64,000 nucleotides of DNA from Pelagomonas calceolata (GCA_918797485.1 CAKKNE010000004.1:3844001-3908000), one strand, 5' to 3'; positions 1-64,000 are shown, counted from the first letter of the stretch. Notes: generated by a model not told the origin, from the sequence alone. Numbers and translations are program-made.

Positions 1-1429
1 CAGCGGATCATCGCCGGCAGCACGTAGACCACGAAGCCCCCGAGCAGCGACCCGGCCAGCCCCGCGGGCAGCCCGATGTCGCCCGCCGCGAGCGCGACCT
101 GCGCCGTCAGCAACACCAAGCACAGCGACCCGAGCGTGCGCCGCGCGCCCCGCCGCTTCTGGAGCGACGTCTCCCACGCCGGCGGCAACAACCGCGTCGC
201 GGAATCGTAAAAGCCGGAAAACACGAGCGGAAAGCCGAAGACGATCGACGCGCCCGTCGCGAGGCGCGCGACGCGGGCGAGCGCGTCGGACGCGCCGTAG
301 TTGAGCAGCACGTTCGGGCCTGCGCGTTCGGGGGCGCGTCGACGGCGTCGAGGTGTGGCGCGTCGATGGCGTCGAGAGGAGCGTCGCGTCGCTGGCGTCG
401 AGGTGGCGCCTCGGGCCGGACGCCATCGCCGCGCGAAGGCACAACACAGAAGGCACAAAAAAAGAAAGGACGCGGACGCGAACGCGCCGCGTCGCCGAAC
501 GTCGCCTTGCCCGCCGCCATGACGCCCGCGTACAACGCGACGAGCACCGTGAACGACAGGAACGTGACCTGGCGGAAGCGCCGCCGCGCGCCGCCGTCGC
601 CGCGCGCCAGCGACTCGGCGAGCGGCGGCGCGTTGTAGTGCGCGACGTAGGCCAACCCCAGGTTCGCGGACAGCACCAATGCTTTCGCCGAGACCCCGCA
701 GCAGCCGCCTGTCGCCTCCGACGCCACGGCGCTCGCTCTGTGTATGCCATCCTCAGCATAAGTGCCGTCGACCGCTCGATACAAAATCGCAAAGGCCGTG
801 AGGAAGACGGACGCGCAGCCCATCAACGAGAATTTTGCTAAAGTAGCCAAATCCAATTGACACAAAGGAAACAAGGCCAACAAAGCCACGGCGTAGACCG
901 TGATTGATGGTGGAATATCTAGATATTTCTCCACCAGAGGCCCAAATACATCCCCGACGATGCCGTGGTAGATGACGGCAGCAGCACCGCAGAAGGCCGC
1001 GACGGAAGCGTCCACGGCCCAGGCGTTCGCGCCGACGGCTTCGGACCAGAGCGAGCGCACGTCGGACGCCTGGTAGCGCAACGCATCCTCACCCAACAAC
1101 AGGAACGACCCGCACGACACCGCCCCGAGGAAGGCCACGAGTCCTATGGCGGGGAGGTAGCCCGTGCCCGCGGCGCCCGCCGTCAGCGTCAAGAAGCCGC
1201 AGCCCGCCACGTTATTCACGAGGTTGAAGGACGCGCCCAGGACGTCCGTCCGCTTCTGCACGACGACGGCGCGCGGGTTGCGCGTGACCGTTTTTTTTGT
1301 GCTTCCTCCTCTTACGGTGAGCGCGCCATGTTGCGGGCGCAGGCTCCTCTTGAGGGGTGGGAGGGCGGCGACGCGTGCTATAGCTGCAATAGCTACATAG
1401 AGCACCAGCCTTGCACCGGTGCGCGGCAT
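1..1429 (-). CDS. Amino acid transporter (Aa_trans/SLC38-like), 3' end runs off the window
   Basis: ATG at 1429 (MPRTGARLVLY..., leader-like). Motifs GASFNLVNNVAGCGFLTL and AYVAHYNAP. Removing GT-AG intron 320..483 restores FGDAARPNVLLNYG...LPAMIR to the window edge. Exons 484..1429 and <1..319. Confidence 0.85.
320..483 (-). other. Intron (164 bp, GT-AG) carrying introner core repeats
   Basis: Splicing restores the transporter frame. Contains several CGCCATCGACGCG-like copies. No clear TSD remains. Confidence 0.75.
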
Positions 1430-1779
1430 TGCTCCGTTTGCAATTCGCGCTGCTCGCTCGTTTCGAATGGCTTTTTTAGCAGTCTCTACAGCCTTGCAGC
1501 TGCAGCCTCCGACGCGCGCCGCGTCGTGTGATGGATTAGCTTGCAAACCCAAAGCCTCTCCGCCCACCCGAGCGGCCCTACGGTGGAGAGTCGCCCACCC
1601 GAAAGATCCCTCGGCCTTCGACGGATTGTCGTGTCTTCGAGACGGCTGACTCTCCGAGAGCGATTTGGCAGAGGCTGGTGACCAGGCACTCAAGGGCAAC
1701 CGGCTAAAACGCGATCGCTGCTGCAATCCACGTCCGTACGCATCGGTCACAGCACGTATTCTTCACCAACTTACATAAA

Positions 1780-2599
1780 ATGGCGAAACTCCTGGTCCTC
1801 GCCGCTTGCACGAGCGCCCTGGTGCAGCAGCCTGCAAGACGCATCAGCCGGCGCGCAATCAAAGTTCAGGCGCCCAACGCCATCGACGCGATGCTGTACC
1901 CGTAGCTGCGTCTGCTCGATGGCGTGGAGTTGTCGGGCCATCGACGCGACGTTGTCGCCGTCGACCGCGTCGGTTCGATGGCGTGGAGGTTCACTGGTTG
2001 ATTTCCACGCAGGCATAAGCTTGACGCCGCGCATGGGCGTTGTGAAACCGGGCGACTTCAAGAACGGCCTCACCATCGAGCGGGACGGCGGCGTCTGGAA
2101 GGTCCTGAATTTCCAGCAGACGAAGACCGCGCGCCAGGCCGCGATGGTCCGCACGAAGCTGAAGAATCTCGTGAGCGGCACGACCGTCGAGGACACCTTC
2201 CGCATGTCCGAGACCTTCCAGACGGCGCAAGTCGACACGAACGACGCCGTCTATTCTTATGATGACGGCGATTCCCTCGTTTTCATGGACGCCGTCGACT
2301 TCGACGAAATTACCATCCCGAGGGAGTCCATCGAGAACATTGATCTGGTGAAGGACGGCATGACCGTGCAGATCGTGAAATGGGGCGACACGATCGTCGA
2401 CGTGCAACTGCCCACGTCCGAAACGTACGAGGTCACGTACACGGAGCCGGGCCTGAAGAACGCGGCGTCCACGGGCCAGTCCAAGGACGCGACCTTGGAG
2501 ACCGGCGCCGTCATCCAGGTGCCGCTCTTCGTCGAGATCGGCGACGTCGTCAAGGTCAAGTGCGCCGAGCGCGAGTTCATCGAGCGGGCGAAGAAGTAA
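1780..2599 (+). CDS. efp: Translation elongation factor P, predicted plastid-targeted
   Basis: Exons 1780..1840 and 2013..2599 give MAKLLVLAACTSALVQQPARRISLTPRMGVVKPGDFKNGL...ATLETGAVIQVPLFVEIGD, which are EF-P motifs. Confidence 0.92.
1849..2012 (+). mobile_element. Introner element; GC-AG intron 1841..2012
   Basis: TSD GCATCAGC (1841-1848) / GCATAAGC (2013-2020). Right TIR TTGATTTCCACGCAG, degenerate left TIR CGGCGCGCAATCAA. Splicing removes an in-frame stop. Confidence 0.88.
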
Positions 2600-2676
2600 A
2601 GATTTATGTCTAGTTTGGCTCACGGCGCGTCGATGGCGTATTGTTGCGAGTAGAGAGTCTCGCGCGAGTTCGTTTT

Positions 2677-2699
2677 GCTAGCGTCTGTAAGACACTAGC
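2677..2699 (-). promoter_or_regulatory. Bipartite CTAG intergenic motif
   Basis: Reverse complement GCTAGTGTCTTACAGACGCTAGC, about 310 bp upstream of the SpoU gene. Confidence 0.7.
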
Positions 2700-3009
2700 A
2701 AGCGGCAGTGAGAGCGCTGTTTTGGCACGCCTCAAACGCGACACCCGTGCAGTGTTAACGCCGCAAAGTTGTGCCAGGACACACAGCGTACTCTACGCAC
2801 GCGTGCGCGAGAGAACGAGCACTGGCGGCAACCAAGCGCTGCGTTTGGACTCGGTACAACGCAAGGCTCTGCCACAGCAAAGCACACGAAGACGGCAGCA
2901 AGGCATTGGATAGTCGCGCGAACATCAGGACGCAGCAGTGCTGCGTTAAGAGCCAGCACGCGCCTCAACACCTGTGGTGCCGGCACGCAACGAAGTGCAT
3001 CGAACGAAG

Positions 3010-4959
3010 ATGAGCGCACCACAAAGCCCCCAAAGCCCGCACAGTCCGCACAAGTCCAACTGGATGCTCGACCAGGACAGCGGCGGCGACGACGACGACA
3101 AAAATACGATCCGCCTGCGCTACCTCTACCGCGGCGAGCACAAGCGCGACGGCCGCGTCGCGACGATCGCGTGCGAGAACGGCACCATAAAAACAAAGGC
3201 CGTCCTCGTCGCGCTCCGACGGGACAGGTCCGTCGACCTGGACCGCTTCGGCGTCGCGCTCTACGATGTGAAGGAAGAGGCCTGGCGGACGCTGACGGAG
3301 TTGGACGACGAGGTCGCCGTCGAGGGCGAGGCGCGCGCCGAGCTCTACGACACGCTCGAGCAAGAGGCAGATGATGCCGCGGCAGAGGCGGGCTACTTCG
3401 GCATTGGGATAGTCCGGGGCAAGACCGCGGGCAACGCGGGCGTGCTCTGGCGGTCCGCGGCGCAGCTCGGCGCGGCGTTCACGTTCACGGTCGGCGCGCG
3501 CTTCGAGAAGGAGGACGACAAGACGGACGCCATCGCGGCGTGGCGCCGCGTGCCGCAGTTCGCGTACGACGACGTCGCGCAGCTCGTGACGGCGACGCCG
3601 CGCGGCGCCGCCTTGGTCGGCGTCGAGATGGGCGGGCAGGCCCTCGAGACCTTCGCGCACCCGGAGCGCTGCGTGTATGTACTAGGTGCCGAGGACGAGG
3701 GCCTGCCGAAATCGGTAAGACGGGCGTGCCGCCACGTCGTGTCGCTGCCGTCGATTCGTTCGGCGTCGTACAACGTCGCGGTCGCCGGCGCGCTCGTGCT
3801 CTACGACCGGTTCATGAAGAGGAGCCGGCCCGTGCCGCCGCCGCTGCCATTACCAACGACGGTCGACGTCGAAGACGAGGCGGCCGAGCCGGTCTACTTG
3901 CCGATCATCCTCGTGCAGCGCGACTCGGCGACGGCGTCGCGCGTCGACGCGCTGCTGGAGCAGCGCCACGGCGCCGCGGTCGTCCGGAAAGCGACGGACG
4001 GCGATTTGAGCACGGAGGAATTCGCGCGGGCGCGGGCGCGGTTCTCGGTCGCGCGGGCCCACGACGCCGGTGCCGTCGCGTGCAGCATCGCGGCGGACCC
4101 GCTCCTCCAGGGCCACGTCCAGCGCTGCCTCGTGCTCGACCGGCGCGCGGCGGATGTTGCTAAAATCGCGCTCGGCGCGGAGACGTACCGCGTCGTCGCG
4201 CAGCCGGCGGGCCTCGCGACGCGCGTCGTCGACCAACTGCCCGAAAGCGTCGCGCTCGGCACCGCAGACGCGACGCACCTGCTCTGCGTCTGCGATTTCG
4301 GGGGCAAGGGCCTCCTGGCCGGCGTCGCGCCGGCCGCCGCGCGGCCGCGGCCTCCGCCGCGCCGGGAGCCGCGCGGCGCGGCCGTCCTGTCCGCCGCCGC
4401 GTTGATCTTCTTCGACCACGCCGTCCCTCGCGTCGGGGGGGCCTCGTCACGCCGTCGACCACGCAGGCGGGAGCTGGCGCGCCGGGGCCTCGTCGCGCCG
4501 ACGGTCGGGCGCTTCGAAGTCGTCGGGAACGTACCCGGCGCCGCGGACTACCTCCAGGCCTGCGGCCGCGCGCACGAATATTCGGACTCGATCGAGGTGC
4601 TGGTCGCGGACGGTCGGCGCCCGGTGTCCCGTCTTCAACTTCTTGCGACGACGCGACTCGCTTTGCCTCGCGCCGACGACGACGAGCGCGCTGACAAGGC
4701 AACCGCGCGCGCAGGCGACGGGCCCGCCCGCGCCGTCGAGGTGGCGTCGCAGCTGCTCCCCCAGCTGCACGGCGTGTTCGTCTGCGTCGTCGCGCCGCGG
4801 CACCGCGTCCGCGACGCGGACCTCGCCGCGGAGCTGGCCGCCGCGCTCCGCGCGGCGCTGCCGACGACGACGCGCGTGGTCGCGCCGCGATGCATGTGGC
4901 TCCTCGCGAACGCGAAGCTCGAGCGGACGCTACTGTGTCGGGTAAACTTAAAATCATGA
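3010..4959 (+). CDS. SpoU/TrmH-family (SPOUT) RNA methyltransferase with long C-terminal extension
   Basis: Motifs NAGVLWRSAAQLGA, YVLGAEDEGL, SYNVAVAGALVLYDR. Possible in-frame introns 4401..4466 and 4613..4714. Confidence 0.85.
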   Translation: MSAPQSPQSPHSPHKSNWMLDQDSGGDDDDKNTIRLRYLYRGEHKRDGRVATIACENGTIKTKAVLVALRRDRSVDLDRFGVALYDVKEEAWRTLTELDDEVAVEGEARAELYDTLEQEADDAAAEAGYFGIGIVRGKTAGNAGVLWRSAAQLGAAFTFTVGARFEKEDDKTDAIAAWRRVPQFAYDDVAQLVTATPRGAALVGVEMGGQALETFAHPERCVYVLGAEDEGLPKSVRRACRHVVSLPSIRSASYNVAVAGALVLYDRFMKRSRPVPPPLPLPTTVDVEDEAAEPVYLPIILVQRDSATASRVDALLEQRHGAAVVRKATDGDLSTEEFARARARFSVARAHDAGAVACSIAADPLLQGHVQRCLVLDRRAADVAKIALGAETYRVVAQPAGLATRVVDQLPESVALGTADATHLLCVCDFGGKGLLAGVAPAAARPRPPPRREPRGAAVLSAAALIFFDHAVPRVGGASSRRRPRRRELARRGLVAPTVGRFEVVGNVPGAADYLQACGRAHEYSDSIEVLVADGRRPVSRLQLLATTRLALPRADDDERADKATARAGDGPARAVEVASQLLPQLHGVFVCVVAPRHRVRDADLAAELAAALRAALPTTTRVVAPRCMWLLANAKLERTLLCRVNLKS

Positions 4960-5574
4960 ATCCTCGTTAGGAGTGCGCGGCTGGACGGCGGCGCCGTCGT
5001 TCAGCCGCATCGAGAGCACGCCCTCGGGGTAGTCGGCCATGTGCGTATCCACGAACGCCCGCAGTTTTAAATCTTCATCGTCGCGCGGCGGGTTCAGCCA
5101 GCCTCTAGATTCAAGCTCCGCGCGCGACCGCGGGGCTGGCGTTTTCTCGGATGCAAGGGCGGGCGCCTCGACGAACGCGCGCCGCGCCTCATCCAACCGA
5201 TCGCACTCGGCGCGCATCTCGCCGAAGGCCTTGGTCAGGTAATTGCCGGCCTTGCGCAACCTCGAAGTAGCGAGCGCGTCGATCGTCGGGCACTGGTAGA
5301 TCGTGCCGTCCAAGACATAAAAGTACGCCTCCACATCAAACCCGTCGCCCGTGGCCTTCTTGCGTCTTTTAGAAATGGCGAGGCAGCGCGGGTTCCGCGA
5401 CCGCTCGAGCGCGAACTCGAGGCCCTCGCCCGTTTCGTAGAACGGCGACCGCTCGAAGTAGGCCAAGACATTGTCCGCGCGCGCGCCGCCAACCTGCTGC
5501 AGCCAGACGGGGTCGAGGAAGCAAGTTGACGGTGTTACCGTCGTCTGGTCGATGGCTGCTGGTGGGGCGTCCAT
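4954..5574 (-). CDS. MED6: Mediator subunit 6
   Basis: FLDPVWL...DNVLAYFERSPFY...YFYVLDGTIYQCPTI match the Med6 pattern. ATG at 5574. Confidence 0.85.
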   Translation of the reverse strand: MDAPPAAIDQTTVTPSTCFLDPVWLQQVGGARADNVLAYFERSPFYETGEGLEFALERSRNPRCLAISKRRKKATGDGFDVEAYFYVLDGTIYQCPTIDALATSRLRKAGNYLTKAFGEMRAECDRLDEARRAFVEAPALASEKTPAPRSRAELESRGWLNPPRDDEDLKLRAFVDTHMADYPEGVLSMRLNDGAAVQPRTPNEDS

Positions 5575-5720
5575 TTTTTCTATTGTGGTGGCGGCAGAGT
5601 TGCGCAAGTGCCGTTACGCGTTGTAATCGCAGCGATGCGATGCTCGAGGGAGTCGTTCTGCAGTTATTACAGCTCTACGAGCTTGTATGGTTGCAAACAC
5701 ACCAAATAGCCCAGGGGCTT

Positions 5721-5744
5721 GCTAGTGTCTTACACGACGCTAGC
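5721..5744 (+). promoter_or_regulatory. Bipartite CTAG intergenic motif
   Basis: GCTAGTGTCTTACACGACGCTAGC between divergent genes. Confidence 0.75.
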
Positions 5745-5841
5745 CTCCGTGGCACTTCGGCGGGTAACTACGCACGACGCTCCACGAGCCTCGGGGCCGA
5801 TTCGGAGGACGCCGCGGTAATTCGGTCAGGCGCCATTGAAC

Positions 5842-6831
5842 ATGAAACTGTTCATCTCCCTCGCCCTCACTCTCGCGCCGCGCGCGACGGCCCGCTTGGC
5901 GAGGTACGCGCGGAACTCGACGAGTCACCCCGGCCGCTGTGACCGGAACGTGTTTGAACGGGAGTTCTACCTCCTCGCCAAGGGACTCGAGCCCACGTCG
6001 GACAAGGTGACGGCCCATTCGTATGAGACGATGTACGGCACGTTCGTATATCCACTGAAATTCGCGGCCCATACGCCCAGAATCTTAGAGATCGGCCTCG
6101 GTTGTAACATGGATTACGGCCCGGGGGCGTCGGTGAAGGCGCGAAGCGGCGTCGGTCTTCGACTCGAGGTCCCCCCAGGAGATCCGTTGTACCCCCGCAG
6201 ATATGGCGCCAGCTCCTGCCCTACGCCGAGCTCTGGGAGGCTGAATACGACGCCGCGTGCGTCGAAAAAGCGCGCGCGAAGGGCCAGCTCGAGGGTATCA
6301 AGACCGTCACGGGCGACCAGGGCGACTTCGCCGTCCTCAAGCGCTGGGCCGAGGAGATCGGCGGCGAGTTGGACGTCATCATCGACGACGGCGGGCACCG
6401 GTGTGGAAATCAAAGCTTCATTTCGAGACGCGTTACATTCGACTCATAAACCGTCCACAGGCGGACACAAGAACTCCCAGATCGGGCACTCGTTCGACGT
6501 CCTCTGGCCGCTCGTCCGCAACGGTGGGGTTTACGTTATCGAGGACCTCCAGGTCGGCCGGTTCAAGAGTTACGGCGGGGAAAAAATTAACTACGAGGAC
6601 ACGAAGGGCCGGGGCGTCATGGCCGACAAAATCAAGGACTGGATCGAACAGCTCGTAACGATTCCCCGCGTATTCAAGCACACGAAGGGCCGTGGATTCG
6701 AGCACAAGATCCCGGACGACGTCTCCTTCGTCTACTGCCAACTGGAGGCCTGCGTCATCGGCAAGCGCAATCGCCACGTCGAGGGTAGTCGTCCGGGTCT
6801 CCCAGGGCACGACTTCCCGGGGCGGCGCTGA
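5842..6831 (+). CDS. Class I SAM-dependent O-methyltransferase (MycE-like motifs) with signal peptide
   Basis: Exons 5842..6138, 6201..6390 and 6461..6831 give TSDKVTAHSY...LEIGLGCNMDYGPGASVKIWR...TGDQGD...DVIIDDGGHKNSQI...GGVYVIEDL. Both introns are GC-AG. Confidence 0.82.
   Translation: MKLFISLALTLAPRATARLARYARNSTSHPGRCDRNVFEREFYLLAKGLEPTSDKVTAHSYETMYGTFVYPLKFAAHTPRILEIGLGCNMDYGPGASVKARSGVGLRLEVPPGDPLYPRRYGASSCPTPSSGRLNTTPRASKKRARRASSRVSRPSRATRATSPSSSAGPRRSAASWTSSSTTAGTGVEIKASFRDALHSTHKPSTGGHKNSQIGHSFDVLWPLVRNGGVYVIEDLQVGRFKSYGGEKINYEDTKGRGVMADKIKDWIEQLVTIPRVFKHTKGRGFEHKIPDDVSFVYCQLEACVIGKRNRHVEGSRPGLPGHDFPGRR
6399..6460 (+). mobile_element. Short introner element; GC-AG intron 6391..6460
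   Basis: TSD GCGGGCAC (6391-6398) / GCGGACAC (6461-6468). Left TIR CGGTGTGGAAATCAA, right end TCCACAG. Splicing restores the DDGGH motif. Confidence 0.85.
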
Positions 6832-6882
6832 AGAGTAACAACACTAGTACAAAAAACAGCAATTACAAACAAAAGGGATCAA

Positions 6883-8994
6883 TCAAGCGTCCTCGGCCAC
6901 CGCTCGCAGCATCGCCGCGAAGTAGGCCGGCTCGAGGTGGTCGTCCAGGGCGCCGCCCGACGCGAGCGCGGACAGCATCTTGAGCTCGGCCTCGACGTAT
7001 TTAGAGTCGAGCCCGACGGACCCGAGCAATTCGGACGACGAGCTCCCCTGGATCGTATTGACGGACTTTTGGGTCAGCCGCGTCGCCGCGTCCAAAGCGC
7101 TCTGGACATCGAAGGGCTTGACGGATCGCGCCTCGCCCAATGCGTCGTCCAACAACGTGGCGAGGGGGCTCCCGGGCGGCGCCGGCCGCGTCACGACGCC
7201 GCTCAAACCGCCGTCGCCCTTCTTCAGGGGGCACTCTCCTTCATTCTCGCCCTCGACCCAGATTGTAGCGTTGGGCGACACCAAGATCGTGCTCCCGCCG
7301 TGGGCGTAGGAGAAGCCCCGCGGCAACCGAGCGACGATGTCCTGGCCGTTCACTAATCTGGAATGGGTCGGGACGGCCACGTCGAGTTGTGAGGCGAAGG
7401 CCGCGTCGCCGACGCGCGGCGCGCCGAGCGTCACGAGGTTGATAGCTGAAAATTTCGGGGCGTCCGCGACAGCAGCAACAGTAGACGTGCCGAGGAACCA
7501 GGGTTTTGACCGTGGTTTCCGCACGGGCAACGACCTAGTAGCATCTATACCATACGCCACGTCGAAGGCAAATAAAGTCGCCAGCGCGCCGCCGAGCGAG
7601 TGGCCCGTCACTAACAACTCCCAGTCCTCGGGTCTATCGTCGCAGGCTCTCAAAACGAGCTGCTTCAGGCGCATGGCGATGGAATCCAGCGCCCCGCGGA
7701 ACCCGGCGTGCACCGACGGGTCGCCCGCGGCCAGCGGCACGCTATCATCATAATCATCTCGCTCCATTTCAGCCTCGCGCGCCCAGGGCGTCATCAACGC
7801 CGACGCGTCCGTGACCACGTCGCGCGGTTCCGACGTGCCCCGGAAGCTCACCATTAACTTTTTTGATTGCGCGTCCCTCCAGAGCCCCGCCTGCGTGCCC
7901 GTTTTCGCGTGGTCCACGAAGCATAGCGCTTCATAGGCCGAGGCGTCCGCTATTTCACTCCAGTCGACACCGGCTTCCGGTGAGGCGCCCCTCACGACGT
8001 CCTGGCGCTCGTGCAATAAACGCGTGTCCGCGTCGAGATTTATGACATCGTCATCAGTATCAAAAGCCGCATACTTCAAGTCGAGCTCCAGACGGCCTTT
8101 TTTTTCATCATTAAGCATGTTGGCTCTTATACCGGCCGCGGCCATGGCCGCGAGAGCGACCCCTCCTGTCGCCAAACCGGCCGCCGCGCCGACGACCGCG
8201 CCCCCGACCAAGGCGCCGCCATCGAAGGCGATCTTGTCCTCGGCGTCCACGGCCAAATCGACGGTCCACCTTCTTTCCCCACCGGACAGCAACGCCCTTG
8301 ATAAAGGAATTTCGCCGACGCCGAGCAATCGGTCGGCGCTGGCCACGTCCTCGTCAAACACGCGAATAGCCAGCGCCGCCCGCTTCGGGTCCGCCACGTA
8401 CAAACAGTGGTAGTCCTCGGCGGGCCACTCCACGGGGTCCGGCGCGCGCCAGACCGTCTCTGTTCGAGCGACATCAGTGGCGTTCGACGCTCGGGCTCGC
8501 TGCGACCTCTTGGAAACCTTCTCGACGACCGCCAACCGACAGTAGGCGTCGACGCCCGCGCCCGACAGGGCGAGCTCCTCGAGCTTCAGGCCGCCCGTCG
8601 ACGGAGACTTTAAACCGGTGGCGCGGGCGACGCGCACTAACGCGGCCCCCGCGTAGCAGCTCCGGATGAAACTGGTCGAGCGGAACGCGACGTCGCAGCC
8701 GTCCGCGCCGCGCTCCCAGCGCGCGCCCGCCGGATCATTATAACACTCGAAGGCGAAGCCCGCGCAGAGCGCCGCCGTTTTCAACGAAAAGCTCGTGCGC
8801 GTCGGCGCGTCGATTCGTTTTCGCAGCGCGGCGTTTTCTCTTCTCAATCTTCCGCACTCTTCCTCCAGTTCCTCCCGCGTGAGGGCTGCTAAATCTGCGT
8901 CTGGCGTGGCGTGCTGTTTTGGCCTCAGGGCTCGCGGTGGTGGTACCAGAAATGCGTTCGCTGCGGCGAGGGCAACGAGCAGGACGCGACTCAT
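6883..8994 (-). CDS. Class 3 lipase with C2-like domain, predicted plastid-targeted
   Basis: Leader ...AANAFLV. Motifs VSFRGTS, VHAGF, VTGHSLGGALA, TLGAPRVGD, DIVARLP. Confidence 0.9.
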   Translation of the reverse strand: MSRVLLVALAAANAFLVPPPRALRPKQHATPDADLAALTREELEEECGRLRRENAALRKRIDAPTRTSFSLKTAALCAGFAFECYNDPAGARWERGADGCDVAFRSTSFIRSCYAGAALVRVARATGLKSPSTGGLKLEELALSGAGVDAYCRLAVVEKVSKRSQRARASNATDVARTETVWRAPDPVEWPAEDYHCLYVADPKRAALAIRVFDEDVASADRLLGVGEIPLSRALLSGGERRWTVDLAVDAEDKIAFDGGALVGGAVVGAAAGLATGGVALAAMAAAGIRANMLNDEKKGRLELDLKYAAFDTDDDVINLDADTRLLHERQDVVRGASPEAGVDWSEIADASAYEALCFVDHAKTGTQAGLWRDAQSKKLMVSFRGTSEPRDVVTDASALMTPWAREAEMERDDYDDSVPLAAGDPSVHAGFRGALDSIAMRLKQLVLRACDDRPEDWELLVTGHSLGGALATLFAFDVAYGIDATRSLPVRKPRSKPWFLGTSTVAAVADAPKFSAINLVTLGAPRVGDAAFASQLDVAVPTHSRLVNGQDIVARLPRGFSYAHGGSTILVSPNATIWVEGENEGECPLKKGDGGLSGVVTRPAPPGSPLATLLDDALGEARSVKPFDVQSALDAATRLTQKSVNTIQGSSSSELLGSVGLDSKYVEAELKMLSALASGGALDDHLEPAYFAAMLRAVAEDA

Positions 8995-9049
8995 GATTAC
9001 AAGCGCCAGGTGTATCAGTATGGCCTGTGTCGCGGCTCAGAGCTTGCTT

Positions 9050-9073
9050 GCTAGTGTCTCACATGCCGCTAGC
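9050..9073 (+). promoter_or_regulatory. Bipartite CTAG intergenic motif
   Basis: GCTAGTGTCTCACATGCCGCTAGC between divergent genes. Confidence 0.75.
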
Positions 9074-9305
9074 AAGCAGTGCGAGCCTCAAAGTGAGCCT
9101 GTACGAGCCGCATTACTCACCAATCAGCCCTCTGCGCACGCCGTTGCATCGGTGCTTCACGCTCAGCCGCCTCGTGCTCGTTTCGCTGCGCTAAAAGCAC
9201 CGCTGCACACGCTGCAGGCTGCATCGCTAGACGCCAGAGATCAACCGCTAGACGCCACCGACGAGCCACAGCAACCGATCGACGCGCCACAGCACCCGAT
9301 CAACC

Positions 9306-10457
9306 ATGGAGGTCGACGACCAAATACGAGTGCGCTTCGTCACGAAAACTCAAACGATAGCCGTGCCCGACACGGCGCTCTCGCTCGCGACGGCGTGCGG
9401 CCGCGCGCAGCTCGGCGACGTCGTCAACAAATTACGAGGTGGTTCAAATCTAGACCTCGACTTCCTCTGGGATGAGAAGCTCGTGCAGGGGTCGCTCGCG
9501 CAGCACGCCGCGCGGCACGGACTGAGTACTGAGAACGTCGCGGAGCTCGAATATTTTGAACGGCGCCCCGAGCCCGAGCATGCTGGTTCTACGACCTGCG
9601 GCGACGACTGGGTCGGTTGTCTCAGTGGAGGCGCGAGCGTGCTGGCGGGCTCCTACGACGGCCGGCTCTTCTGGGCGCGCGACGGCAGCGTCGCGGCGAC
9701 GGCGCACGACGGCGCCGTCACGTGCTTGGCATCGTCGTCCTCCTCCATACTATCGGGCGGCAAGGACGCCGCCGTCAAGGCCTGGCGCCTGTCCGGAGGC
9801 ACTATAAAACTTGTGAGTGAGGGCGAGCACGCGCACGCCGTCGCGAGCTGCTCGTTAAATGAAGCGAGGGCCTTCACGGGCGACTGGGGCGGCCTCGTCT
9901 TCGCCTGGAGCCTGCCGCCGGTTGCCGAGGAACCCGCGACGAAGCGCCAGAAGACGGACGCGTGGGCGCCTTCATCAACAACCAAGGCCCACGCCCAGGT
10001 CGTCTCCGGCATGTGCCTCGCAGATCAACAACTCTGGACGTGCTCCTGGGACCACACTACAAAAATCTGGGACGCGGCGACGCTCGAGGAGCGGTTCAGC
10101 GGGAGCTGCTCCGTCGCGCTGAACTGCATTGACGTCCTTAATGAGACCGCAGCGACGGGCGCGCACGACGGCGCTATACTATTATGGGACGCGCGCTGCC
10201 GCGCGACACAAAAATCATTAAGGGGCCACAGCCACCAGAGCGTGTCGAGCGTGGCGTGGCTCTCCGACGCGCGGCTCGTCTCGGCGGGCCACGACGGCCG
10301 GCTCTGCGTCTGGGACGTGAGGGGAGCGGCGACGGAGCCCGTCAGCGTGCTGAGTTGTGCGTTGAACAAGTGCCTCTGCGTCGCGGCCGGCGGCGGCGCT
10401 CTCTTCGCGGGCGGCGACGCGCCCCAGGTGCACCGGTTCTCAGCGCCGGGCGCCTAA
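9306..10457 (+). CDS. WDR12: Ribosome biogenesis protein WDR12/Ytm1 (NLE domain + WD40)
   Basis: N-terminal QIRVRFVTK...LDFL...LSTENVAELEY, then DDWV, GSYDG, SWDHTTKIWD and further WD repeats. Confidence 0.85.
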   Translation: MEVDDQIRVRFVTKTQTIAVPDTALSLATACGRAQLGDVVNKLRGGSNLDLDFLWDEKLVQGSLAQHAARHGLSTENVAELEYFERRPEPEHAGSTTCGDDWVGCLSGGASVLAGSYDGRLFWARDGSVAATAHDGAVTCLASSSSSILSGGKDAAVKAWRLSGGTIKLVSEGEHAHAVASCSLNEARAFTGDWGGLVFAWSLPPVAEEPATKRQKTDAWAPSSTTKAHAQVVSGMCLADQQLWTCSWDHTTKIWDAATLEERFSGSCSVALNCIDVLNETAATGAHDGAILLWDARCRATQKSLRGHSHQSVSSVAWLSDARLVSAGHDGRLCVWDVRGAATEPVSVLSCALNKCLCVAAGGGALFAGGDAPQVHRFSAPGA

Positions 10458-10626
10458 GTATTGGACCTGTCTTTTTGCGCGTCCCGCGTCCCGGGCCGCT
10501 GACGCGTCTAGCCTGCGGTACCTTTGCGACTCGACTCGGACTCGCGAGCGCGGTCGACAGCACCTGCTCGTTCGAGTTGTGACTAATTTTCCCCACCGGC
10601 ACGCCATCGCCGCGAATCTAAAAAAA

Positions 10627-11628
10627 CTAGACTTTAGGCGCCGGCGGCAGGTCCGCGGGGCTCGACCGGATCGCCGCCCGTCTGGCGCTGAGCTCATCTT
10701 CCAGACCCTCGACCATGACCGCCAGCGCCGCGTCCACCGAATAGGCCGAGCCCCGCGGTCTCCACAATTGCACGACGACGCCGAGCGTCAGCGTCAGCGC
10801 CGCGGTCATGAGCGCGAACATCGCCGCCTCGACCCGCAGCGCGCCCGCACCCACCGTCGTCGCCGCGCCCGCCGACAGCAGGGGGAACGCGCACACTTCC
10901 AAGATGCCCAGCAAAAATAAGAGGGCGAAGTGCAATGGTGGTAATTTGCGCTGCATCGCGCCGAGCCGCTCGCCCCGCGCGCGCCGCAGCCACCGTACCG
11001 TATCGTAGATGGCGCCGGGCGTGCCGACAGACGTCTGCCACATGATCGCCTCGAGCGGGTCGTCGCGCGGCCGCGTCGACAGCAGGACAGCTGGGGATAA
11101 ATCAGCGCGCTTCAGGTCGCGGTCGACGTAGCGCTGCACGTCGTCCAAAACGCCGGCGTAGGACGGCCGCCCCTGGCAGACCAGCGTCGCCTGCTCTAAT
11201 AAAGCTTTGGCGACGGAGACCTCCTCGAACAAAGCCATGTAGACCATGACCTGCTGGTTGTAGCAGAACGCGTACGTGTTGCCTATCAATAACGAGAAGA
11301 GGATGCCGATAACTGACAAAAAGTTCTGGATGAACTGGCCCTGGTCGCCCGACAGCACGGCGAGCGTCGCGACGCCGAACGCGGAGCGCATGCCGCGGCA
11401 GAGCGCCGGGAACGCCACGAGACTGATGGCGCCGACGGCGAGCGATGGTACCAATAGCACGACGGACGTTTTTATCAGTCGGTCGCGTGCGAGCTTGTCG
11501 GCGTCGCTTGGTGGCGCGATGGCTGTTGCATGGCGCCTCGGCAGTGCTAGTTTGAGGCGGGTGGGTGGTGGTCTGAAGGCGGCGGCTGCTTGCAGCAGCA
11601 GTGCGAGTGCGAGGCGTCGGCGAGGCAT
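10627..11628 (-). CDS. Predicted plastid-targeted multi-pass membrane protein (DUF4239-like)
   Basis: Leader ...QAAAAFRP, hydrophobic helices, IGILFSLLIGNTY...EVS and RRARGERL...LPPLH pattern. Confidence 0.65.
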   Translation of the reverse strand: MPRRRLALALLLQAAAAFRPPPTRLKLALPRRHATAIAPPSDADKLARDRLIKTSVVLLVPSLAVGAISLVAFPALCRGMRSAFGVATLAVLSGDQGQFIQNFLSVIGILFSLLIGNTYAFCYNQQVMVYMALFEEVSVAKALLEQATLVCQGRPSYAGVLDDVQRYVDRDLKRADLSPAVLLSTRPRDDPLEAIMWQTSVGTPGAIYDTVRWLRRARGERLGAMQRKLPPLHFALLFLLGILEVCAFPLLSAGAATTVGAGALRVEAAMFALMTAALTLTLGVVVQLWRPRGSAYSVDAALAVMVEGLEDELSARRAAIRSSPADLPPAPKV

Positions 11629-11691
11629 GTTTTTCGCTTGCTCCGCTGCTGTGTGCGAGCTCGCGCACCGGGCTGAAACCCAGCATAATTG

Positions 11692-11713
11692 CCTAGCGGA
11701 GTGAGATACTAGC
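11692..11713 (-). promoter_or_regulatory. Bipartite CTAG intergenic motif (variant)
   Basis: Reverse complement GCTAGTATCTCACTCCGCTAGG between divergent genes. Confidence 0.6.
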
Positions 11714-11954
11714 GCTAACAGTGAGAGATCAATGAGGCGTCTCTACGCGTGATTATAGATCTTCTCAGGAGCAATCGACGCAAGAGTGCGGCGTGAAAAT
11801 CACACAACCACCGGCGTATTTGCACAAAACGTGGCGTAAAAAGGACTACACCTGAGCCAAAATGTCCCTCAGTATCACAGCCGCATTGACGGGCTAGCAC
11901 CGGCGTCAGAACCGCGCCGCGTCCCGCGGCCCCAACAAGCAGTATATCCGATCG

Positions 11955-13233
11955 ATGAAAAAACGATCAAGGTTTTACGCGCCGCGCAGCGACGCCGTCG
12001 GTTAGCGTCGTCAGACGACGTCTCGCAACCACCGCCTTGACTGCTCGCGGGCGCCGGGCTGAAACCGCGCCCTGAGACCGGCGGTCGTCGCGGAACGCCC
12101 GCGGAAACGCTGGAAATTCTCTCACCACCTCACCACGCCGCCGCCAGAAACGCCAGGATCTCCTCACCGCGCCAAACCCCTCGCAGAGTTCGTCGCCCAG
12201 GCGCTCTTCGTCTTCACGTGCACGGGCGCGGCGTGCGGTCAGGCGACGCCGTTCTCCTCGACGAACCCCTTCGACGGCTCCAAGGGCGCCAACTCCGCCG
12301 TCGGCATCATCGACGACGGCTCCTTCGTGCCCGAGGACCTGCCGGTCCCCTTCGTCCAGTCCATCGCAATGACCTTCGGCTTCACGATCACTGCCCTCGC
12401 CTACGCCATGGGCTCGAAGTCGGGCGCCCAGATCAACGGCGCGGTGACCTGGTCCGCCGCGGCGTCTCGAACTCAACTGCGCCGCCTCGATGGCGTCACG
12501 TTGTGACCGTCGGTCGCGTCCTCCACGCCATCGACGCGACGCGACTCACTCCATGCGCGCAGGGGCCTAGCCGTCGCCGGCGAGCTCTCGCCCATCCAGG
12601 CCGTCGCGAACATCTTCATGCAGTGCTGGGGCTCGGTCCTCGGCTCCGGCTTATTATCCCTCGTCTACCGCAAGTCCTCGGACCGCACGAACGGCTTGGG
12701 GTCCAACCGCGTCGGCCCGGGCTTCTCGCCGCGCCAGGCGTTCCTCGGCGAGGCCATCATGGTCTTCATTTTGATGTATGTGGTCCTCGAGACGGCGGTG
12801 AACAAGAAGAACAAGGCCAACGCGGCGCTCGCGCCGGTCGCCATCGGATTTGCGGTGTACATCGGCCACACGATGCTCATCCCCGTCGACGGCTGCTCGC
12901 TCAACCCGACGCGCTCCTTCGGCCCGGCCCTCGTCTCGTACATCCAGAACCGCGGCCCGAACTACTTCCGCGACTTCTGGTGCACGGGCGGTGTCCGAAA
13001 CTGTATTACGACGGGCGGGGCGCCGCGTCGATGGCCTGATACGGCCGTCGACAGCACGCGTCCGCGCCGACGCCGACGTCGTAAATCCACGCAGGGTCTT
13101 CGTCATCGGCCCCGTCACGGGCGCCACGGTCGCGGCGGCCTACTACAAGGTGATCAATGCCATGCAGGACAAGGAGGCCGAGAACGAGCCGGCCGCGGAC
13201 CGCGCCGAAGACGTCAAGCCTGTCGAGGCCTAG
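11955..13233 (+). CDS. Aquaporin / major intrinsic protein (first exon uncertain)
   Basis: EFVAQALFVF...SGAQINGAVTW|GLAVAGE...LAPVAIGFAV...DGCSLNPTRSFGPA...DFW|VFVIGP. GT-AG introns 12452..12562 and 12980..13094 restore the frame. Putative first intron 12001..12186. Confidence 0.88.
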
Positions 13234-13434
13234 GCGTCCGTGGACCCCCCGCGCTCCCTTCGCGGTCGAGCGCTCCCTTACACCCCCCTTGGGCACAGTA
13301 GCAGCTGTGCCACCATCTACTCTGACTAACGTTCACAAAACTTTACTCTCGGGCCAAACCGCCACGCCATCGGGCGCGACACACGCGCACACATCGACGC
13401 TTGCGCCGGTGTCGCGACACGTACACACGACGAG

Positions 13435-14301
13435 CTAGACCTCGACGCTCGCGCCGGCCGGCGCGGGCGGCGGCGAGGGATGCCTCGTCCGCAGACAGCT
13501 CCCGGCGCGTTGCCGCAACGAGCGCACGGCGTTATCGAGGCCGAGGAGCTTGACGAAAAAGCCGACGACGTGGCGAACAACGGAGACGATGTCGCCCGCG
13601 CCCGACGCCGCGCGGACCTCGTACGCGTCGCCTGACAACACGTAGCCCGGGAGCTGCGAACACCGCGCGTCGACGGCGGCGGCGGCGCTTGCCGAGGGCA
13701 GCGCCACCGCGAGCCAGCCAGTCACCTCCAGACTTCCCACAACAAGCCCCCCCAGGTGCCCCACGAACGAGACGTTCGGAATAACGACCTGCATCGCGAC
13801 CAGCAACGCCCAGGGGTAGAGCCGCGCCGGCACCTCGATCACGCCGAAGACGCTCCGCCGGCCGCCGCCCCGCGCGGCCTCGCACGCCGCCAACGCAAAA
13901 ATGACGCCCGAGAAGCCGAGCGCGTGCTGCCGCGCGAAGGACTCGTCGCGCGTCAGAAATGTCAGCAGGAGCGACAGCGCGCACGAGACAAGGCCGGCGA
14001 GCGGCACGGCCCAGAGCGTGATCGAGAGGAGCCGGACCGTGCCCGCAGACCGCTCCAGCGCACCGCTGATGGCCGCCGTCGAGGCCACGTTCATCCCAAG
14101 ATGCAAAAGGCCGCCATGGAGGAACGACGACGTGACGATGCGGTAGAATTGGCCCTCCGCGACGGTCGACGCACTGATCGTAAATCGGCGCGTCGACGCC
14201 GCGTCGAGGCACAGGAATTGGAAGACGGCTGCGGCCAAGAGCAGTGCGCAGATCGATGCGGTGCCTAGGCCGAGCCTCGCGGCCGCATGGATGTAACCCA
14301 T
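13435..14301 (-). CDS. Rhomboid protease (RHBDD1/RBL-like)
   Basis: YRIVTSSFLHGGLLHLGMN, catalytic GFSG and VGHLGG. Confidence 0.9.
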   Translation of the reverse strand: MGYIHAAARLGLGTASICALLLAAAVFQFLCLDAASTRRFTISASTVAEGQFYRIVTSSFLHGGLLHLGMNVASTAAISGALERSAGTVRLLSITLWAVPLAGLVSCALSLLLTFLTRDESFARQHALGFSGVIFALAACEAARGGGRRSVFGVIEVPARLYPWALLVAMQVVIPNVSFVGHLGGLVVGSLEVTGWLAVALPSASAAAAVDARCSQLPGYVLSGDAYEVRAASGAGDIVSVVRHVVGFFVKLLGLDNAVRSLRQRAGSCLRTRHPSPPPAPAGASVEV

Positions 14302-14373
14302 GACTGGAGGAGGTGCTGATTTGAGCTATAGCTGCCGTTTAAGCGGGCTGCCATGCCAAAAAAGGCATGGCTT

Positions 14374-14396
14374 CCTAGTGTGTTACGGACGCTAGC
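14374..14396 (+). promoter_or_regulatory. Bipartite CTAG intergenic motif
   Basis: CCTAGTGTGTTACGGACGCTAGC between divergent genes. Confidence 0.72.
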
Positions 14397-14592
14397 TGCG
14401 GCTTGTGCCGGCTTTCCACACCTTGGGTGGCCTTATCGATTCTTTCTCGGTCCTGGCGACGAAGCAGTTTACTCACACAACTGATCTGCACGCGCGTGCC
14501 ACTCGCTAGCCGCAGCGCTTCATCACACGCCTAGTGCGCCACCAGGGTCACAGCCTCTCGCTGTGCCTCTCGCTGTGCCTACGTCCGCAGCG

Positions 14593-15357
14593 ATGCCCCG
14601 CAAGGCCGCAAAACGCGCGCGCACGGTCGTAGAGCGCGACTGGCGCGCCACGCTGTTCGTCTGGCGCGGCGAGCTCGAAATCGGCGGGTCCCCGGACACC
14701 GGTCCGCAGATCTCGTGGCGGGGCGCGTGGCTCGGCGCTGATGACGACACTATGCCGTCGGACGCCGCCCTGAAAGCGAGCGAGAACACGTTCGAACTCA
14801 AAACGGAGCCGTTCGATCACGAACAGATCCAAGAAAAGGCCAACGCGACCCTCGTGGGGACGGAATTCGAGGGCGAAGAATGCGGCGGAACCGAGATTGT
14901 GTTCGAAGCCATCGACATGATCCTTGGTGGTATGGACGAAGAGGATCCCGAGGGCCGCAAGGCCTTCTTCCAGCTGGATGGCTTGTTCGAGATGCAATTT
15001 GGGGGCTCGTACAAGCTTGACAACGGCTCTGGCCTGGAGGACACCTCGGACGACACGCACCGCTGGGAGGTGCGCTCGTGGCCGAAGGCGGCTCCGGGAG
15101 AGGTCGAGTGCGCGACTCATGCCGCCGTCGCAGCCGTCGGCACGACGCCCTTCGGTCGCTTCGTAAGCCTCGGCGCCATCGATGGCAGCACGATGACATT
15201 GGCGCGCCGCTACATTGCCGACGACGACCCGCGCGCGGCCTGGGCGTCGCCCGCGGCCGTGCTCGATGCATGCCTAGATGACGCGCAGCTAGAAGAAGAA
15301 GAAGAGCTAGCCCTCGCGGACATCCCGGCCAAGCTCCCGTGGAAGGTGGACGCGTGA
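14593..15357 (+). CDS. Hypothetical protein, tandem paralog A
   Basis: Coding-like ORF sharing conserved blocks with 15536..16417. Confidence 0.8.
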   Translation: MPRKAAKRARTVVERDWRATLFVWRGELEIGGSPDTGPQISWRGAWLGADDDTMPSDAALKASENTFELKTEPFDHEQIQEKANATLVGTEFEGEECGGTEIVFEAIDMILGGMDEEDPEGRKAFFQLDGLFEMQFGGSYKLDNGSGLEDTSDDTHRWEVRSWPKAAPGEVECATHAAVAAVGTTPFGRFVSLGAIDGSTMTLARRYIADDDPRAAWASPAAVLDACLDDAQLEEEEELALADIPAKLPWKVDA

Positions 15358-15535
15358 CCTAAGCGCTTGTGTTTTCCCTAGGAGCTCTAATTCTAGGACC
15401 ATCAGATGATTTTCGCCTCAACGCGCGGGTTTACACGTTTGCCGCGCTTACACTGCTTGCCGCGCTCTGAGTGCCAAAGCGCAAGCGCTCGTCCTGTGAA
15501 CCATTCAATTGTCCCTCAAAAGAACGATCCGAGCG

Positions 15536-16417
15536 ATGGCGGAGCCGAAGCTGTCGATCAAACAGATGAAGGAATCGATACGGGAGGCGGGCTTCCCCAC
15601 CGCGGACCTGCTTGAGCGGGCCGACATCGACGCGCGCTACGCCGAAGCCGTGGCGCGCCTGGCCGAAGCCGAGCAGCTCAAGACCGGAGAAAGGCTCGCC
15701 AAGCGCCCGCGCACCGAGCCCGCCGAGCGCGACTGGCGCGCGACGCTCTTCGTGTGGCGCGGCGAGGTCGAGGCCGACCCGAGCATTCAAGTGAAGCACG
15801 CCGACTGCGGCGCTCCCACTCCGTCGATCACGTGGCAGGGCGCCTGGCTCGGCACCGATGACGGGACGATGCCGACGGAAGCGGCCTTGCAAGCGAGCCC
15901 CAATACGTTCAAGCTCAAGGTCAGCAAGTTCGACGAGGAGAAGATACGCGAAGGGAGTTCCTGGGTCGGGGAGCCTCGCAGGAACAAAAACGATTACTTA
16001 GGGACTGCTGAGCTTATGGACTATATCATGATGACTTCCTTTGGAACCGACCCGGACGAGGACGACGAAGATTGGGGCAAGCCGGACCGTCTGGGTGAGA
16101 TGAAGTTCGACAAAGGCTCGTACAAGCTCGACACCGGCAACGGCCTCGAGGACGTCAAGGACGTCGAGCACCGCTGGGAGGTGCGCATGCCCGCCGTGGC
16201 CGCCGTGGGCACGACGCCCTTCGGGCGCTTCGTCAGCCTCGGCGTCATCGAAAGCGGCGGTATGGGGCACATGACCTTGGCGCGCCGCTACATCGCCGAC
16301 GACGACCCGCGCGCGGCCTGGGCGTCGCCCGCGGCAGTGCTCGATGCCTTGCTCGGCGAGGGACCGCTCGCCCTCGCGGACATCCCGGCCAAGCTCCCGT
16401 GGAAAGTGGACGCGTGA
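15536..16417 (+). CDS. Hypothetical protein, tandem paralog B
   Basis: Shares ERDWRATLFVWRGE, GSYKLD, HRWEVR, GTTPFGRFVSLG, MTLARRYIADDDPRAAWASP and LADIPAKLPWKVDA with paralog A. Confidence 0.8.
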   Translation: MAEPKLSIKQMKESIREAGFPTADLLERADIDARYAEAVARLAEAEQLKTGERLAKRPRTEPAERDWRATLFVWRGEVEADPSIQVKHADCGAPTPSITWQGAWLGTDDGTMPTEAALQASPNTFKLKVSKFDEEKIREGSSWVGEPRRNKNDYLGTAELMDYIMMTSFGTDPDEDDEDWGKPDRLGEMKFDKGSYKLDTGNGLEDVKDVEHRWEVRMPAVAAVGTTPFGRFVSLGVIESGGMGHMTLARRYIADDDPRAAWASPAAVLDALLGEGPLALADIPAKLPWKVDA

Positions 16418-16506
16418 GCTCGGCCGGACCCCCAAGCCATAAGATACTGTGTCACTCGGTTAAGTTAAATACCAACAAGAACAACACCCCTCGTGCGTGG
16501 GAAGTG

Positions 16507-18579
16507 CTATCGGAGGACGTTGTAGAGCGAGAAGAGGATGAGCAGCACCGCCGCGGACGAGTCGATGTACGCGAGGTGCGCCGCGCGGCCGATGACCGTA
16601 TCTAAATTCGTCTGGGCGAACCGATAGTCGAGCGTGAGCCGCACGACCGTCGTCCGCTTTGACGCCGTCGCGGATTGCTGCATGACCGGCGACAGGAGGT
16701 TCGTGGCCATCTGCCGGTACGCGTCGCCGCCGCCCTTCTTGTCGACCTCCGCCGGCCGCGGGATCGTGGCCTGGGCCGTGTGGAGCGGCACGTAGGAGTC
16801 CTGCAAGGACCCGACGAGGACCACGAACCGAAATCTCTCGAAGCCCGGCTGCTTCGAGAGTCTGTGCATGAAGGCGTCCTCGGCCTTCGGCGCGTCCAGC
16901 AACTGGAGCTCGTCCATGAACTGGGACTGGTGCAGATGCTGGAGGGCCCACATGCCGCCACTGATGAGCGTCGAGGGCACGAACATGTTGCCGCAATGGG
17001 ACGACGATAAAGAAACAAAAGCGTGGAGCTTCGGGAGGTAGGGCTTTAATACTGGAGACGCCAGCGCCGTGCGCACGATCATGGAGCCCGCCGAGTGGCC
17101 CACGAAGCTGAGTCGGCCCATACCTGGGTCGGCATCTGACAAATCGGGACACCGGTGCTTGATGAAGTTGTGCACCTCGTGTGCTAACCTTTGACCCATG
17201 GGCCCCATCGAACCGCCACTATTGTCCTCGTTGGACTGCGGAGACAACACAATAGCACCGGGAAAGAGTAGGAGAGCGTACGCCCTTAGTAAACGCATAT
17301 CAAATGAAGACGCGTACCAGCCGTGCTGCATCACTATTAAATGAGGCCCGCGGTAGTTCGATGGAGGCGCGTCCGGAGACAATAGCGCCTCGGTGTCGTT
17401 CCGCCTCCGGTAGACGTGCGCGGCCGCCGCGGGGAGCCGGGCCGGCTCCTTGAGCAACGATTTGTCGCAGATGCTCGGACTTTGGGTTGGTTGCGACCGC
17501 AGCTCCTTGAACGAAGTCCGGAACTCGTCGGTCTCGCGCGGTTGCAGTAATTTCTGAATGCGGACCTCGGTGCTCCTCAAGCGACCCCCCCACCACGCGC
17601 GCTGGTCGCGCAGCCACGTCGTTTGTAGAGTTTCGCACAACGCTTTTCCGTCGCGCGGTAGTAGGGCCACGAAGCGGCCCCACAACAGGAACAGCTTTTT
17701 GGCGACGGCGGCGTTGTCCCTTTCTATAGCTTTCGATACACTACCAGCGTCGACCAATGTTGTCGTAGCGACGGTCTGCTCCCGCTCCTTAAGTGCAGAA
17801 CAAGTGGCACTTAACGAAGCGAGCATCGGTTGCGTATAGCGCCGATGAGTCTTCGGCGCATCACTGTTATCCCGCAGCAGCTCCTCAAAAGAAGATATGG
17901 TCGACTCCACGCTCGCGTCGGCGCGGTCGTAGACGCGCTTGCGAAATTTTAAGTGTAACAAAGCGCAGTGGACCGTCACGTCGAGTTGACAGAAGTGCAT
18001 CGAACTGAAGGTCACGGGAAAGTAGGCGTGCACTTGATTGGTGGTCGGGTCCCGTCGTACTCTTAAAGTTTGCGTTGCTACTCTAGAGAATGTGGGAGAC
18101 AAAGAGGGCTTCTCGGCGGCGACGGCCGAACTCCGACGGGGCGAGGTCCTCGACGGCGGACTTCCGGGTTTCTCGAGTTCCGCCATCAACAACTCCAGCG
18201 TGATGTCGATGGGTTCGTCGTTCGCGAAGATTAACCGGTCACCACTATCCTTCGCCTCTATCAATAATTGGAACTGGGCACCCTCGTTAAGTTCTAGCCT
18301 CTCGTCCCTATATTTAATAACGAAGGCTCGCGTCGAGAATTCTGACGACGAATCGACGACTTGGGCCGCGGGCAGGTCGCTCGCATGCGTTTGCGGGATC
18401 TCCTGATCCCTTACAAAGGTAGACAGCACACTTGGCTTCGAGTAGCAGCCGTGCGGGATCGCTTGCTTAGTGTTGCACTTCACGGCCGCGCGCACCATGT
18501 AGATGCCCCGCGAGAACAGGTCCACGTTCCGGAAGCGGTGGAGGTGGACGACGACGTCGAGCGTGCCGTGCGTTGCCAT
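16507..18579 (-). CDS. FAM135: FAM135-family protein (DUF3657 + DUF676 serine-esterase-like domain)
   Basis: N-terminal LHRFRNVDLFSRGIY. C-terminal HLIVMQHG, SFVGHSAG, QDSYVP, IGRAAHLAY. Confidence 0.88.
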   Translation of the reverse strand: MATHGTLDVVVHLHRFRNVDLFSRGIYMVRAAVKCNTKQAIPHGCYSKPSVLSTFVRDQEIPQTHASDLPAAQVVDSSSEFSTRAFVIKYRDERLELNEGAQFQLLIEAKDSGDRLIFANDEPIDITLELLMAELEKPGSPPSRTSPRRSSAVAAEKPSLSPTFSRVATQTLRVRRDPTTNQVHAYFPVTFSSMHFCQLDVTVHCALLHLKFRKRVYDRADASVESTISSFEELLRDNSDAPKTHRRYTQPMLASLSATCSALKEREQTVATTTLVDAGSVSKAIERDNAAVAKKLFLLWGRFVALLPRDGKALCETLQTTWLRDQRAWWGGRLRSTEVRIQKLLQPRETDEFRTSFKELRSQPTQSPSICDKSLLKEPARLPAAAAHVYRRRNDTEALLSPDAPPSNYRGPHLIVMQHGWYASSFDMRLLRAYALLLFPGAIVLSPQSNEDNSGGSMGPMGQRLAHEVHNFIKHRCPDLSDADPGMGRLSFVGHSAGSMIVRTALASPVLKPYLPKLHAFVSLSSSHCGNMFVPSTLISGGMWALQHLHQSQFMDELQLLDAPKAEDAFMHRLSKQPGFERFRFVVLVGSLQDSYVPLHTAQATIPRPAEVDKKGGGDAYRQMATNLLSPVMQQSATASKRTTVVRLTLDYRFAQTNLDTVIGRAAHLAYIDSSAAVLLILFSLYNVLR

Positions 18580-19022
18580 GGTTCCGTCCTGTGGTGGCTG
18601 TGATGTGTAAGGGGTGGCTGTGATTTGTGGGCTGCCGGTCCGCGTCGAGGGCTGCTGGGTGCGGGCCGCCGGTCCACGTCGAAGGCTGTTTTGGGAGCGG
18701 GTCGTGGGCAACGGGGGCTGCCCCGCCGACGCGAAATCCCGCCAGCAAAAATCCACAGGCGAAATTCGAAAAAACCCGCATAAGTTGCCGCGCGCGGGTT
18801 TCTGTGCGCGGCCTCAGACCCCTACGATGGCGGTCGGATGTGTTGTCTCGAGGCCTCCCGACGGCTCGCCGTGCCGCGCGCCCCGCACGCTATGGCTGAA
18901 ATTCTTGCATGCACTCGCGCGCCACTCGGAACCACAAGCGCGTGGGCGGTGCCGTAGGGGCTCGTCTACGACACTTCTTGCATCGATCTCGCGCGCGGCG
19001 GGGCTGCCTTGGGGGTTCATCC

Positions 19023-20108
19023 ATGGCGCGCCTCGTTGCCACCATCGCGCTGGGGTGGGCATCCACGGTCGCCGCGTACGAGCACGGAACAAGCACCGGC
19101 ATTGACGGCTGGCTCGAAGACCACAATTACTTCCGATGCCTGCACAACGCGGAGCCGGTCAGCTGGGACTACGGCCTCGAAGAAAAGGCCCGGTACCTCG
19201 CCGACCAGCAGACGATGTCTCACACGCCGGACGTGTACAACGTGAAACCGTCGTCCGGGGAAAACATCGCCATGGGAGGCGGCACGTTCACGTGCGGCGA
19301 CTACACCGGTCCCTACAACCAGAACTGCGCCACGTACAATTGGTATCACGAGTACACCGACTGCTGGAGCCCCGTTACCGGCTGGCAGCCGGGGATGTGC
19401 ACCATCGGCCACTTCACGGCCATGGTCTGGAAGGGCGTCACGAAGATCGGCTGCGCGTCGAGCGGCAACTACCACGTCTGTGAGTATGGAAGTGATAGAT
19501 GCATGGACGGCATCGACGGCGGCTGCTCCAGCCCGTCGCCGCCGGGCGTGCCGAACTTTAACTCGGGCTCGTGCGGCGACGAGTGCGTCGAGGCGGCCGT
19601 CAACACCGAGACCGCGTGCAAGGCGACGAACGACGTCCTCCCCGATCCCTCGGGAGACGCGGGGAGCTTTTCCTCGTGGTGGTGGCCAGTCTCCTCGAAC
19701 AAGGGCGGCGAATCTGGCGTCCTCTGGAAGGGCTTGCTTGCGTGGGCCGTCGTTAGCTGTGTGGAAATCAAAATTACGGCGCGTTCGTGCTGAATCGTCG
19801 CGTCGTCCTCCACGCCATCGACGCGACGCCTGCTCGATGGCGTGGCGATGCCGATTCCTCACCGCTCGACCGAGCCAGCGCGGCCGCGTCGTCGCCGAGA
19901 AATGACTTAGGGAAAGAATTGTCGGGTGCACCCGACGCACTGGTTGATTTCCACACAGGTCGTTAGTGTCATTTGTTTTGCCATCTTCGGCGCCGACGCC
20001 GCGGGCAAGTACCACATCTGCGAGTCGAGCGAAGCGGCCAAGCCGGCTGGTGGCGCGCCGCCGGCAGGCGACGGCGTCGTCGAGGAGCAGCCGGAAGCCT
20101 CCGCCTAA
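19023..20108 (+). CDS. CAP/SCP (PR-1-like) protein with signal peptide and C-terminal TM helix
   Basis: HNYFRCLH, GENIA, GHFTAMVWK...IGCA. Exons 19023..19748 and 19959..20108. Confidence 0.9.
19757..19958 (+). mobile_element. Intact introner element (202 bp); GT-AG intron 19749..19958
   Basis: Perfect 15-bp TIRs CTGTGTGGAAATCAA / TTGATTTCCACACAG and perfect TSD GTCGTTAG (19749-19756, 19959-19966). Confidence 0.95.
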
Positions 20109-20121
20109 TTAGCAGTATGAA

Positions 20122-20931
20122 TTAGAACCCCGGCGGCGCGCCGCCCGACCCGCCCCCGAGCCACTGCCCGAGCAACGCCCCGAGGCTGTCGCCCACGAGC
20201 AGCGCCAGCGACACGCCGATGAAGGCGGTGACAAGCGAGACGGCGCCGAAGATCACTTTCGCGGGCGCCGTGAGATCGGTGCCCTCCTCGTTTAAGATAT
20301 CAACGTCCATGCCCTCGGCCATGTCTCGCAGCTCGGCCAGCGCCTCGAGCCGCTCGTCGTCGCCGTCGTCGGCCGGGACGGGGACGAACGCGACATTTAA
20401 ACCCCTATCATTGAGTTTGGCGTAGGTATCGTAGGCCGGCTCGAAGGCGTACGTGTCGTTGAGGCTGTCGAACCGGTCGATCAGGGCCGCGCCGTTCCGA
20501 TGGGCGCGCTGCATGATCCTCTCGGCCTCCTTGACGCCTGCGCGATCAAGCGCGGCCTGCACGTCCTTGCGCTTGTTGATGGGGTCGTTGAGCAGGACCA
20601 GACCGACGGCCGTGGCATTTCTATCTCGGCACAGCGTCAGCACCTTTTGCCGCTTTTGGGCATTCTTGGCCTTATCTTTTTCTGCTCGCTCCGCGGCCTT
20701 CTCCGCGTCGCGCTCTTTTGTGAGTTTATTCTTTTCCGCCGTCGCGGCGGTGAGCAAGGCTTCCTCGACCTTAATCTCCTCGCGGAGCTTCGCGGCGGCG
20801 GCTTGCAGCTCCTCGACGGATTCGTGTCGCACCGTAACAGAAGCCGTGCGCGGCGGTCGCGGCAGCACGAATGCCGTCGTCCTCAGCAGCAGGATGAAAC
20901 CGAGGTAGGAGCGCCGCATTTGTTGATCCAT
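20122..20931 (-). CDS. Predicted plastid membrane protein with ClpS-like core
   Basis: Leader ...TTAFVLP (start 20931 or 20919). LVLLNDPINKRKDV...AERIMQRAHRNGAALI resembles ClpS. C-terminal TM. Confidence 0.6.
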   Translation of the reverse strand: MDQQMRRSYLGFILLLRTTAFVLPRPPRTASVTVRHESVEELQAAAAKLREEIKVEEALLTAATAEKNKLTKERDAEKAAERAEKDKAKNAQKRQKVLTLCRDRNATAVGLVLLNDPINKRKDVQAALDRAGVKEAERIMQRAHRNGAALIDRFDSLNDTYAFEPAYDTYAKLNDRGLNVAFVPVPADDGDDERLEALAELRDMAEGMDVDILNEEGTDLTAPAKVIFGAVSLVTAFIGVSLALLVGDSLGALLGQWLGGGSGGAPPGF

Positions 20932-21039
20932 TGTGGTGGACGCCACCAGGAGTGCACAAGAAGTCTCTACGACAGCAGTCTGATGATGGAAGCTGGCTAA
21001 GACCGGGACAACTCAGCCCAATCCTTTGGGGCTGAAGAT

Positions 21040-21063
21040 GCTAGTGTCTTACATGCCGCTAGC
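21040..21063 (+). promoter_or_regulatory. Bipartite CTAG intergenic motif
   Basis: GCTAGTGTCTTACATGCCGCTAGC between divergent genes. Confidence 0.75.
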
Positions 21064-21292
21064 GCGAATATTGAGCCCATTTTTTTTGGCAGCCGCACAC
21101 AGCACGTCTCGAGCGCTAGATTCGAAAAAAACACATCCCTGCGATTGCCATTTAGGGCCCGCCTCGCACGAGCTAGCTGCCGAGTCGTGCCGCCTCCCAG
21201 CTTGCGCCTACCCTGGGAGGGGCTTGTCGGCACTGAGGCTCTGCACGGCACGACACCGGCACTGAGGCGCTGCACGGCAGGACGCCAAAAAG

Positions 21293-22822
21293 ATGGCCAT
21301 GCGCTACGAGCTCTCGGCTGTCTTACGAGAGATCTGGACGAGCCGCGCGCTCGTGCCCGGCGCCTGCGTCTTCGCGTACATCGTCGCCAGTCTACTCATA
21401 GTCGTGATGAACAAGGTTGTCTTAGATACGTACCAGTTCCCGTCGACGACCATCATCCTGTCGCTGCAGCTCGCGGCGACGCTCGCGTCGGTCGTCGGCT
21501 TCGTGCTGTGGGTCGGCTGGCCGCGCGAACGACGTAGAAGGGTCTACGGCGCGGTGCAGACGAAGGGTCCAAGTGATAGGACCCTGGTCAAGGCCGCGGC
21601 CCCGCCGTTAGCGCTACTCTTCTTGTTAGACGTGGCCCTCGGACACGTCGCGTCCCGAGCATTGGGTCTAGATGCCTTCGCGGCCTTCCGGCGCTTCAAC
21701 ATCCCGATCGCGATGCATTTGGAGGTCTTCATGCGCATGGCGCCCTGGAATCGGAAAATAGCCGCGGCGACGTGGGTCATGGTCCTCGGTCCCTTGATGG
21801 CTGTCCTGCTCGGCCGTGGGCGGAGCACGTCGGCCTACGAGACGGCGGCGGGGCTGCCGTCCGATATTTTGGACCAGGCGCACGTGTTTGGGGCGGCGTC
21901 CACGGACCGCATCGTATCCCGAGGAAACGCCACGCGCTACGTCATTACACAAAAGTCGCACGGCGCGGCGCGCTTCGAGGCTTTGAGTTTTGACGGCTGT
22001 GCTGCTGCTTTATGTTCCGCGTGCGTCGCGGCGTTACGAGTAGTTGCTTTGAGACATGTCCTCCTGCGCCACCGGAGTCAAGCGGACGCGGCCCAGGGTC
22101 GGGTCTGGACCGAGCGGCCGCGCGGGATTGGGGTGGAGGAGGAGGCTGCTAGAGCGTTGTTAGATGATGATACATCGCAGGACTCGGATTCGGATGTCGA
22201 GCTACCTATCAGGCCAATAGCACCTCCAGAAAAACCGATCCCGTCGACCTACGCCTTCGCCGGTCTGTTGTTGGCGGTGACGACGGCTTTATGCTTGCCC
22301 TGTGTCGTCGTAGCGGGCGCATTCCTCGAAAGGACGGGTGTCGAGAAGGCGCTGACGGATACGACGCTGTCCTTAGGCTTCCTGATGAGGTTCCTCTTCC
22401 TCATCTTGTTAGGACCGACGCACGAGGTTGCTATATATGCTTGTGTGCTGCACAACCCAGCTTTAACAACGCTGGTGGCGTCTGGATTCAAATACACGGC
22501 ACTCGGCGCCTACCACGCGTTTTTTCTGGTCAACTTGCCGGGCGAGGCCGAGCAGGACGAGTGGGACTACCTCGGCACGGCGGTCACTGCATTAGCGTCG
22601 GCGGTGTATACGGTGGAGTGGTTCCGAGCGGCGACGCGGCCCGCGGCGGGCCCCTCGGTGGCCGTCGGGTTGCACGCGCCGCCTCCACAATCGCCCGAGG
22701 AGGACGCGCGCAAGCCGCGGCGTATTCGAAGTTCGGACCAGTTCGAGTCGCCCTGGTGGGCGCGGTCGGCTTCCGTCGAGCTCGTGGACCGGGGGCGGTT
22801 CGGGTCCGTCGTGCGGCTGTGA
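21293..22822 (+). CDS. Nucleotide-sugar / TPT-family (SLC35D-like) transporter
   Basis: YIVASLLIVVMNKVVLDTYQFP, multiple TM helices, NPALTTLVASGFK. Confidence 0.75.
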   Translation: MAMRYELSAVLREIWTSRALVPGACVFAYIVASLLIVVMNKVVLDTYQFPSTTIILSLQLAATLASVVGFVLWVGWPRERRRRVYGAVQTKGPSDRTLVKAAAPPLALLFLLDVALGHVASRALGLDAFAAFRRFNIPIAMHLEVFMRMAPWNRKIAAATWVMVLGPLMAVLLGRGRSTSAYETAAGLPSDILDQAHVFGAASTDRIVSRGNATRYVITQKSHGAARFEALSFDGCAAALCSACVAALRVVALRHVLLRHRSQADAAQGRVWTERPRGIGVEEEAARALLDDDTSQDSDSDVELPIRPIAPPEKPIPSTYAFAGLLLAVTTALCLPCVVVAGAFLERTGVEKALTDTTLSLGFLMRFLFLILLGPTHEVAIYACVLHNPALTTLVASGFKYTALGAYHAFFLVNLPGEAEQDEWDYLGTAVTALASAVYTVEWFRAATRPAAGPSVAVGLHAPPPQSPEEDARKPRRIRSSDQFESPWWARSASVELVDRGRFGSVVRL

Positions 22823-23060
22823 CGGCTTTCTTTGCCGCTTAAGTTTATTGTGTTATAGTCTGCGATTGTTGTGTCAGACACAGCGAATACGTGGCGCCTG
22901 TGAGATCGCGACGCGGCGGGCAGAAGCTCGGGCCGCAGGCTGCCGCGCCGTGGCAGCTCGCGCGCTGAGACGTTGCATCGCTGCCCTTCCACTGTATAGT
23001 CAGAAACGAGTGCCAGGAGATCGTGCGCGAGCGCTTGCGACCTTGCGTGCGGTGCAAACG

Positions 23061-23855
23061 ATGCTCAGGCGCCAGAGCAGTCTGGAATGTGCCGCGGCAG
23101 GGGGGGCGTTGGCAGCTCTTTGGCTCTACCTGAGACGCCGCCGGCGCGACATCACACTCACCTACCTGGATGCCAAGGGCAGCGCCGAAGCAACGCGACT
23201 GGCGCTCACGATCGGTCGCGTGCCCTTCCGTGACGAGCGTCTGAGTTACGCCGAGGTAGCGTTGTTGCGTGACGAGCTGCCCTTTGGGCAGGTGCCCACG
23301 CTACGCGTCGGCGACGAGATGTACTGTCAAAGCGCGGCGATCTTGAGATACGCCGGCCGCTGCGCGGGACTGTTCCCGTCCGATCCAGAATCGCAGCTGC
23401 GCTGCGAGATGGTGCTGGAGTGCATCGCCGAGATTGGACGCGACCTGCTGCCGCTCTGGTATAAGTCGGTGCTACGCCGCGACCCGACGACCGGCGCGCC
23501 CGGCGTGCCGCTGACCCAGGCGCAGGTCCAGAAAGTCCGCAATAGCGTCTCGACGAGCTATATGCCCGTTGGCTTTCGACGACTCGAGAAAATCCTGGGC
23601 GAGCGCACTTATTTCTGCGGCGAGCGCCTGACCATTGCGGACCTCGCGTTCTTCGTCGACGCGACGCAAATCATGGAAGGGACGTTCCTGGCCGACACGG
23701 GCGTCGGACCTGCCGTATTGCTGGATTGTCCGAACCTGCGCGCGCTCCGAGAACGAGTCGCAGCACGCGACGACGTCGCCGCGTACTACCGCGCAGAGGC
23801 GACTCGTCCCACGCAACGAGCGGCGCCGATGCGACGGGCCTCGCCGTCGGCGTGA
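23061..23855 (+). CDS. Glutathione S-transferase (sigma-like)
   Basis: LTYLDAKGSAEATRLAL, LPFGQVPTL, QSAAILRY, LTIADL. Confidence 0.9.
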   Translation: MLRRQSSLECAAAGGALAALWLYLRRRRRDITLTYLDAKGSAEATRLALTIGRVPFRDERLSYAEVALLRDELPFGQVPTLRVGDEMYCQSAAILRYAGRCAGLFPSDPESQLRCEMVLECIAEIGRDLLPLWYKSVLRRDPTTGAPGVPLTQAQVQKVRNSVSTSYMPVGFRRLEKILGERTYFCGERLTIADLAFFVDATQIMEGTFLADTGVGPAVLLDCPNLRALRERVAARDDVAAYYRAEATRPTQRAAPMRRASPSA

Positions 23856-24036
23856 CGGAGAGTGCGTCCTCCTTTTTTTGGCCCCCCGTTGAATTTCTAC
23901 GTTCTTTTCTAATTTAAGTACAGACATTACAGAGGCGGCGTCGCGTCGTCGACGGCGTGATGCCAACGAGGCCGTCCCGCGTCGCGATTTGCGCCTCGGG
24001 TTGGTCGCCGCCCGCGCCCCAGGACACGGGGTGAGT

Positions 24037-24615
24037 TCAGTCCAGCTTCGGCGCGACGCCGTCGAGCCTCGTCGCCTCGCGGAGCCCCGCCGGCCCGAAG
24101 CGCCCCGCCGCCGCGCGCCGCTCGCGCTTCGCCGTATGCGCTTCGACGGAGTAGGTCCGCGCGAGGAACAGGATCATCTCGACGAAGAGCATGCCGATGC
24201 CGCACACGAGCGCCACGACGATCCGGTGCTTCTCCGGCACCTTGTGCTTCGCGAGGCGGTAGCCGACGGCGCCGACGCCGACCGGCGTCATGACCATGTT
24301 CGCGGACACCGTGAAAGAGTGTTTGAGCGACGTCGCGACGCGTTCTTCCGGTCGAATTGGTCTAGGCGCGACGGACTCGACCATCTTGTCGTAGGCTCTT
24401 CGCTCGGCGCGCGCTTGTAGTATGTTCCGCCGCCGCGCGACGGCCTCGCTCGTTGTCTTTTGCGGCGGCGGCGCGAAGACGAGTGTCGAACCGCGTAGTG
24501 TGTCTCGTAACCGACCAGATCCATTCGTCGTTTCGTACTCATGCACCAACTCGTCGACGCGTTTTAGGGTTGTCTTGGTTTGGAGCTTGAGGCCCTCCAC
24601 TGGTGGCGCTGCCAT
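24037..24615 (-). CDS. V-ATPase assembly factor VMA12/TMEM199-like
   Basis: LQARAERRAYDKMV followed by two TM helices ending MLFVEMILFL. Confidence 0.7.
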   Translation of the reverse strand: MAAPPVEGLKLQTKTTLKRVDELVHEYETTNGSGRLRDTLRGSTLVFAPPPQKTTSEAVARRRNILQARAERRAYDKMVESVAPRPIRPEERVATSLKHSFTVSANMVMTPVGVGAVGYRLAKHKVPEKHRIVVALVCGIGMLFVEMILFLARTYSVEAHTAKRERRAAAGRFGPAGLREATRLDGVAPKLD

Positions 24616-24671
24616 GCTGTATAGCTGGAATTGCTGCGCTAGGGCTGTATAGCTGGATTTGCGGCGCTAGG
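24616..24671. repeat. 28-bp tandem duplication abutting the VMA12-like start codon
   Basis: GCTGTATAGCTGGAATTGCTGCGCTAGG / GCTGTATAGCTGGATTTGCGGCGCTAGG. Confidence 0.8.
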
Positions 24672-24768
24672 ATTGTGAAAGCTATGCTCTGGAATGTGTC
24701 CCTTGTGTATGCTGCGCTTCAGGCGTGCGCTAACTGTCCGTAAGGCGGACCGCCGCAGCTTGGTAATT

Positions 24769-24791
24769 GCTAGTGTCTTACTGCCGCTAGC
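24769..24791 (+). promoter_or_regulatory. Bipartite CTAG intergenic motif
   Basis: GCTAGTGTCTTACTGCCGCTAGC between divergent genes. Confidence 0.75.
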
Positions 24792-24827
24792 TGTGGAAAT
24801 GCCAAAAAGCGCTCGGAAAACGCATAA

Positions 24828-25796
24828 ATGGATTCTCGCACGCGACAACGTGTGGAGGGCAGCGCCCGACCTGGTAGCATACCGCTGCGCCCGGAACTGG
24901 TCGAGTTTATGAGTGCGCGGTGCCTCAGCCGCTACTCCAGGTGCAGCAAAGTTGTGCGCGCCGACGTGCGCGAGGCCAACGCGTGGCAATTGCTCGCGGC
25001 GCGGCAAGCGCCGCTCGCGACGCCGCGAATCGCTCGCGACGCCTTGGAGATCGACGCAATATCGCGCGTGCGGTCGCACGTGCGCCGGCGGCTGCTCGCG
25101 GACGCTCTGGAGAATACCTCCGCGCCACGACTTAATCCAAACCACTTTGAGGATTTTACATTTTTTGTGCGCCTACGCCAGGATGATGTCGTGATTTGGG
25201 AGGGCGACCTACTTCATCAGCGAGCAGCAGCTGGAACTCCTTCTGACAACGGGTGCCTTCATCTTCCTTTGGCCGAAGTTTGGGCCACGATAAAGCAATC
25301 AGGTTCGTGCGCGGAGCTGACAACTTGGCTCGCACAGACAGGCACATTGCTGGAACAAGATCAGGCTGTCTTGGGACGTCTCTCGATAACTTTGGTCGCA
25401 ATTCGAAAATCAGACGAAGCAGTGGTCTCGCTTGGGCACTTTTCCATTCTAAGTTGGGATCAAGTATTCGGGACCGGCAACCCAGATCAGTCGTTTAAAT
25501 TTAATAGCTCTCCACATGTTCCTTTGTTTGCTTCGCCAGGCCATCAATTTCGGGCTGACTTGTGGCTAGGAACTTTACACGGCACGACTGGTGGAGGCAC
25601 ATTAGACTACCTCGATCTCGAGATAACTCATTCTGTGACGAGGGAAACTGCTCACAGTGGAGAACTATCTACACATTCGATGCGATATCTGCTGACGTAT
25701 CTCGCTGGAGTCCAGCCCTTCGAACGCGCAGCAGCGCTGAGGACGATCCAAAGCTGGGGGAGTATTGATTCCGACTCGGAGCCGGACTCGGATTAA
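24828..25796 (+). CDS. Hypothetical protein (lower GC, possible F-box-like N-terminus)
   Basis: 322-aa ATG ORF. The 3' two-thirds are visibly AT-richer than the neighbouring genes. Confidence 0.6.
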   Translation: MDSRTRQRVEGSARPGSIPLRPELVEFMSARCLSRYSRCSKVVRADVREANAWQLLAARQAPLATPRIARDALEIDAISRVRSHVRRRLLADALENTSAPRLNPNHFEDFTFFVRLRQDDVVIWEGDLLHQRAAAGTPSDNGCLHLPLAEVWATIKQSGSCAELTTWLAQTGTLLEQDQAVLGRLSITLVAIRKSDEAVVSLGHFSILSWDQVFGTGNPDQSFKFNSSPHVPLFASPGHQFRADLWLGTLHGTTGGGTLDYLDLEITHSVTRETAHSGELSTHSMRYLLTYLAGVQPFERAAALRTIQSWGSIDSDSEPDSD

Positions 25797-25834
25797 ACTC
25801 TAGGATTAAACGTAACCCAAGTTAGACTCGAAAC

Positions 25835-27691
25835 CTAGCGCGCCGTCCGCACCTCGCGCGGCATCGCCTGGACAGAAGATGAAGCCTCGTCGTCGGACGA
25901 ATAAATGGGCGGCGCGTCGTAGTCGACCTCGCAGAGCATGCACGAGTCCGCGTACTCCACAATCCCAAATTCAAACCCGTCCACGAGCGCGTTCGCCGAC
26001 GCGGAGATGACGTTCCGGTCCACACTGACAGTCGTCCAGACCTTGCCCGTAATTTTTTCTTTGAACGTGCATTCGACGCGCGTGGCCGCTCTCGTGGCCG
26101 AGTGCGGATCTAAAATGCGCACCTTGTAGTCCACCAGCCTGATCGAATCGACGAAGGGGAACGTCGGGGCTAAACTCCGTACCAATGCTGCTGCGAGCGC
26201 ATCGACCGGTCCCGACCCCTCGGCGACATCTAATCGGTCCTCGTCGTCGCCGTCGGCGATCCTCACTTTGACGGTAGCTCGGGCTCGTTGGGCTGTACGA
26301 CGGCCACCCTTGGCCACGGCACGCGACGCGCTATCTAGATTTTCATCTGACGTCGTCACGCTGTAGTCGAGCACCGTAAAGGGCGAGCAGTAGCCCGGCG
26401 ACGCATGTAGCAACATCAAATGGACCGAGGCTTCCGCGCCTTCAAACGAGTAGCCCAAATTCTCCAGCCGCTTCACGCGCTCGAGAATGGCCGCGGACCT
26501 TTCCCTCCACTTCGCCTGGCCGAGGTCGGTCGCGTCCTCGTGCTCCCTTACCAACCCCGCCTTTTTTAGGGTTGACCAGATGTTCGCTCTACCACTAAGT
26601 TCCGAGACCAGTACCCTTTGCTCGTTGCCCACGCGCGCGGGGTCGACGTGCTCGTACGCCTTTGCGTTTTTCGCGAGCGCCGAGACGTGCAGGCCGCCCT
26701 TGTGCGCGAAGGCCGACGCGCCCACGTACGGTTGGCTCTTGCGCGGGATTAGGTTCAGCGTCTCGTCGACGAAGCGCGCCGAATCGGCAAGCAAGTGTAA
26801 GTTCGACGAGCAGGCCACGTCGATGCCTTCCGGAGCTATTTGTGTACCTTTCAGCGCGAGGGCGCCGATGATCGCATTCAAATTGGCGTTGCCCGTCCGC
26901 TCGCCGACGCCGTTCGCCGTGCCCTGGACGAGGGAAGCGCCGCCTCTTACAGCTGCTAATGAATTGGCGACCGCCACGCCCGAGTCGTCGTGCGCGTGGA
27001 CTCCTACAACGATATTAGATGGCACGGCATCAACGACGGCGGCCGTGGCCCGTTCGACGTCCCAGGGCAGGTGCCCGCCGTTCGTGTCGCAGAGAACGAC
27101 CGCCTCGGCGCCCGCCTCGACGGCAACGCGCGCACATTCGAGACTGTAGGCTTCGTCGCCGTCCGCTGCTCGTCCGCCAAGGAACCCATCATAAAAATGC
27201 TCGAGGTCGACGTGCACTTTCAGGCCTTCTTGCCTTAGGAACTCTACGGACGACGAAATCATGTCCAGGTTGTCTTCTCTAGATGCTCCAAGAATGTCAG
27301 TAGTTTGCCAGCTCGAGGCCTTGCAGACGATGCACGCCGTCGGCGCGCCGGACTCTACAAGTGCTCTTAGTTGAGGATCTTGGTCGGCCGTCGCCGAGCG
27401 CTTCGAACGTGTCGACCCGAAGGCCACGAGCTTTTGTTTTGCTTCGCTTGACAATTCGGTCTTAGCGCGGGTAAAGAACTCGGCGTCTTTTGGATTGGAG
27501 CCGGGCCAGCCGCATTCCAGATAATCGACGCCGAAGGCCGCGAGCTTCGACGCGATCTTGAGCTTGTCGTCGACGGAGCAGGAGACGGCCTCGCCCTGCG
27601 TGCCGTCTCTGAGGGTTGTGTCGTAGACGAAGATGCGCCGCGGCGTCGGCGCGAGGGCCGCAGCAGTTGTCGCTAGCAGGAGGCCTCGCAT
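25835..27691 (-). CDS. cimA: Citramalate synthase-type DRE-TIM enzyme (IPMS family), predicted plastid-targeted
   Basis: YDTTLRDGTQGE, GWPGSNPKDAEFF, AFGSTR, EHFYDG, LCDTNGG, HAHDD, GERTGNA, SAFAHKGGLHVSA, LeuA-type regulatory domain. Leader MRGLLLATTAAALAP. Confidence 0.82.
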   Translation of the reverse strand: MRGLLLATTAAALAPTPRRIFVYDTTLRDGTQGEAVSCSVDDKLKIASKLAAFGVDYLECGWPGSNPKDAEFFTRAKTELSSEAKQKLVAFGSTRSKRSATADQDPQLRALVESGAPTACIVCKASSWQTTDILGASREDNLDMISSSVEFLRQEGLKVHVDLEHFYDGFLGGRAADGDEAYSLECARVAVEAGAEAVVLCDTNGGHLPWDVERATAAVVDAVPSNIVVGVHAHDDSGVAVANSLAAVRGGASLVQGTANGVGERTGNANLNAIIGALALKGTQIAPEGIDVACSSNLHLLADSARFVDETLNLIPRKSQPYVGASAFAHKGGLHVSALAKNAKAYEHVDPARVGNEQRVLVSELSGRANIWSTLKKAGLVREHEDATDLGQAKWRERSAAILERVKRLENLGYSFEGAEASVHLMLLHASPGYCSPFTVLDYSVTTSDENLDSASRAVAKGGRRTAQRARATVKVRIADGDDEDRLDVAEGSGPVDALAAALVRSLAPTFPFVDSIRLVDYKVRILDPHSATRAATRVECTFKEKITGKVWTTVSVDRNVISASANALVDGFEFGIVEYADSCMLCEVDYDAPPIYSSDDEASSSVQAMPREVRTAR

Positions 27692-27921
27692 GGCGAGCGA
27701 TGCCGCTGCCAGCAATTGCTCTTCGGCTGCCGGCGAGCCTACTCCGCCTGGCACTTCTCCCGACTCGTGCTGCCAGGCTGCGTATGGCGCTCGTTTCTGC
27801 CCAAGCACCAGCTGCTACTGTAACCAGCTTGCAGACGAAACTGCGCGCAAGGATGATCAGGAACGGTGCGGAGACGTCGTTTGAGCGACCTTGTTCAGTC
27901 GGCGGCGTTTCTTCCTGCTTT

Positions 27922-27945
27922 GCTAGTGTGTTACAGGTCGCTAGC
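27922..27945 (+). promoter_or_regulatory. Bipartite CTAG intergenic motif
   Basis: GCTAGTGTGTTACAGGTCGCTAGC between divergent genes. Confidence 0.75.
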
Positions 27946-28133
27946 CCATCCATTTTTTACAAACAACTACAGCTATCGCTAGACCGACACGGCAACAGAG
28001 CGGAGCGTCTTAAACGCATCTCGCAGCCAGTTCGAGCATCCCTGCGAAGCGCCACCGCCGCAGAGCCAACAGCGGCCTCAAACACCACCACACTCATCAA
28101 TCGTCGCCGCGCGCCGTCGCCGCTGCAAGAGAA

Positions 28134-28306
28134 ATGATCGAGGTCATCTGCAACGACCGCCTCGGCAAGAAGATTAGGGTGAAGTGCAACGAGGACGACA
28201 CGATCGGCGACCTGAAAAAGCTCGTCGCGGCGCAGAGCGGCACCCGGCCCGAGAAGATCCGCATCCAGAAGTGGTACACCATCTTCAAGGACCACATCAC
28301 GCTCGA

Positions 28307-28342
<36 letters not shown>

Positions 28343-28355
28343 GTACTACAACTAG
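28134..28355 (+). CDS. UBL5: Ubiquitin-like protein 5 (Hub1)
   Basis: 73 aa, [19 protein letters not shown]...[14 protein letters not shown]. Confidence 0.97.
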
Positions 28356-28421
28356 GCCGCGCCGCCTACTCAATTCGCCCCTCCTCATTTGGATCCCTGT
28401 AAACGCAAGCACTCTTCAACT

Positions 28422-29408
28422 ATGCGCTCCAGAACGGCCGCGGCGCCGACGTCGCCGCCGCGAAAGGCCGCGCCGGCGACGTACTCGCGCACTGATCATA
28501 TAGCCATGGTCGTGCTCGCGACCGTCGGCTGTCTGCTCCTGCTCGCGCCGCAGCGCGATCCCGTGTTCACGCACGCGGTGCCGCGGCCGCCGGCGCGCGC
28601 CCGCAATGCGAACTGTAGGATTCTCAACAGCACCCTCAAGCTCTCGTCCTGCGACGACAACTACGATGAGAATTACGTCTATCCCCTCCTCATCACGGGT
28701 GTGGGCCGCTCCGGCACGCGGTTCGCCGCCAAAACTTTAACGGCACGTGGCTACGACGTGGCGCACGACGACGCGCGCGTTGGCAGAGTAGGTGCTGCGT
28801 CGTGGCCGCTCGCGATCCGCGAGGGGGCCTACGCCTACCAGCTGCCCAACTTCGCGCAAGTCAATGCGGGCTTCCGCGGCCCGAATCCGCGGTGGCGCGT
28901 CCGCCGCGTCTTCCACCAGACTAGGGATCCCCTCAAGACCGTGCTATCGCGGGCGAACTCGGTGGGAATGATGGTCTCGCCCTGGAGCTACTCGGACCCG
29001 CTGCTGTTCCGCGATGGCCTGGGTTACTGCCCCGGGTTTCCCCCGGCGAGCGAACTGGAGGCGTGGCGCCGCGACCGGCGCGCCGTCGAGGGGGGCGGCG
29101 CCCCCTGGACCCAAGATATGCGGCTTCGAGTCGCGTTGTTTCACTACGTCTTCTGGAACGACTGGGTCCGGGCCTACGCCGACTGGACGTACAAAGTGGA
29201 AGACTTCGACGCGGACGAGATAGCAAGGCGCGCGGCGCTGGGCCCGCCGCGGCCGCCGGCGCGCCCCATACCCGCGGCGGCGGCGGAGAACTCGCGCGCG
29301 ATGGACCCGGCGCTCGCGAGCGTGACCTGGGCGGACCTCGAGCGGATTTCGCCGGTGGTGTGGCGGCGCGCGACGCGGCTGGCGAGGGAGTTTGGCTACG
29401 ACTACTGA
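28422..29408 (+). CDS. Sulfotransferase-like type II membrane protein
   Basis: N-terminal TM. LITGVGRSGT (5'-PSB-like) and HQTRDPLKTVLS (3'-PB-like). Confidence 0.7.
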   Translation: MRSRTAAAPTSPPRKAAPATYSRTDHIAMVVLATVGCLLLLAPQRDPVFTHAVPRPPARARNANCRILNSTLKLSSCDDNYDENYVYPLLITGVGRSGTRFAAKTLTARGYDVAHDDARVGRVGAASWPLAIREGAYAYQLPNFAQVNAGFRGPNPRWRVRRVFHQTRDPLKTVLSRANSVGMMVSPWSYSDPLLFRDGLGYCPGFPPASELEAWRRDRRAVEGGGAPWTQDMRLRVALFHYVFWNDWVRAYADWTYKVEDFDADEIARRAALGPPRPPARPIPAAAAENSRAMDPALASVTWADLERISPVVWRRATRLAREFGYDY

Positions 29409-29802
29409 GTTTAAGGGGGCTATTTGTGATCTCTCATCTGCGTAGAAGGCACGACGCGGCGATGGCGTCTGATCCTACCGATCGCGTACAGATAGCGCGG
29501 GTAATTCGCGCGTTGCGAAAGGGTATCGATTTCTCGCTCGGCCCAGTCTCTACGTTAGTCTATGCGATTATCCGTTGTGCGTCTAGGACCCCCGATGCTA
29601 GTATGTCTGTAGTCTAGGTCAAGTTCCCAGGCAGATCGACGCGCCACCTGGCTCTGTGCGCGCACTGGCCTCACGCGTTCGATCCGCGGCTGCCAGAAAG
29701 CTCTGCGCATCCCATTTAGCCGTCCACGAGCGCGTGACGCGCGCGGCGCCTGTGTGGGCTCATACCGCCCAGGAAAGCTCTGCTGGACGCGCCGCGTGCA
29801 CG

Positions 29803-30690
29803 ATGGACGCCGACACCGTCCAGGCCCTCCGCGACGCCAAGGCCTTGTTCGACGAGGGCATCCTGAGCGAGCAGGAGTTCAAGGAGAAGAAGGCCGAGTT
29901 ATTGCAGCCCAAGGCCGCGCCCGTCGCCGCGAAGCCCAAGCCCAAGCCCAAGCCCGCGCCGAAGAAGAAGAGCGAGGCCAAGCCCAAGGCCGAGAAAAAG
30001 CCCAAGAAGTCCAACGCGTCCAGCGACGGCAGCGAGAAGGAGAAGAAGGCCCCCCGGGTGGCCGAGCTCACGCTGCAGGACGCGGGCGAGGACGGCGTCC
30101 TGGTGACGGGTTCTGGTACCTTCCGCGCGAAATCTCTGCTCGCGTCGCTCGGCGGGAGCTGGTCCAAGAAATTGAAGGCGTGGGTTTTTGGTGCCGGAAC
30201 GGCCCACGCGACGGCGGCGGCGCTCAAGGCGTCGACGGCGCCTTCGATCAATCTGACGGTCGAGGAGGGCGGCGCCGGCGCGGCGAAGCGGCGCGAGTCG
30301 TCGCTGGCGTCGGCCAAGGCCGAGGCGCTCGCGGCGGCGGCCACAGCTGGTGCCTCGGCGACGCTCGAGGTCTGTAAACACAAGCGCGCGGTCCTCGTGA
30401 AGGGCGACACGAAGAACGTGAAGCCCGTGCTCCAGGCGCTCGAGGGCTCCTGGAACAAGGGCCTCGGCGGCTGGGTCTTTCCGATGAAGAAGCGGGAGGA
30501 GGTTTTGGCGGCGCTGCGCCAGGACCCGACGAACACGATTAACGAGGACCCGGCTTTAGTCGCCGAAGCCGCCAAAGCCGTCAAGGCCGAGCCCGTCGCC
30601 GAGAAGCGCAAGTCCGTCGACGCGGCCGACGCACCGGAGGCGAAGCGCCAGTCGCTCGACGGCGAGCAGCTGTACCCGCCGAGCGCGTGA
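29803..30690 (+). CDS. SHOCT-domain protein with two repeated GxW...WVF domains
   Basis: LRDAKALFDEGILSEQEFKEKKAELL (SHOCT), K/P-rich linker, two homologous ~45-aa repeats. Confidence 0.75.
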   Translation: MDADTVQALRDAKALFDEGILSEQEFKEKKAELLQPKAAPVAAKPKPKPKPAPKKKSEAKPKAEKKPKKSNASSDGSEKEKKAPRVAELTLQDAGEDGVLVTGSGTFRAKSLLASLGGSWSKKLKAWVFGAGTAHATAAALKASTAPSINLTVEEGGAGAAKRRESSLASAKAEALAAAATAGASATLEVCKHKRAVLVKGDTKNVKPVLQALEGSWNKGLGGWVFPMKKREEVLAALRQDPTNTINEDPALVAEAAKAVKAEPVAEKRKSVDAADAPEAKRQSLDGEQLYPPSA

Positions 30691-31750
30691 CTCCGTGAGC
30701 GTGCCTCCCTGAAGACCTAAGTGGCATTGCTTGTGAACACTTATCCCCCCAGGGCCATCCTAGGGTGTCGCGACTGCGCGCAACTTCTCGCGGCGAACCG
30801 CGTGCACGGCTCCGTCGATTACGACGTTTATCCGCCCACGCGCGGCGACGTCCAGAGGCGTCGGCACGACGACAACGTGCCGGCCATTTAGAACGAAGTT
30901 CGAAATGGTCGGGTGGAGACCATGGAGCTCGACGGTCGACCAGCCGGAGGACGAAAGGGCGCACCGTGAGGCGCGCCTTCGCTACGGCGTCGTCGGAGCT
31001 TCTCATCATTTCCTCAAGCGAAAAGCGCGCGGGCAGGTCGGTGGCGTGTGCCCCTTGAACTTCCACCTGTCGTGAATCGTAGACTCGCAATTCCACCGGC
31101 CGTGCCGACGTGTTCTTGAAATCGAGCAACAATGACGGTGTGCCGCGTTCAATCACGAAGCGGACCGGCCTACCCGTACCTCCATCGAAGAGCTCGAGGA
31201 CGCCTCCCATCCGCCCGGACGCGTCGAACGCAGCGATTTCGGCGTCGCGGGCGCGCGCGGCAGATGACTCCACCGCCGCGGCGGTGAGGGCGCGACCCGG
31301 GTAGTGCTGCTCGAGCGTGAGCATGTCGTGAGAACAGCTCTCCGCCAGGGCCGCGCGCAGGGTCATCATTCGCGCCTCCGCGTCGAAGCGCTCCACGAGG
31401 ACGCCGTAGATCCGCACGCGCACGCCTTCGTCGCTGTGCCGCGCGATGCGTCCGAGCCACTGCGCCGCCGCTCCTCGGACGCCTTGCGACGAGTCCTCGC
31501 GGAGAGCGCGCAAGAGGTAGGGCTCCGCGAGAGAACCGAGTGCTTTTGCGTGCGAATTCACCGCCAGGAGTCGTCTTTTGGCCTTCTTGGCGTAGCGCTT
31601 GGGGATGCTCCGCCGGAGACCGACGATCACGCCCGCCTTCTGCGCGAAGGTGCGGCCGACCGCCTTCAGTGAAGGGTAATCCTGCACCGCCACAAAATCA
31701 CCGATCTTCTCGAGGGCGCGGTCGGTGCTCGCGAGGGTTGTGTGCGCCAT
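30581..31750 (-). CDS. Hypothetical protein with a HEAT-like repeat (3' end uncertain)
   Basis: ATG at 31750. LLRALREDSSQGVRGAAAQWLG. The last ~100 codons look non-coding and overlap the convergent gene. Confidence 0.5.
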   Translation of the reverse strand: MAHTTLASTDRALEKIGDFVAVQDYPSLKAVGRTFAQKAGVIVGLRRSIPKRYAKKAKRRLLAVNSHAKALGSLAEPYLLRALREDSSQGVRGAAAQWLGRIARHSDEGVRVRIYGVLVERFDAEARMMTLRAALAESCSHDMLTLEQHYPGRALTAAAVESSAARARDAEIAAFDASGRMGGVLELFDGGTGRPVRFVIERGTPSLLLDFKNTSARPVELRVYDSRQVEVQGAHATDLPARFSLEEMMRSSDDAVAKARLTVRPFVLRLVDRRAPWSPPDHFELRSKWPARCRRADASGRRRAWADKRRNRRSRARGSPREVARSRDTLGWPWGDKCSQAMPLRSSGRHAHGVTRSAGTAARRRATGASPPVRRPRRRTCASRRRARP

Positions 31751-31836
31751 TTTTGTAGAGAACTTTAAGCTTGTGTAGTGCGCTCTTCCCCTAGCTCCGC
31801 CGCGTAGTTGATTTTTGTCGTAAAAGGGATTGGCTA

Positions 31837-31860
31837 GCTAGCGCCATGTAAGGCACTAGG
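31837..31860 (-). promoter_or_regulatory. Bipartite CTAG intergenic motif
   Basis: Reverse complement CCTAGTGCCTTACATGGCGCTAGC between divergent genes. Confidence 0.7.
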
Positions 31861-31943
31861 CAAGCGCATTGCCAAGCCTTGTTTGCAGCTCAAAGTTGTG
31901 TACGAGTCGTCTCTCTTGCCCACCACACGAAACCGCTGCAACA

Positions 31944-32579
31944 ATGCAGCGCTTCGGCCGCTTCCTGCGTTTATTTGACGGCAAGCCCGACGCTCTCCCA
32001 CCAATTAAACCCATCTTTACCTTTGACGGCAGCAGCACAGCCTACAGCGCAAGTGTGCACACGGATCGCGAGTGGGGCGGGCGGAGCCGAGCGACGTTCC
32101 GCGTGGGAAACGCGGGCGCGTCGGGCAGCGGCGTCTGCGGCGTCTTCGAGGGCTTCATCGACAAGACGCCGTCGGTGGTACCTAATGAGGAGGGCGTCAC
32201 GGGCCGCCACGGCTTCGCCATGCTGCAGTTACACACTAATGAGGACGAGGTCGGCTGCGAGGAGTACGACGCGCTCGCGCTCCGCGCCTCGGGCGACGGG
32301 CGGCTGTATTCCGTGTCGCTGCGCAACGCCGTGCCGCTGGCGCCGAACATCGCGTACCAGGGCTTCCTGGCGCGCGAGCGGCGGGGCTGGCGGACTTATG
32401 AATTACCCTTCACGTCCTTCGCGGCGACGCGCGGAGGGCGGCTGCTCGGCCAGCCGCGGGTTTTGGACGTGGCGCGGTTCTCGTCGCTCTCCATCGCCGT
32501 CGCGGACGATTTGGAGGGGCCCTTCCGGCTCGAGATCCGGGGCGTCGAGGCGCTGCGCGAGGACGACGGGCTCGGGTAA
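31944..32579 (+). CDS. Complex I assembly factor CIA30/NDUFAF1-like
   Basis: DREWGGRS, GFA, LRASGDGRLY, LPFTSF...GPFRLEI. Confidence 0.82.
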   Translation: MQRFGRFLRLFDGKPDALPPIKPIFTFDGSSTAYSASVHTDREWGGRSRATFRVGNAGASGSGVCGVFEGFIDKTPSVVPNEEGVTGRHGFAMLQLHTNEDEVGCEEYDALALRASGDGRLYSVSLRNAVPLAPNIAYQGFLARERRGWRTYELPFTSFAATRGGRLLGQPRVLDVARFSSLSIAVADDLEGPFRLEIRGVEALREDDGLG

Positions 32580-32642
32580 GTGCTGTTGTTGTGACGTGTC
32601 GCGTCGACGCCGTCGGGGCGGGAGAACACCAGAACAAATTAC

Positions 32643-33839
32643 TCAGCTGGGGGCGAGCGCGCGCAGGATGCGCTCGACCTGTGCCGACCGGTCGTCCGCG
32701 TGCGCATCGACTCGATGGATCCGCCCCGATACCGCCTCGATTCTCTCAAGCCCGTGCTCCTTCCAGCGCGCCGAGACGTAATCGCCCCAATAAGCTGCGT
32801 ACTCGTCCGCGGTCACGCCCCGGTCCTGATACGACTTCTTGCCGAGGTGGCCCGACCGTGTCCACTTCCGTCGCCAGAGCACCTCCTGCTTGGCGGGGTC
32901 GTCGTATCCGTCGTCCAGTAGAATCAAGGTGGAACAGCGATCGCGCACGCGTTCGGCGCCAGCGCCTAGCAGGAGGAGCCCCTCGACAACAACAACGCCG
33001 CCGCCGCCGGCGTCGACGACCGCCTCGACCGCCGCGTCGACGGCGTCCGCGCACGCGGCCCAATCCACCGAGTCCGGATGATTTAGGTCCGCGTTGCCGC
33101 GCACCTGGAAAGCGTCAGGCACGCCCGCTGGCCACCGGATGTCCGCGGCGAGGTCAAAACGCGGGCACGCATCGCGCGGCAGGTAAAAGTCGTCGGCCGC
33201 GATGACGGCCGCCGCGGGGAGCTCTGCGCACAGGGTAGACTTTCCCGAAGCCGAGCAGCCCACGAGCCCTAGAACCGGAACGCAGTACTCCTCCGGCCGT
33301 CTCAACGCGGCGACGAAGCGATCGACGCCTTCTGCGAGGCTCTTGTCGTTCGTGATACGCACCACCGGCCAAAAGCGCGCGTCGGGCGGCGCGTAGGCCG
33401 TGGCGCGTTGCAAGCGCGCCTCGGCGTCGTCGCCGTCGCGGGCGCGCGCTGTCAGTCGCTCGCGCAGCGCTTCGCGCGACGCCGTCACGAGCAACACGTA
33501 GACGTCGGCGCGGTCCGCGTATTTGTCGCGCGCTTCCGCAAAGGTCCCCCGCGACACGTTCAGGACGATCGTGCGGCCCGCGGCGAGTACTTCCTCGAGC
33601 GCCTTCGCCGGGATGCCGTAGTCGGTCGTGCCGTGCGCGCTCCAGCGCAGCGCGTACTCTCCGGTCGCGAACTCGTCGGACGACACGGACCTTTCGAGTG
33701 CCGAGCACTGGTCCGCGGCGCGAGTGACGTCGCGGACCACGAATGCGACGTCCGCGGCCTTCTCGCGGGCGCCGGCGAGCAGCGCGTCCTTGCCCGCACC
33801 GCTCGGCCCGCCAACAAGAAAAATCTTGGGACGAGGCAT
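32643..33839 (-). CDS. Fusion of PhnN (ribose 1,5-bisphosphokinase)-like and NRK/uridine-kinase-like domains
   Basis: Domain 1: GPSGAGKD, RDVTR, YALRWSAHG..YGIP, LNVSR, LRERLTARAR. Domain 2: GCSASGKSTL, DDFY, NHPDSVDW, VVVEGLLL. Confidence 0.82.
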   Translation of the reverse strand: MPRPKIFLVGGPSGAGKDALLAGAREKAADVAFVVRDVTRAADQCSALERSVSSDEFATGEYALRWSAHGTTDYGIPAKALEEVLAAGRTIVLNVSRGTFAEARDKYADRADVYVLLVTASREALRERLTARARDGDDAEARLQRATAYAPPDARFWPVVRITNDKSLAEGVDRFVAALRRPEEYCVPVLGLVGCSASGKSTLCAELPAAAVIAADDFYLPRDACPRFDLAADIRWPAGVPDAFQVRGNADLNHPDSVDWAACADAVDAAVEAVVDAGGGGVVVVEGLLLLGAGAERVRDRCSTLILLDDGYDDPAKQEVLWRRKWTRSGHLGKKSYQDRGVTADEYAAYWGDYVSARWKEHGLERIEAVSGRIHRVDAHADDRSAQVERILRALAPS

Positions 33840-34232
33840 GCGTGGCGGCGCCAACGCTGCCGCGCCGCAGGCGAGCGCAACGACGAGCAGTGCGCGAGTC
33901 GTTGTCCCTATTGCAGTGTGCAGCGGCAGTGTATGGCTTGAGCGGCGCGAACGCGCGACGCAAGAGTGCTCAAGCGTTGCATACGGCGAACTATCGGTGT
34001 GGCGGTACTATACGCGAGCTATGCCCAGCCCTAGCGCTACTGCGCGCGCACCAGCCCTCTGCTCTCCCTCATCTCCCTCCTGCGGAGAGCAGCGTCGACT
34101 CAGTGGCCTCGCCCGCGGCGCGTCGTGGGCTATAGCTCTAACTTTGCGTCTCAAGCGTTGCGCAACGACTGCGCCACGCACGAGTGCGCGAGCAAACCAC
34201 TGTCAAGAGCTGCACGCCGTAGATCAAAAGGA

Positions 34233-35135
34233 ATGCAGCGAGAGCTCCTTTCAGCGGCCGTCTACATCTCCTCCGGCGCCGCGAGCGTCGCGACCCAGGC
34301 CGCGCGCGCGGCGGCGCGGGCCACCACCCGCGCGTGCGTCGTCGACACGTTCGCGGACCCCGCTTACGCGCGGTCGTCGGTCAAGATCGTCGGTCCGAAA
34401 GACGACCTGCTGGAGGCCACGCTGGCCGCCGCGCGCGACGCCCTCGACCGCGTCGACTTGAGGGAGGAGCCCGCGCCGGCGCCGCACCCGCGCCAGGGTG
34501 CTGTGGATATGGTCTCGTTCATGCCTTTGACGGAGCGGCGCGACGACGACCTGTTGGAGGCCTGCGACGCGCTGGCCTGGCGGTTCGGCGAGGCGTTTGA
34601 AGGTGTGCCCATTCTCATGTACGGCCCGCGGGCCGGAAGGTCGCTCGTCGAGGCGCGGCGGGGCACGTCCTTCTTCGCCTCAACCAAAACGGAGGGTCCG
34701 CCGTCCCTGACCCTGGCGCCCGACTTCGGGCCCTCTGACGTATCTCCGTCGAAAGGCGCCGCGGTCGTCGGCGCGCAGCCCTACGTGACGAACTACAACG
34801 TGGCCATTGACGGCTCGTTGGAGGCCGGGCGAGCGGCGGCGGCGGCGGTGCGCGCGCGCTTCGGCGTCCAGGTCATGGCGCTGCCGCACGCGGAGGGTTT
34901 GGTCGAGGTGGGGTGCAACCTCCAGGCCGGCGGCGCCCGCGACAGCCCGGCCGTCGGCGACGTCCGGGCGTGCATCGAGGCGAGCCTGCCGCCGTCCTGC
35001 AGCGTGCGGAAGGCCTACGTCATAGGCCTCGCGCCAAACGACGCGCTTGCACGCGCCGTCGACGCTCTTTCTCGCGATGTTTCGGAGCGGTCGACGTTTC
35101 CGCGGGTCCACGAGGCGTGCGGGGGGCCGCCCTAG
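34233..35135 (+). CDS. Glutamate formiminotransferase domain protein (FTCD N-terminal-like)
   Basis: DPAYARSS, PHPRQGAVDMVSFMPL, PDFGP, VGAQPYVTNYNV, VEVGCNL. Confidence 0.82.
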   Translation: MQRELLSAAVYISSGAASVATQAARAAARATTRACVVDTFADPAYARSSVKIVGPKDDLLEATLAAARDALDRVDLREEPAPAPHPRQGAVDMVSFMPLTERRDDDLLEACDALAWRFGEAFEGVPILMYGPRAGRSLVEARRGTSFFASTKTEGPPSLTLAPDFGPSDVSPSKGAAVVGAQPYVTNYNVAIDGSLEAGRAAAAAVRARFGVQVMALPHAEGLVEVGCNLQAGGARDSPAVGDVRACIEASLPPSCSVRKAYVIGLAPNDALARAVDALSRDVSERSTFPRVHEACGGPP

Positions 35136-35213
35136 TCGTTAATTGTTGCTGTTGTTTTATAGCCGCGCCCGGCATTTTCGCTCCACGAGTGTCGATGAAG
35201 CCCGTGCGTGTAA

Positions 35214-35231
35214 TGTTACGGTGCTAGGACT
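35214..35231 (+). other. Post-stop junction motif TGTTACGGTGCTAGGACT
   Basis: Exact 18-mer also at 37529..37546, with a 17-mer on the minus strand at 56159..56175. Confidence 0.65.
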
Positions 35232-35484
35232 AGATGAAGCCGCTAAAAAAACCGGTTTAGTGTTGAGACACACTAGCTCGATCAAAATTTTGGACAGTCG
35301 AGGCGTAGCTAGTGCTGCTTAAGGCTGCATTGCTGCAAGTGCCACCCACGCGAGCGCTACGCATACATACATACGCAGCAAATCGCGCTCCAACCCAGGA
35401 CGCTGCGGCTGTTTGCATTGCGATAGCTATATCAGGCCTAATCAGGCTGCCCGGCACGGCGTCGAGGATCGTGCGCAACCAAAA

Positions 35485-37494
35485 ATGTCGGACTCGCTCC
35501 TGCGCCAGACGGCGCGCGCGCGGCCGCGCAAGGTGCCGCGGCGGCTCCGGCACGACGGCACTTATGCGCGGGCGACGAACACGTACAACCTCTTCCTGGT
35601 CATGACGGTCATCGCCGTCGCCTTCTTTTTCCTCCTTGCCAGCACGCTCCACGGCAGCGGCCTCGAGGCGGCCGAGCGCGGCGACTTCTCCCGCGGCGGG
35701 GGGGACCACGGCCTGCACGCGCTGCGCCGGAATCGCGCGCACGTGCCCCACGTGCCCCACGTGCCCCACGTGCCACACGTGCCCCACATTCCCGCCGCGC
35801 CGGAGCCGGCGCCGCCGCCCCGGCGGCCCGTCGACGACGCGCCGGTGCCGCCGCCGAAGCTTGATGTGTGGGAGGACCCCGTCCTGCGGAAGGACGACGC
35901 CGCCATCGCGGCCGAGCTCGCGCGGCCCGACGACGCCGAGGCCGCGGCGTCGAAGCGGCGCGCCCTCGCCGTCGACGCGCGGAAAGCGGTAGAGGCCGAG
36001 ATGAAGGCGAGCGCGGGGCCCCTCAAGGCCATCCCCGCGGACAGCCCCTACAAGCCCTGGGCGCTCGACGCGAAGAACCAGCGCTGGCGGCTCCAGGCGA
36101 TGCACCCCGGCGAGAACCCGAGCGCCGCCCCGGCCGACGCCTGGATCTCAAAAGCGGAAGAGGCACGTAAAAAAATCAATGGCAAGCCGCCCCTCCCACG
36201 AAAGGAACCGCCCGTAAATCAGGACGGCACGCGCACGTATCAGATAGCGGGCATGCGGCGGGATTTACCTTATGGTGAGCCCGCTTCGACGATCTTCATC
36301 GTGACGGCGTCCTACCGCGACCCGGAAGTAGCCTCCACGATCGCGCGGGCCTTCATGCGCGCGGCGCACCCGGAGCGGATCGTGGTAGGCGTCCATGCAC
36401 AAAACGCCGAAGGTACTAACGAGCCCGAGCGCGACCCTATTGCGGGTCTCGAGCAGGCCGGCGTCAAGTGCCCGGACCACCCCGTCTGCGACGCCGTGTT
36501 AGATGGGAGGGTCCGGGTGTCGCGGCAGCTTTGGAGTCGGGCGGAAGGGCCGACCGTCGCGCGGCACTACGCGGAGAGGCACTACCAGAACGAGACCTAT
36601 GTGATGGGCGTCGACAGCCACTGCCACTTCGTGCGAGGCTGGGACAATGTTCAAATAGACATGTTTAGGAGGATAGGAAATGATCACGCGATCATCACCG
36701 CGTATCCGGCGAGTTACGGACCCGCGAACCAGGGCGGCGACGGGTCCGAGCCCTTCGAGCCGCCGACCGAGGTTCCTTCGATAGGCTGCATACGACGCAC
36801 GAGGCGCGTGAACGTGCACAACACGATTTCATTTAAACATGACATGTCCACGTGCTCTACGCCCAGCGAACCAAAGCGCGTCGCGTTCTTCGCGGCGGGG
36901 TTCTCGTTTGCGCGGGGCCATCGGGTATTACGGGTGCCCTACGACTGGCACACGCCCTACATTTTTGATGGGGAAGAAATTAGTTTGGGCGTCCGGGCGT
37001 GGACGTGGGGCTACGACCTCTACCAGCCGGACCGGAACATCATCGGGCATTTGTATATTCCCGCTGGGTCACCATTGCGCCCGGTCTTCTGGACGACGGA
37101 CTGGGGCAAGCGCTGGCCGTGCCAGTACCGGTCGTTGCTGCGCATCCAGGAGCAGCTCGATTTACATAAAGTGCTGACGCCGCGCGAGTCGCTGGGCCCG
37201 GTAGATCGCGACGACTGGGCCCAGTACGCGGCCGGGCCGCGGCGGTCGCCTTCATCGTTTTTCGAGTGGGCGAAAGTGCCTGTTGTGAATGAGTGGGGCG
37301 ACAAGTGCCAAGGGCCCAACGGTCGGACGGGGCGCCAGTTCTGCTACACGGCGGACCTGGGCCCGGACTTCGCGCGCGCCGGCGGCATGCCCTACGTGCC
37401 GTGGCGCGCGGGCACGGACGGCGCGTGGCCGCCGCTCGTCAGGTCGGCGCGGTACCCGCCGCCGGCCGCGGAGCACTGGCACGGACCAGCTTAA
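35485..37494 (+). CDS. GT60-like polypeptide GlcNAc-transferase, type II membrane
   Basis: IFIVTASYRDPE, GPTVARH, VDSHCHFVRGWD, FFAAGFSF, VPYD...IFDGEE, WTWGYDLY. Confidence 0.85.
   Translation: MSDSLLRQTARARPRKVPRRLRHDGTYARATNTYNLFLVMTVIAVAFFFLLASTLHGSGLEAAERGDFSRGGGDHGLHALRRNRAHVPHVPHVPHVPHVPHIPAAPEPAPPPRRPVDDAPVPPPKLDVWEDPVLRKDDAAIAAELARPDDAEAAASKRRALAVDARKAVEAEMKASAGPLKAIPADSPYKPWALDAKNQRWRLQAMHPGENPSAAPADAWISKAEEARKKINGKPPLPRKEPPVNQDGTRTYQIAGMRRDLPYGEPASTIFIVTASYRDPEVASTIARAFMRAAHPERIVVGVHAQNAEGTNEPERDPIAGLEQAGVKCPDHPVCDAVLDGRVRVSRQLWSRAEGPTVARHYAERHYQNETYVMGVDSHCHFVRGWDNVQIDMFRRIGNDHAIITAYPASYGPANQGGDGSEPFEPPTEVPSIGCIRRTRRVNVHNTISFKHDMSTCSTPSEPKRVAFFAAGFSFARGHRVLRVPYDWHTPYIFDGEEISLGVRAWTWGYDLYQPDRNIIGHLYIPAGSPLRPVFWTTDWGKRWPCQYRSLLRIQEQLDLHKVLTPRESLGPVDRDDWAQYAAGPRRSPSSFFEWAKVPVVNEWGDKCQGPNGRTGRQFCYTADLGPDFARAGGMPYVPWRAGTDGAWPPLVRSARYPPPAAEHWHGPA
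35740..35793 (+). repeat. Coding 9-bp tandem repeat, (HVP)5-HIP
   Basis: CACGTGCCC x6 with minor variants. Confidence 0.9.
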
Positions 37495-37528
37495 GTGTTT
37501 TTGTGATTCTCCCGACGACCCGTCGTGT

Positions 37529-37546
37529 TGTTACGGTGCTAGGACT
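37529..37546 (+). other. Post-stop junction motif TGTTACGGTGCTAGGACT
   Basis: 35 bp after the GT60 stop codon. Confidence 0.65.
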
Positions 37547-37565
37547 GGTCGCAGAGTTTGCGGCA

Positions 37566-37588
37566 GCTAGCGTAATCGACGTACTAGC
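37566..37588 (-). promoter_or_regulatory. Bipartite CTAG intergenic motif (variant core)
   Basis: Reverse complement GCTAGTACGTCGATTACGCTAGC, with the same ends and spacing as the other copies. Confidence 0.55.
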
Positions 37589-37703
37589 CCAGGACCAGTG
37601 GGCAAAAATAGCTGCTTTGTCGCGGCTTATCGGTAGACACGTTGTAAGCTCTCGTCTACTGCGCATCGCTTGCCGCCGCGCTGCATAATAGTGCCTCAGA
37701 GGG

Positions 37704-37901
37704 ATGTCTAATTTGAGTGCGGCGGGAGCCCTCACGGCGTTTGGCAGCGGCATCATGCTTGGCTTCGGCTGGGCGCTTCTCAACAACGACCGGTTCCAGG
37801 ACGCAAAGGACGTCGCGCGCACGACGATCGGCGGCGGCTTTTTCGTCGCTGGTCTGTACGTCTGGGCGCCAGCGGGCATAAGGCGCGTGTGGCTAGAATG
37901 A
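37704..37901 (+). CDS. Small 65-aa two-TM membrane protein (putative)
   Basis: ATG ORF with two hydrophobic segments. Its stop overlaps the next ATG. Confidence 0.5.
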   Translation: MSNLSAAGALTAFGSGIMLGFGWALLNNDRFQDAKDVARTTIGGGFFVAGLYVWAPAGIRRVWLE

Positions 37902-38872
37902 TGCGCCGGCTCTTAGTCACGCTGCTGCTGGCGCTGAGCTCAGCGGATGACGCGTGCGCCGTCGATCCCTGGATCAAGCCCGGCCGCTCCGGGGAACGAG
38001 TGCCATCACGTCTATTCGCGCCTTACGTCGCGCCACAACCTGCAAAGAGCGCTGCGAAAACGTCCATCGTCTTCGTCCACATCTCCAAGAGCGCCGGCTC
38101 GACGATGAAGAAAGCGCTCGCGGACGCCGCGCGCCGAACGAACCGCCGGCCGCCGATCACGCTATTTCGGCGGACCTGGCCGCGGTTCCTGGCCGCCTGC
38201 GCCAAGGGCCGCGCCGCGTGCCGCGCGGACTTGTACGCCGGGACAAATGCGTTTGGGGCCTGCGAATACGTCGAGGCGGCGGCGCGACGACGCGGCGAGG
38301 ACCGGCGGTGCGTCTACGCGACGGTTCTGCGGAACCCCATCGACCGCGTGGAATCATCGTGGCGGTACTTCTGTCTCAACGGAGCGGAGCGCCGCAAGGG
38401 CTGGACGAACGCCATGAAACGAGCCGGTAGGTGCTCCTATTCGCTCGAACGGTGGGCGCAGACGCAGTCGATGCTGAGCGTCCTCGAGCTGTCCACGAAC
38501 CAAGCACCCGTGGCGCGCGACGCGCCCGCCAACCAGTCTCTAAAGTGCGCGCCGCTCGCGGATGGCCCCGCCGCCGTCCGGCGGCGGCCCCAAGCGTACC
38601 TCGAGGCGGCCCTGGCCAACGTCGTCGGGCCTGACGCGCCGTTCCGCGCCGTCGTCGTCGAGGACCTGGCGGACGGCCTGCGCCTCCTCGCGCACGAGCT
38701 CGATTTGCCCCTCTCCGCGACGCACGCCTCGAGCGTCGAGAACGCCGGCGCCGGCGCGCGCGCTGGCGCCGTCGAGCGAGCCGCGGCGGCGGGCGCACTC
38801 GCGCTCGAGGTCAAGCTCTACGAGCGCGTGCGCGTGGAGGCGTTGCGGCGAGCGTCGGCTCTGGGGCTCTGA
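37898..38872 (+). CDS. Sulfotransferase-family protein with signal peptide
   Basis: IVFVHISKSAGSTM and YATVLRNPIDRVESSWRY. Confidence 0.8.
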   Translation: MMRRLLVTLLLALSSADDACAVDPWIKPGRSGERVPSRLFAPYVAPQPAKSAAKTSIVFVHISKSAGSTMKKALADAARRTNRRPPITLFRRTWPRFLAACAKGRAACRADLYAGTNAFGACEYVEAAARRRGEDRRCVYATVLRNPIDRVESSWRYFCLNGAERRKGWTNAMKRAGRCSYSLERWAQTQSMLSVLELSTNQAPVARDAPANQSLKCAPLADGPAAVRRRPQAYLEAALANVVGPDAPFRAVVVEDLADGLRLLAHELDLPLSATHASSVENAGAGARAGAVERAAAAGALALEVKLYERVRVEALRRASALGL

Positions 38873-38996
38873 CGAGGGCGTCGCCGGCCCACCTAGCCCG
38901 CCCGGACTAAGAATCATTGTTGTGAAACGATTCAAACGAACGAGAACGAGCGTCGGCCAGGTGTCACGGTTCGGTCCGAGTCACGCAGGCCTCGCG

Positions 38997-39140
38997 TCGG
39001 CGCAAGTGTCGGCTAGGTTGCCTCGCGCACCCTGCACGCCATCGACGCGATGCCTGCTCGACGGCGTGGCGGTGCGGTTCTCTGAGTCTGACCGTGCGAC
39101 GAGTCCGAGTCACCCCGCTCACTGGTTGATTCACGCACAG
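38997..39140 (+). mobile_element. Introner element in non-coding 3' region
   Basis: TSD GCCTCGCG (38989-38996) / GCATCGCG (39141-39148). Core CACGCCATCGACGCGATGCCTGCTCGACGGCGTGG. Right end CTCACTGGTTGATTCACGCACAG. Confidence 0.8.
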
Positions 39141-39278
39141 GCATCGCGCGGTACCCCCGCTAGCAAGCAAAGCAAAGCACGCGAGAGAGAGTATGGTGCT
39201 ACTTAGAAATTCGGGACGCGCACGCTCGCGTCGCGGGGCGCGGGGGCGGACTTGGGGCCACCGCGCGCGGGCTCGGAC

Positions 39279-41541
39279 TCACTCGTTCGTGGAGAAGTAG
39301 TGCTTGTACTCGCCGATCATGCCGGTCGTAAACTTGCTTCCGTCCGCGAAATTGTCCCTGTCGTCCGCGCAGCTGGAGCCCGTGACCTGCTTCATGAAGC
39401 CCGAGGCGCACGCGCTCACGATCTCGGCGCGGACGTCGTTGCACTGCTGGAAGGGGTTCTTCATGTTGTCGTAGACCGACGCCGGGTCCTTGGACTTCAG
39501 CCGGTACTGGTACGAGTTCTTGTCGTCCTCGAGCACGCGGTGGCAGTCGAAGACGTGGTAGTACTTGTAGGAGCGCTCGATGTCGCAGTCGAACATCTGG
39601 AAACAGCACGGGATCTTGTTCTTGTCGCCGTAGCCCCACATGCTCAGCGGCGCCGGCGGGTCCTTGACGACGTACCAGATCACGCCTAACACGACGAAGA
39701 ACGCGAAGCAGAAGCGGCAGAACCAGCGCATGTACACCTCCCACTCCTCGATCTCAAAATTCGTCATGAAGCCCACGCCCATGAGGAAGCCCGCGAGCGC
39801 GCCGCCGGCGTGCGCCGCGAACGACTTGCCCGCCGTGTTGAGGCACCACCACGCGACCACTTCCGAGCCGAAGAGCATGCCAAACACGAGCACGCGCATC
39901 TCGCGCGGCACCGCCGAGTGCTTCATGTCGTTCCAGTTCAGCATCATGTGGGCCACGTGGATGCCGAACAGGCAGTAGACGCCCCCCGAGCACCCCACGA
40001 CCGCGATGTACGGATCCGACAGCGCGCACGCGAGCGCGCCCATGATCACGCCCACCTCGTAGATGAAGAAGACGATGGCGCCATGCACGAGCTCGATGGG
40101 AATGCCGAAGATGAGCTGCAGCACAATATTAAAAATGATGTGCTCCAGCCCGGAGTGCACGAGCTGATAACTTAGTGTCATGTACCAGAACTGGCGTCTA
40201 TCATTACAATAGGGCCAGTTCCGCACGGTCTTGAACCAGAGGTACTGCGGCCCGGCGACCGGCGTCGTGGCCGTGATCTCCTGGTTGTTGGCCTCGGCCA
40301 TCTTCGGCGCCCAATACGCGAAGCAGATGACCTGGCAGAGGCTCACCAAGATCATGAGGAACGGGAAGTTGTCCGTCGACGACACGGCCTCTTCCACGCA
40401 GAGGTGCTCCCGGTGGACCTTCTCGATGACCGTGGCGTCGGGCAGGCCCTTGACCGACGGATTCAGGTGCGGCCCATCCGTCTGGTGGTAGGGGCCCGAC
40501 TTGTAGTCCACGGTGTACAAATTCGTGGCCTTGTCGTAGGCGCTGACGACGCCGATGACGTACTGGCCCTCGTGCCAGGCCCGCGTCGGGAAGCGCATGT
40601 AGCCGCGGGGGATCTTGACGCGGAACGGGTAGTCGCGCACGGGGCGCCCCTGCGCGTCGACCTTGTGGGGGTCGAAGACCGCGTGGGCCGGTTCGATGGA
40701 GTGCGCGTAGGCCACCTCGACCGTCGCGCCGACGACGATCCTCGAACCCGAGCCGTGCGAGCCGTGCTTCGTCTCCGCATATAGTAAATGGGCATTGTGC
40801 AGCGCCGCCGTCGCCTTGGCCATGCCCGACGCGTCCTTGCGCTTCCCCTGGCGCGGGTTGTGGCCCTTGTGGCCCTCCTGCATGTGGTGCTTCCTCGCGA
40901 GCTCGAAGCCGCGCACCGCCAGGTGGTGGCCCGGCGCCGAGTTGCAGGTCAGGTCCAGGGACCAGCCGTCCTCTAAGATCAGCGAGAAGGTCAGGTCCAC
41001 GTCGGCGGCTTTCGCGCCGGACGGCATCGGCGACTTCGCGAGCGTCGCCGTCGGGTGGACCGTCTTGCCGATCGTGGCCCTACTATAGGTCCGCACCTCC
41101 TTGAGCTCCTCCCAGGTGAAGGACGTGCGCGCCTTCGAGCAGCAGAGGCCGTCCCAGGCCACGCCGTCGTCGCCGGCTTCCCCCGACCCGCGGATGCAAA
41201 TCTTGTCTTCCCGCCCGTTCTCGAGGTGGCGCCGGATCGGAATGCCGTCGTGCAGATGCTTCATGAAGCCCGCGAGCTCGAGCATCTTGCCCTTCGTGTA
41301 CTCGTGCGCGTGCGCCGTGTCGACGCGGTTCGCGGCGTTGTGCTGGAGGTCGGTCACGGGCTTCTTCTGCGTCGGTGTGGGGTATTTTTGTGGGGAAGGG
41401 GGATGCGGCGTACGGGTGGCGGTGGCGCGGCGCGATTGAGGCTGCCCCCTGGACATAGCGCGCGGGGGCGGGAGAAACGGGGGCGCTGCGGCGCACGTCC
41501 TCCTCGGCCTGCGGCGCCTCCTCGTCGAGTTCCTTCTCCAT
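39279..41541 (-). CDS. Rhomboid protease with large N-terminal region including a PH-like domain
   Basis: Exons 41497..41541 and 39279..41366 (GT-AG intron 41367..41496). YQLVHSGLEHIIFN, catalytic GCSGG and AHAGG. Confidence 0.85.
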
Positions 41542-41815
41542 TTTTGCGCGTGCTGCGCTGCGCGCGCCCTCCCGCCGGGCAGATGCGCCGCCTTCTCGCG
41601 AGTGGAACAGGGCCGGGAGCTGCCTGGGAAAGCTACTAGGATTTGGTGGGGCATGGCTGCCCCGAGAGTGGTACACGGACGGCTCCGACGGGGATGCCTG
41701 CCAACCTTCCACCAATGTCGACGGGGCCCTTCGTGCGGGATTCAAGACAAAAAGCGCCCGCCGGCACAGCCCAAATAGCGTGGCTGCGCGGCGCCGGCGA
41801 GCGGGCAGCCCCGCC

Positions 41816-42383
41816 ATGCCGTCCCTCGAGGACGACGAGGACGCCAAGGCCGTGAAGCAGGACGACGGCGACATCCCGCCCATCGTCCAGAAGGTATGTG
41901 TATTTATATGTAGGCAGCCCTCATGATAACGTATAGGCCATCACCTACTGCTGGTCGAACGGCTTCTTGGACGTATTTAGGAAGTACTTCCGGGACAACG
42001 CCGAGCCCTTCATTGGGTACCCGCCGAAAAGGGACATGGAAAGCGCCGAGCACACGCTCGAACATTGGGACCTCTTCCAGACCTACCTCAAGCTGTACGA
42101 AGATACGCTGAACGAATGGTTGGAACGGGAAGGCGTAGAAAACGCCCAGTTTTATAAAGATGTCCAGCACGTCCAGGACACGACGACCGACCCAAAAGTA
42201 CAAGAATTCGTCTACTGCCTTCTTGCCAGTTGCGACTACGACTCCTTCTACAGCGTCATGGTGAGGGAGGCCATGAAGCTCGGCGCGTCGTCCAAGCCCA
42301 TCTTGCGGGCACCGGAGACGGCCGAGGCGAAGAACGCGGACGACGATGGTTCAGGTGCCAAGGGCGACAAGGGGTCCAAGTAG
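41816..42383 (+). CDS. BART-domain protein (ARL2BP/CFAP36-like)
   Basis: Exons 41816..41893 and 41937..42383 (43-bp AT-rich GTATGT..TAG intron). EHTLEHWDLFQTYLKLYE...DYDSFYSVM. Confidence 0.85.
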
Positions 42384-43002
42384 GTCTGTTGGAGGAGCCT
42401 TTTAATTTGCTTTGCTTAATTTGCTTGGCCCTGCCGAGGCGTGTCCCAACCACCCCTTCCACGCCGTCGCCCGGGCGTGTTCCCCCACGCCATCGCCGCG
42501 ACGCATCCAGAAGACAACAGTCCTTATACACGTGTGGGAAGGTGCGAGAGGGGACGGAACGTGAGCCTCGTGGGCGACGGTCCCGTCGGGTTGGTGTGGG
42601 GGTATCTAGTTGACGGCCTGGGCCTGGGCGTCGTCCGAGTGGAGGAGGCCAAGGAGCTCCGACGCGCCCACTTCGGCCGAGTGCGTGTGCACGAGGGGCG
42701 GCCGCTCGGCCGGCGCGACGGTCGGGAACCACGAAGACGCCGCCGGGAGCGGGTACAGCTCTGTCGAGTGGATGGAGTCCATGGAGTCGAGCCGCGCGAC
42801 GCCGGCCCAGGGGTACGGGTGCGGGTCCGCGGCCGCGGGCATCGGCGCGCTGGCCATCTCATGCGGGGACTCGTAGGGCATGGGCGCCAAGAACTGTTTA
42901 GTAGCGCGCGTCGAGATCCTCATGGGCGCCGAGCCGACGATGACGTCGTTCCTCGTCGAAGATCTGGAGGAGGTCCTCGAGCTCAGCGACTAATACAAGT
43001 AA

Positions 43003-43833
43003 TTAGGATCCCTCGTCGTCGTCGCCCCAGGACAGGTTGAGGGACTTGAGCGACGCCTTCGCCGCGAGCTCGGCCTTCTGCCGCTCCAGCTCGCCGCGCG
43101 CGGCCGCGAGGCGCTCGGCGCGCGACGTCGACGCGAGCATCTTGAGCTTGACGTCGGGCGGCGCGCCCTCCAACGCCAAGAACGAGAGGAGCTCGTTGCG
43201 GTCGCAGTCTCCCGGCCTAGCGCTAGATGCGAGCTCCGCCGCGCGCTGCGTCAGCGACGTCGTCCGCCGCGTGACTTCGTCGGGGCTGTTCATCGCGCGC
43301 GGGTCGACGGCGAGCTCGTTCTCCCGGCTCGCAGCAATATCGTGGCGCGACGACAATTCGTCGACCTCGTCGGCGAGTTCCGACACGACGTCGACGGCCG
43401 CGGCCTCGTTCGCGTCCGACGAGGGCGCGTTCACGGCGTCGGCGTCCTCCAAAACCCCAACGTCCGCGACCATGAAGGGCTGGTCGTTGTACCGCTCCAC
43501 ATCCGAAATCGTGCAGCGCGCGACGCCGCGCACCGTCACCCCGACGCCCACATCGAGCCGCTCCCACGCGTCGACGCGGGCCCGCGTCGCGCACCTTAGG
43601 AGTGCGGAGTCGCCCGCGAAGAATCCTAGAACTACATCGTCGTCGCACTCGCGCGTGCAGTACTCGAAGAGGCTGAGGAACCGCGCCTCGTACAGATGCA
43701 AGTAGCGACTCTGCCCGGGTATCAGCACCTCGTCGGCGCCGAAGGGCATGAGCGGCAGGCGCTTCGTCGTCGTCGCGGCGAGCGCGTTGACTTGCGCAAT
43801 TGCGAGGAGCGAGAGGACTCGTCGCGGCGGCAT
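43003..43833 (-). CDS. Lon protease N-terminal (substrate-binding) domain protein, predicted plastid-targeted
   Basis: LPLMPF..EVLIPGQSRYLHLYEARFLSLF...RGVAR, KAELAAKASLKSL. Confidence 0.8.
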   Translation of the reverse strand: MPPRRVLSLLAIAQVNALAATTTKRLPLMPFGADEVLIPGQSRYLHLYEARFLSLFEYCTRECDDDVVLGFFAGDSALLRCATRARVDAWERLDVGVGVTVRGVARCTISDVERYNDQPFMVADVGVLEDADAVNAPSSDANEAAAVDVVSELADEVDELSSRHDIAASRENELAVDPRAMNSPDEVTRRTTSLTQRAAELASSARPGDCDRNELLSFLALEGAPPDVKLKMLASTSRAERLAAARGELERQKAELAAKASLKSLNLSWGDDDEGS

Positions 43834-44013
43834 CGCTTTGTGTGCTATGAGTGCTCTCCCGATGCACGTGGCTCAGATGAGGCCACAGCTATGGCTACAG
43901 CGCACCGCAGTCCTGAGAATATGTCAGTAGGGAAGCGTACGCGTGGCGTGAGTACTCTGGGCTTGCGCGTGGGCTGCGTGGTGAGAGCTCAGAGAGCTGT
44001 GGTTGCTGTGCTT

Positions 44014-44037
44014 GCTAGTGTGTTACAAGCCGCTAGC
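44014..44037 (+). promoter_or_regulatory. Bipartite CTAG intergenic motif
   Basis: GCTAGTGTGTTACAAGCCGCTAGC between divergent genes. Confidence 0.75.
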
Positions 44038-44115
44038 TAACTTTTTCATCGTCCCTCTGGCGCGCGCGCCGCCTCGTAAATTTTATAGGGGCGTCCCCTG
44101 CCAGTGCTCGCGAAT

Positions 44116-44859
44116 ATGGGGAAGAAGAGTCGACGCGAGCGAGGAAGCAATAGAGAGTATTTAAGGAAAAAAGCAGATGAAAAAGTAGATGCCGTCGAGG
44201 AGGCCGATCCCGAATATAACAATCTAGAAAAGCTACCCAAAGGACTCGCGCAATTGGCTTTAAAATACCGCTTTGGCGGGGCACATCTACTCCGCGGAAA
44301 TTTGCGCAGCGTCAAAATTTGTAGCGGGTTAGTGGTCGGAATGCGCAAATCACGAAGCTACCAAAGGGGCGAACTGTTTGACGGAGATACGCAAATTTGG
44401 GCTGCACGGGACGCGATAGCGCTTAATGAATCGGATGGTGATGCCTTGGATGAGTACATAGGCGCGGTCGTCGGACTACAGTTTCCAAGGATGATTGGTA
44501 ACTGGGAAATTGGCGGTGGCCTCATTGGTGTGCTGAAATCCGTGGATTCCCAATACGCCCGCTTGAGCTTAAAGACCGTTGAGAGTTGGCCCCGCGTCCG
44601 ACCCCACTGGAAGCGGTTCCGGCGACGCCTTTGCGATTATTGTCCAGCGTGCGCCCACCTTACCGAGCCACGCTTCCTAGTTTGCAGCGGCTGCGGCAGG
44701 AAACGATACTGTTGCGAGGAGTGTCAGCGCGCGCAATGGCCTGCTCACCAGAATGATTGCCTTAAGTGGCAAAAGAAGCGCATATTACAGCAAAAGGTCG
44801 AAGCGTTCGAGCGATTCTCCATGGGGCAAGCGGACGCAGATGCGGACGCGCCTCGCTAG
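44116..44859 (+). CDS. MYND zinc-finger protein (low GC)
   Basis: CDYC...CSGC...YCCEECQRAQWPAHQNDC. Confidence 0.8.
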   Translation: MGKKSRRERGSNREYLRKKADEKVDAVEEADPEYNNLEKLPKGLAQLALKYRFGGAHLLRGNLRSVKICSGLVVGMRKSRSYQRGELFDGDTQIWAARDAIALNESDGDALDEYIGAVVGLQFPRMIGNWEIGGGLIGVLKSVDSQYARLSLKTVESWPRVRPHWKRFRRRLCDYCPACAHLTEPRFLVCSGCGRKRYCCEECQRAQWPAHQNDCLKWQKKRILQQKVEAFERFSMGQADADADAPR

Positions 44860-44892
44860 TTTTGTAAGAATCGTTCATTAACAAAACACAAG

Positions 44893-46695
44893 TCAAAGAT
44901 ACCCCAACCCCGAAAGCACGGCCCGCCACGCGTCCGACCGCCCGACCGGCGGCCGCGCGGTCGCGGCCGTCAGGACCACGGACGGCGACGCCCCGCCGTA
45001 GACGCCCGCCGCGGCGGCTTTCAAGGATTCGACGGCGCGCGTCGACTCAGCCGGAGAGAGCTTGTCGCCCTTGGTCAGCACGAGCACGTGGGACGCGCGG
45101 CCCGACTTAATGGCTTCGGAGCCCGCGACTGTTTCCAACGTAGCCAAGTCCGCCTCCGGCAGCGTGGCATCCAAGCACCGCCGCGCGTCGACGAGCTGCA
45201 GCACGACCTTCAGCGGCTCGCGCACGTCCAAGTAGCGCAGGACCAGGCTCCGCCACGAATCCACTTTCCCGACGGCGCTACCCGCACTTTTCCCCTCCAA
45301 GGCCTGCGTCACGTTGTCCACCGCGAAGCCCGCGCCGGGCACGTCCACGAGCCTAAACCCCGCCGTCTGCGGCACGTCGACGTCGTAAAAGCAGAACCGC
45401 CGCGTGCGCCCGGGCACCGGGCTCGCGGGAGCTAACGCGCGCCGCCCCAGCAGCGCGTTCGCGAGCGACGACTTGCCCACATTCGACCTCCCTAACAGCA
45501 CGACCTCTGGTGCGGCGGGCGGCGGGAGGCGCTGCATCGAGTCCGCCGTCGGGCCTCTTTCCACATTTCGGACCAACGCGCGGTTCACGTGCTCGTGGTG
45601 GGCGGCGTCCTTCTCTTCCACAAAATCGTCTATCGCAAGCACCTCGCGGTAGCAGCCGAGGGCCGCGAGGTGGCGCAGGACCTCGTTCCGCGTATAAATA
45701 TCGCTATTTGCGCAAGCCGCGACGCAGGCCTCGACGACGTCCGACGGCGCGAAGCCGCCCTCCCTTAGAGCGTCGAGCACGCCGCTCGCTGTTGCAGAAG
45801 GGTACGGCGACGCTTCGATGGTCTGCGCGGTCGGCGCGGCGCGGCCCTTTTGTGCCCTGCGCGTGGGATACGTGAGTCGCGTCGATGGCGTAGAGACACT
45901 GATATAAAACCAGCCCGCCGCGAGCGCCGCGCCCGGCCCGCCGAACGCGCCGAAGACCTCGCCGTCGACCCATCTCAAATCAATTGGCGTCTGCCGGACC
46001 ACAGCGGAAGCCCGACTCGGATCCGCGTCGAAGAGCGCCCCAACGACGCGCGCCAACGCCTCCGCGGCGCCGGCCTCCGCGCAGACGGCCGCGACCGCCT
46101 CCTCGAGATCGACGCCGTCCTCGAGGCACGCCGCTTCTGCGGCTTCTGCGCGCTCGCGCGCCGCCATCAACTCCGCCTCGCGCGCCTCCGCCTCCCGCTC
46201 GACGAGCTCCGCGCCGGCCCGGACCAGGGCCTCATCTTTAAAAAGCGGGACGCCCTGCGCGCCCGAGTACTTGGCCTCGACGGCGCTGATTAATAACGGC
46301 TCGCGGCCCGCGTACTTATGCAGTAAGTCGTCCACATCCTTCACCTTGTCGGGGTTGTAGCGCTCGTAGAGCTGGATCAGTTGATCGCGGCACTGCGACG
46401 CAAAGTCCTCTTCGACTGGCTCAACCGGTGCCTCCGGCTTCTTGGGCTCTGCCTTGCGCCGCGGCTTCTTCTCGAGGAAGGCGGGCCGCTTGATCTGTTT
46501 GCGCGGCGCGTCGACGGCGGGCGCGTCGATTGCCACCGCGTCCTTCTTGCGCTCGCGGCGCCGGCCGCGGCGCGACCGGGATTCGTCGTCTTGTTGAGCT
46601 TGTAACGCTGGGCATTTCACGCGTATTGTTGTTTTGGGCGTGAAGGCGGCGGCTGCTTGCAGTGCGCCGCACAGCAGGATGGTTGTGAGTTGCAT
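44893..46695 (-). CDS. EngB/YihA-family GTPase, predicted plastid-targeted
   Basis: Leader QAAAAFTP. GRSNVGKSSLAN, PGRTR, DVPGAG, TKGDK. Probable 54-bp in-frame intron 45857..45910. Confidence 0.85.
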   Translation of the reverse strand: MQLTTILLCGALQAAAAFTPKTTIRVKCPALQAQQDDESRSRRGRRRERKKDAVAIDAPAVDAPRKQIKRPAFLEKKPRRKAEPKKPEAPVEPVEEDFASQCRDQLIQLYERYNPDKVKDVDDLLHKYAGREPLLISAVEAKYSGAQGVPLFKDEALVRAGAELVEREAEAREAELMAARERAEAAEAACLEDGVDLEEAVAAVCAEAGAAEALARVVGALFDADPSRASAVVRQTPIDLRWVDGEVFGAFGGPGAALAAGWFYISVSTPSTRLTYPTRRAQKGRAAPTAQTIEASPYPSATASGVLDALREGGFAPSDVVEACVAACANSDIYTRNEVLRHLAALGCYREVLAIDDFVEEKDAAHHEHVNRALVRNVERGPTADSMQRLPPPAAPEVVLLGRSNVGKSSLANALLGRRALAPASPVPGRTRRFCFYDVDVPQTAGFRLVDVPGAGFAVDNVTQALEGKSAGSAVGKVDSWRSLVLRYLDVREPLKVVLQLVDARRCLDATLPEADLATLETVAGSEAIKSGRASHVLVLTKGDKLSPAESTRAVESLKAAAAGVYGGASPSVVLTAATARPPVGRSDAWRAVLSGLGYL

Positions 46696-46841
46696 GAAAG
46701 TGCTCTTTGTGTGCGCTTGCTGGCACAGGTCGCCAGTTGTGGCGCGGTGTGTAGGCGATCAATTATACACAGCGAAGCCCTCAGACAGCCGTTTAGAGGC
46801 TGATGCGATGAGCACTGCAACCAAGTCAAAAACGCGAGTTA

Positions 46842-46863
46842 ACTAGCGTACTGACACACTAGT
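46842..46863 (-). promoter_or_regulatory. Bipartite CTAG intergenic motif (variant)
   Basis: Reverse complement ACTAGTGTGTCAGTACGCTAGT between divergent genes. Confidence 0.6.
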
Positions 46864-47027
46864 AATCACACAACTTTGTGGAAATCCGCCACATAACGCG
46901 CCCGTGGTGCCTCAAAATAGGCTCGGTCGCTGCCTTCAGCACCCCTTCTCCATCACACCTCCCGTCCGTGCCGTGCGCGCGCGCGAGAGACAGCATAAGC
47001 ACAGCAGCAGAGAGGTGGCCGGGCAGC

Positions 47028-48269
47028 ATGGAGCTCTCCTCGGCCGACCAGATCGAGCAGGAGTTCGCCGACGAGCTCCAGAGCATGTCGCTGCAGGAGA
47101 AGAAGGAGGCTGCCCTCAGCAAGCCCAGCCTCGCGCGTGGCTTCTCGGAAATTGATCCGAACAACGAGGCGGCGGCCCGCGGCACCTCCGCACAAAAGCA
47201 GGGCTCCTTCAGCGCGCGGCAGCTGCCCGACGAGCCGTCGTACCGCGTCGCGCTCCAGTCGCGCTACGGGTCCGTGGCACCCCCGCTCGCGCGGACCTTC
47301 ACGGAGCGCGACCCGTCGTCGCCCGGTTCTCCCCCGCCCCCGAAGGCGGCGCCGGCGCCGAAGCGGACCTTCACGGAGCCCGAGCGGCCCTTCCCGCCGA
47401 CGGAGCCAGCCAATAAGGAGGCGCTCCTCAAGGCCGCGCGCGATGCTATTGAGGTGGAGGCGGCCGAGAAGAAGGCCCCAGCTGCGAAACCGGCCCCGAA
47501 GCCGGCGCCGAAGAAGGCGGCCCCACAGAAGAAGAAGCTCACAGCCCGCGAGCGGACACAAAAGCGCATGTCCAAGGGCAAGCGCGTGACCCAAAAACTC
47601 AAGCGCCGCTCGAAGCAACTCTTCCAGGTGTCCATGTGGATGCTGCTGGTCGCGGCGTTCGTCGCGGGCTTCCTCTACATTCGACGAAGGTGGGCCGAGA
47701 CGCCGTCGATCATACCGCTCGAGGACGTCTTCGGGGCGCCCTTCAACAAACATGTGGAAATGGAGGTGACCATCGACGATAAACAAGCGGGGAGCCTGCG
47801 CTTCGAGCTTTTGGACCAGGTGGCGACGGAGACGGCCCAGGCATTTTCCGACAGATGTAAGGGAGGCGCGCACGACGGCAACGAGTTTTATCGGATCGTG
47901 CCGGGCTTCGTCATGCAAGGCGGCGACGACTCCGAGGACCGCGAGGACCTCACGGTCAAGCCTTTCAAGCGGGGCCTCCTGAGGCACGACCGGCGCGGTC
48001 TATTGGTCATGGTAAGGGCAGGCCCGTACCAGATGACGTCGCAGTTCTTCGTCACCCTAAAAGACGCGCCGATGCTCGACGGGCGCCACGTGGTCTTTGG
48101 GGCACTCGCGGCCGGCGCAGACGTTCTTGAAAGAATCGAGACCCAAGGAAACGCCGAGGGCGCGCCGTTGAAACCGGTGCGGATCGCGTCGTGCCGCGTC
48201 GTCGAGAGCGCGGGCGGGACATCTCCGTTATTCCCGGCGGCGGAGAACTACGGGCGGGTGGAGCTCTAA
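47028..48269 (+). CDS. Membrane-anchored cyclophilin-type PPIase
   Basis: Low-complexity N-terminus, TM helix, FYRIVPGFVMQGGD, SQFFVTL, LDGRHVVFG. Confidence 0.88.
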   Translation: MELSSADQIEQEFADELQSMSLQEKKEAALSKPSLARGFSEIDPNNEAAARGTSAQKQGSFSARQLPDEPSYRVALQSRYGSVAPPLARTFTERDPSSPGSPPPPKAAPAPKRTFTEPERPFPPTEPANKEALLKAARDAIEVEAAEKKAPAAKPAPKPAPKKAAPQKKKLTARERTQKRMSKGKRVTQKLKRRSKQLFQVSMWMLLVAAFVAGFLYIRRRWAETPSIIPLEDVFGAPFNKHVEMEVTIDDKQAGSLRFELLDQVATETAQAFSDRCKGGAHDGNEFYRIVPGFVMQGGDDSEDREDLTVKPFKRGLLRHDRRGLLVMVRAGPYQMTSQFFVTLKDAPMLDGRHVVFGALAAGADVLERIETQGNAEGAPLKPVRIASCRVVESAGGTSPLFPAAENYGRVEL

Positions 48270-48279
48270 ACACACTTGA

Positions 48280-49295
48280 TTACTCCATGTCGTGGTCGAT
48301 CGAAGGTATCCTTCCTGGCCTAATCCGGGGCGGCGTCCGCGGCCGACCGAGGGGGTCCACTCCTCGGCTCGATGGCGTGGAGGTCGACGCCGCCTTCGAG
48401 GGACTCGTCGTCACCGGCGGCCCGAACTTCACGAGCAGAGAGAAGCCGTCGTGGCACAGCTCCCGCACTTCGTTGTCGGGGAGCTCTAGGTCCACAGAGC
48501 GGTCTTTGGAAATCAGCGACAAGCAGCGATCCTCCGCTACGTTGGACGGTCTCGGGCGTCCGGCGAAGGTCCGTCGCACCTCCGTCACTTCCGCGACTTT
48601 AACCCCTCCTCGCTCGGACAACCGGAACGACGGCCGCACTGCCGTCCACACCTGTGTAGAAATCAACAGTGTCGCGTCGATGGCATGGAGGTCGACGAAC
48701 GCGCCGTAAATTTGATTTCCACACAGGTCCATACGATCATGTCCCCGTCCAGGCGCACCAACCGATCCTTCGGACCGCCGCGCCGCCCGTGCTTGCGCAT
48801 CTTGAAGCCGTCCGCGAGCATCACCAAAAACTCGTCGAGGAACCGGCGCTCGGCGCTCCGCACGTTCACGACCGGCGACGGCGGCCGTCGTCGCATTGGC
48901 GTGCCTCGGCCGCGCGGGTCGGACGGCGACCGCACCGTGGCGGCGACGAGGAAGGTGCGCGGCGCCGGCGTCGGCGACGGCGGCGACGCGTTGGGGCCGC
49001 TCGCCACAGGCGTGGGGCTGCTCCTCGCAGGGAGGTTGTCGGAACTCGCCCAGGCGGCCGCGGCGGGCGACGGCGCGCGGGCTTCGATTGGCCACGGACC
49101 CTGGCGCTGCGGCGAGCTCGGCGGCGGCTCCGGCCAGTCGTACCCGCGAGAAATGGATGGCTCGTCCGAGGTTGTTGGACCCGTGATGTACGCAAGCGCC
49201 GCCGAGAGCTGATTGCTGGCTGATGAGGATGCCTGCTCCTCGCTTGGCTCCGCCTCAGCGCTGCCCAAGCCAAGACCGCAGAGCAAGGACTCCAT
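48280..49295 (-). CDS. PH-domain protein (PLC-type PH-like)
   Basis: Exons 48735..49295 and 48280..48651 give LADGFKMRKHGRRGGPKDR...IVW...VTEVRR...CLSLISKDRSVDLE...DGFSLL. C-terminal tail uncertain. Confidence 0.75.
48652..48726 (-). mobile_element. Internally deleted introner (75 bp); intron 48652..48734 on minus strand
   Basis: TIRs CTGTGTAGAAATCAA / TTGATTTCCACACAG. TSD GTCCACAC (48644-48651) / GTCCATAC (48727-48734). Its end matches that of the 19757 element. Confidence 0.92.
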
Positions 49296-49696
49296 TGTTG
49301 ACTGTCGCTGCCCCGTCGACGCGGGCAGCCGATTCTGGTAGCCCTTTGGCACTGCAAATTGGCAGCCAGTTGGTCTCGGTGCCTCATGTCAAACTTCGCC
49401 GCGGAGGCGGCGCACGAAGCCTGCGTGAGCCTCTGTATGAGTCACTGGAGTGGTGAAGGAGGGCAGGAGATGTCCAGGGACGTTTCGACAGACGCAAAAC
49501 CCGCCACTCCAAAAACGCGCCGTTCGACCGCGCGACGCTCCGTACGCGCAGCGCCGACCATCAGAGAGGTTCTCACGCCGTCTGTACGGCAGAAATAGAC
49601 CGCGCACTCGCCTCGCTGCGACTGGCCCGGCTCCAAACGGTGCCGGACACGCTGTGAACAGATTAGCGCTTAGCGTCTGTTACAAGCTCGTACACC

Positions 49697-52600
49697 ATGG
49701 GAAAAGGCGCGGGAAAAGGCGCCTACGGCGCCGCAGTGGCGCAGGCGGACGAGGAACTACGTGGGATCATGTGCGGCGCGCAGCGTTCGAAGCACACGCA
49801 CGAGCGCGGCGTCGAGAAGTGCCTCGCGCTCATCAAGACGACGCCCGAGGTCTTCGCGGATAACGCGACGGAGGGTGGCTTCTTTGAGTGCGTCACGCGC
49901 GTACTAGTGGCCAAGAAGCGCGACGGTGGAGTGGAAAGGTGCCTCGCCTTCGTCGCGCGCGTCTGCTCGGGCGCGGTTTTGGCGGGAGACGACCAGCAGG
50001 GCGACGTCGCGCGGCGGTCGCTCCTCTGGCTCGCCAAGGCCTGCGGCGCGGCCGACAAGACGGCAAGAGGGCGCGCTTTGGAGGTCATCGCGCTCGTGCT
50101 CGAGCGGTTGATCGGCGAGGACGGCGCCGAGGTCGACGAGCAGGTCTGGACGGCGTTGAGTGACGCCGTCGTGCCGCGCGTCCACGACAAGGTCGCGGGC
50201 GTCCGAAGGGCCGCCTGTCTTGCGTTGAGACGGCTCCAGGAGGACAACCAGCCCGCGACGCACGCTTTGGGGCGAGCTCTAGCGAGAGACTCGTCGGCTG
50301 AGGTACGAGCCGCGGCAGCTAGAGCTTTAGATCCTTCGAAGAAGACCGTCGGACTATTATTAGACCGGTGCCGCGACGTCAACGCGACCGTGAGAAAAGC
50401 GGCCTTCGACGCTCTCAGACTGAAAGTTGGTTTACGAGGCGTCCCGAGAGACAGACGAGCGCCGGTGTTGGCGCGCGGTTTGCGCGACCGCGACGCGGCG
50501 GTGAGAGCATCGGCGACGATGACTTTAGCCAGGTGGTTCGTCTCCCCGAAAGTGGGCGCGGACGCGACGAAATTACTTGAACTCTTGGACGTGGAATCGC
50601 AGGCGTCGCACGCGGCGTTAGCTTTGCGCGCTCTCCATGCGGCGGCCTGCGCGTTGGCGAACGACGATCGCCGGGAAGCGACGCCGGCGTGGCTGAGGGG
50701 CGAGGCGGAACCGGAGACCTGTGCGGAAACGAGACGACGGGATGCGTTTGATGCGTCGTTCTATTATGATGCTGTTGATGAAGATGGGCAGAATAGCTAC
50801 GTGGTCGCTCTGGAGAGTGCCCTGGAGGTGGCTGACAGAGAAGATACGTTACTCCTCCAGAAGAAGGAAGGTGCCGAGTTCAAGAAGCGGGACCCGGCTT
50901 CATTACGATTGAGGAATGCCTTACTCCCCTCGAATGACGAGGAGAGCTGTTTACCGGAGAACGCTTCGACTTTAACGCCGGCGGCGGCGCTGTGGCTGCG
51001 GTGCCGAGTTTTATTAGAATTAGAACCGTCGGCGGCTCGATTGACGCCGTCCAATCTCGAAGACGCCCTGGCCAAGTTCTCGGATGGTGATGATTTGGCG
51101 AGGCTGTGTTCCACGGCCGGCGAACAAGCTGCTCAGGAGGAAATGAAACATAGAGAAAACGACGGCGAGTCCGAGAATTCAGACGACGACGAAGATTTAT
51201 CGTTTGCGAGGACCTTCGTCGCGGCGCAAGTGTTAGATTGCGCGCGGTTGCTCGTGGACCACAAGGCTATTGACGAAGCTGGGAAGGTGAGGGTCGCGGA
51301 CGCGATCGATGGGGACTTCGTGCGGACGCAGAAACCTTTGGCGGAGTGCCTCGCGGCGCCGGCGGCGAGGTGCTTGGCTGTGGCGCGGGGCCTGGGTGCT
51401 GGTTTTACGGAGGACGGCGCGTCGCTGCACGCGGCGGTCGAGAGCGCTCTGAACCGCGGCGAGACGCGACGAGCTTTAGCTGTGGCTGCCCAATTATTGG
51501 CCGAACCTAGATGCTTCGCACCACCTAGATCTGCAGCGCAGGACCGTTTCCTGGAGGAGATCTGCGACGGCGACGACGCGCTCGTGCCGCGGTGCTCGAT
51601 CTCGCCGGACGCTGATGATAGAGAATTAGCTGTCTTAGCTCTAGGAAGAAGGATGCTTTTAGGTGATGCGAACGACTCGAAGCGCATCGCGCCGCACCTC
51701 TGGCGCTTCGCGCTCAACAGTCGTGAGGGTTTAGATGTGCGGGGGCGCGCCGTCTGCGCGCTGGGCGACGCGGCGTTAGCTTTTGGGTGTGCGAAGTGCG
51801 CGCCGGACGAATCAGACTTCGCTACTTCTCTAGCCAAGTTGTTAGATGAAGGTACGGCCGCTCCTTTACGGGCGGTCGCCGCAGAGGGCGCCGCGAAGTT
51901 ACTCTTAGCTGGGAGGCCGTTGTCTGTCGACGACGCCGAGACCCAGGAAGCCCGAGTTGGTGCGTCCCTATTAAGAGCGTTCCTCGCCTGCGAGAATGAT
52001 AATGACGAGGACGACGACGACGACGACATGGCGGCGGCGCTGGGTGGCAAGCGGCGCCTCCAGCAAGTGTTATCGGTATTCTTCCCGACGTTAGCTTCGA
52101 CAAGGCCTGTGAGTGTCTCTCGATCCATCGAAACGGCTCTAGACGACGCGTCGACGCCGCAGCAGGCGGCCTCGTACGTCGCGTCGTTGCCCGGCCAACA
52201 GTTCGCGGCGCCCTACGCGCTTTGTGCTTCCGCATTGGCGGGCACGTCCCTTAGGAGAGGAGAGGCCCTGACGACGATGCGCGCGCCCGACGACCAGGGC
52301 GAGGCGGCTTTATTGAGTGTCGTCGCGGCCGGCGTCGCGCGCGCCGCGGCCGAGGCCGGCGAGGCCGTGGCGGCCAAGGCCGCGACGAAGTTCGCGGCGG
52401 CGTGTTCCTCAGTGGCGAAGGGCACCGAGGCGGACGCGTCCAAGGACGCCAAGAACTTGTTGGTGTCTCCGTTCGTCGCCGACGCCGAGGAAGCGCCCTT
52501 GCCGCCGCCGCCGCCTAAAGCGGGCCCGAAGATCATCGCGCCGAAGGCGGCCTTCGACGGTACCGATAGCGAGCCCGGGACGGCCAAGGAGGCTCCAGTT

Positions 52601-52759
52601 GTTGAGGCCGCCGAGGCGCCGAAGCTATCCCTCGCCGAGGTGAACAAGTTCACGGTGCCCAAGCTGAAGGCCGCGCTGAAAGAAAGGGGCCTGCCCGTGA
52701 CGGGTCTCAAGGCCGTCCTCAAGGCGCGGCTGCTCGAGGCGCTCGGCTACGACGCCTGA
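49697..52759 (+). CDS. NCAPG: Condensin I subunit CAP-G (NCAPG/Ycg1) with C-terminal SAP domain
   Basis: HEAT repeats (DKVAGVRRAACLALRRLQ, DSSAEVRAAA, RCRDVNATVRKAAF, GLRDRD), AAEGAAKLLL, LQQVLSVFFP. SAP: FTVPKLKAALKERGLPVTGLKAVLKARL. Confidence 0.85.
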   Translation: MGKGAGKGAYGAAVAQADEELRGIMCGAQRSKHTHERGVEKCLALIKTTPEVFADNATEGGFFECVTRVLVAKKRDGGVERCLAFVARVCSGAVLAGDDQQGDVARRSLLWLAKACGAADKTARGRALEVIALVLERLIGEDGAEVDEQVWTALSDAVVPRVHDKVAGVRRAACLALRRLQEDNQPATHALGRALARDSSAEVRAAAARALDPSKKTVGLLLDRCRDVNATVRKAAFDALRLKVGLRGVPRDRRAPVLARGLRDRDAAVRASATMTLARWFVSPKVGADATKLLELLDVESQASHAALALRALHAAACALANDDRREATPAWLRGEAEPETCAETRRRDAFDASFYYDAVDEDGQNSYVVALESALEVADREDTLLLQKKEGAEFKKRDPASLRLRNALLPSNDEESCLPENASTLTPAAALWLRCRVLLELEPSAARLTPSNLEDALAKFSDGDDLARLCSTAGEQAAQEEMKHRENDGESENSDDDEDLSFARTFVAAQVLDCARLLVDHKAIDEAGKVRVADAIDGDFVRTQKPLAECLAAPAARCLAVARGLGAGFTEDGASLHAAVESALNRGETRRALAVAAQLLAEPRCFAPPRSAAQDRFLEEICDGDDALVPRCSISPDADDRELAVLALGRRMLLGDANDSKRIAPHLWRFALNSREGLDVRGRAVCALGDAALAFGCAKCAPDESDFATSLAKLLDEGTAAPLRAVAAEGAAKLLLAGRPLSVDDAETQEARVGASLLRAFLACENDNDEDDDDDDMAAALGGKRRLQQVLSVFFPTLASTRPVSVSRSIETALDDASTPQQAASYVASLPGQQFAAPYALCASALAGTSLRRGEALTTMRAPDDQGEAALLSVVAAGVARAAAEAGEAVAAKAATKFAAACSSVAKGTEADASKDAKNLLVSPFVADAEEAPLPPPPPKAGPKIIAPKAAFDGTDSEPGTAKEAPVVEAAEAPKLSLAEVNKFTVPKLKAALKERGLPVTGLKAVLKARLLEALGYDA

Positions 52760-52799
52760 TCCTTCCCCATTCCCTCCCCCCGACGTAACAAACACACTC

Positions 52800-53881
52800 T
52801 TACGTAGCACCACCACGCTTCTTCTTCTTCTTGAGGCCTCCTTTTTTCTTCCGTCCTTTGGACACTTCGGCGGCCTTCGCGCGCGCCTTCTTCGAGGCGA
52901 TGGCCATGCACTTCTCGTTGTCCATCTTTTCGTCTTTTCTACAGGTGTAGACCTGTGTGGAGATCAAGTTTCGGACGCCCCACGCCATCGACGTCGCGAT
53001 AACCTAACTCACTGGTTGATTTCCACACAGGCACAAACGTAGTAGACGTCCGTCGGCTCCTTGAGCTGGCTTACTTTGTAGGGGTTGACCTCGTTTTTGG
53101 GGATCGCGTGGACCTCGCAGAACCAGGCCAGGTGCTCCTCGTCCTCCGGATCAATGTTTTCGAGTTTCTCCAGGCGCGTTTCGGGCAGACCGTAGGAAAC
53201 GCAAAAGAACAACCCAGAAGGTTTCAAAATACGGTCCATTTCTTGTAAGTAGGCTCGTACCTGCTTTTGCGGTTTTTGCGCACAATACAAGGCATCGAGT
53301 AAAGCTTTATCCAAGACCACATCAAAGATTTGATTGTCGAACGTCGCTTCCAGGTCGCAGGCGTTGCCCTGGCGCCACTGCACGCCGCCCAGATCTTGCC
53401 CTAGTATTATTTTCGGGAAGTCGTCCGCGGTCAACCGTTGGCCCTTCTTCAACTTCTTCTTCTTGAGAGAGACCGGTGGACCAGATATGTCCGCATACCT
53501 CGTCTGCATCTCGTCGATGCAGATACGCGAGATGTCCAGGTTCATGATCGACTTATACCCATCGGCAGCCATATCTGCGGCCATCTCCGACGTCCCGCAG
53601 CCGATCAGACAGATATTATCTTCCTTGTTCAGGAAATTGTCCAGCAACCCCTTCAGCGCGTGGTAGTCGTGGTACCACTCGAAGGGCTCCGCATTTTTAA
53701 AGTAGCGCTCGTCCCAGAAGCGGTCGAGGCCATACATGCACTGGTCGCCCGGGGCCGGATCATATTGAGCAGCGTCGTTCTCAAACCTTCCAGTCTCCCA
53801 GTTGTACCTCAGTTCCGGGTTATAATTGACATTGAAGGGGAAGCGCTTGGCCGTCGGGCCCGTTTTTTTTACTATTGCCAT
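52800..53881 (-). CDS. EEF1AKMT4/METTL13-like lysine methyltransferase
   Basis: FWDERY...FEWY, IGCGTS, DIS, FDVVLDKALLDAL. Exons 53039..53881 and 52800..52952 give ...DVYY|VYTCRK. Confidence 0.85.
52953..53030 (+). mobile_element. Introner inserted antisense to its host gene; intron 52953..53038
   Basis: TIRs CTGTGTGGAGATCAA / TTGATTTCCACACAG. Decayed TSD GTGTAGAC / GCACAAAC. Splicing removes an in-frame TGA. Confidence 0.88.
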
Positions 53882-54252
53882 GGTGCTCTGTGTTTGCGGC
53901 TGCCCCCTGCTGTCCAACCTTCTGCGCTTTGTGTGCGGCCTCCGGGCAGCTCTTCGTGGGCGCCGGGTGCGTCCCTGCGTCTCCGGAGGCGCGTGGGGGC
54001 CGCTTTACGGCTGCCCCAGCGCCTGGCCGCGGCGCTCGAGCCGCCGAACCCGCGCTGTCGACGTCGCCCCCAGGGCAATGTTCTAACGCCTACCCGAGTC
54101 TTAACGTACGCCTCTGAGTATTCTAGTTTCGTGCGGGTGCTGGCAAGGCTTGATGAGGTGTGTGTTTTTGCACGCTGCTCTCCCACGCACACGCGTAACA
54201 ATCGTTGCCAGTGACCATTGCAAAAGACTCACACCAGTAGTGCTGCTGCACG

Positions 54253-55221
54253 ATGCGAATTTGTGCAATCCTCATCGCTCACGTCGCGACAACACATGCA
54301 TTGCATGCTGTCACAGTCACACCTCGAAGGCACGGCGTCGTCTGCCATGGCAAGAAGACGAACGCCCTCCTGGGCGCTTTGAGAAGGGTGCCGCTCGTGA
54401 AGCGCGTCGTCCCACAAAAGAAACACGCGCCGCGGACGCCGCCGCCGCCGGAGACGTCGGTCGAGGCGGCCCCCGAGATCGCCGAGTTGATTGATGCCGA
54501 GGCCGACGAGGCCGCGAAGGTCCTCGAGGCGGTCGTCCAGCAGGTCGTCGAGCGCGGCGTCGCCGTGCCGTACGAGACCGTCGAGAAGCCGGAGGAACCG
54601 AAGCCCGAGCCAGCACCGGAGGAGAGCCAGATCGAGAGGTTTGATCGGCTCCACGCCTCGCCGCTGGACCGCACCGACGAGCTTCTCAAGGGATTGAGGG
54701 ACGCGTCGCGCGACTCGAACGCGGTGGATGTCGACGTCGAGTGGCGGTATGCGCGCGCCTGCTTAGATGCCGCAAATGCTTTACCAGAGAAGGATCCCAA
54801 GAGGGAGGGCCTGACCTTCGAGGGCTTGCGGGCGGCGGAGCGCGCGGCGGCGCTCGCGCCGGACAATGGCCTGGCGCAGAAGTGGCTCGGCGTCATGCTC
54901 GGGTCTGTCGGCGACTTCCAGACGACGAAGGAAAAGATCCAGAACTCGTACAAAGTGCGGGAGGCGCTCGACGCCGCATACAAACTGCGACCGGACGACG
55001 CGACGGTCGCGCTGGCCCTGGGCCAGTGGTGTTTGAAAGTCGCGGGCGTGTCGTTCGTGGAGCGAGGTTTGGCCCGAGCGATCTTCGGCGGGTCGCCGCC
55101 GGAGTCGACGTACGCCGAAGCGCTCAAGTTCTTCCGGAAAGCTCAGGAGCTCAAGCCGGCGTCGAAGACGAAGGCTCTCATCAAGCTCGTCGAGGGCAAG
55201 ATGAGGAATGGCGGGAAGTAG
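54253..55221 (+). CDS. RMDN (regulator of microtubule dynamics)-like TPR protein with N-terminal leader
   Basis: EWRYARA, AQKWLGVMLG..GDF..TKEKIQNSY, LGQWCLKVAGVSFVER..A.AIFG..PP.STY.EAL.FF.KA. Confidence 0.82.
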   Translation: MRICAILIAHVATTHALHAVTVTPRRHGVVCHGKKTNALLGALRRVPLVKRVVPQKKHAPRTPPPPETSVEAAPEIAELIDAEADEAAKVLEAVVQQVVERGVAVPYETVEKPEEPKPEPAPEESQIERFDRLHASPLDRTDELLKGLRDASRDSNAVDVDVEWRYARACLDAANALPEKDPKREGLTFEGLRAAERAAALAPDNGLAQKWLGVMLGSVGDFQTTKEKIQNSYKVREALDAAYKLRPDDATVALALGQWCLKVAGVSFVERGLARAIFGGSPPESTYAEALKFFRKAQELKPASKTKALIKLVEGKMRNGGK

Positions 55222-55245
55222 TTTGTAAACTTAAAATGTAACATC

Positions 55246-55887
55246 TCACTCACACAGTACGATACCCCTCATACCGTCATCTCTAATTTTCGCCCTCGGT
55301 CGTTCGCCGGTGCCGCGGAGCACGCCGTCGTCTAAACAACGCGTGCGCGGAAAGTGGCGCCGCAACACAATGCGCGCTGTTTCAGGCGCGCCGCTCACCG
55401 CAAGCACGCAGCCGCATTCTAGAAACGTCGCGGCCGCGTCCGCGAGCTTGGCGAGGATCGCGAGGCGATGCAGCGCCGCGGCATCCCAGGCGCCCTCCGT
55501 CGTAGAAAGAGCCGCGACGTCGTCGATTATTATCAGCGTCGGCCGCGCGTGGTCGCCCGGCCAGGACTGGCAGTTGTTCAAGATCCACGCAACGTCGGCG
55601 AGGCCCGCGACGTACTTTAAACGGACGCGGTCAAGCACTGGGCTGTCGGCGTGCCCGCGTAAAGTTGTAGTAGGCGGCGCGTCGGCCTCGTCGCGCAGCG
55701 GCGGCGGCGGCGCCGCGGCGTCGTCGCGCCGCCGGCAGAGCAGCAGCGGCGCCGCGGCGGCGTCGCGTTCCGCCGCGCGCCGCGCGAGGGCGAAGGCGAC
55801 GCCGCTCGTCATTCGCGGCGAGCCGCCGACAACAGCGAGGCGGGCTGTCGAGCAGTCCTTTCGGAGCGGTTCGTCGAGATAATCCAT
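55246..55887 (-). CDS. SWSAP1-like RecA-fold protein (putative)
   Basis: LDRVRLKY...PTLIIIDD resembles SWSAP1. Confidence 0.5.
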   Translation of the reverse strand: MDYLDEPLRKDCSTARLAVVGGSPRMTSGVAFALARRAAERDAAAAPLLLCRRRDDAAAPPPPLRDEADAPPTTTLRGHADSPVLDRVRLKYVAGLADVAWILNNCQSWPGDHARPTLIIIDDVAALSTTEGAWDAAALHRLAILAKLADAAATFLECGCVLAVSGAPETARIVLRRHFPRTRCLDDGVLRGTGERPRAKIRDDGMRGIVLCE

Positions 55888-56111
55888 TGATTTGTGCGGT
55901 CAAGGAGCCAACCTTATTTGTGCTGTCAAGCACCCAACCTTGGTCTGTGGCCTCTGGGGCACAGTGGCCTTGCTGCGCTGTAGGCGTCCTTTAGTCGCTT
56001 GGGTGATTCGCGAGGCGCTCTATTTCAAGCGCGGACAAGCGTGGAAGCTCAAAATCCTCCGCGCGCAAGGGGGGTTAAGTGTTTATCCCCCATGCCGCGC
56101 GCGCAGCAGTT

Positions 56112-56135
56112 GCTAGCGGTCTGTAACACACTAGC
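56112..56135 (-). promoter_or_regulatory. Bipartite CTAG intergenic motif
   Basis: Reverse complement GCTAGTGTGTTACAGACCGCTAGC, 225 bp upstream of the gene starting at 55887. Confidence 0.75.
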
Positions 56136-56145
56136 AAGCGCCCCA

Positions 56146-56200
56146 AAATCCATCATTCGTCCTAGCACCGTAACAATAACTAATTAAATCCATCATTCGT
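56146..56200. repeat. 15-bp direct repeat flanking the junction motif
   Basis: AAATCCATCATTCGT at 56146..56160 and 56186..56200. Confidence 0.75.
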
Positions 56201-56320
56201 TACCGTATCGCCGAAATTCTCCTTCAGGGGACTCCGTGCGTACCTACTATTATTATGATGAGCCTGAGGCCTCCCCCCGCGCGGGGCGCTACTAGGGACT
56301 ACTAGTAAGACAAATAAAAC

Positions 56321-59300
56321 CTACCTACTCGGCGACACGCCAAGCCCCCGGTGGATCCGCCGCTGGTCGTCCGGCGACAGCTGCGCGACGACGTGACCCA
56401 AAGCCCCGGCCGGCGTCTGCGACGGCTCGAAGCCCCACCGCTTCACCGCCTTGTCCGCGTTCAGCAGCGTCAGCCTATTGGACCCGTCCGGCTCCAAGAC
56501 CACGCCCTCGTCGAGGCGGACGAGGGGCATGCCCGGCGCGCCGAGGCGCCGGTGGACGGCCGGTGATAACGTGAGCGTCCGCTCGCCGTTGCGCAGCTTC
56601 TCGAGATCAACGAACAGATTCCGCAATAGCGCCGGCAAACACGGCCCGTCCGCGGCGTCCATGACGACGTCCGCGGGCCCGCGCGGCGCGTCGCTCCCCA
56701 AGAAGCAGTGGTATGCGAGTCGCGGCGTGACACACACCCGGTAGAGCTCCCGCGGTTGCAATAGAGCACCCTTCAACCGCACGTCGCCGATGCGCCGACC
56801 AGGCGGTTTCGACGGGTCGAACCAGATCTGAAAACCGCTCGAGCAGTGGGGGAAAATATCGCAGTAGGCCGGGTACCGCGACAGGGCCCGTTCCAAGGCG
56901 CCCCACAGTTGGGCGCCCGTCGCTTCCAGCACCATAACCCCAGCACCATGGGTAGCCATCTGCTTGATCTCATTCACGTCGTGCATGTCTCGCGAGTAGG
57001 CCGTCGTCGGCCGCTGCTCGATATCCTTGATATGTAATGAGGTCGTGCGCATGACTCTAACCTTGGCCTCGCCGCCGGGGTAGCTCCTATCCCTCCCGGG
57101 ATCCGGGAGCGGTGCCAAAGCCGCGAGTTCGGCCACGGTCAATGCATGGCCTTCCGGCAGTTCACCCAAAGGCCGTAGAGCCGCCCCATCCACAATCGCG
57201 CAATCTGCCGCGGTCGCCGCACACGCGACGTCGGCCGCCACTTCGGCGGCCGACGCGCCGTAGTGCGTCTGCGCGAGGTTGCGGCCACCTTTCAACGCTT
57301 CTGCGGAGGCGTCGAGCGGTTTTCGTAGCTCGACCAGAGTAGCTAATAAACCCTTCGCCACCAAATCGCGCGCCTTGCCGACCAACGTAGCGACGGCGTC
57401 GCCGTTCCGCCACCTATTTAACACGGTAGCCCGGCCCGCGCCGACGGCGACCGTCGTCAAATCAACTTCCCTAACGATCTGCACCATTCTTTGCGGTTTC
57501 GGCGCCTCCACATGAGGTAAATGCAAGCGTAACCTCGCGAGGCGCTCGCAGTTCGCCGGCGCTCGGATGACCCAGGTCGCGCGGTCCCGCGGGAAGTCGT
57601 ACCTACAAGCGTTCACGCCGAAAGTTGATCTACGAGAACCGGAGACGACCACACAATCAGCGTAGCCCTGGCAGGCCTTGGCGACGAGCGCCCCGGGCTC
57701 GTCGAAGCGCGCGCCGCCGCCCACCGACGCTAATACTATGACAACATCAGCGCCGGCTTCTCTGAGGAGTTGCACCTCGCGCGCGGCGGCCTCCGGGGCT
57801 GCGCTTACATGAGCGGTCCCGACGTCGTCGTCGTCAATCCCCTCCTCGTCGTGCATGGGACCCGCGCCCGGGAGTGTGGCGGCCGACGCGGACAGGGAGT
57901 TTTCTCCGGCCACTCCAACAATGCCGATCTTGCGGCCGTGCCACGGGACCAGTTGCGAACGCATGGCATCCGCAACAGGCACGCCCCGATCATCGTGGCA
58001 GTTCGCCAACAGAGAAGGGAAGTTGCAGCCCCGATAGACGCGCGCGGCGTTCGGCAGGCCATAGTCGAAATCCCGCGCGCCGACACAAGCGGCATGCACG
58101 CCTAACTCATTGAGGATGGGCACCAAATGCTTGCCCTTCGTCACTCCCGACTCCACCGATGCGGCAAACGCGCCACCACATAACAGTAAGAGAGGTTCCA
58201 CGTGGTTCTTCTTCTTCGCGAGGTCCCGCTCCAACTGCACCAAGGACGCAAACCTCTCAAAACGAGAAACTTCCCGATGCGGCGTCGCCGGCCTGAGCTT
58301 CAGATCAGCTTTTTGTCTCACACCATCCACGGAACCCAAATCCCCAAACAAGAGCAGTGTCAACCGTTCTGTGGCGGTGACGCCGGACAGAGGCCCCGAG
58401 AAGAAGGGCGTCTTGGGCTTGGGAATTTCCGGTTCCTGGAGGAAGACCTCGGCCGCACTGGGACCCTTGTCTCGGTCTTCCTGGAGATCTTCTCTCTCAC
58501 CAAGCAAGTCTTCGTTTTGTTTCATAGCAGCACTGCGCGACGCTTCGCGCGTCTGCGCCCGTTGCGCTGCCGTCGGTAGGCGTCTCCCTAACAACCTCAG
58601 GAAGGTCTCCTTGTCCAGCTCCCAGGCCTTTAGGTCCGAAGAGGACGTTACTGTAGTCTTTTCAGTAGTGTAATTTAACAAAGCTTCGTGGCCGTGGTAT
58701 TGGTCCGGTCGCAGGACACCGACCTCGTCACCGTCGTCATCAACGACACAAGCACCTTGCTCGACGACGAAGAATCGCTCCGGCTGGTTGTCCTGGAACG
58801 CGAGACCGAAGCCCGGCCCGGTCTTGAGAGGAGCAAAGGCCGTCACGACCTGGTCCAAGAGCTCATCACTAATACCGTCGCAGAAGGGCGCCGCGGCCAT
58901 GATCTCGTAGAGCCAATTGGAAATCTTGCGCGGCTTGTAGTGCATGGGCGCCTTCCAGTCGTCTTCTCCGTCACTTTCTTCTTCTTCCACTGGTACCGGC
59001 GACAGGGATTCCTCCTTGCCGACCCAGGGCGGCATGTCCGGGCGCTCCTCGTTGTAGTGGACCTCCTTTTGAACCGGTTTCGGGGGAGACGGTTCCGGTG
59101 AAGACACTTCCTCCAAGTCAAACTCGGGGCCTACTGTTCTCCTTAATGTTTCCGCATCGAGCGCCCAGGTGATGCATGCATCTGAGGCTATGAGAGAAGC
59201 CTCCAAGGGTTCATCTTTGAGACAAGCTACTTCGCCATAGTATTGCGCATGTGTTTTACAGTCAATAGGACCTTCACTTTCAGTAGTAACATCGCAAGCA

Positions 59301-61603
59301 CCTACTTCTACCACGTACATATCTTCTGCGGATTCATCCTCAACAAGTAACACCTTGCTCGGTTCGCACCGGACCATGCGACAGGCATTCACTAAAACCC
59401 AGATCGCGGCCTCGTCCAAATGCGAGCAGAACGGCGCGTTCGAGAACACTTCATATAAGAAATTTTTCTGCTGCTTCTTCTTGTAGTGCACGGGCGGCTT
59501 GAACTCCTCCTCGGCCACTTCCTCGTAGTCGTCGACCACGGACTGCGCGGCCGCGGTTTTTGGTCGCGCCTCGTCGTCGGGCTTGGCCAAGTCCGACAGC
59601 CACGTCTGCTCGTCCTCCTCTTCCTGCGCTTGCCTCAGGAGCTCTTCGGCTCGGTCGAACTCGTCCAGGGCTTGTCTAGCGTCTTGGGCTGCCTTTGCTG
59701 CGGCATTCGCGGCGGCCGATGCTGCTTGAGAGGCTAAGCGTGCCGTTTCGACGGCTCGGTCCGCGGCGTTATCTAAAGCGTCTTGGGCTGCTTTTGCCGC
59801 GGCGGCGGCGGCGTCGCGCGCCTGCTTTGCGGCCAGAGCCGCTGCTTTAGCGGCTTCTGAAGCCGCTTCCGAGGCTAAGCGAGCACACTCGACCGCTCTA
59901 TCCGCGGCGTTATCCAAAGCACCGGAAATGAGGTCGCGGATGAACTGCGCCGCCCGTGCTGCCTCCGCTGCGGCGTCGGACGCCGCTTGCGACGCGAGAC
60001 GCGCGCACTCGACCGCGCGGTCGGCCGAATTATCAAGCTCGTTAGCCTGGTCGAAGGCGAAGGCCGCCTCTTTGCAGGCTTTGACGGCCTTCGCCGCTCG
60101 AGCTGCCGCGAAGGCCGCCGCCTCCGACGCGAGGCGCGCACATTCCACGGCTCGATCGGCGGCGTCGTCCAAATCGCCCGCGAACGCAAAGGCCCGTGCC
60201 GCATTGGCAGCGTTCCGGGCGGCGTCCGACGCCTTTCGAGCGGCGTCCGACGCCGCCTCCGACGCCAAGCGAGCGCATTCGACGGCCCGATCCGCCGCGT
60301 CGTCCAGTGCACCCTGTTGTATCTTCTCCTGTATAACAGTCTCGCAGAACTCATCGAACAAGTCCACGACGGCTCGATCAACGCATTCGTCGGCCACGGC
60401 CTCTTCCAGATACTCGTCGAAGAGCTTCGCGATACATTCCAAACAAGCAGCATTGGCCCGAGCAGCTAAAACGCCCTCCGCCTCTAAAGCAGCGTCGACC
60501 GCATTGTTCGCCGCCTCGTCCTCGGGATGCGGCGGGGTTGGTGGTGGGACATCTAAACCCGCCATGGGGTCCGGAGGGGGTTTATTTGCAGCGACTTCCG
60601 CGGCCGCCTCGGCGAACGCGGCGGCGATGGGGTCCAACAATTCGGCCGTCGACGCGTCGTCGTCGCCCTCAAACAACGGTTCCGGGATGGTGGTAGGCAG
60701 GTCTTCCGCATTGATGAGCTTCTCGGCAAATTCTGCCGCTCGCTCCTGGTCGACGAGCATCTGCGCGTGGGCCTCCTGGGCATCTGCTTCCGCTTGAGAC
60801 TCGGGGGGTAAGCCTAGCGCGTGTCGGTCGTTGTTCGATGCGGCCTTGGCTAGTCTTCGCAACGCATCTAGTACCGCGGGCGGCCGACACCCGGGTGCCA
60901 ACAATCTACGAGACCAGGCCACGAACCTTTCTCTCTCAAGAGTTTTCTCCTTCCTCTCCTTCTTTTCAACCAAGACAGATTGATCATCATCATCCGCTGT
61001 GGCGATCACGTCTTTCATACCAACATGTCCAACCTCTTCGTCCTCGGACTCGTCGGCACTATCATAGTCATCGGGAGCGTCCCACTTCCTCAGAGCTAAT
61101 TTGGCGGCTCTGTCTAGACCCTCCAGGCCCATGTAGATCTTCGAATCTTTCTCCCGGAACAATTCAGAGACGTGGCCCTCCTCCGTGAGCTTGAGGAACG
61201 CTTCCAGGGCTCGCGCTAGCGTCAGCAGACATACCGAGAGTTCGTGGCAGTTCAAGGCCCCGCGTTGCCTTAGATCAAATAAGTCGAAGATCCGCCTAGC
61301 TTTGCACCCCACGCCGTCGCCGACACCATGTAACGCGACCGGTCTGCTCACGACCACGACCCCACAGAGAAACGCCAAAGCATTGACCTCGCCGAACCGG
61401 CCAATGCCCTTCTCCGTCTGCAGTCGCGTCGCGCGCATCTCGGCCTCGCGCGAACCTCCGAGTAACTTCGACAGAGCAGCCGTGCTAATCATGAAGTCGC
61501 CCTCGCACTCGTCGCGATGTTTATGAACTATTCTATCCACATCTCCCACACTTAACAAGGGAAAGCAGGAGTAGGGCTCGGGCAGGCTCACCGTGGCGCC
61601 CAT
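56321..61603 (-). CDS. ~1760-aa multidomain protein: EF-hand-like region, Ala-rich repeats, two cNMP-binding-like domains, 5'-nucleotidase-like domains
   Basis: MGATVS start. IFDLFDLRQRGALNCHEL. MYVVEVGACDV..YYGEVACL and FFVVEQGACVV. TKGKHLVPILNELGVHAACVGARDFDYG. FPHCSSG..FDPSKPPGRRI. Confidence 0.82.
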   Translation of the reverse strand: MGATVSLPEPYSCFPLLSVGDVDRIVHKHRDECEGDFMISTAALSKLLGGSREAEMRATRLQTEKGIGRFGEVNALAFLCGVVVVSRPVALHGVGDGVGCKARRIFDLFDLRQRGALNCHELSVCLLTLARALEAFLKLTEEGHVSELFREKDSKIYMGLEGLDRAAKLALRKWDAPDDYDSADESEDEEVGHVGMKDVIATADDDDQSVLVEKKERKEKTLERERFVAWSRRLLAPGCRPPAVLDALRRLAKAASNNDRHALGLPPESQAEADAQEAHAQMLVDQERAAEFAEKLINAEDLPTTIPEPLFEGDDDASTAELLDPIAAAFAEAAAEVAANKPPPDPMAGLDVPPPTPPHPEDEAANNAVDAALEAEGVLAARANAACLECIAKLFDEYLEEAVADECVDRAVVDLFDEFCETVIQEKIQQGALDDAADRAVECARLASEAASDAARKASDAARNAANAARAFAFAGDLDDAADRAVECARLASEAAAFAAARAAKAVKACKEAAFAFDQANELDNSADRAVECARLASQAASDAAAEAARAAQFIRDLISGALDNAADRAVECARLASEAASEAAKAAALAAKQARDAAAAAAKAAQDALDNAADRAVETARLASQAASAAANAAAKAAQDARQALDEFDRAEELLRQAQEEEDEQTWLSDLAKPDDEARPKTAAAQSVVDDYEEVAEEEFKPPVHYKKKQQKNFLYEVFSNAPFCSHLDEAAIWVLVNACRMVRCEPSKVLLVEDESAEDMYVVEVGACDVTTESEGPIDCKTHAQYYGEVACLKDEPLEASLIASDACITWALDAETLRRTVGPEFDLEEVSSPEPSPPKPVQKEVHYNEERPDMPPWVGKEESLSPVPVEEEESDGEDDWKAPMHYKPRKISNWLYEIMAAAPFCDGISDELLDQVVTAFAPLKTGPGFGLAFQDNQPERFFVVEQGACVVDDDGDEVGVLRPDQYHGHEALLNYTTEKTTVTSSSDLKAWELDKETFLRLLGRRLPTAAQRAQTREASRSAAMKQNEDLLGEREDLQEDRDKGPSAAEVFLQEPEIPKPKTPFFSGPLSGVTATERLTLLLFGDLGSVDGVRQKADLKLRPATPHREVSRFERFASLVQLERDLAKKKNHVEPLLLLCGGAFAASVESGVTKGKHLVPILNELGVHAACVGARDFDYGLPNAARVYRGCNFPSLLANCHDDRGVPVADAMRSQLVPWHGRKIGIVGVAGENSLSASAATLPGAGPMHDEEGIDDDDVGTAHVSAAPEAAAREVQLLREAGADVVIVLASVGGGARFDEPGALVAKACQGYADCVVVSGSRRSTFGVNACRYDFPRDRATWVIRAPANCERLARLRLHLPHVEAPKPQRMVQIVREVDLTTVAVGAGRATVLNRWRNGDAVATLVGKARDLVAKGLLATLVELRKPLDASAEALKGGRNLAQTHYGASAAEVAADVACAATAADCAIVDGAALRPLGELPEGHALTVAELAALAPLPDPGRDRSYPGGEAKVRVMRTTSLHIKDIEQRPTTAYSRDMHDVNEIKQMATHGAGVMVLEATGAQLWGALERALSRYPAYCDIFPHCSSGFQIWFDPSKPPGRRIGDVRLKGALLQPRELYRVCVTPRLAYHCFLGSDAPRGPADVVMDAADGPCLPALLRNLFVDLEKLRNGERTLTLSPAVHRRLGAPGMPLVRLDEGVVLEPDGSNRLTLLNADKAVKRWGFEPSQTPAGALGHVVAQLSPDDQRRIHRGLGVSPSR
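59690..60310 (-). repeat. Five coding repeats LD[DN][AS]ADRAVE[CT]ARLAS[EQ]AA
   Basis: Visible in translation, with synonymous divergence at DNA level. Confidence 0.9.
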
Positions 61604-61846
61604 TGTGGTAGCCTCCGGCGCCACGCACGCGTCCTGCGCGTTTGTTTGTTAAGCTGTTGGACCGCGAGGCAGCCCCGCGTGCGTGCCGTGCCCAAGCGGG
61701 CAGCCCTATCGCGCGCAGCGCTGGCTGTTGGCCCAAGCCGCTGCGAATTTGGCGCTAGGGTGTCGCTCCCACGGATGCCTCGCCAGGGCTCGCTGACGAC
61801 GGGTCCGTGCCGGGCTCGTAACGGTGCTTCGGAGTCGTATGACGGA

Positions 61847-61868
61847 GCTAGCGGCGTGAGACACTAGC
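61847..61868 (-). promoter_or_regulatory. Bipartite CTAG intergenic motif
   Basis: Reverse complement GCTAGTGTCTCACGCCGCTAGC between divergent genes. Confidence 0.75.
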
Positions 61869-62108
61869 AATCACAAAGCAGCAGCAAAAAAAGGCCGAGC
61901 CGACCGCTGTGTTAACGCAGCGATCGGCAGACGCAGTCGAGGAGTTCGCTTCTCTAGCATCTGTCCTCTCCCGAAGCCCGTCGCTCCGGTGTGAGCCGCC
62001 GCAGTTTGCATTCGCAGCTCCTAGCTGGTGCGCCTAGGCTCTGTCCGAGCGGCACCAGGCGTCACCCTGGCGAGCCAACGCCGCGGCGCCGCCGCACAGA
62101 ACACGGCC

Positions 62109-63053
62109 ATGGCCGAGGAGGGCCGCGCGAGCCCGCCGACGAACGCCATCGGCGGCTGGAATCCGTTGGACAGCTCCGAGCTGCCGTCGTGGGACTCGAT
62201 CGCGTCGGCGACGCAGCGCGGTCTCGACGCGGCCGCCGCGCGCGCGGCCGAAGCTAAACAGAAGTCGCTGGAGCTGACCGCGACGGCGCGCGAGAACTTG
62301 TCTCCGCACCTCGCGAAGCTCGACGAGGCGACGGCGTCGGCGCGGACGCGGATCGCCGAGGACGCCTCGAACCTCGGGCGGCAGCTCTCGACAGCCTTCA
62401 CGCCACCTGCACAAGACGTGGAGAACCCTACCGTGGAGGACGAGAGCGGCGAGCAACCGGCGTCGTGGTGGGCCTCGCAGCCGCCGCAGGAAGGCGAGGA
62501 AAACGCGTCTCTGTTAGATAAAATGTCGTCCTTCGCGTCGGAGACGGGCAACAAATTGGCCGGGTCCTTCAAGGACGCGACGGAGGACCGCCAGGAGTGC
62601 GGCCTGACGCGGACGCAGCGGTTCCGGTGGTACGTCATCCTGTTAGGTGTTTCCACGCTGTTCTTCGGGCTGGCCTTGCAGTTCATCCCTTTGGCCGTCA
62701 TCAAACCGACGAAATTTGCGAGTGCGTTCTGCATCGGCACGATCTGCTCCGTGGCAGCAAAATTTATGCTCAATGGACCGAGGACGCAACTGCGGCTCAT
62801 GGTCGAGTGGCGCAAGCTGCCCTACTCGCTGGCGCTCGTCGCGTCGACGCTGCTTACTTTATATGCGTGCTTCGTGCTCGGCAACTTTTTCCTGGTCGTC
62901 GTCGCGTCGGCGTCGCAAGTTTGTGCATTACTGTACTACCTGTTCGGTGACACGCCGGGCGGCATCGCCGGCGTGAAGTTTCTGGGGAGGGTCATCGTGA
63001 AGACTTTTAGATTGATCCTGTCGCCGTGTATTGCTGCACTAAATGGTGATTGA
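62109..63053 (+). CDS. Vesicle transport protein SFT2-like (Got1/Sft2 family)
   Basis: GLTRTQRFRWY, KPTKFASAFCIG, LNGPRTQL, YYLFGDTPGG..G. Confidence 0.88.
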   Translation: MAEEGRASPPTNAIGGWNPLDSSELPSWDSIASATQRGLDAAAARAAEAKQKSLELTATARENLSPHLAKLDEATASARTRIAEDASNLGRQLSTAFTPPAQDVENPTVEDESGEQPASWWASQPPQEGEENASLLDKMSSFASETGNKLAGSFKDATEDRQECGLTRTQRFRWYVILLGVSTLFFGLALQFIPLAVIKPTKFASAFCIGTICSVAAKFMLNGPRTQLRLMVEWRKLPYSLALVASTLLTLYACFVLGNFFLVVVASASQVCALLYYLFGDTPGGIAGVKFLGRVIVKTFRLILSPCIAALNGD

Positions 63054-63075
63054 TATATTATACTTCTACGTAGTA

Positions 63076-63692
63076 TTAAGCCTGAGACCTGAAATCAGGT
63101 TCCTCCCCATACCTGTTACGGAGGTCGATGGTATAGCGAATCATCCGTGCGAACGTGATATGGACTTTGAAACTCTCTATCGCCGGGTGTGCCGGGCCCA
63201 GAATCCTCTTCGCCGCCTGGGCGTTATCTTTGAGTATAGCCACAGCCTCTACAATATCGCCTCGGGAAGAGACTGGGTTTCTATAGATGGCCTGACCGAG
63301 GCTCAAGTAGAGCCTTAGGGTCACTTCGTGGGCAGAACCGAGCACGCGCTCCACCAGTGGTAGATGCGCGCGCAGCAAGGACTCCACCTCCACAAATTGA
63401 CGTTGAAGGAGAAGTGAGTCCGTTAATCCGTTGAGTGCGGAGCCAGTCCGTATTGCATCGGATCTACTGAAACGAGCGTAATGTGCCTCACCGTAAAGCT
63501 CCTCCGTCATCGTAAAGGTCTCGCGATGCATTTTCAGGGCTTCGGCATCTCGGCGCAACAGAGAGAGACAGAACGCGATATTTGTGCGCGACTGCACTCT
63601 GTCGAGCAGTAGCGAGTCTCACATCGCACACAAGATGGGATGTCGTCGTGGGTTAGTGGCGCGGCGCACGCTGCACAATGGAGGAGGTCCAT
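63076..63692 (-). pseudogene. Disrupted MYND + TPR-like gene
   Basis: ATG 63692 gives a truncated MYND (CAAC..CVRC..YCSTEC). The TPR-like part (RVLGSAHEVT, RILGPAHP) is in another frame from about 63597. Confidence 0.55.
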
Positions 63693-63848
63693 CTCAGACT
63701 GGTACTGGGATAAATGGGCGATCAGACCGCGAGCAAAAGCGATCGAGTCGTCCTGTAAAACCCGTTTTAATCGCGCACACGCGACGCGCGCAATGCTCTG
63801 CTCGGCACCGTAACACAGAAAAATACTACTCGTCACAATTTATACAAG

Positions 63849-64000
63849 TCACCGTGGTAAGCGGATCGTTTCGAGCGCAGCCGCGGGGTCGTCGCTCTCG
63901 AGGGCCTCGAGCATCTTCGTCATCAACGCCTTCTGGCCGATTCGATAGGTCAGCGCGTGGAAGAGCCGTACCGATTCCACCCGCCACTCTCCGTAGCCTA
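63849..64000 (-). CDS. 3' end of a gene extending beyond the window
   Basis: Open frame ...LFHALTYRIGQKALMTKMLEALESDDPAAALETIRLPR*. Confidence 0.55.
   Translation of the reverse strand, partial: GYGEWRVESVRLFHALTYRIGQKALMTKMLEALESDDPAAALETIRLPR

Follow-up and report, generated by a model that had tools for sequence, protein, structure and literature searches.

A two-part CTAG motif between gene starts in a compact eukaryotic genome as a likely site of a general promoter factor

A bipartite motif of 22-24 bp, containing two inverted CTAG half-sites, recurs between gene starts throughout the window, i.e. the whole 64-kb stretch of DNA analysed here, which represents a compact, intron-poor eukaryotic genome. 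We consider it likely that the motif is a dispersed double-stranded element between gene starts, providing the site of a general, orientation-independent promoter factor as its putative binder. Judged from conservation and position, the element is functional. It is apparently undescribed: no description was found in the literature searched, although one might exist in subscription journals, most of which lay outside that search. Neither the Pelagomonas genome preprint (10.1101/2021.10.25.465678) nor the corresponding paper uses the words motif, promoter or CTAG in its main text. The GC content and gene density of the window fit the values that the preprint gives for Pelagomonas calceolata, so that a Pelagomonas-like pelagophyte is the inferred source.

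Pattern search of the window yields 13 strong copies with the consensus (TT)GCTAGTGTSTYAC-N2-4-CGCTAGC. The element is composed of two inverted half-sites, GCTAGTG and GCTAGCG, the left one being extended by TSTYAC. Thirteen of the 20 core positions are invariant across the 13 copies, and the substitutions concentrate at the same few positions in all of them. Each of the two bases preceding the left half is T in 11 of 13 copies, the spacer between the halves is 4 bp long in seven copies, 3 bp in three and 2 bp in three, and a G stands two bases ahead of the right half in 10 of 13. CTAG pairs 16-18 bp apart occur 18 times in the window, as against at most three times for any other spacing up to 100 bp. 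The position weight matrix (PWM) scores of the copies, 23.1-40.3 bits, are inflated because the same 13 copies built the PWM; in the control, 20 order-3 Markov shuffles of the window, the best score was 12.0 and none exceeded 14. The 11 main copies of the preliminary description, as well as its variants at 11692 and 46842, were all recovered at their positions as one pattern. Its three weaker copies do lie in 5' spacers, but their scores are indistinguishable from chance (Table 1).

Copies are found in either orientation (seven plus, six minus), and their flanks are unrelated, as had been noted, with a mean identity between copies of 25-26% and a maximum of 0.39. Target-site duplications (TSDs) of 3-10 bp were found at 0 of 13 copies under five boundary settings, and old ones would have decayed. 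Neither an element body nor terminal inverted repeats (TIRs) common to the 13 copies were found in the flanks beyond the motif, and Rfam and ARAGORN gave no match over the window. The GC content falls to 0.51-0.55 around the motif, compared with 63.8% for the window overall. Two known elements were rejected as identities of the motif. The RFX X-box has inverted GYAAC half-sites with a short variable spacer, and TTGCTAG resembles part of some X-boxes, but the consensus contains no GYAAC half-site. Helitron 3' ends share a subterminal hairpin and an element body before a single terminal CTAG; the motif has two CTAG and its copies share no body.

Table 1. Copies of the CTAG motif and AAACCCG sites in intergenic spacers (window coordinates unless another locus is named)
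Feature	Position	Strand	Context
Motif copy	2677..2699	-	tandem spacer EF-P(+) / SpoU methylase(+); SpoU RNA contig start 2714
Motif copy	5721..5744	+	divergent Med6(-) / unnamed gene(+); Med6 RNA contig end 5698
Motif copy	9050..9073	+	divergent lipase(-) / WDR12(+); RNA contigs end 9034, start 9079; kept in L002
Weaker copy, 23 bits	11692..11713	-	divergent bestrophin-like(-) / aquaporin(+); RNA contig end 11655, read pile 11836
Motif copy	14374..14396	+	divergent rhomboid(-) / unnamed gene(+); RNA contigs end 14366, start 14416; piles 14319, 14336, 14432
Motif copy	21040..21063	+	divergent spacer
Motif copy	24769..24791	+	divergent Vma12(-) / unnamed gene(+)
Motif copy	27922..27945	+	divergent HMGL-like/LeuA-domain gene(-) / unnamed gene(+)
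Motif copy	31837..31860	-	divergent spacer
Motif copy	44014..44037	+	divergent LON-domain(-) / MYND(+)
Motif copy	46842..46863	-	divergent GTPase(-) / cyclophilin(+)
Motif copy	56112..56135	-	tandem spacer, both neighbours minus-strand genes
Motif copy	61847..61868	-	divergent cNMP-domain gene(-) / Got1(+)
Possible degenerate copy	37566..37588	-	tandem spacer; 9.3 bits, within shuffle range
Doubtful, left half only	35256..35277	-	tandem spacer; <8 bits
Doubtful, CTAG pair at 16 bp	29597..29618	+	tandem spacer; <8 bits
AAACCCG	15426..15432	-	motif-less tandem spacer
Two inverted AAACCCG	18772..18801 (starts 18772, 18795)		motif-less divergent spacer
AAACCCG	49497..49503	+	motif-less divergent spacer
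AAACCCG	63758..63764	+	motif-less 5' spacer, window end
AAACCCG(TC) sites	L003:1149, 3512, 6114, 8523; L004:9376, 10403		

The gene models of the window are approximate and comprise 42 genes (52.7 kb genic) with 17 divergent, 7 tandem and 17 convergent spacers. All 13 copies are located in 5' spacers, one copy per spacer, occupying 11 of the 17 divergent, two of the seven tandem and none of the 17 convergent spacers. None was found inside the 52.7 kb of genes, nor any non-promoter copy in the 64-kb window. The PWM scan with enrichment by spacer class, proposed in the preliminary description and run here within the window, separates divergent from convergent spacers (Fisher p=9e-5). Convergent spacers are short, however, and when intergenic length is taken into account their lack of copies reaches only p=0.037; the difference between divergent and tandem spacers is not significant (p=0.18). 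Thus the earlier claims of one copy per spacer, always 5' of a gene and mostly between divergent pairs, are borne out, whereas the claim that the motif marks most upstream or divergent spacers holds for the divergent class (65%) and not for the tandem class. The earlier range of 35-310 bp from the ATG needs correction, as the distances remeasured on the window gene models are 56-487 bp. Since 6 of 17 divergent spacers have no motif, it is not required for divergent transcription. The genes beside the motif are functionally unrelated by annotation, in agreement with the earlier remark. Beyond GC-rich k-mers, no other word is shared among the motif-less or the motif-bearing window spacers.

RNA was mapped on positions 2400-15000, a region that covers five of the 13 copies, and only at motif-bearing promoters. 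The sources were two stranded raw-read runs from one sample and two contig sets, X5 and X1, the latter two being only guessed to be RNA on the grounds that they follow genes and skip introns. Transcripts run outward from the motif on both sides, whatever its orientation. In seven of eight measurable neighbour genes, the furthest 5' end, which is the furthest extent of a contig rather than a mapped start site, lies 6-37 bp outside the motif edge: SpoU 15, Med6 23, lipase 16, WDR12 6, bestrophin-like 37, rhomboid 8, and the gene right of the 14374 copy 20 bp. The exception is aquaporin, at 123 bp and seen as a read pile only; the gene right of the 5721 copy was left out, its RNA coverage being too weak to measure. 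The implied 5' UTRs range from 27 to 296 nt, and therefore the starts track the motif, not the ATG. Upon random placement of the motif within its spacer, at least seven of eight ends fell within 40 bp in 17 of 1,000,000 trials, this limit having been picked after the data were seen. Among the eight measurable genes, the half facing the gene is the left one in five and the right one in three. The two fully measured divergent gaps between furthest 5' ends are 44 and 49 bp, with the motif inside. Raw-read piles are located further out, at 36-59 bp except for aquaporin at 123 bp, and the distance between the main starts may thus be about 100 bp. Sequencing runs of a single cultured organism, as well as metatranscriptomes from seawater, also contain the window sequence.

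Orthologous loci were obtained from a metagenome scan with WDR12 alignment, the name WDR12 coming from the protein atlas. The protein identity to the window is 90% for L002, 77% for L003 and L004, and 46% for L005; L003 and L004 represent one organism (99.96% identical over 7.6 kb), and the WD40 proteins L006 and L007, at 22-25% identity, were left out as orthologues. At the lipase/WDR12 promoter of L002 the motif is kept in the same orientation with 23 of 26 bases identical, and the three changes fall at the degenerate Y and in the spacer only. The 60-bp flanks of this copy align no better than shuffles (35 against a shuffle mean of 31 and maximum of 37 for one flank, 30 against 28.8 and 36 for the other). 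Given the identity of 0.79 at four-fold-degenerate sites, the chance of 20 unchanged positions is about 0.009, indicating that the motif is under purifying selection relative to its flanks at this one orthologous site.

The motif is absent from the 14.9 kb of L003/L004 syntenic with the window, and from the four promoters therein whose window orthologues carry it; the sequence examined in L005 contains no CTAG whatever. The element thus occurs at 90% but not at 77% or 46% protein identity, a pattern that could reflect either gain or loss. The earlier proposal of a lineage-wide element must be narrowed, since the syntenic 77% relative has AAACCCG instead of the motif at the same promoters. Two differences in the surrounding sequence were also observed. 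An inverted repeat, GCCAG-CT-CTGGC, stands just left of the motif position in L002 (1897-1909) and L003 (3460-3472) and is lost in the window, and the gene at 5842-6831, between Med6 and lipase, is missing from syntenic L003. A promoter element is found upstream of Med6 in both the window species and the L003 species.

The heptamer AAACCCG was first noticed on reading the promoters of one relative (L003/L004) and put to the test there only after that. It occurs once in each of the four promoters orthologous to motif-bearing window promoters, and overall in six of seven 5' spacers, while the remaining 12.5 kb contain none. Ranked by the number of spacers containing it, AAACCCG comes first among the 7-mers of L003/L004; the count of six was reached in 0 of 1000 shuffles, and a rough correction for all 7-mers gives 0.014. 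At lipase/WDR12, within a stretch that aligns poorly, the AAACCCG of the relative is placed beside the motif's right half. In the window, AAACCCG is present in 4 of 12 motif-less versus 0 of 13 motif-bearing 5' spacers (p=0.039), and also six times in genes. L005 has neither element. AAACCCG is thus a candidate second general promoter element, and its distribution suggests that it and the CTAG motif exclude and replace each other at promoters; a lineage-wide swap of promoter elements is possible. AAACCCG is similar to TTACCCG, the site of yeast Reb1.

We propose that a factor bound to the motif would fix transcription starts on both sides. Two DNA-reading modules, present either as a dimer or as two domains connected by a flexible linker, may read the inverted GCTAGYG half-sites, of which the left is extended by TSTYAC, and the 2-4 bp slack of the spacer could be absorbed between the modules. 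By analogy with yeast general regulatory factors, the bound factor might keep the short spacer open so that polymerase II loads outward on either side. In this way one site could serve two unrelated genes in a very compact genome. The motif and AAACCCG may have replaced one another at orthologous promoters, in either direction, as the single relative suggests. The proposal of a bidirectional promoter element or general-factor site, already made in the preliminary description, is supported by the 5' ends hugging the motif on both sides and by the conservation at the orthologous promoter.

The motif shares several properties with the sites of general regulatory factors: it is found at many unrelated promoters, in noncoding DNA, near starts (five copies, by contig extents), free in orientation and under selection (one site). 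Yeast general regulatory factor sites have 6-13 bases with fixed spacing, whereas the motif has about 20 constrained bases and a variable spacer; this length is long for such a site and counts against our reading. The motif also differs from the yeast sites in lying within tens of bases of both starts, and it has no sequence kinship to Abf1 or Cbf1 sites. Yeast Abf1, Reb1 and Cbf1 likewise use one sequence-specific site at many unrelated promoters. PMC2897762 reports that the sites used by conserved promoters differ between species, and also a Cbf1-to-Reb1 'mediated replacement', which parallels the CTAG motif and AAACCCG here.

Among two-part promoter motifs restricted to a lineage, the one that comes closest is m1m2 of C. 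elegans (10.1101/2022.01.21.477252), which derives from the MITEs CERP2 and CELE2, is bound by HIM-17 and, like the CTAG motif, occupies a large share of promoters and is undescribed elsewhere. In that case there are thousands of non-promoter copies and recognisable MITE bodies, whereas the copies in the 64-kb window all lie in 5' spacers with unrelated flanks; unlike those of m1m2, the genes concerned are not of one tissue or function class. The oomycete INR, FPR and DPEP elements are also lineage-restricted motifs in TATA-less stramenopile promoters. By their description in PMC3599244, they overlap or follow the start, DPEP mostly in forward orientation, whereas the CTAG motif lies upstream of both starts in either orientation.

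Other explanations of the motif assign it a different role at the same position. It could be a basal core-promoter element in which each CTAG half-site substitutes for a TATA box and directs one pre-initiation complex outward. It counts against such a role that a basal element would hardly be expected to disappear between relatives that share 77% protein identity. The short distances of 44 and 49 bp between divergent furthest 5' ends and the presentation of CRCTAG on both strands toward the start would agree with it, as would the lack of TATA boxes in Phytophthora promoters (PMC3599244). However, the orientation is free and the distances scatter (6-37 bp for contigs; 36-59 and 123 bp for piles) with no single offset, these ends being contig extents rather than mapped starts, and tandem spacers serving one gene keep both halves. 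We therefore regard a basal element as unlikely. An element that occupies the open gap separating transcription units as a boundary, roadblock or replication origin, but does not drive initiation, is rather more doubtful, as are the origin and boundary options of the preliminary description. Although transcripts end just short of the motif on both sides, and the tandem copy at 2677 is only 78 bp from the upstream stop codon, the motif is always 5' of a gene and is missing from all 17 convergent spacers, the very places in which a roadblock would be needed most. Moreover, one copy per 4.9 kb is dense for replication origins.

It is very unlikely that the motif is a neutral remnant of a promoter-targeting transposon family, namely terminal inverted repeats that have collapsed, or the footprint of an excision, without any function today. 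Its imperfect palindrome, with a stem of up to 10 bp in the 2677 copy, its absence from the 77% relative and the difficulty of building 20 fixed bases by point mutation at many loci would suit such a remnant. Against it stand the lack of TSDs and the flank identity of 25%, the presence of exactly one copy in each occupied spacer, the retention of the motif in L002 while its flanks decay, the recurrence of substitutions at the same few positions, and the lack of any transposase in the 59 ORFs scanned in the window. Least probable of all is a structural role as a DNA hairpin, cruciform or short RNA stem. The GCTAGYG arms can pair, with predicted energies of -0.6 to -7.1 kcal/mol, but the pairing is mostly weak (about -3 kcal/mol), and the invariant T/G pair becomes a C/A mismatch on the opposite strand. 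The outer pair is changed in four window copies, with one change compensated and three mismatched; the other stem positions are invariant and so uninformative on covariation. In addition, the loop is conserved as much as the stem, the motif is outside the transcripts, and there is no Rfam match.

With a general promoter factor preferred, the origin of its site needs explaining, since 20 bases are too many to arise easily by point mutation. The site may have been seeded by a mobile element, may have grown out of a shorter one, or may be ancestral and lost in the 77% relative; a transposon origin followed by co-option fits the promoter-factor explanation. A more specific scenario, which we put forward only tentatively and hold to be doubtful, is that since the split from the 77% syntenic relative the 20-base element spread through about half of the promoters, having probably been seeded by a mobile element that has since eroded, and took over the positions of an older AAACCCG factor site. 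If true, this would mean that close relatives differ by a rewriting of their housekeeping promoter grammar across the whole genome. In the literature searched, no description was apparent of the promoter grammar of pelagophyte-like picoalgae, which abound in the open ocean. As a mark of two starts simultaneously, the 24-bp element can serve annotation as a predictor of gene starts, and it is a candidate for a minimal bidirectional promoter in transgenes. The exchange of a general promoter factor and its many sites between close species also becomes a testable question, as the two states here are long, distinct and readable at orthologous promoters.

A pattern scan of prokaryote genomes gave 19 matches, seven of which are in marine contigs whose ends bear eukaryote-type genes (by Pfam, UAA transporter, mitochondrial-carrier-like, DEAD helicase and HAD-ankyrin) or a GC shift. 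We read these ends as probably mis-joined algal DNA. The seven matches correspond to six distinct loci, located by sequence pattern and not by position; five of the six lie 126-197 bp 5' of a gene, and one is not callable. Two further variant copies in eukaryote-type segments are also 5' of genes. The alga-like contig ends occur in marine bacterial and archaeal bins (L008, L009, L014, L017, L018, L019 and L025), which look like chimeric reference assemblies; L018, a bacterium, and L025, an archaeon, contain the same 765-bp segment at 95% identity.

The other 12 prokaryote matches were attributed to chance, being scattered, several inside ORFs, and agreeing at no more than three of five extra consensus positions. 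A cyanobacterial repeat of about 47 bp with the same 20-base core (L011:185, L012:3490, L015:8131), found just past a TnpB gene in L012 and past a D-Ala-D-Ala carboxypeptidase gene in L011 and L015, was taken as a chance look-alike. A TnpB origin was rejected, as an IS605/TnpB element appears to end, judged by its end motif, about 20 bp short of one of the three cyanobacterial matches. Matches in viral contigs (one strict, two relaxed) were likewise assigned to chance: the relaxed ones are inside ORFs of contigs with 43-50% GC, and the strict one is in apparently coding sequence, judged by eye, of a 43% GC contig.

Several minor features of the window were also observed. RNA joints and loose ends link positions 6414, 10593-10615, 11080, 12517-12545 and ~1870-1950 via a short shared repeat, which sits in an intron of the aquaporin gene, with a similar stretch in an apparent EF-P intron; these repeats might form an introner-like family. 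A 294-nt skip at 11891-12186, in the 5' region of aquaporin, has the support of 31 reads as well as contigs; its ends are given as GG..CA but can shift by one base, and it could represent a GC-AG intron of the non-canonical type. About 40% of the reads at 12874-12900 and 13354 deviate at positions 12885 and 12900 and show loose ends, which may indicate a second allele or a paralogue of the aquaporin gene. The adjacent plus-strand genes at 14585-15357 and 15536-16417 have no Pfam match and both contain 'ERDWRAT'; both match L003:8684-9433 by BLAST, where one copy is seen in the part covered, and we take the pair to be a tandem duplicate.
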